Shown here one piece after another: positions 1 to 64,000 of a stretch of 64,000 nucleotides of DNA. Positions within the stretch are counted from its first letter, which is position 1; each line of letters opens with the position of its first letter. The notes under the pieces are model-generated. The model was given only the letters and a program-made list of their open reading frames with translations, searched no databases and had not been told where the DNA came from. The translations under genes were made by a program, and so were the position numbers. Location: NCBI GenBank assembly GCA_001724265.1, contig MEDY01000005.1, forward strand, positions 124,001 to 188,000, read 5' to 3'. The stretch comes from Rhizaria sp. SCN 62-66. Its lineage: Eukaryota.

Positions 1-1
1 C

Positions 2-3000
2 GGGCGTGCTGACGCGCTTGGGCGCCGTGAGAGGCGCGATGGTCCACGCCGCGATGCAACGCACACCGCTATTCGAGGCACCACTCGCGGTCGCAGGCGC
101 GCCGCTGTGGAGGATATAGTCGAGACAGCCGCGGAAGAGGTGCGTGAGGTTCGTGTACTCCGGCTCGCCCTGCGCCTGCGACAGCAACACCGGCAGTAGC
201 TCGGACTGCGGTGTGGGGGCCGCCGCGGGCACGAGCGCGGGCGCGGGGGTGATTACCGTCGCGGGCGCAGGCGAGTCGCGTGCGACAAGAGCGTGAGTGG
301 TTGAAACGGCGTTCGTGTTACCCATGCACTGGGTGTGATCGTTGTTGTTGACTGCGAAAACAGAGCTGAGGCCGAGAGAGTGGGTCAGCTCATCGTCGCA
401 CAAAACACCGCTGCCATCGCCACTGCCGCTGCTAGGGCCACGGGGCAGCCAGAGCGCGTGTTGCCAGCTGGGCTTGCTCAGTCTACGCACCGTGTCGGAG
501 ACACAAGAGAAGCTCGTGTTCGGAGTCGCTTCGTCGCTCGGGCTGATACTGTTGTTCAGAGTTGGGATCGGCAGAGGCAAATGCAGCACCGACAACAGAG
601 CGCGGGGATTCACGATGACCATAGACTCGGAGACAGCTCTGGGCTCAGCGTTCGACTCGTCCGCCTCGGTGTCCACCCCTGAGGTAGAGTCGGCGTCAGA
701 CTCAGAGTCCGACTCGGTGTCGGAGAAGACTTCGCCGCCGTAACCCACGAGCACGACGCGCTTCCTCCTGGTCTTGTCCGTGGCGTCCGCACTGTCACCG
801 CCGCTCGCGGTGCTGCCTCCATCACAAGCACTGGTGGGCTTGGCAGCTGGGACAGGCATCGTAACGAACAGCGGCGGCAGCGGCAGCAGCGCCGACAACG
901 GGGTCACCTGCGTTTGCGACAGCGACTGCCACTGTGTAGCGTGCGACTGCGCGGTGTGCGACAGAGACTGCGTGTGCGCGTAGGAGCAGTGCGGCAGCGG
1001 GAGTGGGAGCGCGATGGGCGCGAAGGACGGCGGCAGCGAGCTGGCCGTGGGCAGCGTCGGTGGCAGGCGCGGGTGCTGCAGGAGTCCGTTGGCGACCGCG
1101 TGCGGTGACGCCACATCCGCCGCCACAGAGGCCGGCACCGCGATCGTCGCCGCGGGGGCCAGCGCGGCAGCCGCGGCGCCGGCGCCGGCTGCCACGGGGG
1201 CCGGCGTGGCGGCAGGCGCGGCGCTGGCAGCAGCGGCAGCAGAAGGAGCGTTGACAGCGGCGCTCTTCGCGCTCTGTGTGTGGTAGCACAGCAGGGCGTT
1301 GACGCCGCTGGTGTTGCCGGCCGGAGTGGCGCCGAAACTCGCAGGGCTGCTGACCGCGTTGCCGTTGCTGCAGCAGCTGGGACTCAGCGTGAACGACGAC
1401 GACCGCGGCGGCAGCCCCTTGCGGGCCGCACCGGCGCCAGCGCTGGTCGGCGAGAGGGTAACGCCGTTGGCAGAGGTCAAGCCGGAAATGGGCTGAAGCG
1501 TGACGGTGAGTCTAGCGGAGAGTGGGCCGTGGCCGTGAACAAGCGCTTGACCGGCACCGTGACTGGGCTCAGCGCCAATCAGGCCGATGGGACTCAAATG
1601 AGTGTGGCCGTGCACAGACGCTGCGAGGGCTCTAACTCTAGCGCCCACGCTCGCAATCGACTCGGCCGCGAACGCGGACGCAGCGGCGGCGCCGCCCGCG
1701 GCCCCGACCGGGCTGCCGTTGCCGCTCTTGCCCTTGGCCGCCCCCACACTAATGACGCCAACGCCAGCGCCACTGCCGCCCCCGCTGACGCCGTTGACTG
1801 CGATGGCGAGGCCGGTCAGCCCGCTGACGCCGACGGCGACGCTGCGGCTGTTGCTGTTGCTGCGCGGCGGCAGCGGCGGCGACAGCGACGGGGACTGCGA
1901 CGGCGAGGGCGACGGAGACGGTGACGGCGACGGGGACGGCCGCGGGGACGGGGCGGGCGTCGCCGCGCCCGCGCTAAGGCCCGCGACGAGAGGCAGGTTG
2001 TCGTCGTCTTCGCTGTGGTCGCCCTCATCCTCCTCGCCGTGGCACGGCAGGTGGCCGCCGTTGCCGCCGTGGTGGCCGGCGCCGAAGGCGTTGTTGATGA
2101 GGCTGTGGATGATATTGCCGTGGCGGCCAGGGTACCGCGCGCCCATCTTGGCCGACACTGGTGCGACGCTGCCGCCGTGGCCGCCCGTGGCATGAGTGCC
2201 GTTGCCGCTGCCGCTGACTCTGCTGCTGGTGCTGCTGGTGCTCGTCCGACTGGCGGGGCTGTCGCCGTCGCGGTCGGCCGCGTGGGCGCCGGAGTCAGCG
2301 AGCCCCGCGGGTGCGTGCGCGTTAGTGGTAGTGTTGGGGCTCAGATGACTGTCGGGAGAGAGCATGTCACTGCTGCCGCTGGCGCTGCTGCTGCAGGCGC
2401 GAAGGTTGCTGTGGCTATGGCTGCGGTTGTGGCTGCCGCGGGCGCTCAGGCTCGGGCTGTTGTTATTGTTGAAGTTGTACGTGTTGACAACGGCGTCCTG
2501 ATCCTGGTCGGGACCAGCAGGCGCTTCGTTCGCCGCAGAGTCAGCCGCGGCAGCGCTCGCGCCGGCGCAGGGTCCGTTACCAGACTCAACAGCCTTCGAA
2601 CTGACACCGTCGCGGGCGTCGCCACTCTGTTTGCTGTCGTCGTTGCAGGTGGAGGTAGCGTTGTTATCGGTGTTAAACAAACGGCGCTCGTGCTCGTAGT
2701 CGTATCTTAGATAGCGGCCGTAGCTGCCCCTGCTGTCGTCGTTGTCGGCGTCGTTGCCGCCGGGACCACCGCCACCGATGTTCGCGTTGGCGTCGGCGTC
2801 AGCGTCCGGGCCGGGCAAGATCGAGCCCAGCCGCTGCTTGAACCTGTCGGCGACCTTTGCGCTGGAGCGGCCGAACCAGTACACGCGGTTGCAGCTGCCG
2901 TTGGCGCACATGTAGAAGTGGAGCGTGCGTCCGTTACGGTTGTTAACGCCCGTCTTGACCATCTCGGGCACGAAGGGCAGCGAGCGCACGTGCTCCAGCG

Positions 3001-6000
3001 ACACGGGGTAGAAGGGCGTGTTGCACGCCGTGCACAGCGAGAAGATGCGCTTCGGGTCGAAGCCGATCGCCAGCGACTCGAGGATGAACCGCAGCCGCGC
3101 GTCGGCGCGCTGCGACGACATCAGCACACGCTTGCCCGCCGCCGTGGCCGTCGTCGCCGCCTTGGACGCGTCGGCGACCGCGGACTCGGGGATGCAGTCG
3201 CCACCGCCGCCGCCGGTCGGGTTGCCAGCGGCGTCGCAGTCGTTGTCGTCCTCCTCGTCGTCCTCCTCGTCCGCGTCGGCACCCTTCGCGTGCGACTTGC
3301 TCTTCGCAGTGACCTCCGACACGGCCGCGGCAGCGTCCGCCGCGGCCGCAGCCTTGGCCGCAGCGGTGGCGGCGACGACGGCCGAGACCTTGGGTTCGAG
3401 GTACTCGCTGGGCAGCGGACTGGGGATGTAGAGGCACTTAGGGCAGTTCGCGCGCTTGGTGATGCTCTTGCTGTCGGTGACGATGACGCGGCCCTCGAGG
3501 ATCGCGAGGCGGAACAGTGCGTCGACCTCCGCGCGCGTGCGCGTGTGCTCGACGTAGGCCGTATCAATGCCGATCGAGCGCAGCGACTTGGCTAGCCGCA
3601 GCAGCGAGGACGTCACCACCAGACGCGCGGGGGCCGCCGACCGCGGCGGCGACGGCGCGCGCACCACGCTGCTGCCACCGCTAGCACCGTCGCTAGTACT
3701 CTGCTGCTGCTGTTGACTCAAGAGCTCTTGTTGTTGCTGTTGCTTCTGCTGTTGCAGGAGCAGTTGCTGCTGGTCGAACGCATGGTGCGTCCTCAGTGCG
3801 CTGTCGCTGTTGTCGCCGCCGCCCGCGTACACGCCGTCGGCGGCGTCGCCGCTCTTGTCGAGCTCGTAGGAGCGGACAAATGGGATGCTGAACTCGCCCT
3901 CGACGTGGCCCAGCGCGGGGAACACCGGCCCGCTGAGTCCGCACGCCAGCCCACCGTAGCCGCCCGCTGCGGCCGCGCCCGCGGTGTCGCCGTGCGCAGA
4001 CAGCGAGTCGGCGGCAGCCGCGCTGGGGGCGGTGTGCGCTGCGCTCGCGGAGGGGAGCGTGCTGTAGTTATAAATGTCGGTGGTCGAGATCGACGCCACG
4101 TCGGTGCCGAACACGTGCTGCTTCTTGCCCCCCGCGCCGCTCTTGCCATTGCCGGCGTCGCCGACGGGGCCCGCGGAGAGGAAACCGCTGCTGGAGACGG
4201 CCTTGCCCCGGCCACGGGCACCGGCGACGGCGCCCGCCGCAGCGGCCTCGGTGTCGTCGTCGGCACTGAAGCTATTGCAGTGAGTGGCAGGCGCGGACGC
4301 GGATGCGAGCGTGAGCGCGGCGATGGTGTTGTTGGTGGCCGCGGTGGGCGAGACTAAGCTGCCGCCGGGCAGAATTGTGCCCGGAGAGGGGTGGATGCCG
4401 TCGTAGGCGCGCACGTCCGCGCTGCGCACGCCGACGAACCGCTGCAACGGCTGGCACTGCGGCGGCGACTGCAACTGTGGATGTGGCGAAGACTGTGACT
4501 GCGATGGCGAAGTGTGCGCGGGCACGTCGAGCGACTTGGTTGACGACGTCGGTGAGGATGTTGCTGTCGCAGGGAAGAGGGCCAGCGCGAGGCCCGAGCC
4601 GGAGCCTCTGGCGCTGCACGCGGCCGCCAGCAGCGCCGCCGCGGCGTCGTCGCCCGCCGCGCCGGACGCGCCAGACGCGGTGTCGGTGCTCGAGACGGCG
4701 CTCGCGCCCGACACAGCGGCGGCGTCGGTCTGAATCTGACTCGGGCTCGTGCCGGTGGGCACCGCGCTAGAGCTGCCGTGAGGCGTGGTCGCAGAGCCGG
4801 TCGGCAGGGGCGTGCGGATGCTGCTGAGCAGGCGGTAGACGAGCGAGTGCGGCATCGAGTTGAAGTCTCCGGTCAAAAACACCGGCGGCAGCGCGCCATC
4901 ACTGCCAGCGTCAGCAGACACGCTCTTGTTGGGACTCTGTTCTGACTTCGCAGCGTGCGCGGTCTGTGTGGCGATGGCGAGACGGTAGGCCTCAATGCTG
5001 CGGAGCAGGTACAGCGACTGCCACAGCTTCACGTCCTCGAACATCGGGTTCCAGAACAGGTGCGCCGTCGCGACCACCACCGGCGGCGGGCGCACGCCGG
5101 GACCATTGGCGGTCTGGCCGGCCTCTGAGTCGAAGCTGCTAGTGTCCGCTGCATTGGTAGACTCGGAGGAGGCAGAGTGCATGTACACGTCTTTGCAGGC
5201 CCGGAGCGCCTGGTCGCGCGCACTCGCGTAGTGCGCGCGCGAGTGACCGTGGGCGGTCGCCAGCGAGGGATTGCGAACTGCACTCGAACTCGCATTCGCA
5301 GTCGCCGAGGCGGGAGTAGGGGTGCGCTGGCGCCGCGGCTGCAGGGCGAGGATGAGGCCGACGTTGTTGCGGTGATAGCGCTCGATGCCGGGGCCGGTGG
5401 GCACCGAGGGGGCCAGCGCTGCGGCAGCCGCAGCAGAGCCTGTGAAGGCGCCTGTGACGGCGCCAGAGCCAGAGACTGTGAGGGCAGTGCTGGAAGTGAC
5501 AGCGCCGTCAGCGCTGTTCGCGGACGCGTCAGTCTGAGTCCCCGCCTGCGTACTATGGCTCGGGACGTGGGTGTAAATACCGGACTTGAGTCCAAACACT
5601 GACGCGACGGTGGGCACGAGCGAATACCGCACAGCGCCAGCGCCAGCGCCAGCAGCAGCACCGGCGTTCGCGCTGCTCTCGCATTGAGTGGGAACGTAGG
5701 TGGCGGGCATGAGCGCGGCGGCCGGGTCCGAGAGGTCGTCACAGTGCACGCCCAGCGGCAGCGCGGCCAGCGCGAAGGCTGCGGCGCGGAACGCGATGAG
5801 GCACCCGTCGGCCTTGGTGCGGGACGCACTCGAAGTCGCCAGCGGAGTTGCGGGCACGGCGGGCGACTGCAGCGCCGCCGCGGGGCTCAGCAAGCCCGCC
5901 TCGCCGGCCAGAGGGTCCGCCCCGCTCGCGCCGCGGGCGGGCGTGGCGGCGGCGGGGGACGCGCCGGCAGCGGCTCTAAAGCCCGGGGGCAGCGGGGGCC

Positions 6001-7987
6001 GGCCGCCGGCGAGCGACGTGGCGGCCGCCTTCGGGCTGGTGCCTCTAGCACCCGCGCCCGCGCCGGCAGTCGCGGCCGCAGCCGCAGCGCCCGTCCCGGT
6101 GGCCGCAGCGGCGGCCGCAGCGGCGGCGGCGGCGGCGGCGGCGGCGGAGTTGGCAACCCGCAGCCTTAGTTCGTGCGCGGAGGGCAGCACGACGGTGATG
6201 AGGTCGGTGCACTTCTCCTCGGCGGCCAGACGCGCGGCCTTAAGCGCCGCGGCCGCAGCCTTGTCCGCACGGCTCAGGGGCTGCTTGCCTTTGCCCTTGC
6301 CCTTGCCCTTGACACCACCGCCGGGAGCAGTTGTGTGAGACTGGGGCTGAGTCTGGGCGCTCTCGATGTCGCTGCTTTCGGGGTTGGGTGAGATAACGAG
6401 GCTAGAGTCGGCCTCAGCCTCAGCGTTCGTCGCGGTCTCAGGCTCTGGCACGGCGTCGTCGCCACCATCGTCATCGTTCTCATTGTCGTCGTCGTCGTTC
6501 GCATTGTTGCTGTTGTTGCTGTTGTTGTTCTCATCCGTAGCAACAACGTCGTCGACACTGTTCGCGTTCGCAGCATCCTCAGCGTCTGCAGCAGCATCAG
6601 CAGCCGCGTCCGCAGCCGCGTCAGCCTCGACGGTGTTCTTGCTGTCGCCGTTACCGTCGCCGGCGCCGTCGCGTGAGACGAGTTGTTTCCTGCGGTTGAG
6701 GTATCCCTTGCTGGCGAGGTAGAGCTCGCTCTCAAGGTACTCTGTGAGCACAAAAAGTCCCGCGCGCACGCAGTGGCTCGCTGTCTCGCGCAGGTGGCCG
6801 CGCACCTGCCGCTCCGAGAAGCCCTTGCGCTCGAGCGACACGATGTAGTTGTCGCGGAACTCCGGGCTCACCATGAGCATCTCCTGCCGGTGCAGCACGC
6901 GGCGCGATTCGCGCGTGAGTCCCCGGCGCCGCACCTGGTCGTAGCAGACAGTCACGCCCAGCGGGCTGCACAGCGACGAAAGCAGCGGGCACCGCACCGC
7001 CGCGCTCGTGCTCACCGTCACCTGCGTACCCGCGGCACTGCCAGTGGTACCCGTGGTGGTACCTGTGGGGCTCAAGGTCGCTTGAGCACCAGTCCCGGCC
7101 GCGGGCCCAGTGGCGCCCGCGGCCGCTACGGCGGACTGCGATTGGAGCTGCGACGACGAGGGCTCCGCGTCTTGTTGCTGCTGTTGTGCGCTCTTGTCGT
7201 CGGCAGTGTCGTCGGAGGCATTGCTGTTGCTCGTAGCGCTGTCTGTGCCGGTCTTGTTCTTGCGCTTGCGGCCGCCGCCGGAGGACGCGGAGGCAGAAGC
7301 GGCGGAGATGGCGGCAGCCTCGGCCGTCGCGGCTGCAGCCATCTCCATGAGAGACGGGTGCTTCGTATCAGCGCGCTCGCTGCTGTCGTTGCTGTTGTTC
7401 TTCTTGTTGTCCAGACGGATGATGTGGACGCAATTCATCGCAATCACGTCAAGCTCGGCCTCACTCAGCCCGCCTACAGCCACAGTCGCTGTCGCGCCCG
7501 CACTGGTAGCCACAGCAGCAGCAGTATTATCGCTGCACAGCGCATTCACACCGCAAGCCTCACCCGCCAGACTGTTACTGATGACAGCGCCCGCGCCAGC
7601 GCCAGCGCCAGCGCCGTGCTCGGACGACGGCAGCAGCAGCTGGTTGGCGAGCGCGTTGGCGCGGGCAAACTGGCGGTACTTGCGCGCGCGCGAGACGCTG
7701 GCGGTAGCGTACGTGACGTCGCGGCAGCCACGGCGCAGGTACACGACGTCGTAACCCAGCGCGACGAGCAGCGGCGCCCACGCAGAGTGCAGGTTGTCGA
7801 CCTCCTGGAGCGCAACCACGTCTGCGCCCGCCTGTCGCAGCGTCGCCGCAAAGCGCGCCGCGCGGGAGGGGAACGCCAGCAGCGACTTGGGGCAGTAGGG
7901 AAACTGCTTGGAGGACGCGTAGGCCTTGGCCAGGACGTTCCACGTCAACAGCGAGAAGTGGAACGAGCGCGCGGGCGTGGAAATCAT
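2..7987 (-). CDS. CCR4/Angel/nocturnin-like EEP (exonuclease-endonuclease-phosphatase) protein with a nested Mut7-C domain; 3'-partial, >2660 aa, apparently intronless in this window
   Basis: Stop-free minus frame from ATG 7987 off the window edge, so absent from the ORF track. In-frame motifs: FSLLTWNVLAKAY and DVVALQEVD (~7950-7800), RNNVGLILAL (~5370), VVATAHLFWNPMFEDVKLWQ (~5075), LTGDFNSMPHSLVY (~4870), Mut7-C block RLVVTSSLLRLAKSLRSIGIDTA...EGRVIVTD...IFSLCTACN...FYMCANGSCNRVYWFG (3625-2870), EPEYTNLTHLFRGCLDYILH (~170-110). Confidence 0.88.
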   Translation of the reverse strand, partial: MISTPARSFHFSLLTWNVLAKAYASSKQFPYCPKSLLAFPSRAARFAATLRQAGADVVALQEVDNLHSAWAPLLVALGYDVVYLRRGCRDVTYATASVSRARKYRQFARANALANQLLLPSSEHGAGAGAGAGAVISNSLAGEACGVNALCSDNTAAAVATSAGATATVAVGGLSEAELDVIAMNCVHIIRLDNKKNNSNDSSERADTKHPSLMEMAAAATAEAAAISAASASASSGGGRKRKNKTGTDSATSNSNASDDTADDKSAQQQQQDAEPSSSQLQSQSAVAAAGATGPAAGTGAQATLSPTGTTTGTTGSAAGTQVTVSTSAAVRCPLLSSLCSPLGVTVCYDQVRRRGLTRESRRVLHRQEMLMVSPEFRDNYIVSLERKGFSERQVRGHLRETASHCVRAGLFVLTEYLESELYLASKGYLNRRKQLVSRDGAGDGNGDSKNTVEADAAADAAADAAADAEDAANANSVDDVVATDENNNSNNSNNANDDDDNENDDDGGDDAVPEPETATNAEAEADSSLVISPNPESSDIESAQTQPQSHTTAPGGGVKGKGKGKGKQPLSRADKAAAAALKAARLAAEEKCTDLITVVLPSAHELRLRVANSAAAAAAAAAAAAAAATGTGAAAAAATAGAGAGARGTSPKAAATSLAGGRPPLPPGFRAAAGASPAAATPARGASGADPLAGEAGLLSPAAALQSPAVPATPLATSSASRTKADGCLIAFRAAAFALAALPLGVHCDDLSDPAAALMPATYVPTQCESSANAGAAAGAGAGAVRYSLVPTVASVFGLKSGIYTHVPSHSTQAGTQTDASANSADGAVTSSTALTVSGSGAVTGAFTGSAAAAAALAPSVPTGPGIERYHRNNVGLILALQPRRQRTPTPASATANASSSAVRNPSLATAHGHSRAHYASARDQALRACKDVYMHSASSESTNAADTSSFDSEAGQTANGPGVRPPPVVVATAHLFWNPMFEDVKLWQSLYLLRSIEAYRLAIATQTAHAAKSEQSPNKSVSADAGSDGALPPVFLTGDFNSMPHSLVYRLLSSIRTPLPTGSATTPHGSSSAVPTGTSPSQIQTDAAAVSGASAVSSTDTASGASGAAGDDAAAALLAAACSARGSGSGLALALFPATATSSPTSSTKSLDVPAHTSPSQSQSSPHPQLQSPPQCQPLQRFVGVRSADVRAYDGIHPSPGTILPGGSLVSPTAATNNTIAALTLASASAPATHCNSFSADDDTEAAAAGAVAGARGRGKAVSSSGFLSAGPVGDAGNGKSGAGGKKQHVFGTDVASISTTDIYNYSTLPSASAAHTAPSAAAADSLSAHGDTAGAAAAGGYGGLACGLSGPVFPALGHVEGEFSIPFVRSYELDKSGDAADGVYAGGGDNSDSALRTHHAFDQQQLLLQQQKQQQQQELLSQQQQQSTSDGASGGSSVVRAPSPPRSAAPARLVVTSSLLRLAKSLRSIGIDTAYVEHTRTRAEVDALFRLAILEGRVIVTDSKSITKRANCPKCLYIPSPLPSEYLEPKVSAVVAATAAAKAAAAADAAAAVSEVTAKSKSHAKGADADEEDDEEDDNDCDAAGNPTGGGGGDCIPESAVADASKAATTATAAGKRVLMSSQRADARLRFILESLAIGFDPKRIFSLCTACNTPFYPVSLEHVRSLPFVPEMVKTGVNNRNGRTLHFYMCANGSCNRVYWFGRSSAKVADRFKQRLGSILPGPDADADANANIGGGGPGGNDADNDDSRGSYGRYLRYDYEHERRLFNTDNNATSTCNDDSKQSGDARDGVSSKAVESGNGPCAGASAAAADSAANEAPAGPDQDQDAVVNTYNFNNNNSPSLSARGSHNRSHSHSNLRACSSSASGSSDMLSPDSHLSPNTTTNAHAPAGLADSGAHAADRDGDSPASRTSTSSTSSRVSGSGNGTHATGGHGGSVAPVSAKMGARYPGRHGNIIHSLINNAFGAGHHGGNGGHLPCHGEEDEGDHSEDDDNLPLVAGLSAGAATPAPSPRPSPSPSPSPSPSPSQSPSLSPPLPPRSNSNSRSVAVGVSGLTGLAIAVNGVSGGGSGAGVGVISVGAAKGKSGNGSPVGAAGGAAAASAFAAESIASVGARVRALAASVHGHTHLSPIGLIGAEPSHGAGQALVHGHGPLSARLTVTLQPISGLTSANGVTLSPTSAGAGAARKGLPPRSSSFTLSPSCCSNGNAVSSPASFGATPAGNTSGVNALLCYHTQSAKSAAVNAPSAAAAASAAPAATPAPVAAGAGAAAAALAPAATIAVPASVAADVASPHAVANGLLQHPRLPPTLPTASSLPPSFAPIALPLPLPHCSYAHTQSLSHTAQSHATQWQSLSQTQVTPLSALLPLPPLFVTMPVPAAKPTSACDGGSTASGGDSADATDKTRRKRVVLVGYGGEVFSDTESDSESDADSTSGVDTEADESNAEPRAVSESMVIVNPRALLSVLHLPLPIPTLNNSISPSDEATPNTSFSCVSDTVRRLSKPSWQHALWLPRGPSSGSGDGSGVLCDDELTHSLGLSSVFAVNNNDHTQCMGNTNAVSTTHALVARDSPAPATVITPAPALVPAAAPTPQSELLPVLLSQAQGEPEYTNLTHLFRGCLDYILHSGAPATASGASNSGVRCIAAWTIAPLTAPKRVSTP

Positions 7988-8809
7988 CGGCGCGGACGAC
8001 GCGGGGGAGCTATATCTAGAGATAGAACTAGGGTTGCAGAGCGGCTGTGGTGCGCAGGCAAGGGATGTGCTGTTATGAGCTGGTTGCGGCGACGGCGGCT
8101 CTTGCGCAGGCGAGGCGAGGGTTGACACTGGGGGTGTTTGTGCTCTGGGCAGCAACGGAGGATCTCTGTTGCTGGTGTCGCCTCTGTCGGAGGCGTATGT
8201 GGAAGAAGACAAGGCCGACATGGTGGATATGGCCCAAAAAAGGCGCGGAAAATCCTGTCGGGGGAAGTTATTGAAGTTGGCGTGGGCACGGGCGCCATGG
8301 GGTGAGGGGACGAGGGAATGCGATGCAAATTGTAAAAGTGGACTTTGTGAGTCAAATACATGCACTTCTGGAATTTTATGCAAATTATATCAATAGAAAA
8401 CGAGGCGATGCTCTTGATTGCGTCGCGTTTAAAGTCAGAAAACGTATTTTCATGGCAGCACAATCACATGAATGACCTCAGAAAAGGCAAGAGTGCGTTC
8501 GTGGTCGGTGGGCTCGAGGCACATTTGCTCAGAAGCCATTGAGAGCAATAAACTGCTTTCTAACTTTGCGGTAAAATGTCGGAATAACAACAGCTTCATC
8601 AATTATTGTCTCGCAAAATGCTGGCGCTGATGACGATTCAGGAGCTGCAAGTGGACTCAATTTCAATTCAAGCTTCCCAGCCTTCATCTCGCGAGGGATC
8701 CCGACTTTCTCGCTTCCTCGCTCCCCGCAACCCCGCATTGCTATGTTTCCTTCTGCCTTGCTTACCCCCACATACGTGCCTACTATTTGTTCTGTTTTAT
8801 AGTCCTCTC

Positions 8810-9573
8810 ATGTCTGCCCACGACGGAGAGCACGCGGCCTACATCCCCGACGCCGCCACTGACGCCGACACCGCTGTCGGTGTTGACGCCACCGACGCCG
8901 CCGCCGTTGACGCCGCCGCCGCTGCCGGCCCCGTCGCGGACGAGTTCTACCTGCGCTACTACGTGGGCCACCGCGGCTCGTACGGGCACGAGTTTCTCGA
9001 GTTCGAGGTGCGTCCCAACGGCCTGCTGCGCTACGCCAACAACACCAACTACAAGGGCGACCGCCTCATCCTCAAGGAGGTGCTGCTCAGCGACAGCGTG
9101 ATGGAGCAGATGAAGCGCATCGTCGCTGAAAGCGGCGTGATGAACCACGACGACTACAACTGGCCTGAGCCCAACGAGGATGGCCGTCAGGACCTCGAGA
9201 TCAGCTATGGCAACAGCCGCATCTCGTTCGTCGTACGTTTCTCCTTCAAAGATATCAAAGCGTTTTGATGCAATGAATCAAAGACTATTCAAACATCGTC
9301 TTTTATAACTGTATTTCACTGTGTACTATATATGTAGACCTTAATTATTTGTTTAAGTGCTCATATACGCCCTCAAACCGTATGTTTTGTGTGTGCTTTG
9401 TTTCTTCCCTCCCTCGCCTCCAGACCTCGAAGTTGGGCTCGCTGGTCGAGGTCAGCCAGCTGCCGTGCGCCGAGAGCATCCGCGACTTCTACTTCCTTGT
9501 CCAGGACATCCGCTGCTTTGTCCTCTCGCTCATTTCACTGCACTTCAAGATCAGCCCGTACAGCGCCAAGTAA
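8810..9573 (+). CDS. MAGOH: Mago nashi, exon junction complex core subunit (190 aa; exons 8810-9232, 9424-9573)
   Basis: [39 protein letters not shown]...GRQDLEI...ISFV|TSKLGSL...[30 protein letters not shown]...CAG intron 9233-9423. Stop TAA. Confidence 0.97.
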
Positions 9574-10179
9574 GCGCGCTGCGAGCCGACCGCAACGCAG
9601 TCACTTATCGCGACTGCTCTGCGGCGTAATGAGATAGCTATGTTTGTATATTTGTCTTTTCAGTGTATGGCGTGAGTGGTGTTGTGTCACTACGTGTGCA
9701 ATTGCAACTAACTCATCGCTGTACGCACTTTAGCAACAACAACAATGGTTAAGATTGGCAGCAAGCACAAGCATGATATACAGGCTGCTTGGCTGCGAGA
9801 GGTGGCACGAGATCAAAACAAGCGACAGAAGATCAACTGGCTTATGTATGCATGACCAAGCCATTCTTCCGTTTGGTGCTTGTGTTTTGTGCGCACATTC
9901 AATGAAATGGTGGAGAACCGCACTGGAGGAGCAGAGCGTGGCAGGACCAGTCTGCACTTGTGGTCCGTTACTTCAGCCAGCAAGAGGCTGGCAAGATGGG
10001 ACTTTACAAAAATGACTTTACATTGATACAGAGACCGTATTATCGCATTGCTTTGTTTTGACAGATTTTTTCGCTTGTTTTTGTATAATTTAACGTTTTT
10101 ATATCCTTTGCAAAAGACGTTAACCTCACGAAACCTCTCGAAACCCTTCCTCTCTGGCACACGCTTTGCAGCAATCTCT

Positions 10180-10704
10180 ATGTCCCACTTCAGCCCGGCC
10201 ACCTACACCCCGTTCGCGTCCTCCGTGACCAACTTTTCCAACCCGTCTAGCTCCGACAAGTCTCTTAACCGCTTTGCCGAGTCCTACTCGAACCAGCTCG
10301 CGTCCGGCGCCGGGCTCGTCCCCGCGGGCGTGCAGGTGAACGCCTACTTCGAGACTGACCTGCCGCGCAACTTCCTCGACCTGCGCCACGCCTCGCAGCT
10401 CCCCATCGCGGCCAAGATCCGCGCGACGTGCGGCGCCTCGTTTAGCGACGCCGCGGGCTCCGGGCTTAGCGTGCAGACCCACTCTTCGGGCAAGGGCTGC
10501 GTCGTCTCGGCCATCCGCGCCGGCTCCGCCGCCGCCGAGGCCCGCCTCCAGATCGGCGACGTCATCTACGCCGCGCACTCGTACCTCGTCGACGACGCCG
10601 CAGACTACGCCGCCGTGGCCTTCAAGACCCCCGGCCCGCTGGAGGTGTTTTTCACGCGCCCCGGCACCGAGGTCAAGATGCAGGTCGTCATCTACCGCTC
10701 GTGA
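10180..10704 (+). CDS. Small PDZ-domain protein (174 aa)
   Basis: GC3-rich codons. C-terminal PDZ-like pattern GLSVQ...GCVVSAIRAGSAAAEARLQIGDVIYAA. Stop TGA. Confidence 0.75.
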   Translation: MSHFSPATYTPFASSVTNFSNPSSSDKSLNRFAESYSNQLASGAGLVPAGVQVNAYFETDLPRNFLDLRHASQLPIAAKIRATCGASFSDAAGSGLSVQTHSSGKGCVVSAIRAGSAAAEARLQIGDVIYAAHSYLVDDAADYAAVAFKTPGPLEVFFTRPGTEVKMQVVIYRS

Positions 10705-11399
10705 GCGCGAAGCGGCAACGACGAAACCGAGAACAAACTCTTTGAAGCAAGCTCGTGAAGCCATAGCCAACGCCGCCTAGCACGAATCTACTTAGATACG
10801 CGTGTATACAGACGTGTCTGGTGCGATCTCTTGATCTGGGGCTGTTTCATCAATCCTTAGGCTGGCATGCAAACGGTGCTGACACCTAACGCGATGCTTT
10901 GTTGACGATAACTATTGGGCCATTTTTGATTTTCTATCTGGTGCAAAACAATCACACCCAAAACAAAACGACAAAGTAGTTGCCGATTGTTCTGCTACCC
11001 TCACTTTCTTCTTGCTTAATGCATGCACATGACATTCACGTTGTGTTGTTGATTGCTAACTTGGGTTAGCGACGTACTGCAGACAAAACAAAATAACAGT
11101 AATAAAATCAGCATTACTCACTATCTGTCGCCATAATACTATCGTATTAATAACCTGTAATTGAAGCTATGCTGTTTAAAGATTGCTTTTGATGATTAAG
11201 CAATTGCATCATGTTTGTATTCTTAATACGGACTGATACGGCACGACAGCCAAGCGTCTTGTTGTTGATGCCGTCCACAAAAAGGCATCAACCGCATGCA
11301 GGCCTAACTTGGGTATTGGCACTCCCTAGCCCGATAACTGACTGGCATACTCCCTGCTCACTTCGAACACTGAGCGCTATCCGTGCAGCCACAGTGCTC

Positions 11400-13075
11400 T
11401 CACTGGCTCTCAGTGAGGGGGAGCTTCTTGTGCGTGTACTGGCACTCACCGTTGCCAAACTGCGTGACGGTGTGACCGGCCTCACTCTTGGAGACGAGGC
11501 GCCACTTGGTGCTCGTCAGGCCCTCCACGCCCACGGGGCCGCGCGCATGCAGGGGACTGGGCAGAGAAGAATGGGGAGACAAACAAAGTGGAACAAAAGT
11601 GGAATATGCAAATTGTGAGGTGAGAAACAAACATAATCACGTATACCTCACAAAACTAGTCGAACTCAAAATAAAAATAAATAACACATTGAGAATCCCA
11701 TTACACAAAACGATAGAGTCTTACATCGACAGACGAAGATATGGGAAAGATCTCCTCTGATTTGTTGTGCATAGAGAGACTATATTTCGTACCTGGTGGA
11801 GATGCCAACCTCGGCGCCGAGCCCGAAGCGGAACCCATCTGCGAAGCGCGTGGACGCGTTGTGGAAGACGCATGCGGCGTCGACGGCCTCGAGGAACGCG
11901 TCCGCGGTCTGCTGCTGCTCTGTAACGATGCACTCGGTATGGCGCGAGCCGTTGGCCGCGATGTGCGCCAGCGCGGCGGCCAGCGAGGGCACCAGCTCGG
12001 CCGTGATCTGCCGGTCGCCGTATTCGTGCTTGAGCGTCGCGGCGGGGCCCGCGATGTACTGCGCGAGCGCGGCGGCGTTGCTTTCGTTGCTGCTGACGGC
12101 GGCGGTCAGGGCCGGTCCAGCCCAGATCTTGACGCCCGCGGCCGCCAGCCCGGCCAGCACGGCCTCGGCCACGGTCACGGCCTCGGCGGCAGCGGCCGCG
12201 GTGCCCGCGTAGGGCTTAGCGCAGGTTGCGTTGTAGGACTTGGCGAGGAGCTCGGTGTTGATGAGCACAGTCTCGCACGCGTTGCAGGCAGCGGGGTAGT
12301 TAACCTTGGCGTCAACGGTAACAGCGACGGCCTTGTCGCCCGCGGCGGCGGCGTCGAGGTAAACGTGACAGATGCCCTCGCTGTGGCCCATGACGGGGAT
12401 GCGCGTGTTCTGCTGGATCGACTTGACCAGCTCGCCCGAGCCGCGCGGGATCACGAGATCGATGCAGTCATCCAGCGCGAGCAGCGACGCGATGTCGCCG
12501 CGGGAAGTCACCAGCGAGACGAGGTCGGCCGGCACGGCGCCATCGGAGCCTTCGGCGATTGCGGCCGTGACCAGAGCGTGCAGCGCGGCGTTTGAACGGG
12601 AAGCCTCCTTGCCGCCCTTAAGAATGAGCCCGTTGCCAGAGAAAATCGACAGCGCGGCAATCTGCGGAAGCGCATCGGGGCGCGATTCAAAGATAACGAG
12701 CAGGACGCCCAGCGGGACGCGGATCTGCTCGAGGTTGAGCCCGGCCGCGACCTCGGTGCGGCGGAGCACCTCGCCGAGCGGGTCCTGCTGCTGGCTAAGC
12801 TGCGTGATGCCCTGCGCCAGCACTGCGAGCTTCTCGGGGGTGAGCTTCAGGCGTGAAACAAGGTTCTCGTCTGTCTTGTGTGCGGCCGCGTCGGCGAGGT
12901 CGGCGGCGTTGGCGGCCAGCACTTCGGCCTGGTTCGACAGCAGCTTGGCTGCGAGGCAGGATAGGATGCGAGCGCGGGTCGGCTTGGGCACCACGGCGCG
13001 GAGCGTGGTCGCCGCCGAACGACACGAAACAGCCATCGCGCGGAGGTCGGAGGGCGAGGAAGATGTGGTTGACAT
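11400..13075 (-). CDS. proA: Gamma-glutamyl phosphate reductase (glutamate-5-semialdehyde dehydrogenase), stand-alone (479 aa; exons 13075-11793, 11556-11400)
   Basis: VPLGVLLVIFESRPD, SGNGLILKGGKEA, IDLVIPRGS, GHSEGICHVY, YPAACNACET, NASTRFADGFRFGLGAEVGIST|SPLHARGPVGVEGL. GTACGA...CAG intron 11792-11557. Stop TGA. Confidence 0.96.
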
Positions 13076-14303
13076 AAAAGTCGCTGCGGTAAAAACGGTA
13101 CAGAAAGAGACGCGGAGGAGTGAGACGGAGGGGGGACTGAGGAAAGCATCCGGACTTAGAGCTAACGGCGTGCTCTGCAGCACTCGATAGATCGCATCAC
13201 CAGCAAGAAATATATTAAATAAATGCACTTAATCTCGTTTTTAATTCGGACTTGATAAATGCATTTTGCTTAATTGAGCGACCATGGAGATACGCTAAAC
13301 TTTTCAAACTGCATCACTGACCCTGGCCGGATGTCTCTCTCGACCGTGGCCGACGAGCAGTACGCAAAACCGATTTGTGGTAGACGTCGAAACGATCTGC
13401 TCAGTCGTCGTATCGCGCGGCATGGCCAGGAAGATGGCGTCGCAGGCCGGCCCGGGTATATCGTGTGATCAAAGCGAAAATCATTTGAATACTGGGATTG
13501 TTTAACGAATGTTTAAGTTATTGGAAATAGTTTTGGAGCTTCCAAGTGCTGGGGTGTCGAATACGCAGCAGCGAAGTTTCGCGTCCCCACTGCGAGGGGT
13601 GAAATCAAATCTTGCACCGCGCCCTCGGGCTTCACGCACATGCACGCCGCGTACTGCCAATTCAACGTTATCCGCCGCAAACTGGGGGAGTAGCACTGTG
13701 AATTTCTCTCCGGTTGTAGACTTGCTCGATCTTGCGTGCCGACTGCTTTGATTGGCGACGCATGTGCGCGCAAAGTGCGCCGATGACGAGCTTCTCGCGC
13801 TCTTCCATCCAGCCTTCATCTGCCTTGCCTCATGCCCGCTAAACTCCATCTGTTCTCTCCTTACCAAACTTTTTGTGTAGAACTTTGAGCGAACTACGAG
13901 GTTTCGCTTGTTGCTTTGTGCCCGGTACCAGTTTTGTGTACCGTTGCGCAATTTCAGAGAACGCTCCCAACCACAATCCGTATCTCCGTATCTGCATCTG
14001 GCACTGCCTCCTTTGGCCTCCACTCTCTTGCGCGCGCTTTCCTGCCTCGCTTCCCGATCTTCCCCGAGCCTGCGCCCCGGCTCCCGCATTCTCGCAGTCG
14101 TGGCCGCCGCTCTTGAGACCGCCCGCCTTCCCTTGATCCGCCTGCATCAAGCCCGCACTCCTTTCACTCGGCATTTGTGCAGCCGCCGTCGCCGCCGCAG
14201 CCGCTCGAGTCGCAGCGACCGTCGCAGCAACCCTTGAGTCGCCGTTAAGCTTTTCCCGCCCGCGCGCTTCCCCTGTGCGCGTCTGCTGCTGTTTGAGCAC
14301 GAA

Positions 14304-17300
14304 ATGCAGCCCTCGCAGCCCCAGCAGCCACAGGCGCAGTCGCCGCCGCGTTCGCCGTCGCAAGCGCAAGCGCAGTCGCAAGCGTTGCCACTGCCGCTGC
14401 CGCAGCCGCCCGCAGCCGCCGCCGTCACAGGCACGCCTCTGACTGCCACTGACTCCAGCTCTAGCGCTCGCTGCGCGAAGGACTCCGCCGCCGACGACGA
14501 CGGCATCACCGGCAGCAACATCACTGGCGCCGCTGACGACGATGAGAGTGAGCGCGTGAGCACTACGGCGGGCTCTATCTTTAGCCAGCACAGCGGCCGT
14601 GACCGTGACCGTGAGCACGATGACGGCGACGGCGACGGTGATGGTGGGTTTGACTACGAGAGCGTGCGGAGTGTGACCGTGAGCACCACGCTCTCGGACT
14701 CCGCGCACGCGCACTCGCTCTCGCTCTCGCAGTCGCTGTCGCGGACGGCATCGGTGACTGGCTCCGACGACTAGCAGGAGCCCGTTGACGACGACGATGA
14801 CGACAACGACGGCGACGGCGGTGATGATGATCTTGCGAGCGACACCTTCGCAAGCGATAACATTGCAAGCGAGAACAACAACAGCGAGGACGACGACGAG
14901 GGCGACGATGATGACGAGGGCGCCCACAGCCACTCGCTGAGCGACAGCGGCCGTGACCCCGGCTCCGCGGGCGGCAGCACAGGGCACCAACCCCAACCCC
15001 AGTCAAAGCCTGCTCACGACAACTCCAACAACAGCAGCAGTCGCAACACGGGTGCTAAGACGACGACGCTCGCGCGCGCTATGAACGCAGGCTCCGGCGC
15101 TGCTAGTTCCCACGCCGCGGCCCGCGCCCGCGCTGGCGCAATGGAGGACGGCGACGAAGACGGTGACGGCGACGGCGATGGCGATGACGACGCTGAAGAT
15201 GACGATGAAGTCAACGTCTCCCACCAAGATCACAGTCACGACCACGACGAGGACGACGACGGTCACAACGAAGACGACGAGGACGAAGACAACGACGACG
15301 AGTAGCACGGTCGAGACGCGGCCGCCGCCTCCGCGCCCGGCGCCACCGCTGCAGCTGGTCACGGTGCGCTCACAGGTACGCAGCATACCCAGCATGCCCA
15401 GACCAACGCCGGCGCCGGCGCCGATGCCAGCGGCGCTGACAGCGGCGGCAACGACGGCGCCGGCGACGGCAGCGCCGGCGACGGGAACGGAGACAGGAAC
15501 TTCTCGCGCGCGGTCAAGCTGTACCAGCTGAGCGAGGAGGGGCTCTGGGAGGACAGTGGGACGGGGCGCGCGCTGGTGGAGCAAGATCCACTGCCGTCGG
15601 TTGCCGCCGCGCTGCACGCGGTCGAGGCGCTCGCCGAGGACGCCGAGGCGCTGCTGCTGCGCTACGCTATCAGGGTCCACATCGTCAACTCCAGCAGCGC
15701 CGCCTCCAACGGCAACGGCAGCGGTGCCGCGGGTGTCGGCGCTCTCGGCGGAACACATGGGGGAACGCATGGTGGCGCCGACGGGGGCATGCCGCGGACG
15801 GCCCATGATAGCAGCGACGACGCCTGCTCCAGCGCCGCCGCCGCCACCGCCGCCGCCGCCGCAGCCGCCGCCCGCCAGCAACAACAGCAGCAGTTTCACC
15901 ACGGCTCTGCGGGCGCCGATGACGAGGACGAGGACGGCGATGATGCGTTCAACCTGTGCATCGTGCTTGAAGGGTGGGACCTGTGCCACCGCCAGGGCGC
16001 GACGATCATCACCTGGGTGTCGTCGTCGTCCAACTGTGACCTCGCGCTCTCCTTCCAGGTACGATGCTAAATCAAACAAAACATGATATATCTCGCCCAA
16101 TGTCTTGTGAATTTTACTAAAACGGGTATATTATCGTGTTCTTTGCATTTCTTGAATATTAAATATTGCTTTGAATTCCGCTCACCCTTGTGTATATCCA
16201 CCGCATTTTCTTTTGTAGGACGCCGAGTGCTGCGACGACCTGTGGACGCGGCTGACGGCGCTGCGCGAGCTGAAACTTGCGCTGGAGCCGTATCTGCCGT
16301 ACCGCGCGCTGAGCGAGGTGCCCCCGCTGACTGCGGCGACGGTCGGCGCCGTGGCCGTGCGCATGGAGCTGTTTCTGTCACCGCACAAGCGCGATGACCT
16401 ACTCACGCTGCTGCGCATGGGCCGCTGCATCGAGTTCATCACACCAAACAACTCGTACGCATACAGCGCTGCCGCCAACAACAACAACACCACCAACAAT
16501 AACAATGACGGTGATGGTGCTGTCAAAACTGAGACTGCGGCCAGTCCTACCAAGAGCACTGGGGCTGCGGCCGCGACCAGTGACAGTAAGCAGCCCCAGA
16601 CCGGCGACGCCAGCAGCGGCGGCGCGGCTGAGGCCGAGTCAGACTCCGTGTCGCTGCCGCCGCTGCCCTCGTCTCTGACCGACTCCGGCAGCACGAGCAC
16701 TGACAGCACTAGCGCGAGCTCGAGCTCGAGCTCTGGCCCAGGCTCAGGCTTCAACTCGCCTCTGAAGCGTGCCCGCGAAGACAGCAGCGCCAGCACAGAC
16801 AGTGCCAACACTGGCGCTAGCGCTGGCGCTGGCGCTGGCGCTGGCGCTGGTGCTGAGATGGCTGAGACCGAGGCTGAGTCTGAGACTGCGACCGAGGCCG
16901 CGACCGTGACCGTGACGGTCGCCAGCGAGTCTGGCTCCGGCTCTGGCTCTGAGCCCGCTGCCGCTGCCGGTGGCGCTGCTGGCAGTGCGGTCGTGAAGCG
17001 GCCTCGCCTTGCGTCGCTATCGCCCTCGAAGCCGCCCGCAACCGCCGCCAACACGGACTCCAAGTCCGACAGCGACGGTGACAGTAGCGGCAGCGACGAC
17101 GAGGACTCTCGCGTCACTGCCGACGCAGAGGCCGCCCCGGCTCACAGTCAGGAGCCCGAGGCCACCGAGGCTGACAATGATGCTGAAGCTGAGGCGGAGG
17201 CTGAGGCTGACCAAGAGCAGGAGCAGGAGCAGGACCACGAAGATCACGACGAGGACGAGGACGGCGATGGTGAGCACGACGACACGCAAGATCAGGAGCA

Positions 17301-20300
17301 GGAGGCTGAGCAGCAGTTCGAGGAGGGCCAGCTGCGCCGCGCGCCCGAGCTCGTGGTGACAGTTCTGCTCCTGGCGGTCGACGCCGACGCGAGCGGCGAC
17401 ACAGCCACATCGCAGTCGTGCTTCCGCATCGTGCGCGTGCTGCTGCAGTGCGCGGACCTCGCGCTGCTCGACCTGCTCACCAGCCCTGTCTTCACGCCCG
17501 CCGTGGCCACCGCACTCGAGCACGACCCCACGCTCGCGCTGCCCGCGTCCGTCCCCCGCACGCGCCACCGCAGGTTCCTCGCGCAGGCGCGCCTCAAGGA
17601 CGTCGCCGGGCTCGCTCGCGCAACCGCGCATGCCACCGCGGCCAACGCAGGGGCGGCTGGGACTGCTGGTGGGGCTGCGGGTGCACCCGCGAATACCGCT
17701 GGCTCTGGCGCGGGAGTGGTGCAGAAGGCGCACCAGAACTTCTTCGCGGCGTACTTGCGCGACGTGGTGCTGCTCCACTACGCGGAGGAGCACACGCTCA
17801 ACGTGATCCACTCGCTTGTATACAGCAACGAGGTCGCCATGATGACCACCATGCTGCAGGTACGTGTCATCACTAAAGCAAAACCACGACTAAAAACGAC
17901 GTTTTGGCGATGTCCTTGTGTTTGATTCCTCGAAAACATGAATCATTTATTTATATCTATTACAATCACTTTTCAATTGCTTATTCACATCTCAAAACTT
18001 ACTTGTGTCTTATTATTTTGTTCATCTCTTTTGTTGATTGTTTATCTCGCGCACAGTCGTCGACGTTCCTGCCGTCAGTCTTCGCGACGCTGAAGCGTCT
18101 GGCCCGGTTCGACCTCGCGCACAGCCGGACGCCCTCGACGACGGCGGGCTCGGTCGCAGTCCCGCTGGTCGAGGACCTGCTTGTGCTGGCCCCGCGCGCG
18201 TACCGCCAAGTCGTCGTCGGCACCGGCGGCGCCGCGCCGGGCGCCGTGCCGTTGGTTCCCACGCTGCAGTTCGGCTCCAGCACCGCGGTCATCGCCTCGG
18301 CCACCCACAGCACCGACTCGTCCGCCAGCACGAGCACCAGCACGTCCACCGCGAGCACACCGTCCAAGGACTCGCGCGACGCCAGCTCCCACGGCAGCGC
18401 CAGTTCGAACTTGAGCGCGAGCTCGAGCGTGAGCGTGAGCGGTGTGGCCGTGGGGACGCGCGGAAACGCGGTGAGCATGCTGCGCTACCTGGGCGCCACG
18501 CTCCAGGTCGAGGCAGAAGCAGAGGCCGAGGCGGCGGCGGAGGCCCAGGCGGCGCAGCAGCAGCAGGCGCACGATCAGGAGCAAGAGCAGGAGCAGGAGC
18601 AAGAGCAGGAGCGGGGTGAGAATGAGAGCGAAGGCGTCGCCGTCAAGACAGAGGTCAAGCTCGAGACTGACTTTGCCGCTGCTTCTGACAGCAACACCGT
18701 CACCAAGATGACTGATCTTGACTCGATCCTCATCAAAACCGAACAAAGCAGCAGCATCATGTCTACGACCGCTGACGCTAACGCAAACGCTCCCGCGACA
18801 GTGGCGAGTGCCGACCTCTCTGCCAGCTCCAGCGGTGTCGCTGACACTGCTGCCGCTGACGCTGCTGCCGCTGACACCGTTGCTGGTGCAGCTGCTGCAC
18901 CTGCGCCTGTGCCTGTGCCTGAAGCCGCCATCCCGGAATTCAAGCCGCACCTGCTAAGCCAGGCCGCCGAGCGCCGGCTGCTGTTCCAGTTCGTGCAGGA
19001 CCTATGCTCAATGGCCAAGAACCAGCAGCTGAAGCTGCGCGCGCAGTTCATCGACTGCCTGTTGTCGTCTGGCTTCCTACGCGCGCTCGAGACGGCGCTG
19101 CTGACGTCACCGCGCACGCAGCGCTGGCTCTGGGTGTGCGCCTGCTCGGTGCTGTCGATGCTGCTGGCGCACGCGCCGCTGCAGCTGCGGCGCCACCTCG
19201 CGGGCTCGCGCAGGGCGCGCGCAGAGGCGCGGCGCGCGCGGCGGGAGGCGGACCGCAGCGACAAAGAGGCCGCCGCGACGGCCGCGCGCAACCGGGCCCG
19301 CGCCGCCGAGGGCTCGCGCGCCGCCGCCGCCGTCTCGCTCGCCAAGGCAGAGGCCGATGCCAACAACAACAACAACAACACGAGCAGCATCAGCAGCGCT
19401 GTGAATGGGAACAGTGTGCTTGACGCTGTCGTGGTGGGCAGCAGCAGCGCGATCGCGTCGCTGCTTAGCGGCGGCATCACTGGCAGCGCTGGCGCTGGGC
19501 TCACTGGTACTGGCCTCACTGCGGGCACGGGGCTCGCTGTTGGCACCGGCCTGACTGCGCTCGCGAGCGCCCCCGGGCTCATCCCAGGCAGCCTCAGCGC
19601 CAGCGCCAGCGCCAGCGCCAGCGGGAGCAACCCCATTGCGGCGACGACGCCCGCGGTGCCGCTGTGCGCCGCCGTCAGCCCCAGCAAGAGCCTCTCCAGC
19701 GCCAGTGCCAGCGCCAGCGCCGGTGCGAGCAGCAGCACGCCTAATGGTGGCGCTGCGACTGCCAGTCTGGGCGCGAACGCTCCCAGCTCTGTTCCTAGCT
19801 CTGCGTCAGGCGCTGGCGCTGGCTCCGTGTTGAGTAATACTGATCTTAACAGCGCGGTTGGTTGGGCGCTCGCAGGCGGGCCCCCGCCGCTGGTCAAAGC
19901 CGCCAGCACTAACGCCAACAACGCCGCCGCCAACACGGCGACCACGACCGTGGGTGTCAAGAGCGCGGCCCTGCGTCGGCCGCGGTCGCTGCTCACGGTC
20001 ATCGTGTGCGCGCTCACCGAGACGCCCTGTCTGGCCCGCGCGCCGCGCAACTTGCCCGCGGCAGCCACGGTACCCGTGGGTTCCGCGAGTGCCTTAAGCA
20101 CCGCTGGGGCGGCGAGTGCCAGCTCTGGCGCTGCGAAGGCCAGCAAGGCGAGCGTGAGTGGCTGTGAGAGCGAGAGCGACGGCTTCGGCGACAGCGGCGG
20201 CGACAGCGACAGCGAGGACAGTACCTCAGACGACGACGAAGACGACGACGACAGCGACGGCGACGGCGACGGCGGCGGTGACAAGGACGACGATGGTGAT

Positions 20301-23300
20301 GACAGCGGTAACGTGAGCGTAGCCGGCAGCGACACCGAGACCGTCCCGGCCACCAACTCCTCCGACTCTGACCGGGATGACCGGGATGGGGACGGAGAGG
20401 ACTCGGACTCGGACAACAAGAGCCGCGCCGCCGCCGTCACGGCCAACAGCAGCAGCCTGCGTCTCCCGCGTCCCACCGCCAGTGCCGCAACCAAGAGCAC
20501 GAGCAAGAGCAATGGCAAGTCTCAGAAGTCTCGCTCTCCCTCGAAGAGCGCCCGCGGTGGCAAGCGCAGGCGTGCGCGGCGGCGGCGCGCGCTGGTGCCT
20601 GTGCCGGGCCCCGGGCTGGACTCCGGCGTGATGCTGCAGCTGGAGGAGCTGCTGATCCGACTGCTGGACCAGGACGCCGCTACCGCGGTTACGGCGGCCT
20701 CGGCGGCGGGCGGCAGAGGGGGCGGGGACGACTTCCTGTCCTTCTTTTTCACCGTCCAGATGCCCATCCTGGCAGACGCGCTCGGCCCCGCGCCCGCGCC
20801 CTACACCAGCGGCATCAGCAGCGGTTCCAGTGGCAAAAGCAGCAGCTCCAGCTCAAGTAGCAGTAGTCTGCTCTCTGCGGCGAGTGCCAGTGCCAGTGCT
20901 GACTCTCTGGCTGGCGCCGACTTCAGTGCCAGTTCGAGCATGACCTCCCTTGCTGTGACTACACAACAACAACAGCAGCAGCAGCAGCAGCAGCCTGAGC
21001 ACGAGCAGATCCGCCTCACGACGGGCTCTCTCCACGCGCTCGAGCTGCTGTCGTTCATCGTGCGCACGCACAACGGCCACTTTAACCTCTGCTACCGCCG
21101 CCTCCACATCTTCCCGCGCGTCGCGGCCCGCCTCCGCGCCGCGCTCGACACCGCGCTGCAGGGCGCGTCCCCGGCCGCCGTGACGATCCTGCGCGCCAGC
21201 CCGGCCTTCGCTCGCGGCCGCGCCCCGCCCGCCGCCGCCGCCGCCGACGCCGCCGCCGCGCTCGCGCTGCAGTCGCTGCCGACCGCGGCCGCCGCCGCCG
21301 CCGCGGGGACGCTGCCCGCCACGGCGCTGGCGACCGCGCTGACGACGCTGGCGCTGCCGGCGCTGTCGGCGCGGCTGCCGCCCGACGCGGCGGGGCTGTG
21401 CGCGGCGCTGCGCTTCTTGCGCGTGTGCGTGGGCAAGCTCGAAGTGACGTACTGCAACAGCATCGCCACCACGCGCGTGCTCGACACCGTCATGGCACTC
21501 TTCTCGCTCAACGGCGGCCGCTACAACCTGCTCAACTCGACCGTCGCGGGGCTGCTCACCGCCATCAGCGACGTCTCAGCGCCGCCGCTGCACCACCACC
21601 ACCACGCCTCTGCGGCCGCGGCCGCGGCGCACGGGCACTTCGGCGGCGGCTTCGGCGGCCACCTGGGCCCGCGACGCGGCGGCGCCGGCGCCGGCGGGCG
21701 GGGCGGCCTCGGGCTCGGCGGCTACCTGCCCTACTACCACCTCGGAGGCGGCCGCGGCGGCCGGCTCGGCGGCGTCGGCGCGCTTGGCATGGGCGGACTG
21801 CACCGGTCATTCGCGCACCTGGTCGCCGCCGAGACCGCGGCCCCGGCGCCTGTGGGCATCGCGCTCGCGAAGCAGCTCGTGCTCTCGCACCTGCACAGGC
21901 TCACGGCGCCCGCATTCGCCAAGTACGTCACGCTTTGATTTGAAACGCGTTTATCTCTTTGTTCTGAACACGCTTTGCAATTTATTTTTGATATCATATG
22001 TCATTGATGGGATCAAATCTATCTTTTTTTATTTTTCTTCGAAGTGCCTTTACTTATATGCTCATATCTATCTTATCTCTCGTTTTCTATTCTTGGCTCT
22101 ACGCTCCTCTCCTCTTGCTTTGCATCCCAGTCTGGCGACGACGCTCAAGGACCGCGTGGGGGCATACCACGCGCGCCGCCGCCTCGCCAACGGGCCCGGC
22201 GGCAGCAGCCACGCCGCGCGCTCCTCGATCCAGTACCCGCGCTCCGCCGCCGGAACCCATGGGGGCACGCATGGGTCCGCCACGGGCGCGCTGGCCCGCG
22301 TCGGCCTCGGCCTCAGCCTCGCTGGCGGTCCTGCCGCCAGCGGCACCGGCGGCGGCAGCGCCAGCGAGCAGTCGGTCCTAGCGGGGCTGCGGCAGCGCCA
22401 GGGCCAGGGCCTTGGCGGCCTCGGCGGCCTCGGTGGACTCGGCGGACTGGGTGGTCTGGGCGGACTGAGCGGGCTCGCTGACCTCAACCGTGGCAACCGC
22501 GGCGCTGGTGCCGGCACCGGCGCTGGCGCTGGACTTGGGTTGGGGCTGGGAGCGGGCAACAAGACCTGGCAGCAGCAGCAGCAGCAGCAGCAGCCGCAAC
22601 AGGGCGGTGTCCGCGGCCGCGGGCTGGCCGAGCTCGCCCGCCTCAGCACTGCCGGTGTCGGTGGCGTCGGCGGTGTCGGTGCGCTGAGCGGGCTGGGCGG
22701 GTTGTTGGGGTTCGGCAGCGGCGTCCTGGGCGTCGGTGCGAGCAACAGCAACAGCGGTCGCCGCCGCCGCCGCCGCCACGCGCGGGCCGGGGGACTGGGC
22801 GCGAGCACTGACGACCTCAACTGCGACGACAACGACGACGATGACGACGAGTTCGAGGATGACGACGACTTGAGCGTCAGTGACGGCGACGGCGACGATG
22901 AGACTAACCTCGACCACGACGACGATGACGACGATGTCGACGTCGGTGTTGATGAGAACGGCAACCGGATCCGAGCTGGCGACGTCGTCGCAGCGTTCTC
23001 GCACGACTTCGAGCACGACGACCTGGACAACAACAATGTCAACGACGACGCCGACGTCGACCACGAGGACGACGAGGACGACGACCAGCATGGCGCGGGC
23101 ATCGCGGGTAGCTACTACGGCGTGACTGGCATTCGCCACGCGCACCAGCTTCAGCAGCACCGGATGTCTGACAGTGACGACGACGGCAACGCCAGCGAAG
23201 GCCACGATTAGAGCAACGCCGCTCATGGTCTTACTCTCGGCCACGGTCATGGCCACGGCCACGGGACTGAGAGAGATGACGACGATGAACACGAGGCCCA

Positions 23301-23307
23301 ATTTTAA
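14304..23307 (+). CDS. PPP4R3: Protein phosphatase 4 regulatory subunit 3 (SMEK/PSY2/SMK-1 family), ~2812 aa with three in-frame TAG codons (exons 14304-16058, 16219-17859, 18057-21922, 22131-23307)
   Basis: EVH1-type N-domain AVKLYQLSEEGLWEDSGTG...HRQGATIITW...DLALSFQ|DAECCDDLW. SMK-1 region ALEHDP...HRRFL...KAHQNFFAAYLRDVVL. C-terminal CAALRFLRVCVG...RYNLLNSTV. Three GTACG...AG introns keep frame. TAGs at 14772, 15303 and 23209; first TAA at 23305. Confidence 0.88.
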
Positions 23308-23641
23308 AACAGCAACGTGTGTACTAGATAGCTTAAGGCTCTCGCCTAGTTGCCCACTGGATATCATAATCTCGTGTTCGCCAGCTTGCTTTGTGTTTGC
23401 GCTTGTCGGTAGTGGATACTGGCGATGACAAACACGGGTGCGCGCACGAACAGAAACAACAGTCACGTTGTTTCAGACTATTACTAATGGTTATTTAAAC
23501 TATTTCAAAACACAGTGAATGGAATTAATCAAACAATACACTTATTTATCATGTATTTTCGCATAGCCGTTAACAACAATCCAACCTGCGCTTCCGTTTG
23601 TTAGTTTGTTAGACTAGCATGTGCTGCAGAGCTGATTTGCC

Positions 23642-25098
23642 TCAATCAGCGTCCTCCGCGTCGTCGTGAGCCATGAGCTCGTCAAGCATCGCCTGCTCCT
23701 GCTCCTGCTCGAACTCCTCGTCGCCCGCAGCGCCCGCCGCGGCGCCCGGGCGCCCGCGCCCAGATCTAAAGCCAGAGGCAGAGGCAGCAGTGGGCTTAGC
23801 TACCGCGCTCGGCCGGGAGCCTCCCGGGCCCAGCGCGGGGTTCAACGAGCCACCGTTCGCGGCGGCAGCGGCAGTAACGGCGGCAGCGGTGGCAGCGGCG
23901 TTGGCGGGAGCAGGGGGGAGCTGGTTGTGGCTAAACTGATGGTACTGATGTTGCGTCTACAGCTGCCCACCCATTCCCGCTCCCGCCCCGGCTGAACCGG
24001 TCGGCCCAGGCGCCGCCCCCGGGCCAGGCGCTGCGGCCCCCGGTCCGCCGTATGCAAGCTCCTGCCCGCCAAACGCAAGCCCTGGCCCGTACGCAGGCCC
24101 CGCGCCGGTCACCGCCGCCGCGCCGTACGCGGGCGCGGTCGGCACCGCCTGCGTGTTCTGCGCCGCCGGCGAGTACGCGTGCAGCGGCGGGCGCCCGCGC
24201 ATGCGCACGCCCGCGCGCTCGCGGCGCTCGATGTTAGCGAGGTTTTCTGCCTGCGCGCGCGCCGTCTGCGCCGCCGCATCGACGCGCCGCTGCGTCTCGT
24301 ACGCCGCCTTGCGATCGGACGCGGCCGTCGCCACAGAGCCGATGAGCCCGCGTGTGCGCGTGCTGCCGCGGGTCCCCGCCGGCGGCGGCGCGAGCGGCGC
24401 GGGCACAGGCGCAGACACGTCTGCGTCAGCGGCAGCCGCGGTGGCGGCGGCGCGAGCGGCGGCGGCGACGGAGACGTGGTTCTTCCAGCGGCCCCTGCCG
24501 GGGCCCTTGGCGAGGCTGCCTGTCTGACCGGTGTGGCCCGAGGCCGCGACCCCGGCCCCGCCAGTGGTCGCGTTAGTTAAGCCGGGCTCAAGCTTCACGC
24601 GCGCCTCGGGCCGCGCCTGCACCCGCGAGAGCAAGCGCTGCTGCTGCTGCTGCAGCTGGTGCTGCTGCTGGTACTGCTGCTGCTGCTGGAGCTGCACGAG
24701 CTGCAGGTTCTGGTGCTGCTCGCTGCGGTACATGGGCGCGCGCTGTCGTTCGGCGCGGACCTGCGTCTCGGCGGCCCGCTGCGCGTTCATGCGGTCCATG
24801 CGGTCTAGTCGCTTGCGCCACTCTTGCCGCATCGCCGCCTCGCTGCGCTTGCCGCCGTAAGTGCGCACGACCCACTGCGGCAGCGGGTCGCGCTCGGTGT
24901 CGGTGCGCCGGCCGATGGGGCGAAAGCCCCCCGCAACGTCGTCGCCACCGACCCCGCCGACACCGACGTCGACGTCGCCGACGCCGTGGCCGTGGGCAGG
25001 GCCCGTTGCGGAGCCCAGGGCGGAGCCCAGAGCGGAGGCCATGATGGGCCCCATGGCGCTGACTGGGGTGGAAGACATGTAGCTGCTGCTGCTGCTGG

Positions 25099-25166
<68 letters not shown>

Positions 25167-27358
25167 AACCCGTGACCGTGACCGAGATAACCGTGGGCGT
25201 GACCGTACGCAGGGACGACCGGCCCGGCCATTTGCTGAGGCACCACAGTCCCCTGCGGCGGCATGCCAGCGGCGGCGGCGGCCGCAGCGGCGGCGGCGGC
25301 GGCCACGGCCGTTGCCACCGCAGTCGGATCGCTCGCTGGCACAGGCGCAGGCTCAGGCGCAGGCGCTGGTGAGGCTGCTGCTGAAGGTGAAGATGTGGCT
25401 GTGGACGCCCCCGCGATGTGCGCGGTCTGCGCGGCGGCAATAGCGGCGTTGTCGTTGCCGAGCTCGCGCAAGCGCACCACCTCGGCGATGGACGCCGCCA
25501 TGGCAACAGCATTCGGCGGCCGAGTCTGCGACTGCGAGTCCGAGCGCGAGCTCTCGACCTGCTCCGGCTTCTGCTGCTGCTGCGGCGGCGGCGGCTTCTG
25601 GGGGTAGTACGGGGCAGCGTCGCTGTTCAGACTGGAGCCCAGACTGGAGCCAGGAGCGGGCGGCGCCGGCGCGTCAGTCGGCGCGGCCACATGAACAGGC
25701 GCATGCACAGGCACAGACGCTGTCGCGGGCGCGGGCGCAGTCACGGGGCCGGCGGCGGCGGCGGCGACCGTGGCCTCTGCCCTGCGCGCGGCCTCGACCA
25801 CGACGGCGGCGACGCGGGCCGCCGCCCCGCCTGCGACCGCGGCCGCAGCGAGCGCCGCGCCGTGGTCGATCCCGGCGATGGTCTCGCGCGCCTCGGCCGC
25901 CACGCGCGCCGCCGACGTTGACGCGACGCTCGCGGCCGCCACAAAGGCCTTGGCGTGCAGCGCGGCCGCAGCCGCAGCCTCGCTCGCGGGGTCCACCGCG
26001 CGCGCGGGGACGGCGATGCCTGCAGTCGCAGCTGCCACCGTGGCCGTGGTCGCGGCGGCCGCGGCGGCCTTGGCCTAGTCCTCGGCGGCCGCGGCGGCGT
26101 CAGCGATGGCGGCGACGACGACGGCGGCGGCGTGCGACGCGACAGCCGCCGTCGTGGCCTCGTCATCGTCCTCGTCCTCGTCCTCGAGGTCCTCAGCAGC
26201 AGCGGCAGCGGCGCCGGCAGAGGACAAGGAAGTCACTGCGGATACGGCGGCGGAGGCGGCAGGCGCGGCCGAGAATGACGCGAGCGACGCGGCCGACTGG
26301 AACGCGCCCGCGTAGGTCGTCGCGGTTGTCGCGGCCTCGACCAACGACGCGACGTAGCGGGCCGCGATCGCAGTCGACTCGCTGTCCGGCGTGTACTCGA
26401 ACTCCTCCTCCAGAGGCTGAGGCTGCTGCTGCGCTAGTTGCTGCTCCAGAGGCTGAGACGGTTCAGGCTTCTCCTGTTGCTGAGGCAGGTTCTCCTCGTG
26501 ATGCTGCTCTTGCTCATAGTACTGCTCCTTGTCCTGATCCTGAGCCTTAGCCTGAGGCTGACCCTGGGGCTGAAGCTGAGGTTGAGGCTGAAGCTGTTCC
26601 TGCTGCACCTTGATCTGCTGCGCCAACTGGTCCTGCTGCAATTGCTGCTGTTGCTGCTGCTGCCAGTGCTGCTTCTGCAGCTGCGCCTGCTCCTGCTTGT
26701 GCTGCTGCTGGAGCTGCACCTGTTGCTGCACCTGTTGCTGTTGCTGCTGCTGGTGCTGCTTCTGCTTCTGCTGGAGCTGCTGGCGCGTGCGCTGTAACTG
26801 GAGCTGCAGCTGCATTTGCTGCAACTTGAGCAGCTGTTCTTGGAGCTCTTGCTCCTGCTGCAGCAGCGCCTCCTCGTCATCCGGCTCCTCCTGCTCCTGT
26901 CCCTGTTGAGGTTGCTGCGACTGCGCCCGCCACGGCTGAGGCAAGGCGCCGCCCATCGACGCGACGGCGGGGACTTTAGTCACCGGCAGTGGCATGCCAG
27001 CCGTCGCGAGAAATCCCATGCCCGAGCCCGCGCCCGCGCTGCCCATCGCGCTGCCCATCACGCCGCCCATCACGCCGCCCATCGCGCCCGCCAGAGCGGG
27101 GCCGGGCTGCGCCGCGGCGTCGCAAAAGGAGTTGGTGCTGCTGTAGCTGCTGTTGCTGGCGTCGCTGTGCATGCTCGCGTTGAGGTCGTCGTACGGCTCC
27201 AGCGGCGGCGGGCCGGCGTCCTCGCCTTCGTCGCCGCCGACGCGGTGGTTCGAGGTCACGCTCGACAGCGCGCAAGTGTCGACAGGCGCAGCGGCCGCGG
27301 AGGCCGCTGTCTCCGCAGCCGTTGCGCCGGCGCCAGGGGGCGCAGTAGTCGAGAGCAT
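23642..27358 (-). CDS. Uncharacterised Gln/Ala/Ser-rich low-complexity protein, ~1238 aa with two in-frame TAG codons
   Basis: ORF-track pieces 26075-27373, 23957-26038 and 23642-23845 are in one frame and separated only by TAG (26075-26077, 23957-23959). Uniform GC-rich coding texture until TGA 23642, followed by AT-rich sequence. Start codon uncertain. Confidence 0.72.
25083..25163. repeat. Interrupted (CTG)n/(AGC)n microsatellite encoding a poly-Ser tract on the minus strand
   Basis: Direct reading: about 27 trinucleotide units with one interruption. Confidence 0.9.
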
Positions 27359-29152
27359 GATAGGCGCTGGCAAGTGCGGGTATGTGCGAAGTGAGTGAGA
27401 TTGTGGTGCAGGCTGAGGCTCAGACCGAGTAGGTCAGATTTGCTGTTGATGACAGACGTTAGATGAAGGGGGAATACATACGAAACGAAGAGGAAAGATC
27501 GTTAAAAAGAGCTGTAAAAGGAAGAGCCATTTGTAGACAGGGTGGATGAAAATTGTGTCATTTGGAGAAGAAAAGACCCAATGTAACACAGTTTTGGCGT
27601 CGGAGCACAAGGTGAAGCCGTTTGGGAATCGGCCTTGAGACGCGAGATGGATGACACAAGCGTACCTAAGATGCAAGAGCTATGCAAGCGGACACTTAAC
27701 GGAGAGTTCGCAGTGATTACGCGCAGAGAGCGCGAGGGATGACCGCTAAGACTGAGGGAGAGTCGCTCGAAGAGATGAAATTGCACGTGGAGAGATTACC
27801 TTCTGGAGGGAGTCGGGAGTGAAAGCTGGTTGAGGTACAAGAACAAAGATCTAGAAGCTATGAGCTACCGAACCAATAGATTACAACATTTTAATCGAAA
27901 AATTCCAGCGGTAGCAGACAACCCCTGAATATACAAAGCGTAAATGGTCGGCGCATTCAAAGCCGACGACTTCAAGGGCAGACTCTTGTTGCGACGCTTA
28001 GGAGCCAGCGCAGTCGGCATTCTTGCGTAATAAGAAGAAAAAAATACCATTCAAATAAAGAACGTATTTAATAAATCCTAATATAACTCGGACTTTAGTC
28101 AGAAACGCTCTAGAAGCTGACCTTGCACTCCTTTTGCATCTCGCCAATCCACTCGTCGCTCGAGCCATCCCAGCGCCATTTCGGGCCAAGGCCAGCGCGC
28201 GGTGAAAAACCAGCGGCATGAAGAGGTTAATCATTTTCTTCGTCGTTTAATTTAAATTATATAGATGAAAGCATAAATTTGCATTATTTTATTACATTTT
28301 CCAACTTGAAATTTGCATATATGATACGCAATACTTCGCGATTCCCAACTTGAACAGGGCTTCGATCGCCTTCTGAGCGCACGCTTCAGCCGCAATTCCC
28401 GTTCTTACAGCCCCTAAAAACAAAAACTTTTATTTTTCACAGCGTCATTAAGTAGTATTATGCGTTACAAATGCTATACATGTGTTGTACACCATCTTGC
28501 GCTTTCTCTGGGGCCAAATTTCCGGTGAAAATGTCGTCCAATAGCGGTTCCTCGCGAAACCGAGGTCCGCGGCAGCGCAGTCAGTCACGTTATAACATAC
28601 AAAAGCAATATTAGTGCTATATTTTTGCACTTAAATGCATAACAACTCCAAAAAATCCTAAAAGATGATCTCACGATTGCGCAGAGCCACGCAAAGTTGC
28701 ATACATACAATATTGCGCGCGTGCGAGTCGCTCACTTGAAGCACTTGAAAAAAAATGACAACAGTCACAAACTCAACTGAGTGCTAAAACTGCGTTCTTG
28801 CTAAGTAGCCCTTTCTTAAGTGACACGTCTGTCTTTATTTGACAAGTACATGTACTTACACATGCTGGCACACGTTACACTGTGCAACACCACACTGAAG
28901 AACGCACAAGGGCATCATTGAACACAAAAAGTCATGTATTAACATGTCTAAGTCACATGAATTATTCTTTACTATTTATTATCAACAAATATATCCATAA
29001 TAATATCTACCAAACATCAAATCACTCTCCAACCACGCAGATACTCTGCATTTTGCTCCTCGTCATCGATTAATGTCAACGAGGCAGATCGCTGTGCGGC
29101 TCTATTGCCACCAAGTCTTATGACAGTGGCTCTGCCATGACATGCCTTACGC

Positions 29153-30089
29153 TCAGTACTGACCCGACTTAATCATCTCGGCCTGGAACTGGGTGACGTC
29201 GCAGCTGCGCATGGGCTTGCGCTCCACGCGCTCGTGCGGCATCTGCGTCTGCCAGCCGTACTCCTGAACAAGCGAACAGAACAAAAGCGAAGATATATCA
29301 ATATTATGAAGGTTTTGTTAAATAAAAATAGTATTTTGGAGCAATTCAATAGAAAAATCATATAGTGTAGTCAGTAATAGAAAAGGCGGCTTGAAAATAA
29401 AGCTTAAAATCAAATATCAACATATTCGAAAGATCTCTTTCGTAATTTGCACACACACAGTGGCATTTCATGCTTGACGTACTTGGCTGGTGGTGACTGG
29501 GGTGCGGTACTTCTCGTGGGGGCCAAAGCGCACGGTGGTGTTCTTGTCCTTAAGCGCGGTCATGGCGCCGTGCGAGGTGAACTCGGTCGCTGCGGCGGGC
29601 TCGATCTTGGCCATGGCCTCGCGCACCTCCTCCGCCAGCGCGCTGAACTGCTCGGCGTTGACGTACTTGGTCTCGGAGCGGAAGCCAGAGCCCGCGAGCG
29701 GGGGCAGCGCGGCGCCGCGCAGCTCAACGAGGCGGAGGAACTCGCGCACCTCGATCTCCGGCGGCTCGCGGCCGTAGGTCTGGATCAAGAGGGGGCGAAT
29801 GTCGTCGCCACAGAGCAGGCCGTCTTTGCGGTGGCGCTGCGAGAAGGCCGCGAATGCCGCCGCAAGCTGCGCGGGGGATAGGTCGGAGATGTTCAGCGTC
29901 GTGCGCAGGTGCGGGCTCATCGTGTACTCGGGGCCTAAGAGCGATCATAGGACAAAGACGGCAGAGAGCGACAGAGAGAGAGAGTTAGGAGTGAGCTTGG
30001 AAGTTCGAGAGCAGAGTCAATTGAAGCGTCGAGCATTGTTCTGGTTGGTATAATGACGGACCAAGGGAGGTAAGACCAAAGAAGTTCAT
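29153..30089 (-). CDS. TEX49/SPMIP11-like ciliary microtubule-inner-protein candidate with a central EF-hand-like region (196 aa; exons 30089-30062, 29934-29483, 29263-29153)
   Basis: Spliced protein MNFFGLTSLG|PEYTMSPH...GPHEKYRTPVTTSQ|EYGWQ...KPMRSCDVTQFQAEMI. The N-terminal FFGLxxLG and the PxxxYRxPxTxxQxYGW motif resemble the TEX49 family as I recall it. Donors GTCCGT and GTACGT. Stop TGA. Confidence 0.65.
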
Positions 30090-30642
30090 TTTCGGAAGGT
30101 GAAAAACGAGGAAATCGTTGCTTGTACCAGGGGGCTCGACGGTGGAGGGTGTACTGGGCGAAAAAGACGGGGGAAGCTGGAGGTGTATGAGAAGGGCAAG
30201 TGAGGTGAGAGCAGACAGGAATAATGAGCGGTACACACATGTTTCAGAAATGCTTAAAAAAGAAAAAGACTGCACTGTAGATTTTTGATCCCTAATGAGT
30301 TTCATTATGCAGTTTCACGGTCATGTGAAGGCGCTGGAGATCAAAACAAATCGGGGCAAGGCGGCTCAAAAAGTAACCGTTTAAGCGCAGAAGCACAGTC
30401 ACAATCTCTCTAACTCACAAACAAGTAGTATATACCACGTGATCAACGCCTTTAAGATTAAAAACAAACTATGTTGTTTATTCTTGATTTTTAACTATAG
30501 TGGTTAAGATATAGTCATAAACTCAAGCATATCACTGTATATCTGGCCATATGTATGCAATTAGCACTACAAAGCACAGCGGCGAAGTGAAGCCGTCAAA
30601 ACAACACGGGGGGCAAAGTGACAGAGTATTCTTTGTGCGTCC

Positions 30643-31636
30643 TCAATTGTCCCAGCGCTTCTTGCGGCGCATAGTGTTTCCGTCAGCACCGGCACCAGCG
30701 CTCGCGCTGCCTGCGTTCGCGCAGTTGCTGCTGTTGCTGTTGCTACTGTTGTAGCCGCCGTCACGGTCACTCCGATCACGCGCGTTACCCGCGTTGCTCG
30801 CGCTAGAGTTGGCGATGGTATTGCCCTTATTGAGAGCAATCGATTCGTTGATGGCCTTCAGACGTGCCAGCGCCTCCGCAACCGCATCGCTCGCACTGCT
30901 CGCGCCCGCACTGCTCGCGCTGGCAGCTGCGCCAGAGCCAGAGCCAACGCCACCGCTAGCAATACTCGCATTCGCGCCAGCAGTCACATTCGCCGTCGTG
31001 TTGGCGCCGCCCGCTTTGTTCTTTTGCCACTCGATGAGCTTGGGCGCGACGCCGCCCTTGCTCTCAGCCGCGCTCAACAGCATGGCCCAGAGCTCCTCGG
31101 TCAGCTCGCGCGCGGCCGCGGCGCCCATGAAACCCGTCAAGTTGACCTGGAGATCGTGAGTGTAGGAAATAACAAAAGCAAGAGAATACAAAGTTTTGTT
31201 AGTTTTACTGCGTGTTTTTGGTACTATGTCTTAGTTTAACATCAAGAAAATTAAACAAAAACAATGCCAAGGGGAGCGCAAGAACAAGAATAATAGTTCA
31301 ACGTATAAAGTATCGAGAGCGATTACGACAACGCACCTGAATGTCCTTGGCGTCAGGTCCGGTCGCCTTGACCGAGGAGGAGGCGGCGGCCGACGCAGCG
31401 CAGGGCTGTTCGAGGAGGTTGAAGATGAGCGAGACAATAACCTCGTCCTCAAGCCCCAGCAGCTCGGTAACGCGCGCGGCAACCCAGGGCCGCAGGAGCG
31501 GTACCGCGACCTTCTTGAGGTCCACGGGCCGCGCGTAGATGGCGGGGAAAGAGAGCGTTTGCTGGAGCTTCTTGGACTTGTCGCCGAAGCGCGCGTCCTG
31601 CTCAAGCGAGGCACCGCGGAAGGCAATGCCGGACAT
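30643..31636 (-). CDS. PWI-domain splicing factor (SRRM1/SRm160-like N-terminus), short form (267 aa; exons 31636-31337, 31146-30643)
   Basis: FRGASLEQDARFGDK...VDLKKVAVPLLRPWVAARVTELLGLEDEVIV...PDAKDIQ|VNLTGFM...ELWAMLLSA. GTGCGT...CAG intron. Stop TGA. Confidence 0.9.
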
Positions 31637-32323
31637 GAGATTGCAGTGGGTGGGGCGTAGGGGCGAACTGTGGCGGGTTGTGGCGAGTTTGGGCGAGTGG
31701 GGGGAGAGCTGTGAAGGGGTGCTCTCAGTCTGATGAAAGACTTGTGGTGGGAGAGAAAAGAGCCTGGATCGGGGGGATAGTAAGGCGAGGACAAATGAAG
31801 TTATAATGAGTGCAATATCGGTCAATCAAAGTATTCTTTACGCACAAATACAGAGTGATACGGTCTGTGCAGATCAAGTGAGAGAGTGAAAGCGGGGAAG
31901 CGGCAACGGATGAGAGCGACGGGTCAAGTGAAGAGTGGAATGATGGCGTTGAAAGGGTTAAAGTAGGATTGAAGAAATGCTGGAATTTGTCAAATGAGCA
32001 AGCACTCTTTGTGAGTACTGCTATATTATCAATTTTGACGCTGACGATGGGACTGGTGCAAGCGACCAGTGTGAAACAGTCGCGTCGCCCAGCCGCAACG
32101 GATGCCTCTCACCGTGCAACCCAAAGCAGTCTTTGTTGATTGCCTTAACAACGCTAAAACTACCTGCTGATGGGTTTTTTATGTGAAATTCATATTTTTT
32201 ACACACAAATCACACTTATCTGTCTTAAACTTTATTTCTACGCCCCTCAATTCATGCATTCGGCGATTCAGGCCGCGGCACAGCAACTCGTCTCGAAAAG
32301 ACGCTGTCTTCCGCACTCTTCCT

Positions 32324-33512
32324 ATGACTTCTCTCGTCGCATCAATCGGCCGCACGTGGGCGCGCTACAACGAGCTCTGCATTACACGTCCCCTTACCAC
32401 CAAGGGTCTCACCGGTGGCTTTCTCTTTAGCACCGGAGACCTCATTGCGCAGAAGCTCGACGGTACTCTCGCAAGGTACGGCCTTTCTGCTCTGCTCCCT
32501 CCCAAGCAAGAATAATATATTCAGATCGGCATTGGAGCACGATATTACTTTGCTCTGCTCTCTTTTCTATAGGCGCCGTGTGTTTTTATTCTCCTAACCT
32601 CTTCGTGACCTTCCAAAACTTCCCCAAATTGCCCGCTCTGCTCCTCTCACCCCTCTCGCTCTCGCTATGCCTCCTATGCCTCCCTTGCTTGCTCCTCCCA
32701 GCCCCTCCGGCTACGACTATCGCCGCACGCTCAAAGCTTTTATGTGGAACGCGGTGATCTACACGCCGCTGGGCCACCACTGGTACTGCACCGTGCTCCC
32801 GCGCGTGTTCGCGCGCGCGGCCAACGGCGGCACGGGCACACTGGCCACCGCCGGCAAAGTCGCGCTGGACCAGACCGTGTTCGGCCCGCTTGTAATTGCC
32901 GGCTACATGACCTACTCCACCGTCACGCGCGGCGGCGACTGGGCCGCCGTCAAGGCGCGCTTCAACGAGGCCTACACTGACATTCTCGTCGCCAACTGGA
33001 TGGTCTGGCCCGCGCTGCAGATGATCAACCTCAAGTTCGTGCCGCTGCAGCTGCAGATCCTGGTCATGAACACCGCCGTCGTCGGCTGGAGCACCTTCCT
33101 CGCGCTTTCCGTCAGCAAGTCCGCCGTCCCCGTCGACGGCGCCGCGGCCAAGCCCGACGCCAAGGCTCTGAACGCCAACGCGATCAGCACCGGTGGCGAC
33201 AGCGTCACTCAGAACGTCTCGGTGAGCGCCGATACCGGCGCAGCCGCGGAAAACGACCTGGCGCCGTCGACGATGAGCGTGAGCGTGGGCGGCAGAGCGG
33301 TGGCGCTGCACCAGCACACCGACTTCGCGCCGGTTCCGCGCACGCAGTTCGAGAAGAGCATGCTGCTCGAGGCCGCCGCCGGCGTTCCTGCGGGCGCAAA
33401 GGCGCTCATCAACATCAACAGTGCGCACGGACACGCGCACGCGGGCAGTGGCGCGCACGGGCACGCGAGAGAGTTCGCCATTGTCGGCACCGACAAGATC
33501 AAGAGCAAGTGA
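32324..33512 (+). CDS. Mpv17/PMP22 family membrane protein (320 aa; exons 32324-32475, 32702-33512)
   Basis: RPLTTKGLT...GDLIAQ, YDYRRT, HHWY, KVALDQTVFGP, NWMVWPALQMINLKFVPLQLQILVMN...W...L. GTACGG...CAG intron. Stop TGA. Confidence 0.93.
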
Positions 33513-34137
33513 GTGCGTGATAAAAGGGTCGGGTTGAGTTATAACGAGCTCAACTTGAAGAGTGAGATGGCTTCTGATCTGAAATTGTGACAACACGGGT
33601 GGCTTGCAATATCGCTTATATAGCTCAGTCGTGCATTATTTAGATCTCGGGCCTGTATTTTAATCATATTTAGACCATTTCTTTTATCATAGTGTCTTTA
33701 CTTAGCGTACTTTGGCGCAGCCAGCCAGCTATGGCGGCGGCTTGCCGCCGGTGATGCATCGGCCAAAGGGAAGTATACATACAACATTTAAAAAAAAAAA
33801 AAAAAATCGCAACTTCATAACTTGGAGGTCTCTATAATTATGAATACACTTCTATAACTGACTACCTTGACACTTCTCAATGATCAGAAGTTTGCGACGA
33901 CTGGTGATTTTTTGCGAACCGTCTCTGAGCGGACAACAGCGACCATCGGCGAGAATCGAGAGCAAGCGCTCTGTCTGCTGCGGGGAATGGTCTTGTTTGT
34001 GTGCTTATGTTCGTCAATATCAAAATTAAGTGGACGGCGGGAGAAAATGTATCTTATATTTATTAAATTCTATTTGCTTATTTGCCCGCTTGCCTTTCTT
34101 ACTTCGTACCACGTGTTTACCGCAGACCGTTCCTTGC

Positions 34138-37100
34138 ATGGGCCGCCCGCAAGGCAAGTCGGGTTCTTCCTCTGGCAAGAGCAAGACCTCGGCCAAAGTC
34201 AGGAACAAGAACGCCAACAAGGCGAACCGGCACAAGTACACCCAGGCGAAGCAGGATCGTCGCAATGCTGAAGCGCGCGAAAACGTGCTGAGCACGGCGA
34301 TGAACGCCGAGTACGGCTACAGCGTCAACCTCAACGCCAACAGTAAGCACGCGAAGCGCATGCTCGCGCGGCAGCAGCGCAGGGCCGCGGCGGCCAAGGC
34401 GGACCGGCGCGCGGACGAGCGCAATGCGCCGGTGCGCCCTGAGGACGTGGGCGCCGTGCTGTCTGGCAAGACGCGCGCCACAGCCGTGTCCACGGTCGAC
34501 CCCAAGACGGGCAAGCTCGTCACCGCCGCCGCCGCCGTCATGACCGACGCTGACGCCGACGACGGGTCTGCGCACCGCGACAGCGGCCGCGGCAAGGGGA
34601 AGAAGACAGGCGCGCTGGCTGAGGCGCAGGAGATGCTGCGCAAGCAGGCCGAGCTTGAGCGCCGGCTCGCGATGAACGACGACGACGTCGACCTCTCCGA
34701 CTCGGCCTCCAACTCCGCCGACTCCGACTCGCAGTCCGGCTCCGATGACGACGACGACGAGGAGGAGGAGGAAGAGGACGGGGCCAGCAAGGCCGCGGCC
34801 CGCCGCCGCGCTCTGCTGGGCCCGTCTGCGTCTGACCTGGCGAGCTTCGAGGAGCGCGACAAGGCCAAGGCCGCCGCGGCCGCGGCCGAGCTGGCGAAGC
34901 AGAAGCAGCAGCAGCCAAAGAAGGGCAAGATGATCACGCCGCAGATGGCGGCGATGCTCAAGGCGCAGGGCCGCGACGCGCACCAGGAGGCCCGCGAGCG
35001 CGCCGAGAAGCAGGCCGCGGACAAGATCACGCGCGCCGCAAAGCACGCCGAGCTCCAGCGCAAGCGCGAGGAGACACGCAGGGAGGCGCAGAAGCGCCGC
35101 GACCGCCTCGCGGGGCTCATTGACAGCGACGACGAGGGCGGCAACGGCGATGACGACGATGACGAGGAGGACGACGAGGAAGAGGCGCTCAAGCGGTACG
35201 CAGACTACTTCTCGCGGCAGAAGGACCTCGAGGGCGCGCCGATGCTGGAGCTGGTGAAGCAGTACAAGCACCAGAAGGTGCTCGCGGCGGGCGAAGCGCG
35301 CCGCGAGGGTCGCGAGCCCGCGCCCGACTCGGACGCCAGCGACAACGACAGTGGCAGCGACAACAGTGAGGAGGACTACGATGAGGACGGCGAGGAAGGC
35401 AGTGAGATCGAGCTCGAGAGCAACAGCGACGACGACGGCGGCGACGACGACGGCACCAGTGTGTTCGGCGACCTGTCCTCTCCCGCCGCGGCCGCAGCTG
35501 CCGCCGCTGCTGCCGCCGCCCGCTCTGGCAGCAGCTCCAGTCTCAGCGCGGACGCGCTTTCGGGCCCTCTGAAGCGTGCGCCGAGCGGGACCAAGGCGAG
35601 TAAGCACGAGGACGAGGAGGTCGAGTCGCGGCTGTACGCGGTGCAGCGCCAGCGCGCGGCCGATGCCGCCGCCGCCGCGGCTGCCGCGACGACGGCCGCG
35701 CTGGGCGCGCGCAAACTCATGGTGCGGCGCGCCGACGGCACTTGGGTAGAGAAGGCCGACGAGCGGCACGTGGCCGACGCGCTTGCCCAGTCCGCGCCCG
35801 GTGGCGCCGCGCGGCCGGACCTGAGCGCGTACAAACGCGCGAGCGAGGAGGAGCGCGCGAAGCTGAGCCGGCAGATGAAGCGCGAGCACGAGCTGACGCA
35901 GCTGCGGAAGCGCATCGACGCGGGCGAGGACGTCGTCGGCAGCGATGACGAGGATGGGCTCATGCACTCGCGGCTGCGCGACCAGCTCGAGGAGCTCGAG
36001 GAGGCGACTCAGGAGAATGAGCACGTGACTGACGCGCTGGCCAAGGCGCGCGCGCTTGTCTCCGACGCCAAGCGCTCCAGCGGCAGCAAGGACGCCAGCA
36101 AGGACGCTGGCAAGGACAGTGGCAAGAAGGGCGGCAAGAGCAAGCGTCGCCGCGCCGGGTTCGAGGACGACGAGGCCGAGGCGGCGGCGATGTTCGCGGA
36201 CGACGACAGCGAGGCTGAGTACGACCCTGAGCGCGCCAATCCCGACGCTAACCTTGACGCCTCCGACAGCAACGACAGCGACGACGACGACGACGAAGAG
36301 GCCACCCGCGAAGAGGTTGCCCGCGCCATGGCGCTGCGCCGCTTCTCGGCCCGCACCGACGGCACCGACGGCGGCGCAGGCGGGCTCGACGCGGCGTCGC
36401 TGGCCATGATCGAGGCCGGCCGCCGCGCGGGCATCCCCGCTGAGGTCGTGCGCGCCGCCGCGGCCGAGCTGGCCGAGAAGCGTCTCGCAGCCAAGCTCAA
36501 GGCCGCGCGTATTGCGCGCCTCCGTCAGGTACGCAAACAAAGATATCGCATTGTAATGTGCTTTTTACTATGATATTTGATATATTCATTTACCGCATTA
36601 CTTATTTATTTTTACATTCTAATTTTATCACATATCACTCACATATCATTCTTCTATATTCTTTTTTTGTGCTTTTTAGGTTCAACTCGTTCTGGCGGAG
36701 CTGTGCGAGGAGGTTCTCTCGAACCCCGAAAAGTACCTGGCTGCGGGCCACGGCGACGCGCTGCTGGACCTGTGCCGCGACTCGGACCCGGCGGCGCAGC
36801 AGCTGGCGATGACGTCGCTGACGCAGGTGCTCATCGACGTGATCCCCGGCTACCGCATCAAGCTGCCGACGAAGCAGCAGCTGGCGCAGGAGCAGAAGCT
36901 TGGCCACCGCATCTCGCGCGACGTGCAGAAGAACCGCGCGTTCGAGAAGTCGCTGGTGACAACGTACGGCAAGCTCGTCTCGCTGCTGCGCGTGCGCACG
37001 CGCCGCGCCATGACGGGCGTGCACGCGCGCAGCCTCGAGCGCCAACGCGCGACGGCGCTCGCTAAGGGCAAGAGCACGGCGCACATCAAGGACGATGGCG

Positions 37101-40069
37101 ATCTCTCGCTCACGGCTCTGCGCTGCATGTGTCTGCTGTTCGAGCGCGGCTTTGCGTTCAACTTCGCCAAGCACCTCGCCTCGTTCCTAGCAGCCGTGCT
37201 GACGTCGTCGCTCGACACGTACCGCGACTTGGTCGCGCGGTCCGTCGTGTTTGTGTTTAAGTCGGACGTGGCAGGCGACGCGACGCTTGAGATTGTGCGC
37301 GCCATCTCGGCCGTGTTCAAAGCGCGCGGCGCGGACCGCATCCGCGCGCCGCTGCTCTCGGTATTGTTATCACTGCCGCTCGACAAGAACGTCATCACCG
37401 CGCGCATCCTGAGCCGCAACGACAAGAAGAAGAACCAGCAGCTGCGCAGCTTCGACGGCAAGCGCGCGCCCGTGGGCAAGGGCGTGCACAACTGGGCGCG
37501 CGACCAGGAGAAGCTCGACGCGCTCGAGACCAAGGCCAAGAAGATGCTCCGTGCGGGCAAGGAGGTCGACTTCAAGAAGATGAAGGCGCAGGCGGGCATT
37601 CGCGACGCCAGCGACGGGCCCGCCAAGGTCGACGTCAAGGCACTGCGCCGCGACATGGAGGAGGCCGACGCAGAGGTGTCGCTGACGCACCGCCGCAAGA
37701 CGCAGACGGCGATCCTCGCGCTCGTCATGACCATCTACTTCAGGTACTTGAAGCAGGCGCCGACGCTCAAGTCGCTCTACAGCAAGAACACGGCCGCCGC
37801 CAATGCCGCCGCCGCGGCCGCGAGCGAGGAGGCCAAGAAGAAGGAGAACAAGGATGAGAACGGCAACAAGGACGGCACCAAGACGACCGACGCTTCCGGC
37901 GCCCCCGTGGCGTCTGCCGCGCCCGCGACGTACGTGGACAAGGACGGCGTGACACGCATGGTGCCGTGGAAGCCGCCCGCGGTGACAGAGCCGCCGTCGC
38001 ACCTGCTACTGGCAGCCGTGCTCAAGGGCGTGTGCCAGTTCGCGTACCTCGTCAATGTGGAGCTCGTGTTAGACCTGCTCGAGCACCTTAAGATCGTCAT
38101 CGGCGCCTCTGCCGTGGCGTCGTCGTTCTCGCCGTCGATGGGCGCGACGGCCGAGGAGGGCGCCAACGCGCTCGCCGCGCTGGTGCCGCGTTCGCTCAAG
38201 GAGCGCCGCCGCATGAAGAAGGAGCAGAAGCAGGCCGCGGCGCGCGAGACCAAGACGCTCAAGCTTCTCTCGGGCAAGAAGACTTCCAAGGACGAGGACG
38301 AGGACGACGAGAAGGAGAAGAACGGCGAGGACGACGACGATGAGGACGGCGACGATGAGGACCAGTACGCGCTGCCGCTGCGCTCCGCACTGCTCTGCAT
38401 CCACACGACCTTCACACTGCTCAAGATGCACTCGAGCGCGCTCACCATCGATCTGCACGCCTTCTACGCGTCCTTCTACGACACGCTGTGGCAGCTCATC
38501 TTCCCGCACGAGTCGCACCACCTGCCGCTGGCGCTTGACTGCTGGGAGCTGATGCTGTGCACCGTGCGCGTCCCGCTGCCGCCCGCGCGCGTCGCCGCGC
38601 TGTGCCGCCGCTTCATGATCGTGGCCTCGCAGCTTAACCCGGCGCTGTCGATTGCGGTGACGCACGCCGTGGGACTGGCCCTGCAGCGCCACCCGCGCGC
38701 GGGCGCGATCCTGCATAACGAGGGCCACAACTCTGGTCAGTACGACCCGCTGATCGGCGACCCCGACGTGTCGCACGCGCTGGCCACGCCCGCGTGGGAC
38801 ATCGCGCTGTGGGCCGGCTCGAGCTTCCACCCGCTGATGCCGCGCTTCATCACGCACGCGCTTGACGTGCCCGCGCACATGTACGCTGTGGCGGCCGCGA
38901 CGGGCACCAACGCGGAGCAGTTCGGCAACCCGGCCTCGGTGTCGGGCCCCGTCGTGCGCACGGGCCCACGCGAGAAGCGCGGACACGCCAGCCTCGAGCT
39001 CAGCGACGACGGCATGCCCGCCTTCGCCACCTCGGGGCTGACCGTGACCGTGGGCGGAGACCGCTGCCCGCTGTCGCGCCTTGCCCCGCGCCACGTGCTG
39101 CGCCTGCTGGACCGCTCCGCGGGTGCGCTCTTCCCCGATATCCCGGCGCCCACGCCCGTGATGCTTGCGCTGTCGGCGCCAGACCACCCGTCGGTGACGC
39201 CCTCGGCGCTCAAGACGGCCATGTCGCGCGCCTCGACGGCTCGCCGCGCCGCGTTGCTGACGCGCTTTGCGCCCGCGCGCCTGGTGCCCGCCGCCTACGC
39301 CGCCGCGGTCGACCGGCTCGAGGAGGCCGGCGGCGTCAAGACCTTCCCTAAGGGTTTCAGCGTCGAGAACCTCTTCCGCGATCCCTTCGCCGTGAGTAAC
39401 AGCAACAGCAACAACAAGAAGGGCAACAAGCAGCAGCAGCAGCAGCAGCAGAAGAGTGCCAAGAACGCCAAAAACGCGGGCACGGAGGCCCCCGTCGAGC
39501 ACCAGAGCAAGAAGGCGCGCCGTGCGAGCGCCCTGGCCGCAGCGGCCTCCGCGGCCGCTGCGAACGACGTGGTGCTGGGCGGCGACAGTGTGGCCGCGTG
39601 GGTGAGCACGCCGCTGCGGTGGGGCGGGCCCGCGGGCGTGGCGGCGGCGCGGGACCGCAAGCGGCGTCTCGACAACGCGGAGTTCGCGGTGCTTGCGGGT
39701 CGCGTGCGCGACGCGCGCGGGCTCACGGGCAAGCCGCTGACCGCGACGGCGACGACCAACGCGAACGCTGTCGCGAAGGATAACGGTGCGAAAAGTGGCG
39801 CGAATGCGATGACCGACGGCACTGCTGACGACGTGTACTTCGGTGACAGCGACGGTGAGCTTGATTTTGAGGGCGATGAGGGCGACGAAGGGGAGGAGTT
39901 TGAGTTTGAGCTCAATGAGGACGACGAGGACGCTGAGGCCGAAGATGAGGATGAGGACGATGACGAGGATGACGACGAGGCTGAGGCTCGGGCTCAAGCT
40001 GAGGCTGCAGCGGCTGCTGCTGCGGCTGCCAAGGCAAAGGACAAGAAGACTACTGCCGGCAAGCGTTGA
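34138..40069 (+). CDS. NOC3: Nucleolar complex-associated protein 3 (NOC3/CBF-Mak21 family), ~1926 aa (exons 34138-36528, 36680-40069)
   Basis: LAMTSLTQVLIDVIPGYRIK, FEKSLVTTY, FNF, FKSDVAGDATLEIVR, IYFRYLK, AVLKGVCQFAYLVNVE, TIDLHAFY, RVAALCRR, YDP...DP...ALA. GTACGC...TAG intron. Stop TGA. Confidence 0.9.
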
Positions 40070-40936
40070 AATTGTCGCCGTCGCTGTTTTGGTTAATCTC
40101 CCTTGATACGTAATAACTCGGAGCTATACTTGCCAGAATAACTCTGCACACATGAGCGCACTGTGGCCACTTGTTTCTTTAGTACACAAATCAAACCACT
40201 TTTATTAACACAAATTCGAATAACAATACAATTAACACTATATGTAGTAAGCTCAACAGCGTATTTATCTTTGAACGTGCCACCAATTTGGGACGGCCTA
40301 ACTTCAAAAAACGTACCCACCCTCTCTCCTCGAACTCCGCCAAGGTATCTTGCAGAATACACGCAGAGTGTTGTGTAATGATCTCACATGTTCTATGTTT
40401 GTTAGAATATAACTGTATGTTTTGTACTTGATCCTTTTTCTTCTGATATCTCACCATCCTGTTATTCCTGTTCTATTTCTTTCCTCCGCTCCCGCAGGTT
40501 CGCACACCCGTTCTCGACTTTTCTCGTTCTCTTGTTCACTGATTGAAGCCATAGTCGAAAAATATATTGCGCTCATGCTCCGCTTTGCTCGTATTATGAC
40601 ATCTCACTTGCTTGCGCCGCACATTCTTGCATCCACTCGAACTATCTTGAGTAGTAGGAAAGTTTCTGGGCTCTCTGTCTGCCCTTGAGACCACTACTCT
40701 CCACTTCCTCCACTCTTGGCAGCGGCATTTCGCGCATTCTGGACGCCCGCTCTTCCAGTAAAAGCTCGAATCTCGGTCGCAGTCGCCGCAATCTCAACCT
40801 TAACGACAACACAATTCTAAGCGTCAATCTCTCTTCTGCCTTGGCCTCTGACTCTAATAGCTGCTGGAGCAAGAGTAAAACAGCAGCAACAACAAGCCAC
40901 TTCCCATCTTTGCCTCTGCTGTTGCACTCTTTATCC

Positions 40937-43900
40937 ATGCGCCCTACTGCGTCGCCTACCCGCCTGCTTGGTCAGAACGTTGCGCCTGTTGGCACTCATG
41001 TGCGTGCCTCCAGTACAGCAACTACGTCAGGGTCCGTCCCTCGTGTGCCTCATGAAACTTTTTTCGCGGCCAATCTTGAGTCTACAAATGCGCCTCCGCC
41101 GTCGATCCTTTCTGACGCCTTTGTCAAGAACTTCTGGAAAGACTCAGAGTCCCTCTCTGCCTTCATCACGGCGCACCGATCACGCGAAGACGACATCATT
41201 GCCGCTCTTTTGCAGCGTCCGCTGACCATGAGCGACAGCGACGCCATCAGCAGGCTACACGAGACAACCCCCTTGCGTGATATCGAGATCCGCACTGGAC
41301 TGTTGTGCCCTCCAGCACACGGCCCTCTGCCGCTTGCCGCCGCTATTATGTGCAATTTACCACGGCTAGTTGGTGCTTTGGTCCGCGCCGGCGCGTCCCC
41401 TCACGCGTACTCGTGCGACGGCAACGCGCTGCATCACGCTGCCGCGCGCAACAACGTCGCTTGCGCCAAGGAAATCTTCTCCAGCACACCGCGTTCCGAA
41501 TGGGCAAAGTTACTTAACGCGGGTCTACGCACGGATACCATTAGCGATATGCGCAATAACTTTGAGCATACTTCCCCGTATCTTGCATTGGACCGTCACA
41601 TGATCCTCGCGCGGCCGCTTGAGGTTGCGCTTGACGCGGGCCACCTCGAGATAACACAGTTTCTGCTCAGCGACGAGATTATGTACTATAACAGCGATGA
41701 TGATGCCGCTGGAGAAGTTCCTTCGATGAGCACTGCGTGCCGCGAGCACACTGTGACGGGTGTCTGTGATGTTTCACAACAAAAATTATTCGATACTTTT
41801 GCGCCTCAGAGGAACTATTTGGGCACATTTCCTGGTCCTGATACTGTCGAAATAGCTCGGCTTGCGTTCAGTAATGCTAACAAGGCCGTAACTACAGCAA
41901 AGAGTTCCGCAGATGCCGCAGCAGCCGCTCTAGTTGCTGCACGCAAAGCTAACCTGGATGTTGATGCAGCCATTGCACGCGCAGCAGCCGCAGCTGATAA
42001 CGCATACATGGCAAAAAAAGAAGCAAAGAAATGTGGCGATTTGTTTGTTGCCGCCAACAATAAGGCTTGTAATCGTGGTAAATCGCTAAACTACCGTTGG
42101 TCGTCGAAATGGGAGGGTGATGCCGACTTAATACGATACAATAATGAGATGCAGCAATGGCAACAGCAACAGCAGCGACATGAATCTTCCAGAAATCTGG
42201 ACAGCGACAGTAATGCAGATACGCTGCTGCAGCGACCGCATCCGTACAAGCTACGGCAATGGCGTATGTTATGGTGGCAGGCCGAGTCAGGAACAGAGTT
42301 TGACGCTAAAAGGTTCAGGTTCATTGCTAACCCAGTTCACGCTGCTGCCTCTGGTGGTAGTAAGGCATGCTTTGAAGCTTTGTTGTTGACACGCGCCCGG
42401 CTTGTGTCCGAAAATATCACGACAGTCAAGCAGGCTAAAGGTGTATTCGACGAAAAACAATTTTGCGACCCAGGGATCACCCTTTCGTTCGAGCTTGAGC
42501 GTGGGTATCTCCGCTGTGCGCTATTTGGACGAAATCCTGCGTTTGCCTACGATCTCCTTGTTTACAAGAATTATAACTTAGCTTGCTTTTACAGTCTATC
42601 ACCACTTCTCAAAAACACTGATTTTCAAGATCCTGAAATGGATTACGCTGAGTGCGATGAGTATGCGGAGCTCGCTCCCGAAGATTGGTGTCCTAAGGTC
42701 TTCGTGTTTGAGAAGAAACTTTGCGACTACTATCTTCAGTGCTCACGTTTCGGCCTCCGCAATGGCAAGTGGAATGGACAAGGGCTGCCGGATACCATTG
42801 CGTTTTAGAACTATATTGACTGTACCCAAAGGAAACATCCCAGGCGGATTGTAACTCGTGTAAAAACCTCAATAGTTGCATATCAGGCTATCTCCATGCT
42901 GCTGCAGTTGTCGCCCACGAACTCATCTATCTATAGTGACAGGCCGGTCAAGTTGTTCAGTCTTACACTTGGCGCGCGGAGGCCAGCCACGCTACCGGGC
43001 ACACGCGGCGAGCGTGATAACGAGGAGCACTTATGGGCTGTAATGAGTCAGTTCTGTGGCGAGAAACCTGACGGAGAAAAATTGGAGCAGAATATCGACG
43101 CAATTGTGCAACGCAGCAAAAAATGGGATACTGACATTGACACATGGAATGACAGCCCTGTCAGTCGGGGAAGTAGAAAGAACAACAAGAACATCACCTT
43201 AGCTTCCTAGGACTCTCGGATTAACGCTCATCTTGGCTTGCTGCCAAAAAACGATGCCGCTTTGCTTGCTTGTTGGCTCGCTGATTCGCTGACAGTAAAT
43301 GCCCATAATAGCATCTCTGAACGCGTAGAGTACATGCTTGCCATGGCGTGTCGCCAACGTGTTGGCGGCGCGCAACCCTCTGTCTCAGAGAGGTATCTTT
43401 GCGCAAAGAACAGCAACGCTCTGCTGTTTCCTGACATTGTCGCACTTACGTTGCTAATGTTGGATCTTGCCTCTCTTACTATTACTGACTTCAAGGCGCG
43501 CTTTAAGACTTGTGGCAATGACGATTCACCGGACTTTGCCCACAATGCAAACTCTGGTCATACTTCTGACACCACTATTGCGTCTCCGATGTTAATCAGC
43601 GCTAACACAAGCGGATTCCTGCGCACGCTTACGCTCTTTGGAAACAAAGTTGCTTCGCCCGACAAATCACAACTTGACTTGACCAACATTTGTAACAGCC
43701 CTTCAGATACCGCATCAGAGCGGCTGCGCGTCATCCGCGACAACATTTCTTTGGCGCTCATGAACACTGATAATCAGCAACTTGACTTTTACCGGCGATA
43801 CTCCAGTGCCGTGCACCGCTTAGACGTGACATCAGCAAATCTTGCAAGGGATCATTCGTACAGTGGCGCGACATTTCTGCGGGGTGTTATGAAAAGCGAT

Positions 43901-44305
43901 TTTAAGTACGGCGCTCTTACATTAGATGTTGAGATGATGAAAGCTTTTGTCTCCACTTTTCCGCCAAAACATATGATTGCGCTTGTGAACACTCTCAAGC
44001 CGTCACTTAATGATGACTTTGAACTCAAAAATGATGACACGGCCTTGAGCCAAATCAGCAATAATAGTGGCTGTGACAACGCAACTTCTGGTGATGACAT
44101 TGAGAGTGGTCAAGAGACAGGCAGTGATAATGACTATGTCCCTACAAATTCAACGCTTCCAGGCTACGACGGTTTACTAAAAATCGAAGCTGATCATGAT
44201 GATGAAAGCGACCATGAGTGCCATTATTGCGTCAACAACAGCTCTTGGCTTGATATGACCGTGGGCAGCACCAACAGCATTGCAGAGTTTCTTACGCCTT
44301 ATATC

Positions 44306-44394
<89 letters not shown>

Positions 44395-44440
44395 CGGCTC
44401 AGATCTCTCAACGCAGCATCCGAGACAATGCCGGTACTGA
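40937..44440 (+). CDS. Ankyrin-repeat-containing protein, intronless, ~1167 aa with two in-frame TAG codons; possible mitochondrial presequence
   Basis: ORF-track pieces 40685-42808, 42896-43210 and 43238-44440 share one frame and are separated only by TAG (42806, 43208). Ankyrin-like repeats LPLAAAIMCNLPRLVGALVRAGASP, GNALHHAAARNNVACAKEI, RPLEVALDAGHLEITQFLL, NPVHAAASGGSKACFEALL. First in-frame ATG 40937 gives an R/S/T-rich, acid-free N-terminus. Confidence 0.75.
44306..44395 (+). repeat. Perfect (AAC)30 microsatellite encoding poly-Asn
   Basis: Direct reading of 90 nt. Confidence 0.97.
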
Positions 44441-44843
44441 AGCTAACACTGGTATGGCTGTGCCAACTAAGAAGCACGGTCTGCTTGTAAATGCACTTCG
44501 GCGGCCGCATTCGACAGCGCGGGAATGGAACACCCCACAGGCAATGCGAGAGCGGTTTCAAACAATCAAAACCTTGTTTGAAGATTTAGAGAGTTCTTCT
44601 GTCAATAAAAGTGAATGAGATCATGTCACATCGACGAAGAGAAGGTGAGGGGTCAAATGGAGTTGGATTTTATCGCTAGTTTATCTTTGTCATGAATTGG
44701 GTTTCTGAAATGGAATTATACGTCAAAAAATGTATTCAAATAAAGGTGAAATCATACTAAGTAAACAACCACATCCGAAAACAACAACTGTTTGACAAAT
44801 CAATGACTCTAAGAACATTAAATAAAACCATGTTTGAGTGCGC

Positions 44844-47800
44844 TTACGCGAGCGAGCGCACAACCTTTTTGATCTGCGGCAGCTCGTTCTTGCGCTCCAC
44901 GGTATACTTATCGTGCAACAAGTACGCCTCCACGTCGCAGCTTCCCCCCTTGCTCTTACTCGCGCCGGTGCCGTTATTGCTGCTGTGGGGCGCTGCGGCC
45001 AGCACAAGCCACTGCGGCGCGCCGGCGCCCGCGCCAGCCGCGGCCACGCACACGCCCGCGGGCCGCACGGCCCTCGCCAGCGCGTCCGCACCGGAGTCCC
45101 CGCCGGCCGCCGTGGCCGTCGCCGCGGGCTGCGCGGTGTCGAGCATGAGCTTGGGCGCGCCGGTGCCGGTGGCCCAGTCCCACAGCGTGGCGACGCCGTC
45201 CGCGGCGACGGCCAGCAGCGACGCCGGCCGCAGCGGCAGCCACAGCAGTGCCGTCACCGCGGCGGCGCCGACAACCGCAGTCGAGCCGGAGCGACTCGCA
45301 GTGCCACCGTGGGCGGCGGCGGGGGGCCAGTACTTGATCAGGCTCGCCCCAGCACTCGCACTGCTGCTGCTGCTGCTGCTCAAGCTCGCAGCGGTATGAG
45401 CGGCGGCGCGGCGGCAGAAGAGCGCGAGCCCGCCGCCGCGGTAGCCGACGGCGACGAGGTCGGGCCAGTGCGGCGACACGGCCACCGCGGTCGCGTCGGC
45501 GTCCAGATCCAACGCGAACTCGCTCGCGCTCAGACTGCTCTTCTGGATATGACTGCCGGTGCTCTTGCTGGATCTGCTGCTGCTAGAGAGCATACTCGCA
45601 GAAGTGAAGTCGTCGTCGTCGTCGAGACCGCCGCCGTTCCCATCCAAGTTGGGGTTGCAGTCCAGACCGAGCCCGAGCCCGAGCCCGAGGTCCAGACCCA
45701 GACCCAGGTCGGAGTCCAGCAGCGACGCCGAGCCCGACTGCGGCAGCAGCAGCGGGGGCGCGGCCGAGATCGCGGCCTCGCTCACACACGCGCCGCCGTT
45801 CGCGCTCGTGTTAGCGGTGGCGGTGGCGTTGGCGTTGTGCGCGGCGGTGAGCGAACGCGAGAGGACGCCGCGTGCGCCCGCGGCCACGAGCGGCTGCAGC
45901 GTCGCAGCGCCGTGCCGCGACTGCAGCTGCAGTGATAAGGCTGCCGCGCCGCCGCCGACGCTGCCGCCGCCGACGCACACACCGCCGCAGGAAGCGCTCG
46001 CGCCAGCGCCAGCGCCGTCGTTGTCGTCGGCAGCGGAAGTGGCTTTGGAGCCCGCGTCTGGCAGCACGCTGGTGTGGACGAGGTAGACCGTGCCGTCGAC
46101 GGACAGGCCCGCGGGCCGCACAGGGACGACGACCTCGCCCGCGCCACTGCCCGCACCGGCAGCGGCGGTCGCGGTGGCGGCGGCGGCGGTGCTCTGGGAG
46201 ACCTCGCCGAAGGTCCAGAGGCACATGGTGCCGCACTCGTCCACGCTGACGACCTGCAGCCCACTCAGGCCGGCACCGCCAGCGCCACTGCTGCTGCTGC
46301 TGTTCTGAGAGCTGCTGTTGGCGCCGCTGGAGAGTGTGGCGGGCGACTCGCGCAGAGGGTCCGCGAGCGAGAGCCCCGGCGCGGCCGGCAGCCGCAGCGC
46401 CGACAGCGCCGTCACGGGCGCGGTGTGCGGCATCGGCGCCAACGCGAACTGCAACGCAGATCGGGCCGCCCTGCCGCCGCCGGCAGCGCCCTTGGCGGCT
46501 GCCCTGTGATTGACGGCGACGACGCCGGCGGCGCTGGCGTCGGAGGCGAAGCACGGCATGCGGATGCGGACAACCTTGGCGTCCTGCTGGCCCTGCTTTG
46601 CCTTGCCCTTGAGCTCCAGCCCCGGCAGCGCGCGCGCGTCCCAGAGCACGACGGCGCCCTCCGCTGAGCCGGCGAGCAGGAGATGCGGCGCGCCTGGTAC
46701 CGCAGCGACGGCCGTCACGTCGTGCGGGCACGCGAAGAGCAGCGCGGGGAACGCGGGCGCGGAAAAGTCCCACAGCGCAACCAGCGACTTGGCGCGCAGC
46801 GGGTTATTGTTCCCACCTGCACTCGCAGCTGCGGCCTCAACGGCCTTGTTGGCGTTGGCGCCGGCGCCGAAGAGCTGCTGCTGCGCGGCCGAGTGCGGGC
46901 GCGAGTATGCCACAGCGAGCGCGGTCGCGCCGGTCGCGGGCATCTGTGCCGCGCACGCCGCCACAGCGCTGCGGCCCGCGCCCAGCGCCGCGGGCAGCGA
47001 GAATAGCAGCCGCGCGCGCGCCAGCGCAGCCAGCGACGGCAGCGTGCCGTACGCCTCCGCGTCCGAGTCGGCAGCAGAAGCTAAGCCGCCGCTGCCGCTG
47101 GGGCCGGCAGCGAGGTCGGGGCGGGGGAGCGGGGGCGGGCCCAAGGCCGCGGCGGGTGCAAGCAGCGCAAACACGGACGCGGGCAGCGACGCGTAGGGCA
47201 GCGTCTGCGCGCTCAGCTGGGTCTGCGCTTGCGACTGGCCCGCCACCACTGCGCCCGCATTCGCGCTATCACCGCCAAGAGCGGCACTGCCGCTGCCGCT
47301 GGCGCCGGCGGCCGAGTCGAGCGCGGCGGCGGCGGAGTTGGCGTCGAGCTGCGTCTGCACCAGCGGCGCCGCGCGCGCGACGAACCGCGCCAGCCGTGCG
47401 GCTGACGCCAGCGCGCGCGCGAGACCGGCGTCCGAGCCTGGGGCCGGGCCCTGCGACGCGGCTGCCACGGCGGCCGCGGCCACGGCGGCGGCAAGCGCGG
47501 CGCTGCTCTCCGCGCCGCCACCAGACTGCTTGCTGCTGCTGGTACTCAGGGACAACGCGGCGAACGCGTCGCTGCCGCCGTCGCCGTTGTCTGGGAAATC
47601 GGGGCCGACAGCGATCGAGTCGCAGTGCACGTGCTCAGTCTGGGAGCCCGCCTCCGTGCCCGCCGTCTGCGTCCCCACGGACCGCGCGTGGCCGCCACGC
47701 GCGCCGCCCTGCTGTGGCGCCAGCGCGAGCAGCGTGCGGTGCGGCTCCAGTGTCAGCCGCGGGCGCGCGCGCGGGGGCAGGCTCGCGAGGCTGGGGCGGG

Positions 47801-48221
47801 CGTCGTAGCTGCGCAGGTAGACCGAGTGTGCGGGGTCGCTGCCCTGACCCGCGGGGGAGTAGAAAGACACCAGCGTAGACACTGGCGCAGGGGCTGCGGG
47901 AGAGCGAGAGGAGACGGCGGGCTGCGGCGACGAGAAGACAGGGGAAGCAGCGGCAGGAGCAGAGGCGAGAGAGGTCGGGTTGAAGGGAGTCGGCATCTGT
48001 TGTTGCTGCTGCTGTTGCTGTAACTGCATCTGCTGTTGTTGCTGCTGGTACTGCTGATAGGAGACAGGCGCTGGTGCTGGCGCAGCCACTGGCTTCACTG
48101 CAGCAGTAGGGACGGCGGCAGAAGCCGGCGTGCTCTGCGGCTTGGCAGCGGCGTCTGTGTTGGTCTCTGCTGTGTCGAAATCATCGTCATAGAACTCCTC
48201 TTCGTACTCGTCGTCCGACAT
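44844..48221 (-). CDS. WDR60: Cytoplasmic dynein-2 intermediate chain WDR60/FAP163-like WD40 protein (1125 aa)
   Basis: N-terminal YEEEFYDDDFD; LC8-type VGTQT and GSQTE; LARFVARAA; ALWDFSAPAFP...LLLAGSAEGAVVLWDAR...RMPCFASD...VNHR; further WD repeats. Stop TAA. Probable 5'UTR intron 48415-48230 (GTACGT...CAG). Confidence 0.78.
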   Translation of the reverse strand: MSDDEYEEEFYDDDFDTAETNTDAAAKPQSTPASAAVPTAAVKPVAAPAPAPVSYQQYQQQQQQMQLQQQQQQQQMPTPFNPTSLASAPAAASPVFSSPQPAVSSRSPAAPAPVSTLVSFYSPAGQGSDPAHSVYLRSYDARPSLASLPPRARPRLTLEPHRTLLALAPQQGGARGGHARSVGTQTAGTEAGSQTEHVHCDSIAVGPDFPDNGDGGSDAFAALSLSTSSSKQSGGGAESSAALAAAVAAAAVAAASQGPAPGSDAGLARALASAARLARFVARAAPLVQTQLDANSAAAALDSAAGASGSGSAALGGDSANAGAVVAGQSQAQTQLSAQTLPYASLPASVFALLAPAAALGPPPLPRPDLAAGPSGSGGLASAADSDAEAYGTLPSLAALARARLLFSLPAALGAGRSAVAACAAQMPATGATALAVAYSRPHSAAQQQLFGAGANANKAVEAAAASAGGNNNPLRAKSLVALWDFSAPAFPALLFACPHDVTAVAAVPGAPHLLLAGSAEGAVVLWDARALPGLELKGKAKQGQQDAKVVRIRMPCFASDASAAGVVAVNHRAAAKGAAGGGRAARSALQFALAPMPHTAPVTALSALRLPAAPGLSLADPLRESPATLSSGANSSSQNSSSSSGAGGAGLSGLQVVSVDECGTMCLWTFGEVSQSTAAAATATAAAGAGSGAGEVVVPVRPAGLSVDGTVYLVHTSVLPDAGSKATSAADDNDGAGAGASASCGGVCVGGGSVGGGAAALSLQLQSRHGAATLQPLVAAGARGVLSRSLTAAHNANATATANTSANGGACVSEAAISAAPPLLLPQSGSASLLDSDLGLGLDLGLGLGLGLDCNPNLDGNGGGLDDDDDFTSASMLSSSSRSSKSTGSHIQKSSLSASEFALDLDADATAVAVSPHWPDLVAVGYRGGGLALFCRRAAAHTAASLSSSSSSSASAGASLIKYWPPAAAHGGTASRSGSTAVVGAAAVTALLWLPLRPASLLAVAADGVATLWDWATGTGAPKLMLDTAQPAATATAAGGDSGADALARAVRPAGVCVAAAGAGAGAPQWLVLAAAPHSSNNGTGASKSKGGSCDVEAYLLHDKYTVERKNELPQIKKVVRSLA

Positions 48222-48584
48222 GAGCTTTGCTGAACAAAAGGTAAAATCAATGGAAAATTTAGGTTAGCATAAAATAACAATGAAAGACCGATGATACACA
48301 TCACATTTCAAATCTTCATTCAAGCGGCCACGATCAGGACCAGGCAGCCGACAGGAAGAAAAGTGAACTGCACAAAGACGACCCATAAGTTACTGAGGCT
48401 TCTCGATAAACGTACGTTCGTTCGTAAGTTGGCGAAGTAGAAATATAACATGAATGATAAATCTCTATTTCTTTCAAATGATCCTATCAAAAAGGCCCTC
48501 GCTTCTCGAAACATATGATAATAACACATACTAGTAAGTACACACTCTTCTCAGTTACAGAACTTATCGCGTCGGTCGGTCGAC

Positions 48585-49499
48585 TCACTGGCTCATGGCC
48601 TGCACGAGCCCGTCGCGGAGCTGCGCGGCGCGGAGCCGGACCTCCTCGTCAACGCCTTCCTCCTGCGCGGCGACGGCGAGCAGCTCGACGACGCGCGGCA
48701 GCGCGCGCCCGTCGGCCCCCACCACGACGGGGTTCTGCGCGGCCACCTGCTCGCATAGCAGCTTGTACGTCCAGTCGGCCTCGGTGTAGTCGAGCTGCAT
48801 CGGCAGCGCGGCAAGCCACAGCGCCGCGGCGTCTGCGCGCGAGAGCAGCACGGCGATGTTGCCCAGCGCGGCGGTGATGTTGTCGAGCGCGAAATGCAAC
48901 ATCTCCAGCTCGGGGTCGATGTCGCTGTTGAGGCCCAGCACGTCGTCGCCGTCGCCGTCGTCGCCCGCCGCGCCCGCCAGCCCAGCCGCGCCGCCATCGT
49001 CGTCGTCGTCATCATCGTCGTCGTCCTCATCGTCCTCGTCATCTCCGTTGCCACCGTCGCCACTGAAGGGGTGCACTGGACTGCCCGCCGCGCTGCCAGT
49101 GCCGGCCGTCGCGGCCGCGGTGTTGCGCGCGCCCGCAACAGTGAGCGCGTCGGCGCCGTAGGTGGCCTCAAGGAAGCCGCGCAACTGCTGCTGCGCGCGC
49201 ACGAGCCCCTCGACCAGATGCCCCACGACACCGCCGCCGCCGTTGCTCCCGGCCGCGCCAGCCGCGGTCTGGGCCTCCTGCTCCAAGGCCAGGAGCACGC
49301 CCGCACAGTAGCGCACGGCCACGGCGACGAGGTACGCCGCGCGCTCGACGACGGGCCCGCGCCCGTAGGCAGAGTCCTCGACGAGCCGCCCGTGCGCGAC
49401 CGAGAGCACCGCGGGCAGCACCGAGGCCAGCGCCGCCGCGCCCGCGCCGTCCGAGACCACCACGATCGGCCCCGCAGCGGCCGCCGCGGCGGAGTCAGC

Positions 49500-49533
<34 letters not shown>

Positions 49534-52500
49534 GAGGACGGCGAGGTGTGGCCGGCGGCGGCGAGGTCGTGTGCGCCAATGTGCTCAATGAGCGTGTGCA
49601 GGAACATCAAGCTGAGCCGCCGCACCTCGGGGCGCGAGCGCTCGCCGCCGGCCCAGTCGAGCACCTTGTCCATGTAGGGCGCGGCGACGGTCAGCACGGC
49701 GCCGCCGAAGACGTTGCCCAGCTGCGACACGGCCTGCAGCGCGCTCTCAGCCACCGTCTCGTCGCCGCGGTTGCGCGCAGCCAGCGTCGCGTCGGTCATA
49801 CGCGCCAGCTTCGCGCTGCCGATCGCGCCGGACGCGGCGCCGAGGACGGAGGGGTCGGCGCCGAGCGCGGCGAGCGCGGCGGCCGTGGCGTCGGCGCTCA
49901 CGCTCACGCCGCCACCGTTGCTGCGACCCTTGAGCCCCTTCTTGCCGCCCTTGACCCCGCCCGCAGCGGCGGTCTTGGCGGCCGCGGCCGCGGCGCGGCG
50001 CGCGCGCGCGACGGCGACGGCGAGCGTGCGGTCGTTGGCGACCGTGATGCGGTTGTCGGCGCACTGCATGAGCGCCTCAACGAGCGTGGCCACGGCCTCG
50101 AGGCTGCCGAAGCCCGCGGCCACGGCGTCGGGCGTCGCGGCCTCACAGAGCAGGAAGACGGCGCCAATGATGACTTGCTCGGCCTCGTCGTCCTCCTCCT
50201 TGGCCAGCGCGGTGGTCAGCAGAGAGAGCGCCTCGGTGAAGATGGCGCGGTAATCACTCTCGGTCGCCGGCTCGGCCAGCCCCGGCAGCGTCGCGGCGAG
50301 GAACACACTGCGGACTAGATCCGGCAGCAGCACGGTGGCGGTGCGCGTGAGCCGGCCCGCGTCGCCCGCCGAGCCCGCCGTAGCGGCCGACTGCTCCAGG
50401 TAGAGCGCGCATACGGCCAGTGTGGCGCGCGCGTAAGGCGCGTAAAGCTCCTTAAGCTCGGTGCAGAACGTGCTCAGCATTGACAGCAGGTTCGCCTCCT
50501 CCTCGATCGCAGTCAGCGCCAGAGACGTCGCCTTGTGAGCCGCCAGCACCGGGTTGTCGTCGTCGTCGTCAGCGCCAGCGCCGGCGCCGGCGCCCTCGCC
50601 GTCGCTGTCGCCGTCGTCGTCGTCGTCGTTGTCGGAGCCGGGGCCCGGCAGCGCGGCCTCGTTGACCTCGCCGTTCTCGTCGAACGTCACCTTCTTGAGG
50701 TTACGCGCGCCGCGGGCGGCCCCGGACCGGCGTGCACGGCGGCGGGCGGCGCGCGCCGCGCGCTCCAGCACCTGTGGCACGATGATGGGCAACAGCGGCG
50801 CAAACTCGGCGCCGACGACGGAGCACACACGCACCATCGCCATCAGCATGAACTGCGCAGTCTCGTCGTCGTGGCTGCCCGCGCTCTTGGCGTTGCGCCG
50901 CCGCAGCGCAGACCCGCCGTCAGCGCCGGCTGCGCCCGCGCTGCTGTTGCTGTTGCTGTTGGCGGCCGTGGACGAGTGCAGCGAGAGGTAGTAGTGGACG
51001 AGGTCGGTGGCGTCAGGTGCGAAAAGCTCCTTGCCGACACTGGTGCCGATGAGCGTGATGGTCTCGATCGCGCGGCACCGCAGCAGCGAAGCCTGCGACG
51101 CGTCCTCCGCGCCGGTGCTGCCGTTGCTGCCGGCGTTGTTGTTGAGCAGCAGCGCCTTGAGGACGGGGATGACGGCGCTGTAGTAGGGCGCGAAGTCCTC
51201 CTGCAGCGCCGCCGCGACGGCGCCGACAATCGCCACGGCCTCGCGGCGCACCGCGTCCAGCGGGCTCGTCTGCACCACGGTCATCGCGCGCTGCAGAATG
51301 TCCTGCGCGGAGGGCGCGAGCACACCCGCCTGGCACTCGCCGAGGAAGGAATAGAGCGCCTCACAAGCGTGCAGCTGCACCTTGGGGTGGCGCGCGTCCT
51401 CGAGCGACGTCAGTAACGGCGGAAGCACGACGGCGTGCGCGGTCGCCTGGAAGCGCGGCGCCTTGGACTCGGCGAGCCCGCGGACGGCGTCGAGCGCGGC
51501 GCAGCGCACGCGCGGGTGCGCGTCGTCGAGCGCGAGCACGATGCGCTTGAGCGGGAACTGATCCAGCGTCGCGATGTTCTGCAGCGACACAAAGCCCACC
51601 AACGCGCAGAACCGCGCGCGCCAGTCGGGCGACTCGAGCAGCCCCGTGACGGTGGGCACGACGAGCTTGCGCACAGTCAGCGCCTTAGCGACGTGCGTGA
51701 TGCGGTAGAAGGCGAACTGGCCGGCCGTGGTGTTGCCGTCGGCGTCGTCCTCGGCGACGGTGGTGTGCACACTCGTGCCCCACAGAGGGTTCTCGGGCAG
51801 GTCCATGATCATGTCGCACGACACTCCCAGCGCGGCCGACAGCAGCCCCTTGTGCTTGGTGGAGGCCAGCAGCTGAGGCGCGTGCACGATGACCGTGACC
51901 AGCAGCTCGAGCGCGAACTGCCGCAGGGCGGGCTCCAGCTGCGCGGCCGAAACCACGGCCTGCGTGGCCGCGGCCAGGGCCGAGGCGTGGGGCGTGAAGA
52001 GCGTGACGTCTTCGGGCGAGTCCGCGAGCTCGATCAGAACCTCGAAAATCTTCCTGTGGAAAGCGAGCAGCAACACAAAATGTGGGATAAAATCGCAGTT
52101 TCGGGGTGAGATGCGAAAATATGTGCAAAAATGAACATTAAAAAACAATATCTTAAGAAAATTGTACAATATCTCATCTCCACAACAAGTTCACTCTGAA
52201 TACACTCCATTTGTAAAGTTAAGACATACCTGGCGGCCCGCGAGTCACCTGCGGTGAGTGCGTTGGACAGCACGGAGAGGAAGAGCGGCACGAAGGGCTT
52301 GAGCGCGCGAGAGACCTCAGCGGGGAGGTCGCACGAGGCCAGCGCACACGAGGCGCGGACCGCGGCGACAGCGGCGGCGAGGTCGGGGGACGTGGACAGC
52401 GCTGCCGACAGCAGAGACAGCACTGGGTCGATGTGTAGCAGCAGCGAGTCGACGCACTTGTCGCACAGCGCCTCGATAAAGTACAGCGCAACGCGCAGCA

Positions 52501-53017
52501 GCAGGGCCGCGTTGGGCGCGCCGGTGCTTGAGGCAGACGCGCAGGAGAAGATGAAGGGGAACAGCTCGGGCCACTCGTCGCGGTACAGAGTCACTTCGGC
52601 GCAACGCACGACGGCGTTCTGACACGCCGTGACGAGGAACGGCGTCTGCTCCGTCAGCAGAAACTGCAGGAGCTCCGTCTTGAAGGCTGTGCGCGCGGGC
52701 AGAGAGAGGCGCGAGTAGAGGTCGACCTCGCCGCGCGCGATGTTCTGGTAAAAAAGCACGAGGATGAGGTTGCGGACCGAGGGGGAGATCTCGGTGTTGA
52801 CACCCGCGATGGGCACGACGGGGCGCAGGAGCGCAAGCATGGTAAGTACAACGCGCTCGGCCTCGTCCTCGAAGCCCGTCTCGACGGCCACGGTCGCTGC
52901 CTGGCGGTCTGCGTCCGAGGTGAATGGACTCAGGATGGACGACAGGATGCCGTTCATCTGGCCGAGCTCCACGTCGGACACGGGGGCGAAGCCCGCGCTG
53001 GCGTCCTCGGCAGACAT
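48585..53017 (-). CDS. IPO5: Importin-5/RanBP6/Pse1(Kap121)-like karyopherin beta (1418 aa; exons 53017-52230, 52053-48585)
   Basis: EWPELFPFI, DAHPRVRCAA, FQATAHAVVLP, HPKVQLHA, FAPYY, LLRCRAIETITLIGTSVGKELFAPDA, DNITAALG, WLAALPMQLDYTEA. GTATGT...CAG intron. Stop TGA. Confidence 0.88.
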
Positions 53018-53621
53018 GACAGGGGGGAGAGAAGCAGGGAAAGCCTCGGGGAAGTTTGGCTGCGAAGCAAATTGGTTTGGGGGAGAGCGGGAGCGCGAAG
53101 CTGCGACGGAGAACGAGTAAGAGCGGAGCCAGGTGAGCACAAGAAAACTGAGAATATAAGAGGCTCTTGATCGTCAACGCAAAATATGATTTTCTAAATA
53201 GGTTATATACTAGTGCTTGATCCGTGATGTTAAACGTATGTCCTACTGTGACAAGTCTAGATATCGCTTCACACCAGTTTGCGCAACGCTCTTTCGCAAT
53301 AGTTGCACAGAGGGCTTGCTCTGCTGCTTGTGCGACTGTGTTGCGACTGTGAGTTACGCTGTGTAACTCTGCAAAATCATTGCATAACTTCGCTCAGTTA
53401 CTACAAAAGGATTAGATAATGCCTAATATAACAGTAAATATAGTCTTTGTATTCACTTTTCATACTTAACTGCATTAAAACATTCACATATCCTGACAAA
53501 ACATCACTATTATACGTAGTAGTCACAGACCCAGGCCAACGTTCACACTAACACACACAATCAAAGCCACTCTGCCCCACACTCTCAATCGCACACATTC
53601 ACGGTCGCAGCCGGCTGGAGC

Positions 53622-54781
53622 TCACCAGGAGCGGCAGCACGAGTTGGCGGACTTGGCCTTCTTGGCAAAGGTCTTTGACGTGGCCGAGAGGTCTCCGGAG
53701 CGCTCCATCAGCGTCTCGAGCGTCTCGCCACTGCATGCAAAAGACAAAAGTTGGTATATATCGGCATAATCAAAACATGTAAGAGTGTGAGCACAAGGGT
53801 AAAGACTTCAATAACACATTCCAGATGAAGTTATAGTTATAAGTTGCTTTACTAAGATATACGCAGTCAAATAGTAGATATAGCGTACCGGGCCATGAGG
53901 TCCTGCATGGTGGTGTGGAGGACCTCCTTGATGTCGTCCAAGTCCTGCTGAATCTTGCAGATCTTGTCAGACTTGGGGTCCTGGTACAGCTCCAGGTCAT
54001 CCTTCATAAACTGCGGCTCCACTTCCTGGTCCTTGGTCACCTTGGTCCACTTGTCCTGTGCACGCGCAAAGCAGGGCAAACACATAAACACAATCGCGAA
54101 CAACAGCAACAAATGTTAAGTGAGAGATTGAATCACAATATTGCGTGATGACAGCTTAGAACTTTGTTCCAAGATGTGAGAAATGTCAAATAATACGAAA
54201 AATTGCGTTTCAGTTTGATGAAGGTTGATATAGAAGAGCAGTTTTGATGTAAGCAATAGATTGAGGGCGTACCTGGACCTTCTCATCGAACGTCTGCAGC
54301 GTCTTCGAGATGAGACCGAACGCGACGCGCTGCGGGTAGTCCTCGTCTGTGACAACAATGCCGGCCAGGCCGTCGTAGCGCACGTAGACGTGGATGATGA
54401 ACGGCACATCCTTCATGCCAACCGACTGCCGCGCGCCCATCTGCGTGCGCTGAACAACGGTACGGATGCCGAAGATGATGCTCTCGCGCACGGTGCCGCG
54501 CGTGAAATAACTGTACAAGTAACAAAATCAAGATTTCCAAACAATAAAGTGAGTCTAATTTACTGTATCACCGCTTAATCGGGAGATGCAATTGATATGC
54601 TCAATCTAAGGTCTGATTAGTGAAAGTGGGCAAGGGGATAGCTTGTTGTCGTTGGCGGAGAGAAGCGAATGAGCGGCGGTACGTACCTGAAAAAGTCCAT
54701 TTTCATCGCCTCAGCAAGCTTCATAGGCAGCTGGTCAGCACCGCAGTGCTTCCACACGGCCAGACAGCACATCTTGACCAT
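53622..54781 (-). CDS. YKT6: Longin R-SNARE YKT6 (202 aa; exons 54781-54687, 54510-54273, 54055-53889, 53730-53622)
   Basis: FF|SYFTRGTVRE, HVYVRYDGLAGIVVTDEDYPQRVAF, YQDPKSDKICKIQQDLDDIKEVLH...R|GETLETL...SGDLS, C-terminal NSCCRSW. Three GTACG introns. Stop TGA. Confidence 0.96.
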
Positions 54782-55538
54782 GGTGACGAGAGAAGGAGGC
54801 GGGACGAGCGCGCAGAGGAAGCAAGTTTGGGCTGTGGGAGGAGTCTGACTCGGAAGGTGCGGAAAGCTGCTATGCGGGGCAAAAAACGAAAATCGAAAAT
54901 GAAATATGAGTAAAAGCGCTCTCGGTACTATCGGATAAGTGGTAATCAAAGCATCTGGTCGAAAATTAGTGTCCCTAAAGCAGCATCGAAACGAGCTTGA
55001 TGCTGACAGTTTCAAGCTCTTCGCCACCACAGCTTGCAACTAACCTCTGCGACGTCGCCCAGCACGTTTGTGGTGAAACATAAAACCATGCAATACAACG
55101 CATATATCTGATTTCACTACACCTTGAAATGCATGATAGACTTCTGTACAAAGTTGAACTAAAGCATGAAACTTATTAGAATTGTATTCCGTGTATCATA
55201 GTGACTATAAGAGTCCGCACGCTCGCGACCATAAACGTGTCACAGACGTTCTTCTGCCAGTGCGATTGAGTTCATCGTTGTCGTTGTCACTGCTTTTCTA
55301 GTGTAACGGAGCTGCTGATGGTGTGCGAAAACCAATAACAGCATTAAAAAAATGAAAAATAATGGGTAATATGTAATCCTAAATTTTCCCTGCGGATTTG
55401 TCACAAACGTGATTGTTGCTTGCTTGAAAACGCACCGAGGGCTGTACTGCTTAACAAGTTGATTCGAGCAAAAAAAAACAGTACTGAGTATAGAGTGGAA
55501 AAATATAAATAGAGCTGAAAAGAGAGCTGTTGACGGAC

Positions 55539-57225
55539 TTAGAGGCGGTGAAAGTCCATGTCGCTCTCGTTGTTGAGCTGGACCTGCTTCTCGAGCTCAA
55601 ACAGCTTGCGCGCACTGCAAAGGGGAAACAAAAAAATGATGAAACAAAATAAAAGGAATTATGATCATGTCAGCCAAAGATTGAAGTATTAAAAACCACA
55701 AAATATGTTTTTGCGTGCGTCGTAATGCAACTCAATTGAAAACATCTTGGTCACGACAATGTCGTTACTCGCGGTACTATTGTTGCTGAGACGTACCGAG
55801 TGTGCCAGAGAAGGGCGCCGAGGTAGACTACCGCGGCAAAGGTGACCGAGGTGCTGTACATAGCGACGACGCGCTCGCGCACCCACGCGTCGAGCGCGAT
55901 GGACAGAAACGAGACAAATGGTAGCGAAATGATGTAGACGGAGATGAAGAGCGAGAACACGATGAGAATGCCCTGCTTGTCCTTGTTGCGCTCAGTGCGG
56001 ATCGTGTGCACGGCGGTGATGATGAACCACAGCGCAAAGACAAAGCCCAGTCCGATGACGACGTAGTTAAACACCTTGACGTCGGTGGGCAGCTCCGGCG
56101 CCGCAGGGTCCACGCCCAGGTAAAGCACGAACAGAGAGACGATTTGCAGCACGGCAAAGAGCACGGAGAAGCCGATGACGAGCCCGCGGTTGGGCAGCGA
56201 GGCGCGGGAGATGGTCCAGCCCGAGGCGATGAGGATGAGCACCATGATGAAGACGACCCGAGTGGCGACGTCCAAAATATCACCGAGGAGCTCAATCAGC
56301 GGCGCGCCGTAGCCGTCGTAGGCGAGGGAGGTAAAGTGCGCCGTATGGAGCAGGTTGGCAATGAACTGCAGCGCGACGACGTAGAGGTTGAGCCGCATCA
56401 GCGGGTGCAGGAACGTGAGCGCGCGCGTCGACTTGACCGTGTTGTAGATGGTCGCGGCCAGTAGCCCCACGGAGAGCAGGAGAAAGACAATATAAAAGGT
56501 GTTAAGGCCGTCGTTGTTGACGCCCAGCTCGCGCGACCACGAGTCGGCGTCGCGGTAAAAGTGCGCCTTGTATTCGATCGCGCCGTAGCCACGGCAGTTG
56601 ATGATCACCAGGTAGTGGAAGCGGCGGCGCGTGCCACCGGGGATGGGCAGCGTGATGTGCGGACCGTTGGACATTGTGCCGTTGGTGTCAAAGCGCGCCG
56701 TAACGCCGTCCAGCAGCGGCTTCATTTCGCACGGCTGCGTGTGGTAAAACTCGGGGTAGTCGTTCTCGTGGTCACTCGGCGCAGTCACGAACACAGTCAG
56801 GTTGCCAGGGGAATACTTGTCCGCGGTGAGCGCGGTGAGCTCGATGTCAATCCAGCCAACCGTGTGGTGGCCCTCCGACACGGGCACGGGGTTCGCGTCG
56901 AAGGCGAACTTGCCGAGGAAGTCGTAGCCCTCGGAGTTGCTCGCGGTGCCCGTCTGTTGTGGGGTGGCGGTGAGAGGCATTTAATGAAGTGGATTTCGGT
57001 GTAAGTTGTTGAGATGACAAAAAAGATTGAGTTATTAGTATCTCTAGATCAGATGTTGGTGATGGGAAAAGATTTTTTGTTGAAGGAACGATTAGAATGC
57101 AGAAGCGGGGGAAACGAGCAAAGGGAGGATATGCTGAAGAGGTGGGCTCGTACCATGATCTCGGAGAGGGCTCCGGTGAAGAGGATAGAAAGTGCCAAAA
57201 AGGCAACAAGAATAACAGAGCGCAT
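55539..57225 (-). CDS. TMEM145/GPR180 (GOST/intimal-thickness-receptor-like) 7-TM protein (434 aa; exons 57225-57154, 56953-55797, 55614-55539)
   Basis: Signal peptide MRSVILVAFLALSILFTGALS; YDFLGKFAF; RRFHYLVIINC; about seven hydrophobic helices including AYDGYG and LILIASGWTI. Two GTACG introns. Stop TAA. Confidence 0.85.
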
Positions 57226-57596
57226 TCTTTTCGTAACACAAGTTTGTTCCCGGGTTGACGATCAGCTCTCAGAAGTCGGCTCTGAAAAGTTTGCCGCAGC
57301 TCTTGCGAGCCGGGGTGGTGCCAGCCCAGCTGCGGTGAGCTCGTCGAGCGATAGGTCAGTCGGAGCATTCCCCGTAGACTGCATTCCCGTCGTCAGCTCG
57401 AACTTTTGTTTGAATATCGTGATAAAAGCGCGATAAAATACTTGCGTTTATTTTTTCACGCTGCAGCATCTCCGTTACGCCTCTTCCAACCTCACACCCT
57501 CCACCCCACCAACCGTCCCCCTTTGATTGCATCTCATTCACCCCCGCCTGTCCTCTGCCTCTCCCCCCTGCGCGCATAGTTCCCACTCTTCCCATC

Positions 57597-57758
57597 ATGG
57601 CCGTCTCCACCACCGGTCCTTCCGTTGTCAAGCGCACGCAGATCCTCGCCGTCGTCATGGCCATCTACGTCGCCGTGCTCATCTCGCTCGGCGTCGCCAC
57701 CTACTACATCCGTAACGCGCCCGCCTCCACCCCTATCCGCGACGCAGACAAGTACTAA
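57597..57758 (+). CDS. 53-aa single-pass membrane microprotein (MAVSTTGPSVVKRTQILAVVMAIYVAVLISLGVATYYIRNAPASTPIRDADKY)
   Basis: Below the ORF-track length cutoff. C/G-ending codons like neighbouring housekeeping genes, pyrimidine-rich leader, one ~22-aa hydrophobic helix, TAA stop. Confidence 0.7.
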   Translation: MAVSTTGPSVVKRTQILAVVMAIYVAVLISLGVATYYIRNAPASTPIRDADKY

Positions 57759-59565
57759 GCTTACGAAGCGACGCGCACCGCGCTTTCGATCGCAAAACGT
57801 GTCCGCAAAACGCGCTAGCACGCATTCGACGGCCTGCAATGAGTCCATGCGAGTTGCAACGTTCGCAGCTGTTTCGCAAGTTCAAACCACGACTCTGCCT
57901 CTGCACCGCTCCGCTGTGCTTCTGAACAGACACAACGCTGCACTGCAACACTACTGCTAACAATAACTGCTTTATCGCGGGCATATTGCGGCCGCACGAC
58001 GACAACTGCCCTCTCCAGAGCGCCTCACGGTGGGGAAACGCCGCCCCAGTGGCTGATGCTTGGCTCGGTTGTTTCTCGAGACCGCGATCACCCTCATTTT
58101 GTTCTAGTGACCGTGATTTCATGCAGAATGTCGACTGACACGTTTTCTTTGACTATATTAGTTTCGTAAGTTGTCATTTCTCCTCTATCTATCTCCGATT
58201 TTTTTATAGTCCAACCAATCTCACACGACAACACCTGTTGTGCTGAGCTCAGCCTTTTCTGTGTTGTGACGTGTGGTCTGTGCATACATGTGAGTGCAGA
58301 CACGCGCACAAGCTTGCTGTGAGTCTTGCTCGACTTTCTTTGGCTCCTGCCCTCCTGAAGTGACTCTTGTCTGTGACGGTATGTGCAGCGAGTCTGTGGT
58401 GAATGTGACTTTTCTTAATTCTTTCAACTGCCGTTTGCTTGCTCACTTGAACAAGAGACTCGAGTTCAAGCTTCGTCCCTCTAAACACCCCTGATACATT
58501 AGCTTCTTAGACTGATTTTTGTTCGACCGAAGTCCTCGATCTCTTTGAACTCCCGACTCGGTTATCTGCTTTGTGCGTCAAGTAGGCGTTGCGAATAGTG
58601 TACTTGACGGTGAGTTGCCCTTTATTTTGAAGAATATCAAGTATAAAAGCAGAAGATGCATAAACTATTTTAATAACTTTCCAATTGTGATTTTATTAAA
58701 ATATTTGTTGGGTCTTTAACTGAAACAGAGGGCAAATTAAATTTTAAGTTTTGTGATATATTTTATTCTCTATAAGAATATAAAATTTTGGTTGCGTGAC
58801 TCATTTTTCAATATAAAGACGTATGTTTCGCAATATATATTGTTTTAGATACAGATTTCATTCAAGTTAAATGTATCCTCATAATGTTTACATATGGTTT
58901 TAGTATTTTTGCTTCGGTTTTAGTCGATATTGAGCCATATTGTTGTTAGAGGTGATTTTTCAAGTGGTGTCATCGAATATGATGCGATCAGTATGACAAA
59001 GTAGATCAACATAGTTGCAACAAAGCACTTAATATATGAATTAAATGCCAGAAAACACACTTAAAAGTCGATATTTTATGAGCCAGATTTCTATTTCCAC
59101 TTGAATAAACAAGAAATCATCTCCAGTTACACACGTTGCACTCGGTTACTTCGTGGGTTACAAAACGTCAGACTAGGACAAACAACTCTCATCATGCCAA
59201 CAATATTGCGTCGATAGAACGTCGTGTAATAAGTGTGACACAAGCTGTGGGAGTTGTTGCGTAGGAGACCCGTGACTGTAGGAGTGCTACTGCAATCGTT
59301 GTGACAGCGTTCTCAGATGACAACAACATAGCGGCAACGACAGTTAGGACGCTAATGCACTCGTAGGAGCACTCGATACTAGTACAGTACTAGTATGTGA
59401 TCCGCACTTAATAATGTTCATGGAGCGCGGGCGACTGGAGTGAGACGCATTCGGCCGCGGGGATGGCTCATCACAAGCCGGGAGAAAAGCGTTGTGACCA
59501 AAAGAAAAGTGTTAGATGCGTAAGTGTTAGATGCGTTGCGATAGGGTGGACCGAAACGGACGCGT

Positions 59566-59576
59566 AAAAAAAAAAA
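59566..59576 (-). terminator. RNA polymerase III oligo-T terminator of the tRNA gene
   Basis: A-run on the plus strand (T-run on minus) about 5 nt downstream of the tRNA discriminator base. Confidence 0.8.
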
Positions 59577-59581
59577 GAGGG

Positions 59582-59654
59582 AGCTCTCGGCGGGGATCGA
59601 ACCCGCGACATTCGGCTTCGAAGGCCGACGGAGTAACCACTCTCCTACAAGAGC
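59582..59654 (-). tRNA. tRNA-Arg, anticodon TCG, intronless
   Basis: Cloverleaf GCTCTTG-TA-GGAG(AGTGGTTA)CTCC-G-TCGGC(CT TCG AA)GCCGA-ATGTC-GCGGG(TTCGATC)CCCGC-CGAGAGC-T. Confidence 0.93.
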
Positions 59655-61022
59655 TTGCTAACGTTGTTACCAGAATGCGAGATGCAAAAATGAGAATTTG
59701 CATCAATTGCAAAGCGGAATCAACCTTCAAGCAGACCTTTAGGCGAAATTTGTGTTACTAATATGTCAACTTACACTGGCCAATCATCCTGAGGCATGTC
59801 CAAACCGAGTCTGATCAATCAAAGTTACGACATGAAACATCGTTTTATGAAGCCAACATTTGATTATATTAAATTTTATCATATAATTAATGCATGCAAT
59901 TTCTAGCACTTCTTAACATCGAGTTTTTCCCGAAGATCTACGTCCTCAAAACTAGAGGACCTTCAGTCGAATCGGCGTGTGATATCTTTCATTGTATCCG
60001 GGCCAATGTAGCTTCAGAGCGGTGCCGAAAGTAGTGAAAAGGTATCCATTCTTTTGCGAGCATAATTTACGATCAAACTGGCCTTTTCGAAGTGTGTTAC
60101 ATTACACGACCGGTACACGGAGGGAGACGCCACCTGTGTCCGTTGGTGTTGGTGTTGGCGAGTGCAAAGGCAGTGTTATTCGAGTTCTGACTCTCACGGC
60201 TGCATTTTTACCGTATCTGATCAATATCATGCGCATTATTCGATCTCAGCATTGTCTGTATCACCAAAGATTTCAAATGAGCGCGACTGTTGACATTAAG
60301 GAACGCCCTCTGTACGTAAGACGGCTGTCCCTTGCACGATGCTGTAGCGACAGTGCTTTTGTGCAGAATGTCGGGCGTGACAGTGTCACCATGATCACAG
60401 CAATGGCTACCCACAACTAGATAGCAGCATACATATGAGCGCTGTATTTTTCACTTTGAAAGGGTGGCCTCGCGCGTTAAAAATGACGATAAGTTCAAGT
60501 TCATTCGAGATGGAGATGTTACGCTAATCAATATTTGACAGTTATGATAAGAACACCAACAGTTACATACAGATACAAAGAGAAAGAAAAGAGCGACTAC
60601 GCAAAGTGGGGAGTCGCATACCAGTGTTTAAAAAGCCAACGAAGTCTATCCTCACAAAACGTACACAACAGAGAACAAAATACAATGTGATGCGAAGAAG
60701 AGCGAAACTAACTAAAGTAAAAAAAAGAGAACAGAAAGAAGAACAAAACAGGCAAATCAAAAACATACGCTCTGTGTAAAAGAGGAACACTGTTGTTGGA
60801 GTAACCCTCACACTATTCGTGCCTTGATAGAATCACATCAAGGGCACAACACGCAATGTTCATAGAGTCTATGTGCTTGCGTCGTTAACGATGACGCAGA
60901 CGCAAACACACAGACACTGCCAGAGATGAATTTATACACAAAATGAAACGCAAAAACAAAAACAGACAGTCACTTTAATTTGCGAAAGTACTTTTACGTT
61001 CCAACCCGTTTCGCTTCGTGTC

Positions 61023-62722
61023 TTAATTGACAATGTACTTGACGGTGAACTTTGCGGGGTCGGCCTCGGTGCCGTCCGATGCGTAGACGCGCACGTCGCC
61101 CTTCTCGACGTCAATCTCGGTCCCCGTGGGGAACGGGTTGGTCTTGTTAAGGTATCCGCGCGCGACGGCGCCCGAGGACCAGACCTGCGAGCGGCCCTCG
61201 CTGGCCTTGTTCGTCTTGTACGGGATGTGCACCGTGGGTTCCTTGACCTTGACGACAAAGTGCTGCTCCGCCAGCAGCCGCTTCAGCCGCGCAATCTCGT
61301 CGTCTCGGTCCGCGATCGTGCCGCGAAGCTCGCGCACCAGCCCCGACAAGTCCGGGAAGTTGGGCCCGCTGGGCGGCGCTGGCCCGGGCTGGTTGCGCAG
61401 CAACGCGCGGAGACGCTCGATCTCGTCGTTTAGACCGCGCACCTCGCGCGCGTGCGCGTCCTTCATCTGCGCCATCGCCTGCTCAAAGCGCGCGCGCAGC
61501 TCGGCCTCGAGCCTGAGATACACAGCAGCGAACAGAGAGTTCGTCAAAAAAATTAAGAGTATATCAGAAATATGTAAGTTTTTGTAGTTAAAAATGAAAT
61601 ATCCACATCATGGTATTAAAATACGCTTGGATGGAAAGTTATTATTCAATTGATGCCAATATAAGAGAGATATCATTTGTTTTGTAATGTTCTTCGTACC
61701 TGGCGAGGTCTCGCTCGTAGGCCTCGCGGAGCTGCATGATGAACTGGAGCCAGCGCGCGCGGTCCTCGTTAAGCACGCGGTAGCAGTCGTCCAGGATAGC
61801 CTTGGCGCGGCGCTCCCACTCGGCCTCAAGCGCCTTGAGCAGGTCCGCGTCGCGGCGCGTCTTGTCCTGTCGTACGTACAAACGCACAGCATAACACAGT
61901 AAAGAACACCAAAAGAGAATGATGAGATCAGAGAGTACAGGTGAGATTTAGCTAGAAATGAACATAAATTCAGTTGAATAAATCGAGAGGACAGCCATTG
62001 GATCCTTTCACATCGAAACAATTAATTCTGGGAAGATTGATATCATAGAGCGGCCGTACCTGGTACAGCCCGTTGAGCTCCTGCAGGTGCCGCAGCAGCA
62101 GCGCGAGGCGGGACTGGTCAGGCGCTCCGGCGAGCGAGGCGAGCTGCTCGGCAAGCCCCTTAAGCTTGCGCTCCATGTCGACGAACCAGGCGGCGTCCCA
62201 CTCGCCGCCGCCGCCGCCGCCGCGGCGCGAGAGCTCGAGCGTGGCCGAAGACCGGTGGTGGTGGTGGTGCAGCCCGGCGTCGATGCAGTACTGCGCGCCC
62301 GGCAGGTGGCGCAGCGCTGAGGAGCCCGAGAGCAGCTTCGAGCGCGCGAGCTGCGGCGTCGACCACTTCTGCACCAGTGCCTTGTCGTCGTGCACGTGCC
62401 GGTGCGGCGTCACGGGGCCCGCGTGTCCCTGCGCGGTCGTGGGGCGGCGCAAGGGCGGGGACATCGGGCGCCCGCCGCCGCTGCTCGCAGTCGCGCGGTA
62501 GTACACGTCCGCGGAGCCGCTGCCGCCGCCGTTGCTGTTGGCGGCGGAAAGGTCGCGGCCTTTTGCACTGACGGCGTTGGCGAGCCCCTCCAGGTCGCGG
62601 CGCAGGTTGGTGATGTTGGCGTCGTCGGTGCGCGTCTCAGCGTCGCGCGCGCGCGTCTCGGACATAAAGGCGTCGATGGCGCGCGTGATCTCGTTAGAGA
62701 GACGGTCTTGCGCGACAGCCAT
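61023..62722 (-). CDS. Uncharacterised coiled-coil protein (439 aa; exons 62722-62060, 61866-61700, 61512-61023)
   Basis: Two GTACG...CAG introns join three GC-rich exons in frame. Heptad-rich middle region and a beta-rich C-terminal ~70 aa. Stop TAA. Confidence 0.8.
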
Positions 62723-63615
62723 GGGGAGTAAGCAGGGCGAGAGCGCACGCAGTCGTCACTACGTAGAAAGTTGAGTGGGTTGGGTTGTGAGTCTCTTGTG
62801 AGAGAGGTTCTTGGGCTGGCCTGTGTCTGCAAGAGGCAGTTAACAGTCCGTTGGAGTCGGGCGACTGGTGTAGTGACTGTGGCAGAAAGGAAGAGAGTAA
62901 AGGGAGAGAGACAGAGAGAGCGGAAGGAGGCGTGCGGCAGACACATGCGATGAGTCAGGGGAGCGAAACGACACAAGTGGTTGTGGCACTTAACTGGAGA
63001 TGTGGCACTAGTGCAATTAAAAATACATGAATCAACACGCAAATCATCGACCAAAGCCGCCTAGAAAAGCTCCTGACGATTGAAAGAGGACGAAAGTTTG
63101 AATCTAAATCAGGCGATTGTGAAACGCTGTGGAGCACAGTCATAGCCTTTTTTTTTTAGGAACCAGGGCCTCCTTGACTTGGTACGAGTTTGTCCACCCC
63201 ATACCGCTATGTACACTCACTAATTAAATGTCAGAGTAAAATAATGTTAGGAAAACCTAGATTTTCTGTTTGTTTTTAATGTTGTATTTGTCAAAAATTG
63301 CTTGGTTGACCCAGAAAGGAGCATTATTGAGGACTTGCGAGCGAGAGAGCCGTTGGAGCAGAGTTGGCGTGTTGCCGATTTTTTTATTCGAAATTATTCC
63401 TTATTTTCATCGTCAGTAACTTTCTCTTGACGTTGGCAAGTTAACTCCTACTATATATTACTAACATCACATGCTATATTTTCACAAATGCCATTTTATC
63501 CACCTCAGCGCGACCGAAGCTACCGTACAGCCTGACTGTTCCTAACTGACAGTGCGTTCGTCATTGTTGATCACCCTGCTGCTCGAATCTGCCTCTTGAG
63601 CTTGCCCGCGTTGCC

Positions 63616-64000
63616 ATGCAGCCGCCACAGTCCGTGCGCGACATTGTTGGCGAGGCCGACCAAGAGTGGGAGGTGTTCCGTTTGCGCAACCGCATCCACG
63701 CGCTGCACGACGATCTGGAGCTCATGAACACCCTCCGCCAGGACAACAACAACAACACCAGCAACATGGTTAACGCGACAAATTCTGGCCACCCCGCGCA
63801 TAACAACAGCACACTTGCGCCGCTGCCGCTGCCGCAGATGCGGCACAGCAGCAGCCCGATGCACTCTAACAACAGTAACACTGCCGCTTTCGAGCAGTTT
63901 TCCCCCATTCGCCCGTACCCTGCGACAGCGTCTGCCGCCGTAGCGTCAACAGGTGCCGCTGACAGGTCCTACTACAACAACCACGGCAACGTTAGTCACG
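63616..64000 (+). CDS. 5' part of an uncharacterised protein (MQPPQSVRDIVGEADQEWEVFRLRNRIHALHDDLELM...), runs off the window
   Basis: Open frame from ATG 63616 to the window end with coding-like composition after an AT-rich intergenic stretch. Confidence 0.6.
   Translation, partial: MQPPQSVRDIVGEADQEWEVFRLRNRIHALHDDLELMNTLRQDNNNNTSNMVNATNSGHPAHNNSTLAPLPLPQMRHSSSPMHSNNSNTAAFEQFSPIRPYPATASAAVASTGAADRSYYNNHGNVSH

Follow-up and report, generated by a model that had tools for sequence, protein, structure and literature searches.

In the window, the whole 64-kb stretch of DNA that was analysed, UAG is probably a sense codon (probability about 0.65), and UAA and UGA are kept as terminators. Reassignment of UAG alone had been proposed in a preliminary description of this DNA. 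It is still the best explanation of the window, with the qualifications that the TAG at position 23209 may be a stop and that none of the TAGs falls at a conserved residue. Inspection of the translations and contexts confirmed the seven in-frame TAGs first described in three genes on both strands, with all coordinates and frames (+14772, +15303, +23209, -26077, -23959, +42806 and +43208). The genes concerned, comprising 5,220 codons, hold these seven TAGs and no frameshift, TAA or TGA. They are three of the ten gene models with tallied codons, in a window of approximately 15 genes. Five TAGs are located within low-complexity segments and the other two within an orphan gene without homologues; protein and Pfam searches aligned none of the seven with a conserved residue of a homologue.

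Two arguments for the reassignment are weaker than they had seemed. No TAA or TGA is internal to the gene models, as first stated, although the models total 13,286 codons instead of some 15,000; moreover, this absence is mostly built in, because open reading frames are bounded by TAA and TGA. All seven codons are indeed TAG, but codon usage favours TAG. Single-step nonsense changes give TAG in 73-75% of cases in the GC-rich genes and in 41-42% in the low-GC orphan gene, and the product of the equal-rate shares, 0.73^5 x 0.41^2, is approximately 0.04. The occurrence of TAG only is weak evidence, since about 73% of possible nonsense mutations yield TAG.

Coding signal past the TAGs

A codon-usage model was trained on TAG-free genes only (8062 codons), and the 60 codons past each stop were scored. 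The in-frame score is positive and ranks first of the six frames past the TAGs at 14772 (+0.89), 15303 (+0.43), 26077 (+0.52) and 23959 (+0.31). All 14 TGA and TAA controls are negative downstream; when the intronic TAG 11782 is included, the scores range from -0.06 to -0.83. An unbiased scan considered all stops that end a top-ranked, stop-free, coding-like run of 50 codons (n = 27; 7 TAG, 14 TGA and 6 TAA). Same-frame coding continues past three of the seven TAG stops, and past none of the 14 TGA or six TAA stops (Fisher test of TAG versus TGA/TAA, 35/2925 = 0.012). On the same scan, Mann-Whitney tests of open-run length (p = 0.0006) and of downstream score (p = 0.013) agreed. The pattern at TAGs exceeds chance. 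By site, four TAGs are supported by the codon model and two by the length of the open frame in 50% GC DNA, and one (23209) is ambiguous.

The bases that follow the TAGs also match the preliminary description (C, C, A, G, A, A and G). The next codons are CAG, CAC, AGC, GCC, ACG, AAC and GAC, and the six bases 3' of the TAGs, CAGGAG, CACGGT, AGCAAC, GCCAAG, ACGCAA, AACTAT and GACTCT, all differ, which bears out the earlier claim that the sites share no read-through motif. Programmed read-through of the TMV type uses the motif UAG-CARYYA. None of the seven contexts matches it in a comparison of six-base sequences only, RNA structure aside.

Genes that carry TAG

Coordinates of the principal features are given in Table 1. 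The plus-strand PP4R3/SMEK gene has a spliced model of 2813 codons, interrupted by no stop other than TAG (codons 157, 334 and 2781) before the terminal TAA; removal of the intron at 21923-22130 puts the gene back in frame. Its EVH1 domain, which matches PDB chains 6r8i and 4wsf, starts at codon 402, 67 codons past TAG 15303. The only in-frame Met codons are codons 1, 260 and 280, and all precede the TAG at codon 334. TAG 15303 must therefore be read for EVH1 to be translated. Both TAG 14772 and TAG 15303 stand before all of the functional domains of PP4R3. No Pfam family was found on exon 1 or on the last exon. The third TAG, at 23209, is followed by 31 sense codons before the TAA, with a GC3 of 0.56 and second rank of six frames; the coding score is +0.87 before this TAG and drops to +0.13 after it. 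TAG 23209 may be a read codon or a genuine terminator. An antisense gene at 22-23.5 kb was considered and rejected; the minus-strand frames there resemble ORFs but encode poly-Val/Leu, which is what Asp-rich sequence gives in antisense.

Table 1. Positions of genes, exons, an intron and terminators discussed in the text
Feature	Position	Strand	Description
Mago nashi terminator TAA	9571..9573	+	In the 57-residue C-terminal translation, residues 8-53 align with residues 98-143 of a 144-residue Mago chain
ProA/GPR (gamma-glutamyl phosphate reductase) terminator TGA	11400..11402	-	Alignment of the spliced C-terminus with 8 homologues spans the splice junction
ProA intron	11557..11792	-	Donor CAG/GTACGA (slash marks the joint), acceptor CCCAG, 37% GC; contains in-frame TAG 11782
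PP4R3/SMEK exon 1	14304..16058	+	Acidic low-complexity N-terminal extension, then EVH1 domain; TAGs 14772 and 15303
PP4R3/SMEK exon 2	16219..17859	+	Pfam PP4R3 profile positions 117-161; GTACG...YAG introns on either side
PP4R3/SMEK exon 3	18057..21922	+	Pfam PP4R3 profile positions 405-471; donor CAA/GTACGT at 21923
PP4R3/SMEK exon 4 (last)	22131..23307	+	Gly- and Asp-rich tail; TAG 23209; TAA at 23305
Low-complexity Ala/Gln-rich gene	27358..23642	-	TAGs 26077-26075 and 23959-23957; ends at TGA 23644-23642
Orphan gene, weak ankyrin repeats	40937..44440	+	TAGs 42806 and 43208; TGA at 44438; GC3 0.53

The minus-strand gene encodes a low-complexity protein on which no Pfam family was found. After TAG 26077 the frame is open for 705 codons with a GC3 of 0.86, and after TAG 23959 it is open for a further 104 codons. 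The GC content of the gene is 0.71 before the TGA at 23644 and 0.35 beyond it; the boundary in composition is located at this TGA and not at TAG 23959.

The orphan gene is located in DNA of approximately 50% GC and consists of open segments of 716, 133 and 409 codons, the latter two being the runs that follow its TAGs. Scores downstream of these TAGs are -0.33 and -0.17, and the codon usage of the gene is unlike that of the rest of the organism. A search of 1.84 billion representative proteins returned only fragments of the gene itself, together with matches at the level of ankyrin repeats and low complexity. A public protein collection holds the gene as fragments of 623 and 104 amino acids, each of which stops at a TAG. 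A single-sequence AlphaFold2 model of the protein, with TAG translated as Q, had a mean pLDDT of 35.7 and was uninformative. The gene could be a decaying foreign insertion. A candidate intron with a GTATG donor that ends at a TAG (42661-42808) was rejected; its removal breaks the frame because 148 nt is not divisible by three.

Introns and terminators

Thirteen introns were found, 12 in one scan and one (17860-18056) in a separate reading. They are 132-278 nt in length with 25-42% GC; twelve have the donor GTACG and the other has GTATG. All seven TAGs fall outside these introns. In the TAG-bearing exons of the GC-rich genes the lowest 60-nt windows have 47-52% GC. This comparison upholds the earlier statement that no AT-rich, intron-like segment accompanies the TAGs. 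The TAG-bearing exons contain few GTA[ACT]G motifs, and none of these permits a frame-preserving removal. A different TAG, in frame at 11782, is untranslated because it lies within the ProA intron and is spliced out; removing this intron makes the alignment with ProA homologues continuous.

The 15 modelled gene ends, a small sample, comprise eight TGA, seven TAA and no TAG if the TAG at 23209 is read; if it terminates, one of the 15 is TAG. Two of the 15 ends, those of Mago nashi (TAA) and ProA (TGA), are confirmed by homology, and the ProA TGA stands at most four residues from the ends of eight homologues. In the most similar DNA compared (L001), in which NOC3 is 37% identical, three of five modelled open reading frames stop at TAG, and reading through these TAGs adds only 12-45 codons. 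The freeing of TAG would therefore be lineage-specific. Synteny with L001 based on a WD-repeat gene beside NOC3 was rejected, as the match is only at the level of the WD repeat (E = 5e-4).

Frequency of TAG and a possible route to reassignment

The GC-rich genes contain five TAGs per 12,118 codons. Were TAG used neutrally for Gln, approximately 52 TAG would be predicted for 437 CAG from the TTG/CTG ratio (60/506); with five observed, TAG falls about ten-fold short of the count for a neutral synonymous codon. The codon before TAG is GAC, GAT or GAG, in acidic runs, at four of the five TAGs of these genes, and one is within a Gln/His-rich run. Our guess is that Glu or Gln is the amino acid read at UAG.

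Reassignment would involve a CUA-anticodon tRNA that decodes UAG but not UAA, and an eRF1 that recognises UAG poorly. The only tRNA within the 64-kb window is Arg-TCG, and the window contains no eRF1 gene. The rarity of TAG and its confinement to disordered or orphan sequence fit a young or inefficiently decoded reassignment. A tentative extension, to which we give clearly less weight than to the reassignment itself, is that the window captures an early stage in a GC-rich, TGA-preferring eukaryotic lineage not sampled before, in which UAG has been lost as a terminator and is re-entering genes, possibly as Glu. Such re-entry would amount to roughly a tenth of what neutrality predicts and would be limited to disordered or newly acquired sequence.

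Independent assemblies and the organism

Three of the TAGs recur in contigs of other studies. A contig of run X3, from a different study and year, spans 42328-43799 with 0 differences and includes TAG 42806 and TAG 43208; one of run X8, from another study, spans 23898-24179 with 0 differences and includes TAG 23959. Independent-assembly support is for these three only, leaving 14772, 15303, 23209 and 26077 without it. The comparison covered one 20-kb stretch and contigs of X7, X5, X8 and X3, with 14772, 15303 and 23209 outside the stretch; the four TAGs within it showed no reported variant letters. The region at 24-27 kb has many loose ends and false joints, and its low-complexity DNA attracts cross-mapping. 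Depth over the orphan gene in the contig comparison is 0-0.82. Among the matches listed for the poly(A) run X7, no contig bridges a TAG or an intron joint, a result that is neutral on expression, splicing and editing.

Bioreactor and wastewater metagenomes are the only known sources of the organism, which has exons of 70% GC and spliceosomal introns. Metagenome runs that contain it include X1-X4. In a midpoint-rooted ProA tree of 119 sequences (one of 120 was dropped for a short match), the window sequence groups in a clade of nine environmental sequences beside the stand-alone GPRs of green algae, which gives no placement. Green algae and stramenopiles supply the named ProA matches, which have 47-53% identity. 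An environmental ProA (P0021) is 71% identical, which shows the existence of closer relatives. Protein searches returned four matches for NOC3 and two for importin, none usefully named. A search of a metagenome contig collection yielded three relatives and missed the contig of the organism itself, and collections of genome contigs and viral contigs gave no matches. The term flagellate, used for this organism in the preliminary description, is unsupported, as the tree of this single marker reaches only an environmental clade.

Alternative explanations

UAG may instead be dual or leaky: inside genes a near-cognate or suppressor tRNA would read through it efficiently, and in certain settings, for example close to the 3' end, it would still terminate. 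The situation would be akin to the context-dependent codes, but restricted to UAG. The fading signal at TAG 23209, with a TAA 31 codons on, and the ten-fold rarity of TAG are both in keeping with such a role, as is the restriction of all TAGs to sequence that is disordered or orphan, in which partial read-through would be least harmful. However, two TAGs precede all PP4R3 domains, so inefficient read-through would nearly abolish PP4R3. The codons after the TAGs also lack a common motif, and no homology-verified gene end is a TAG. A dual role for UAG is unlikely, if the most plausible of the alternatives. It is doubtful, to a greater degree, that the TAGs are absent from the mRNA through unrecognised GC-rich, frame-preserving introns or U-to-C editing. 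TAG 11782 is truly intronic, and no RNA contig was seen across the TAG sites among the matches listed. Nevertheless, the recognisable introns are all of low GC with GTACG or GTATG donors, the TAG exons have no AT-rich segment, the GTA[ACT]G motifs in these exons are not frame-preserving (e.g. 42661 to 42808), and the codon signal is uninterrupted across the sites.

It is just as improbable that the TAGs are true premature stops, the result of recent mutations in pseudogenes, nonsense alleles or genes for truncated products. TAG is by far the likeliest nonsense product in GC-rich genes, the orphan gene is compositionally foreign and lacks homologues, and the TAGs are clustered in few of the tallied gene models. 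Yet seven TAGs have accumulated with no frameshift, TAA or TGA, and apart from its TAGs the four-exon frame of PP4R3, a conserved regulator, is flawless. Furthermore, three sites are identical in contigs of other studies and years, and TAG is not the clear end of any gene in the window. Low-complexity DNA at five sites, and the loose ends and false joints at 24-27 kb, would favour errors of assembly or sequencing in such GC-rich, repetitive DNA. Errors would not yield TAG alone at seven places, and the X3 and X8 contigs show no differences, nor were variant letters found at the four compared TAGs; this explanation is scarcely credible. Reassignment of UAG is the preferred reading.

Comparison with known variant codes

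The cited papers are drawn on here in part. Nuclear genomes rarely reassign UAG alone and retain UAA as a stop, and the portions consulted describe this in the rhizarian exLh, Iotanema and a handful of ciliate lineages. The preliminary description had named Iotanema, one rhizarian and some ciliates as precedents; its list is incomplete, since three cases in phyllopharyngean ciliates are described in part of PMC11687900. In Iotanema spirale (Fornicata), a non-ciliate protist, UAG encodes Gln, UAA and UGA are stops, and UAG is never a bona fide terminator, according to the sections used of PMC5304391. That source counts 204 in-frame UAG across 126 genes, many of them at positions of hyperconserved Gln, and UAA at 104 of 119 gene ends. 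The window is like Iotanema in that UAG is probably sense and both UAA and UGA terminate. Unlike Iotanema, as far as that source was covered, it has seven UAG in approximately 13,300 codons, none at a conserved position, and it is GC-rich with TGA at least as common as TAA (8 versus 7), where Iotanema uses mainly UAA.

In the rhizarian exLh (Sainouroidea), the same parts of PMC5304391 describe UAG as a Leu codon, with 384 in-frame UAG in 71 genes and 82 of 86 UAG at hyperconserved Leu positions. UAG is rarer in highly expressed genes of exLh, which suggests less efficient decoding (PMC5304391). The window would share the reassignment of UAG only, but none of its TAG contexts points to Leu, the meaning given in those parts. 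In phyllopharyngean ciliates, where the cases came from mining metagenome-derived eukaryotic genomes, UAG was reassigned to Leu once and to Gln twice; tRNA-Sup(CUA) genes are present, UAA is favoured as the stop and UAG is widely used, in the portion consulted of PMC11687900. UAG would likewise be uncoupled from UAA in the window. The window differs from what that portion describes in its spliceosomal introns with GTACG/GTATG donors and its exons of 70% GC.

Oligohymenophorea sp. PL0344 reads UAA as Lys and UAG as Glu, with UGA as the only stop (PMC10553269, in part). As in PL0344, UAG and UAA would differ in meaning in the window, and Glu is one candidate; in contrast to the sense UAA of PL0344, a TAA in the window is a homology-confirmed terminator (Mago nashi). 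A code with UAG alone read as Glu and UAA still a stop does not appear in the portions of the cited literature used here. In Condylostoma, karyorelicts and Blastocrithidia, stop or sense depends on context, and two or three stop codons are sense (PMC4967479, 10.1101/2022.04.12.488043 and PMC12153298, each in part). The window would be like these codes only if TAG 23209 terminates, which would give one stop a possible dual role. It is unlike them, as described in those parts, in that coding continues past none of 14 TGA and none of six TAA.

A literature search of limited coverage found no report of such a code in wastewater, activated-sludge or stramenopile eukaryotes. Gene callers that apply the standard code truncate the proteins of this organism, as the two deposited fragments of the orphan gene illustrate. 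Should the early-stage reading be true, the lineage would offer a natural snapshot of an intermediate in codon capture, one predicted by theory and lost in established variant codes. If the reassignment holds, the window would be another instance of the rare UAG-only type of code known from the parts of the literature cited above. Such an independent case, in a TGA-preferring genome of 70% GC with sparse TAG, would possibly give a view of early codon capture and would inform how the recognition of UAG and UAA separates.

Gene content and lineage

The window is nuclear eukaryotic DNA, with 65–75% GC in coding stretches and 30–50% in spacers and introns; true coding frames have a GC3 of 0.8–0.9, a GC1 of ~0.7 and a GC2 of ~0.5. 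Pfam matches are to an Exo_endo_phos + Mut7-C protein, Mago nashi, PP4R3/SMEK, NOC3, an importin-beta family member, GPR180/TMEM145 and Mpv17, and gamma-glutamyl phosphate reductase (ProA/GPR), which lacks a Pfam match in the window, was identified through homologues. The ORF at 2–8389 (-) runs uninterrupted for at least 2796 codons and past the window edge. Its domain architecture is unusual, with very long Ala/Ser-rich low-complexity inserts between an endonuclease/exonuclease/phosphatase domain and a Mut7-C RNase domain.

Thirteen introns were found, twelve by scan and one (17860–18056) read directly. They are 132–278 nt long with 25–42% GC between exons of ~70% GC, and have GTACG (12/13) or GTATG (1/13) donors and YAG acceptors. 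That at 11557–11792 was verified by homology, as ProA aligns unbroken with eight homologues once it is excised. Such uniform introns could serve as a signature for finding more contigs of the same organism.

Bioreactors, wastewater and activated sludge have all yielded metagenomes with the same DNA, across several studies and years. Named ProA matches (green algae, oomycetes, ochrophytes) reach only 47–53% identity. In a 119-sequence tree, ProA (11403–13075, -) falls within a well-supported clade of nine environmental sequences, including P0021–P0025, the closest being 71% identical. As membership of this clade is solely environmental, public metagenomes contain several members of an unsampled eukaryotic lineage. 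The label of flagellate in the preliminary description is unsupported; this single-gene tree groups the window only with environmental sequences.

Coordinates of features in the window and in L001, a metagenome contig of a relative
Feature	Position	Strand	Remarks
PP4R3/SMEK gene	14304–23307	+	TAGs 14772, 15303, 23209
Ala/Gln-rich gene	27358–23642	-	1239 codons; TAGs 26077, 23959
Orphan gene, weak ankyrin repeats	40937–44440	+	1167 residues; in low-GC island; TAGs 42806, 43208
tRNA-Arg (anticodon TCG)	59579–59655	-	sole RNA gene found in window; within low-GC stretch
Introns	9233–9459; 11557–11792; 16059–16218; 17860–18056; 21923–22130; 29205–29482; 36529–36679; 52054–52229; 53731–53888; 55615–55796; 61467–61699; 61867–62059
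Long intron-free ORFs of L001	814–3231; 3373–4962; 12915–21923	-

In-frame TAG codons and their authenticity

All seven TAGs first described were confirmed in frame, distributed over three genes. The TAG-bearing coding sequence at 22–23 kb, apparently a second locus, is the last exon of PP4R3, its reading frame united with the rest by the intron at 21923–22130 (CAA/GTACGT...CCCAG). The four-exon model comprises 2813 codons, interrupted only by TAG codons 157, 334 and 2781 before the final TAA. The orphan gene lies in a 4.4-kb island (40100–44500, ~48–51% GC) between NOC3 and a WD-repeat gene; the island may be a foreign or recently acquired insertion. The GC3 of the orphan gene is 0.53, versus 0.8–0.9 in its neighbours, it has a long Asn run close to the C-terminus, and a search of 1.84 billion representative proteins returned only itself. 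It matches host codon usage poorly in the codon model and may be foreign, making its two TAGs the weakest of the seven.

A comparison with contigs from other metagenome runs covered TAGs 26077, 23959, 42806 and 43208, and no variant letters were reported at these. A contig from run X3, of a different study and year, spans 42328–43799, and one from run X8 spans 23898–24179, each with no differences. None of the contigs listed bridges TAG 26077, and none of the listed contigs assembled from RNA runs (contigs, not reads) bridges any TAG. The GC-rich low-complexity repeats at 24400–26700, coding poly-Ala, poly-Ser and poly-Gln, draw numerous contigs that match only in part, along with false joints and loose ends, in each of the four runs compared; read-based checks there are unreliable.

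Probable translation of UAG

A codon-usage model, trained on 8062 codons of genes without any TAG, was used to score the 60 codons past each stop. After TAGs 14772, 15303, 26077 and 23959 the scores were +0.89, +0.43, +0.52 and +0.31, in every case the highest among the six frames, compared with -0.06 to -0.83 after all 14 TGA/TAA controls and intronic TAG 11782. In an unbiased scan of every stop closing a top-ranked, stop-free 50-codon coding run (n=27), coding continued past 3/7 TAGs, 0/14 TGAs and 0/6 TAAs (Fisher's exact test, p ~0.012); the remaining four TAGs were 23209, intronic 11782 and two in antisense frames. The conserved EVH1 domain of PP4R3 aligns with PDB chains 6r8i and 4wsf, starting at residue 5–6 of the chains (E = 0.006), an identity backed by Pfam PP4R3 matches farther along the gene. 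In-frame Met occurs only at codons 1, 260 and 280, all before TAG 15303 (codon 334), and EVH1 begins at codon 402; an AUG-initiated product with EVH1 therefore requires that this TAG be read. GC in the minus-strand gene is still 0.71 over the 104 codons past TAG 23959 and falls to 0.35 only past TGA 23644. The orphan-gene TAGs are followed by 133 and 409 open codons in ~50% GC DNA, where stops in a random frame would be expected at intervals of about 21 codons.

On these sequence data, the best explanation is that UAG serves as a sense codon, with UGA and UAA as the terminators (probability about 0.65). Of the original claim, the in-frame TAGs are confirmed and decoding is their best explanation, with TAG 23209 ambiguous. 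Exclusivity for TAG, correctly observed at 7/7, carries less weight than was assigned to it. With CAG, GAG, AAG, TCG and TAC as the preferred codons, TAG results from 73–75% of one-step nonsense changes in GC-rich genes and from 41–42% in the orphan gene; by chance, all seven would be TAG in about one case in 25. Among the live alternatives, true premature stops are improbable, and about equally so is removal of the TAGs at the RNA level, the fate of intronic TAG 11782, which scored with the controls. A dual meaning of UAG is likelier than either, though itself unlikely.

The 15 modelled gene ends comprise eight TGA, seven TAA and no TAG, unless 23209 terminates. Two of the 15 are verified by homology: the Mago nashi TAA lies four residues past the position matching residue 143 of the 144-residue human chain, and the ProA TGA places the C-terminus at most four residues from the ends of eight homologues. 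TAG 23209 may be a true terminator: the coding signal fades there, and the tail before a TAA 31 codons later is His/Gly/Asp-rich like the upstream sequence, yet has a GC3 of only 0.56. L001, the nearest DNA fetched (NOC3 37% identical; 52.6% GC), appears from its ORFs to come from an organism with the standard stop set. Three of its five modelled ORFs (a SET/MYND protein, an acyl-CoA-dehydrogenase-like protein and a 3003-aa WD-repeat protein) end in TAG, and reading it as sense adds only 12–45 codons, suggesting that TAG is a stop there.

Proposed mechanism and comparison with known codes

If UAG is translated, the most likely explanation would be a tRNA with a CUA anticodon, which would decode UAG and not UAA, alongside weakened recognition of UAG by eRF1. 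Genes for both are absent from the 64-kb window. In protein homologue and Pfam searches, 0/7 TAGs fell at conserved, alignable residues. From the flanking sequence, Glu and Gln are candidate meanings of the codon. Of the five TAGs in GC-rich genes, four lie in acidic runs immediately after GAC, GAT or GAG, and Glu would fit, as GAG becomes TAG in one step; Gln would suit TAG 23959, which lies within a Gln/His-rich run. The GC-rich genes contain five TAGs in 12,118 codons, compared with ~52 expected of a neutral Gln codon from the TTG/CTG ratio (60/506). Such rarity, along with the confinement to disordered stretches, points to a codon that is young or decoded inefficiently.

Within the literature library searched, no such code was listed for a wastewater, activated-sludge or stramenopile eukaryote. 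UAG alone is described as sense in Iotanema spirale (Gln) and the rhizarian exLh (Leu) (PMC5304391), and in phyllopharyngean ciliates, of which one lineage reads it as Leu and two as Gln (PMC11687900); the latter paper also sets out the logic of reassigning UAG alone through a CUA-anticodon tRNA. Another ciliate reads UAA as Lys and UAG as Glu (PMC10553269). As described there, the known codes rest on hundreds of UAGs at conserved positions, and those of ciliates also on suppressor tRNA genes, whereas the present case is known from seven in-frame TAGs, none at a conserved residue. If true, it would be another instance of the rare UAG-only sense code, possibly early in reassignment.

What the first reader, a model, noticed from the sequence alone, without database searches (positions are those of the whole stretch)
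14772..15560. The PP4R3 EVH1 domain cannot be reached without decoding TAG
Frame from ATG 14304: ...VTGSDD*QEPVDDDD...EDNDDE*HGRDAAA...RNFSRAVKLYQLSEEGLWEDSGTG. There is no ATG between the second TAG (15303) and the conserved EVH1 start (~15510), and the acidic GAC/GAT texture is the same on both sides of the first TAG. The downstream conserved domains and three introns are intact, which argues against a pseudogene. This is the strongest single piece of evidence for sense TAG.
Basis: partly seen in the sequence, partly recalled or inferred. Interest (0 to 1): 0.85.

Follow-up and report, generated by a model that had tools for sequence, protein, structure and literature searches.

The report
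PP4R3 gene needs TAG decoded
In an uncultured GC-rich wastewater eukaryote, the conserved start of a phosphatase-4 regulatory subunit lies behind two in-frame TAG codons, and two nearby genes show the same thing, so this organism probably translates TAG rather than stopping at it.

Summary
From ATG 14304 one frame runs to the exon end at 16058. It is broken only by TAG at 14772 and 15303. The PP4R3 N-terminal (EVH1) motif starts at about 15504. No in-frame ATG lies between TAG2 and that motif.

With three canonical introns removed, the gene is 2,813 codons. Its only stops are three TAGs and a final TAA. All three pieces of the N-terminal extension score as coding in this frame. No candidate splice acceptor there looks like a real one. 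DNA or RNA-library contigs from several studies carry the TAGs unchanged.

Four more in-frame TAGs sit in two other genes. No in-frame TAA or TGA occurs in 12,624 coding codons.

Best reading, about 0.7: UAG is translated here, as a rare sense codon, while UGA and UAA terminate.

Weak points: only 64 kb was available, and no orthologue, tRNA(CUA), eRF1 or protein evidence. TAG is about ten times rarer than a settled sense codon would be. Amino acid and taxon are unknown. If true, this is a new case of a known kind, UAG-only reassignment.

The parts
14304..16058 (+). PP4R3 exon 1: ATG 14304, a 400-codon low-complexity acidic N-terminal extension, then the first part of the EVH1-like domain
   Evidence: ATG 14304 is the first ATG on this strand after 14000. 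Codon-usage score per codon is 0.245, 0.497 and 0.342 for the three pieces, against non-coding mean -0.20 and maximum 0.159.
14772..14774 (+). In-frame TAG 1 (codon 157)
   Evidence: Coding score is 13.4 for the 40 codons before it and 28.3 for the 40 after. Unchanged in DNA contig X2 13811-15819 and in X5 contig 14735-15272.
15303..15305 (+). In-frame TAG 2 (codon 334)
   Evidence: Flank scores are 24.0 and 6.9. Bridged by X2 13811-15819 and X4 14955-15433. Present in polyA-library contig X7 15005-15313.
15504..15572 (+). First conserved EVH1 segment (SRAVKLYQLSEEGLWEDSGTGRA)
   Evidence: aligns to residues 6-28 of human PP4R3A EVH1 (6r8i_A) and 5-27 of Drosophila Falafel EVH1 (4wsf_A). Whole-sequence E = 0.02.
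15987..16058 (+). Second conserved EVH1 segment (HRQGATIITWVSSSSNCDLALSFQ), after a low-complexity insert
   Evidence: aligns to residues 64-86 of 6r8i_A and 63-85 of 4wsf_A, collinear with the first segment.
16059..16218 (+). Intron 1 (160 nt, GTACGATG...TTTTGTAG, 34% GC)
16219..17859 (+). PP4R3 exon 2
   Evidence: Pfam PF04802 PP4R3, E = 1.9e-11. Phase 0 at both ends.
17860..18056 (+). Intron 2 (197 nt, GTACGTGT...GCGCACAG, 34% GC)
18057..21922 (+). PP4R3 exon 3 (1,288 codons with no stop of any kind)
   Evidence: Pfam PF04802, E = 1.7e-21..
21923..22130 (+). Intron 3 (208 nt, GTACGTCA...CATCCCAG, 36% GC)
22131..23307 (+). PP4R3 exon 4. TAG at 23209-23211 lies 31 codons before TAA 23305-23307, so the true end is ambiguous.
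   Evidence: The tail 23212-23304 scores 0.132, which is undecided. GC falls only after the TAA.
26075..26077 (-). In-frame TAG in the neighbouring low-complexity gene (23642-27358, minus strand)
   Evidence: Flank scores are 23.9 and 14.6. 810 codons stay open after it, P = 3e-4 to 9e-4. GC stays at 0.80-0.83 after it.
23957..23959 (-). Second in-frame TAG in the same neighbouring gene, 104 codons before its TGA (23642)
   Evidence: The tail scores 0.272 in frame. GC drops to 0.35 only after the TGA.
42806..42808 (+). In-frame TAG in an orphan ankyrin-repeat ORF (about 40937-44440, 48% GC)
   Evidence: 543 codons after it have no TAA or TGA, against 19 and 45 in the off-frames; P = 1e-14. Database ORFs from at least 7 contigs all stop here.
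43208..43210 (+). Second in-frame TAG in the orphan ORF
   Evidence: 409 open codons follow, P = 5e-12. P0002 ends here.

Best explanation
The window comes from an uncultured, GC-rich, intron-bearing eukaryote found in wastewater and bioreactor metagenomes. Its PP4R3 gene (the regulatory subunit 3 of protein phosphatase 4) starts at ATG 14304. It encodes a roughly 400-residue acidic low-complexity extension in front of the EVH1-like domain.

The two TAGs in that extension are translated as an amino acid, and so are at least four TAGs in two other genes. UAG would then be a rare sense codon in this organism, while UGA and UAA end genes.

Shown: the TAGs are real and in frame, they sit in coding-like sequence, they are not removed by any recognisable intron, and other genes show the same pattern. 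Inferred: that ribosomes insert a residue there, through a tRNA with anticodon CUA and/or an eRF1 that reads UAG poorly. The residue is unknown.

TAG is rare and confined to unconstrained segments. That points to a young or still costly reassignment.
For: (1) Gene integrity. The spliced frame is 2,813 codons, and its only stops are TAG at codons 157, 334 and 2781 plus the terminal TAA. All three introns are canonical.

(2) Homology. PF04802 matches exons 2 and 3 (E = 1.9e-11 and 2.1e-21). The stretch right after the extension aligns to residues 6-28 and 64-86 of solved PP4R3 EVH1 domains. In those chains the matching motif begins at residue 5 or 6. Translation therefore has to arrive from upstream of 15504.

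(3) No other way in.
- In-frame ATGs are only 14304, 15081, 15141 and 15789, that is 4 of the 20 ATGs between 14000 and 15800.
- All 13 AG dinucleotides between 15301 and 15496 have a pyrimidine fraction of 0.25-0.60, against 0.65-0.85 for the 3 real introns.

(4) Coding signal.
- The score per codon is 0.245, 0.497 and 0.342 for 14304-14771, 14775-15302 and 15306-15503.
- 64 held-out coding windows have mean 0.41 and 5th percentile 0.229.
- 264 non-coding windows have mean -0.20 and maximum 0.159.
- The 5' flank 14001-14303 scores -0.083, and the other five frames score lower.

(5) The same pattern elsewhere.
- In 12,624 in-frame codons of 15 exon segments there are 5 TAG, 0 TAA and 0 TGA.
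- The orphan ORF has 2 TAG, 0 TAA and 0 TGA in 1,260 codons, against 31 and 92 TAA+TGA in its off-frames.
- Open frames after those TAGs have P = 1e-14, 5e-12 and 3e-4.
- With 40 coding-scored codons required on both sides at threshold 8, 2 of 673 TAG, 0 of 853 TAA and 0 of 1,735 TGA qualify.

(6) Composition. GC falls to 0.31-0.58 within 150 nt after 18 putative TGA/TAA terminators. It stays at 0.60-0.83 after TAGs 14772, 15303, 26075 and 23957.

(7) The TAGs are real and stable.
- X2 DNA contig 13811-15819 has 0 differences.
- X5 contig 14735-15272 bridges TAG1 in a strain that differs at 14830.
- X4 contig 14955-15433 bridges TAG2.
- polyA-library X7 contig 15005-15313 contains TAG2.
- Four database variants of the orphan ORF all end at TAG 42806.
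Against: - TAG is very rare. There are 5 in 12,624 codons, and none in the 8,464 training codons or in any conserved domain. If TAG behaved towards CAG as TTG does towards CTG (ratio 0.132), about 59 would be expected. Known UAG-sense lineages use it far more: 384 in 71 genes in the rhizarian exLh (PMC5304391, passages read).
- All seven sites lie in low-complexity or orphan sequence. No orthologue shows a residue at any of them.
- 'Only TAG' is partly expected by chance. TAG accounts for 71% of single-base nonsense paths from the GC-rich codon usage, and 41% in the orphan ORF. Seven of seven then has P of about 0.03.
- 'No gene ends in TAG' is circular. Under the standard code, three genes would simply end at TAG.
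- No tRNA with anticodon CUA is in the window. The only tRNA is Arg-TCG.
- The RNA evidence is thin. The one contig from a library on record as RNA reaches only 8 nt past TAG2, and contigs cannot show splicing levels or translation.
- The EVH1 match is weak (E = 0.02), and Pfam finds nothing in exon 1.
Confidence: 0.72

Rival explanations
1. The code is standard, and readthrough is site-specific or leaky. UAG is still the organism's terminator, but at these sites near-cognate tRNAs read it often enough to make some full-length protein.
For: TAG is about 10 times rarer in frame than a settled sense codon should be. Both N-terminal TAGs are followed by C (TAG-CAG, TAG-CAC). From my own recall, C at that position is the leakiest context in eukaryotes. 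The sites are confined to dispensable sequence.
Against: Two TAGs in series ahead of the whole of PP4R3 would multiply two low readthrough rates and leave very little of a conserved regulator. At least 6 sites in 3 of about 18 genes is far more than programmed readthrough usually gives. The other TAGs are followed by G or A. The full CAR-YYA motif (recalled) is not met at either site.
Confidence: 0.1
2. The code is standard and PP4R3 translation starts downstream of TAG2. It would use a non-AUG codon (ACG 15378, AGG 15495, AAG 15516 or CTG 15519) or a transcript that begins after 15305. The stretch 14304-15305 would then be a leader with upstream ORFs, or a separate small acidic gene.
For: Four near-cognate codons lie in frame between TAG2 and the motif. 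Under the standard code, ATG 14304 to TAG 14772 would be an ordinary 156-codon ORF.
Against: The coding-usage signal continues in the same frame through both TAGs and through 15306-15503. GC does not drop after either TAG, as it does after every other gene end. Contigs from the polyA library cover 15005-15313, so the RNA there carries in-frame AUGs 15081 and 15141 and several out-of-frame AUGs ahead of any non-AUG start. This rival does not explain the TAGs in the other two genes.
Confidence: 0.07
3. An unrecognised intron, or two, removes both TAGs, for example a donor before 14772 joined to the AG of TAG2.
For: Real acceptors here often read TAG| (16216-16218; also in the ProA and NOC3 genes). 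A GTACG donor-like site exists at 15376.
Against: The TAG2 'acceptor' has a pyrimidine fraction of 0.25. The only GTACG/GTAAG sites between 13200 and 16300 are 13360, 15376 and the real donor at 16059, so none lies between 14304 and 14772. The removed piece would be at least 534 nt of 57-74% GC, codon-periodic sequence, against 160-208 nt at 34-36% GC for real introns. Unspliced contigs cover both TAGs, including one from the polyA library.
Confidence: 0.05
4. These are recent nonsense mutations. PP4R3, its neighbour and the orphan ORF would be young pseudogenes or truncated alleles under the standard code.
For: 71% of single-base nonsense paths lead to TAG in this codon usage. All sites lie in weakly constrained sequence.
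Against: It requires 3 of about 18 genes to be hit 2-3 times each by nonsense changes only. There is no frameshift and no TAA or TGA in 2,813, 1,238 and 1,260 codons, and the introns are intact. The TAGs are fixed in contigs from several studies and in all four database variants. PP4R3 exons are present in the polyA RNA library.
Confidence: 0.04

Closest known systems
UAG-only nuclear reassignment outside ciliates: the rhizarian exLh (UAG = Leu) and Iotanema spirale (UAG = Gln). Panek et al. 2017, PMC5304391 (passages read; supplements not seen).
   Same: Only UAG appears in frame. UAA and UGA remain terminators. The case was found from in-frame UAGs in otherwise intact genes of an uncultured or poorly known protist.
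   Different: In those organisms UAG is frequent (384 in 71 genes) and sits at conserved Leu or Gln positions, so its meaning could be inferred. Here it is rare (5 in 12,624 codons), never falls in a conserved position, and its meaning is unknown. This organism is GC-rich with AT-rich introns, and its taxon was not determined.
UAG reassigned to Leu or Gln in phyllopharyngean ciliates. McGowan et al. 2024, PMC11687900 (abstract read).
   Same: Only UAG is changed, UAA is kept as a stop, and some cases were discovered in metagenome-derived genomes.
   Different: The abstract reports widespread UAG use and suppressor tRNA genes. Here no tRNA(CUA) was found in the 64 kb, TGA is the commonest terminator, and the window is at least 64 kb of multi-gene DNA. 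From my own recall, phyllopharyngean ciliates have gene-sized chromosomes, which would not fit.
Context-dependent stop/sense codes (Condylostoma, Parduczia, karyorelicts, Blastocrithidia). Search listings and abstract openings only.
   Same: A stop codon may be read as sense inside genes. PP4R3's TAG at 23209, 31 codons before TAA, could be either sense or stop.
   Different: Those codes affect two or three stop codons and use them heavily. Here only TAG is involved and it is rare. A dual role for TAG is neither shown nor excluded.
PP4R3 / SMEK / Falafel / Psy2 family
   Same: The central PP4R3 domain is present (PF04802), and so are the N-terminal EVH1 motifs, in the right order.
   Different: The protein is about 2,800 residues. 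It has a roughly 400-residue extension before the EVH1 domain and a low-complexity insert of about 140 residues inside it. In the two solved chains, the motif begins at residue 5 or 6.

Membership tests
PP4R3 (SMEK/Falafel/Psy2) | Central PP4R3 (SMK-1) domain, Pfam PF04802 | tested here: met
   E = 1.9e-11 (16219-17925) and 2.1e-21 (17877-21938), both above the 27-bit cut-off. E = 1.7e-21 for 18057-21920.
PP4R3 (SMEK/Falafel/Psy2) | N-terminal EVH1 / PH-like domain | tested here: inconclusive
   two collinear segments align to residues 6-28 and 64-86 of 6r8i_A (5-27 and 63-85 of 4wsf_A), but whole-sequence E is only 0.02. Pfam gives nothing for exon 1. PDB gives nothing for the start of exon 2. 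No fold was predicted.
Nuclear code with UAG as a sense codon | In-frame UAG in intact coding sequence of several genes, with no in-frame UAA or UGA | tested here: met
   Six clear sites and one ambiguous site in 3 genes. 0 TAA and 0 TGA in 12,624 plus 1,260 codons.
Nuclear code with UAG as a sense codon | UAG aligned to one conserved amino acid in orthologues | tested here: not met
   No TAG lies in a conserved segment. No orthologue of the TAG-bearing stretches was found.
Nuclear code with UAG as a sense codon | UAG not used as a terminator | tested here: inconclusive
   About 18 putative gene or ORF ends use TGA (13) or TAA (5), by my own reading of ORFs without homology checks for most. 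At least one of them is probably an exon end. TAG 23209 may be a terminator. The count is circular, because under the standard code three genes would end at TAG.
Nuclear code with UAG as a sense codon | tRNA gene with anticodon CUA | tested here: not met
   ARAGORN and Rfam find one tRNA in the window, Arg-TCG at 59579-59655. 64 kb is far too little to conclude absence, and no genome is held.
Nuclear code with UAG as a sense codon | eRF1 with altered stop-codon recognition | not testable with these tools
   No eRF1 gene is in the window, and no genome of this organism is available.
Nuclear code with UAG as a sense codon | UAG present in mature mRNA (not spliced out or edited) | tested here: inconclusive
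   The polyA-library contig X7 15005-15313 has 0 differences and contains TAG2, but with only 8 nt beyond it. X4 and X5 bridge the TAGs but may be DNA.
Programmed UAG readthrough (TMV-type UAG-CAR-YYA; motif recalled from memory) | Stop followed by CAR-YYA or an equivalent stimulatory context | tested here: not met
   TAG1 is followed by CAG GAG and TAG2 by CAC GGT. The other five are followed by A or G.

The most novel reading that the evidence does not exclude
An undescribed, non-ciliate eukaryote from wastewater reactors carries a UAG-only nuclear code change caught at an early stage. UAG is already translated, and is required to make an essential, conserved regulator. It is still about ten times under-used and tolerated only in fast-evolving, low-complexity or orphan sequence. 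That would be a natural snapshot of the intermediate state that theories of codon reassignment (ambiguous intermediate, codon capture) predict but that is rarely seen.
Probability: 0.5. Interest if true: 0.8.

Novelty: new member of a known kind. Interest (0 to 1): 0.66.

Why it matters
Changes to the nuclear genetic code are rare. Cases that alter UAG alone, leaving UAA untouched, are rarer still: two non-ciliate lineages and a few ciliates in the papers read here.

A further independent case in a GC-rich, intron-bearing organism with very low UAG usage would bear on how reassignments begin. Does UAG first appear in unconstrained sequence? How does the cell cope while release factor and tRNA compete?

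There is also a practical consequence. Gene callers using the standard code split this organism's genes. The public protein collections already hold the orphan ORF as two fragments ending at TAG. PP4R3 would be annotated without its start.

Tried and rejected
**More sequence of this organism**
- No whole genome is held.
- A genome-contig scan with the importin found nothing: 600 pattern matches, 0 relatives.

**Orthologues of the N-terminus**
- A metagenome scan with exon 1 gave 593 pattern matches and 0 relatives. The patterns fell in low-complexity sequence.
- A protein search with the 585-residue exon 1 scored 8,000 candidates with 0 hits.
- The same search restricted to residues 58-135 gave 431 candidates and 0 hits.

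**Orphan ORF against 1.84 billion representatives**
- Six hits in all. Two are its own fragments and four are ankyrin-repeat matches, so no residue can be inferred at the TAGs.

**ProA scan, hoping for synteny with PP4R3**
- 55 loci. One, L049, is the same organism at 100% identity. The best other locus is 52% identical.
- 11 other top loci that I checked (of the 54) have unlike composition and were not followed.

**Exact look-ups and taxonomy**
- Two TAG-terminated ORFs were looked up by exact sequence. Neither is in the collection.
- Two Atlas calls (34, 59), the importin search (itself plus one unnamed protein at 51% identity) and a cluster look-up gave no taxon.

**Domain checks**
- Pfam on exon 1 gave nothing relevant.
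- PDB search with the start of exon 2 gave no hit.

**Read-laying**
- Depths are inflated by low-complexity matches from other organisms. The DNA run reads 138 in one bin against about 6 for its own contigs.
- The tables were truncated (342 joints and 8,812 pieces not shown). The three known introns were therefore not seen as joints, and splicing of this gene in RNA could not be confirmed.
- The polyA run X7 has almost no cover over the intergenic 13102-14169 (0.2 and 0.85), where X2 and X5 have cover.

**Arguments examined and downgraded**
- A census of 'no TAG terminators' is circular.
- Open-frame length alone in the GC-rich genes gives P of only 0.03-0.37 for TAG2.

**My own error**
- In one search one segment was off frame, which produced spurious TAA and TGA counts. 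It was traced and corrected.

**Literature**
- Three searches found no paper describing a UAG-decoding eukaryote from wastewater or activated sludge. This covers only the held library.
Full report
**What is there**

The window is eukaryotic. Exons are GC-rich (about 65-75%), while introns and spacers are AT-rich. No whole genome is held for it. The stretch occurs in wastewater, bioreactor and activated-sludge metagenomes. Of 18 runs listed, 15 hold part of it, 6 hold half or more of its sampled words, and 1 is on record as RNA.

From ATG 14304 one frame runs to 16058 and is interrupted only by TAG at 14772-14774 and 15303-15305.
- Two ATG trinucleotides do lie between TAG2 and the conserved motif (15394 and 15424), but both are out of frame.
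- The motif starts at 15504.
- The acidic texture is only partly the same on the two sides of TAG1.

**The gene**

Pfam PF04802 (PP4R3) matches exon 2 (E = 1.9e-11) and exon 3 (E = 2.1e-21 and 1.7e-21).

Exon 1 aligns with solved PP4R3 EVH1 domains in two collinear pieces. 15504-15572 matches residues 6-28 of 6r8i_A and 5-27 of 4wsf_A. 15987-16058 matches residues 64-86 and 63-85. The match is weak (E = 0.02) but ordered. Pfam finds nothing in exon 1, and the start of exon 2 finds nothing in the PDB.

There are three introns: 16059-16218, 17860-18056 and 21923-22130. All begin GTACG, end AG, are 160-208 nt long and have 34-36% GC.

Joined in a script, the four exons give 8,439 nt, or 2,813 codons. 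The only stops are TAG at codons 157, 334 and 2781 and the terminal TAA. This is not a decayed gene.

**Can the EVH1 start be reached without reading TAG?**

- In-frame ATGs between 14000 and 15800 are 14304, 15081, 15141 and 15789. The other 16 of the 20 ATGs are all in frame +1, a by-product of GAT-GAN codons.
- 14304 is the first ATG on this strand after 14000.
- ORFs starting at 15081 or 15141 end at TAG2. ATG 15789 lies inside the domain.
- Near-cognate in-frame codons after TAG2 are ACG 15378, AGG 15495, AAG 15516 and CTG 15519.
- Splicing looks unlikely. The 13 AG dinucleotides between 15301 and 15496 have upstream pyrimidine fractions of 0.25-0.60 (0.25 for the TAG2 'acceptor'), against 0.65-0.85 for the three real introns.
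- Between 13200 and 16300 the only GTACG/GTAAG sites are 13360, 15376 and the real donor at 16059.

**Is the extension coding?**

I trained a codon log-odds score on six long ORFs (8,464 codons, none with a stop).

| Stretch | Score per codon |
|---|---|
| 14304-14771 | 0.245 |
| 14775-15302 | 0.497 |
| 15306-15503 | 0.342 |
| 5' flank 14001-14303 | -0.083 |
| 64 held-out coding windows | mean 0.41, 5th percentile 0.229 |
| 264 non-coding windows | mean -0.20, maximum 0.159 |

The other five frames of each piece score lower. The coding signal therefore begins at about ATG 14304 and passes through both TAGs in one frame. One caveat: the training genes also contain acidic repeats, which favours GAC/GAG-rich sequence.

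**Reads (contigs only)**

- X2, a DNA run that may be the source of this DNA, covers 13811-15819 with 0 differences.
- X5 (kind unknown; it also covers intergenic DNA, so probably DNA) covers 14735-15272. It bridges TAG1 in a strain that differs at 14830.
- X4 (labelled RNA-Seq, but probably DNA) covers 14955-15433 and bridges TAG2.
- X7 (polyA metatranscriptome) has exact contigs at 15005-15313 and 15413-15819 and on exons 2 and 3.
- The X7 contig contains TAG2 unspliced and unedited, but ends 8 nt after it. That is below the tool's 31-nt rule for bridging.
- No row of differences touches either TAG.
- The tables were truncated, and the three known introns were not displayed as joints. Splicing status in RNA remains unverified.

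**The same phenomenon elsewhere in the window**

I looked for single stops flanked by at least 100 open codons on both sides. There are 7 TAA, 13 TAG and 30 TGA over all six frames. By my inspection of the per-position GC pattern, only six of these have a gene-like frame on both sides, and all six are TAG: 14772, 15303, 26075(-), 23957(-), 42806 and 43208.

With 40 coding-scored codons required on each side:
- At threshold 8, 2 of 673 TAG qualify (14772 and 26075), 0 of 853 TAA and 0 of 1,735 TGA.
- At threshold 5 the counts are 6 TAG, 2 TAA and 1 TGA.
- Of those nine, only 14772, 15303 and 26075 are in sense frames. The other six lie antisense to genes.

In 12,624 in-frame codons of 15 exon segments there are 5 TAG, 0 TAA and 0 TGA (after I corrected an off-frame segment found).

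The orphan ankyrin ORF has 48% GC and no GC3 bias. It has 2 TAG, 0 TAA and 0 TGA in 1,260 codons, against 12/9/19 and 33/7/59 (TAA/TAG/TGA) in its two off-frames.

Probability of no TAA or TGA after each TAG, from the mean off-frame density:

| TAG | P |
|---|---|
| 42806 | 1e-14 |
| 43208 | 5e-12 |
| 26075 | 3e-4 |
| 14772 | 6e-6 |
| 15303 | 0.03 |
| 23957 | 0.14 |
| 23209 | 0.22 |

GC falls to 0.31-0.58 in the 150 nt after 18 putative TGA/TAA ends. It stays at 0.60-0.83 after TAGs 14772, 15303, 26075 and 23957.

Public protein collections hold the orphan ORF as fragments that stop exactly at the two TAGs. There are four sequence variants from 7 contig records for the first fragment and 7 contigs for the second. 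The TAGs are therefore fixed across the sampled strains.

**Evidence against, and limits**

- TAG is very rare, and absent from every conserved segment. If TAG stood to CAG as TTG stands to CTG (ratio 0.132), about 59 would be expected where 5 are seen.
- 71% of single-base nonsense paths from this codon usage give TAG (41% in the orphan ORF). 'All seven are TAG' alone is therefore worth only P of about 0.03.
- The absence of TAG terminators is circular.
- No tRNA(CUA) is present in the 64 kb.
- No orthologue, relative or further DNA of this organism could be obtained. The amino acid and the taxon remain unknown.

**Verdict**

The pseudogene reading needs three of about 18 genes to be hit only by nonsense changes, with no frameshift, all fixed across strains, one of them a conserved and expressed regulator. 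The uORF or non-AUG reading and the hidden-intron reading each explain only PP4R3, and each conflicts with the coding signal and the acceptor quality.

Translation of UAG explains all the observations at once. I put it at about 0.72, including a state where decoding still competes with termination. Site-specific readthrough under a standard code gets 0.10, a downstream non-AUG start 0.07, hidden splicing 0.05 and pseudogenes 0.04.

**Comparison with known cases**

UAG-only changes are described for the rhizarian exLh (Leu) and Iotanema spirale (Gln) (PMC5304391, passages read). They are also described for phyllopharyngean ciliates (Leu or Gln) (PMC11687900, abstract read). In those, UAG is used widely and its meaning could be inferred.

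Here it is rare and confined to unconstrained sequence. If real, this is a new member of that kind, possibly at an early stage. Three literature searches found no description of such an organism from wastewater in the held library. Supplements were closed and were not seen.

Noticed in passing
window 23642-27358 (-): A gene of about 1,238 codons, rich in Q, A and S low-complexity sequence, with no Pfam match. It carries two in-frame TAGs (26075 and 23957) and ends at TGA 23642, where GC drops from 0.71 to 0.35.
   Followed up: partly
window 40937-44440 (+): An orphan ORF of about 1,170-1,260 codons with weak ankyrin-repeat matches, 48% GC, no GC3 bias and a run of about 30 Asn at the end. Its composition is unlike the neighbouring genes. 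It has no homologue among 1.84 billion representatives other than its own fragments. Its origin (lineage-specific or acquired) is open.
   Followed up: partly
window 23209-23307 (+): PP4R3 has a TAG 31 codons before its TAA. Whether the protein ends at the TAG or at the TAA cannot be decided from sequence. If TAG is sense and also sometimes stop, this would be the place to look.
   Followed up: partly
window 16059, 17860, 21923 (+), with similar cases in other genes: All three PP4R3 introns start GTACG. Introns have 34-36% GC inside exons of about 70% GC. Acceptors often read TAG|. So TAG is common at intron ends while being nearly absent from reading frames.
   Followed up: partly
window 1-8389 (-): A single open frame of at least 2,796 codons running off the window, with Mut7-C RNase and endonuclease/exonuclease/phosphatase domains. 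It has no stop of any kind.
   Followed up: no
window 11400-13084 (-) and L049: A stand-alone gamma-glutamyl phosphate reductase (ProA) gene lies head-to-head with PP4R3. L049, a 3-kb metagenome contig, is 100% identical over its 3' end, so the organism is present in a second public collection as short contigs. The best other ProA relative is 52% identical.
   Followed up: partly
window 59579-59655 (-): The only tRNA gene in the window, tRNA-Arg (TCG).
   Followed up: no
window 13418 and 14830: Strain differences in run X5: a 9-nt insertion after 13418 in the ProA-PP4R3 spacer, and A>G at 14830. The latter is a second codon position and changes Asp to Gly in the acidic extension.
   Followed up: no
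P0011: The nearest relative found for any protein of the window is an unnamed 1,290-residue importin, 51% identical over 56% of the query, from a 6.7-kb NCBI-sourced contig. It may point to the organism's lineage if its record can be opened.
   Followed up: no
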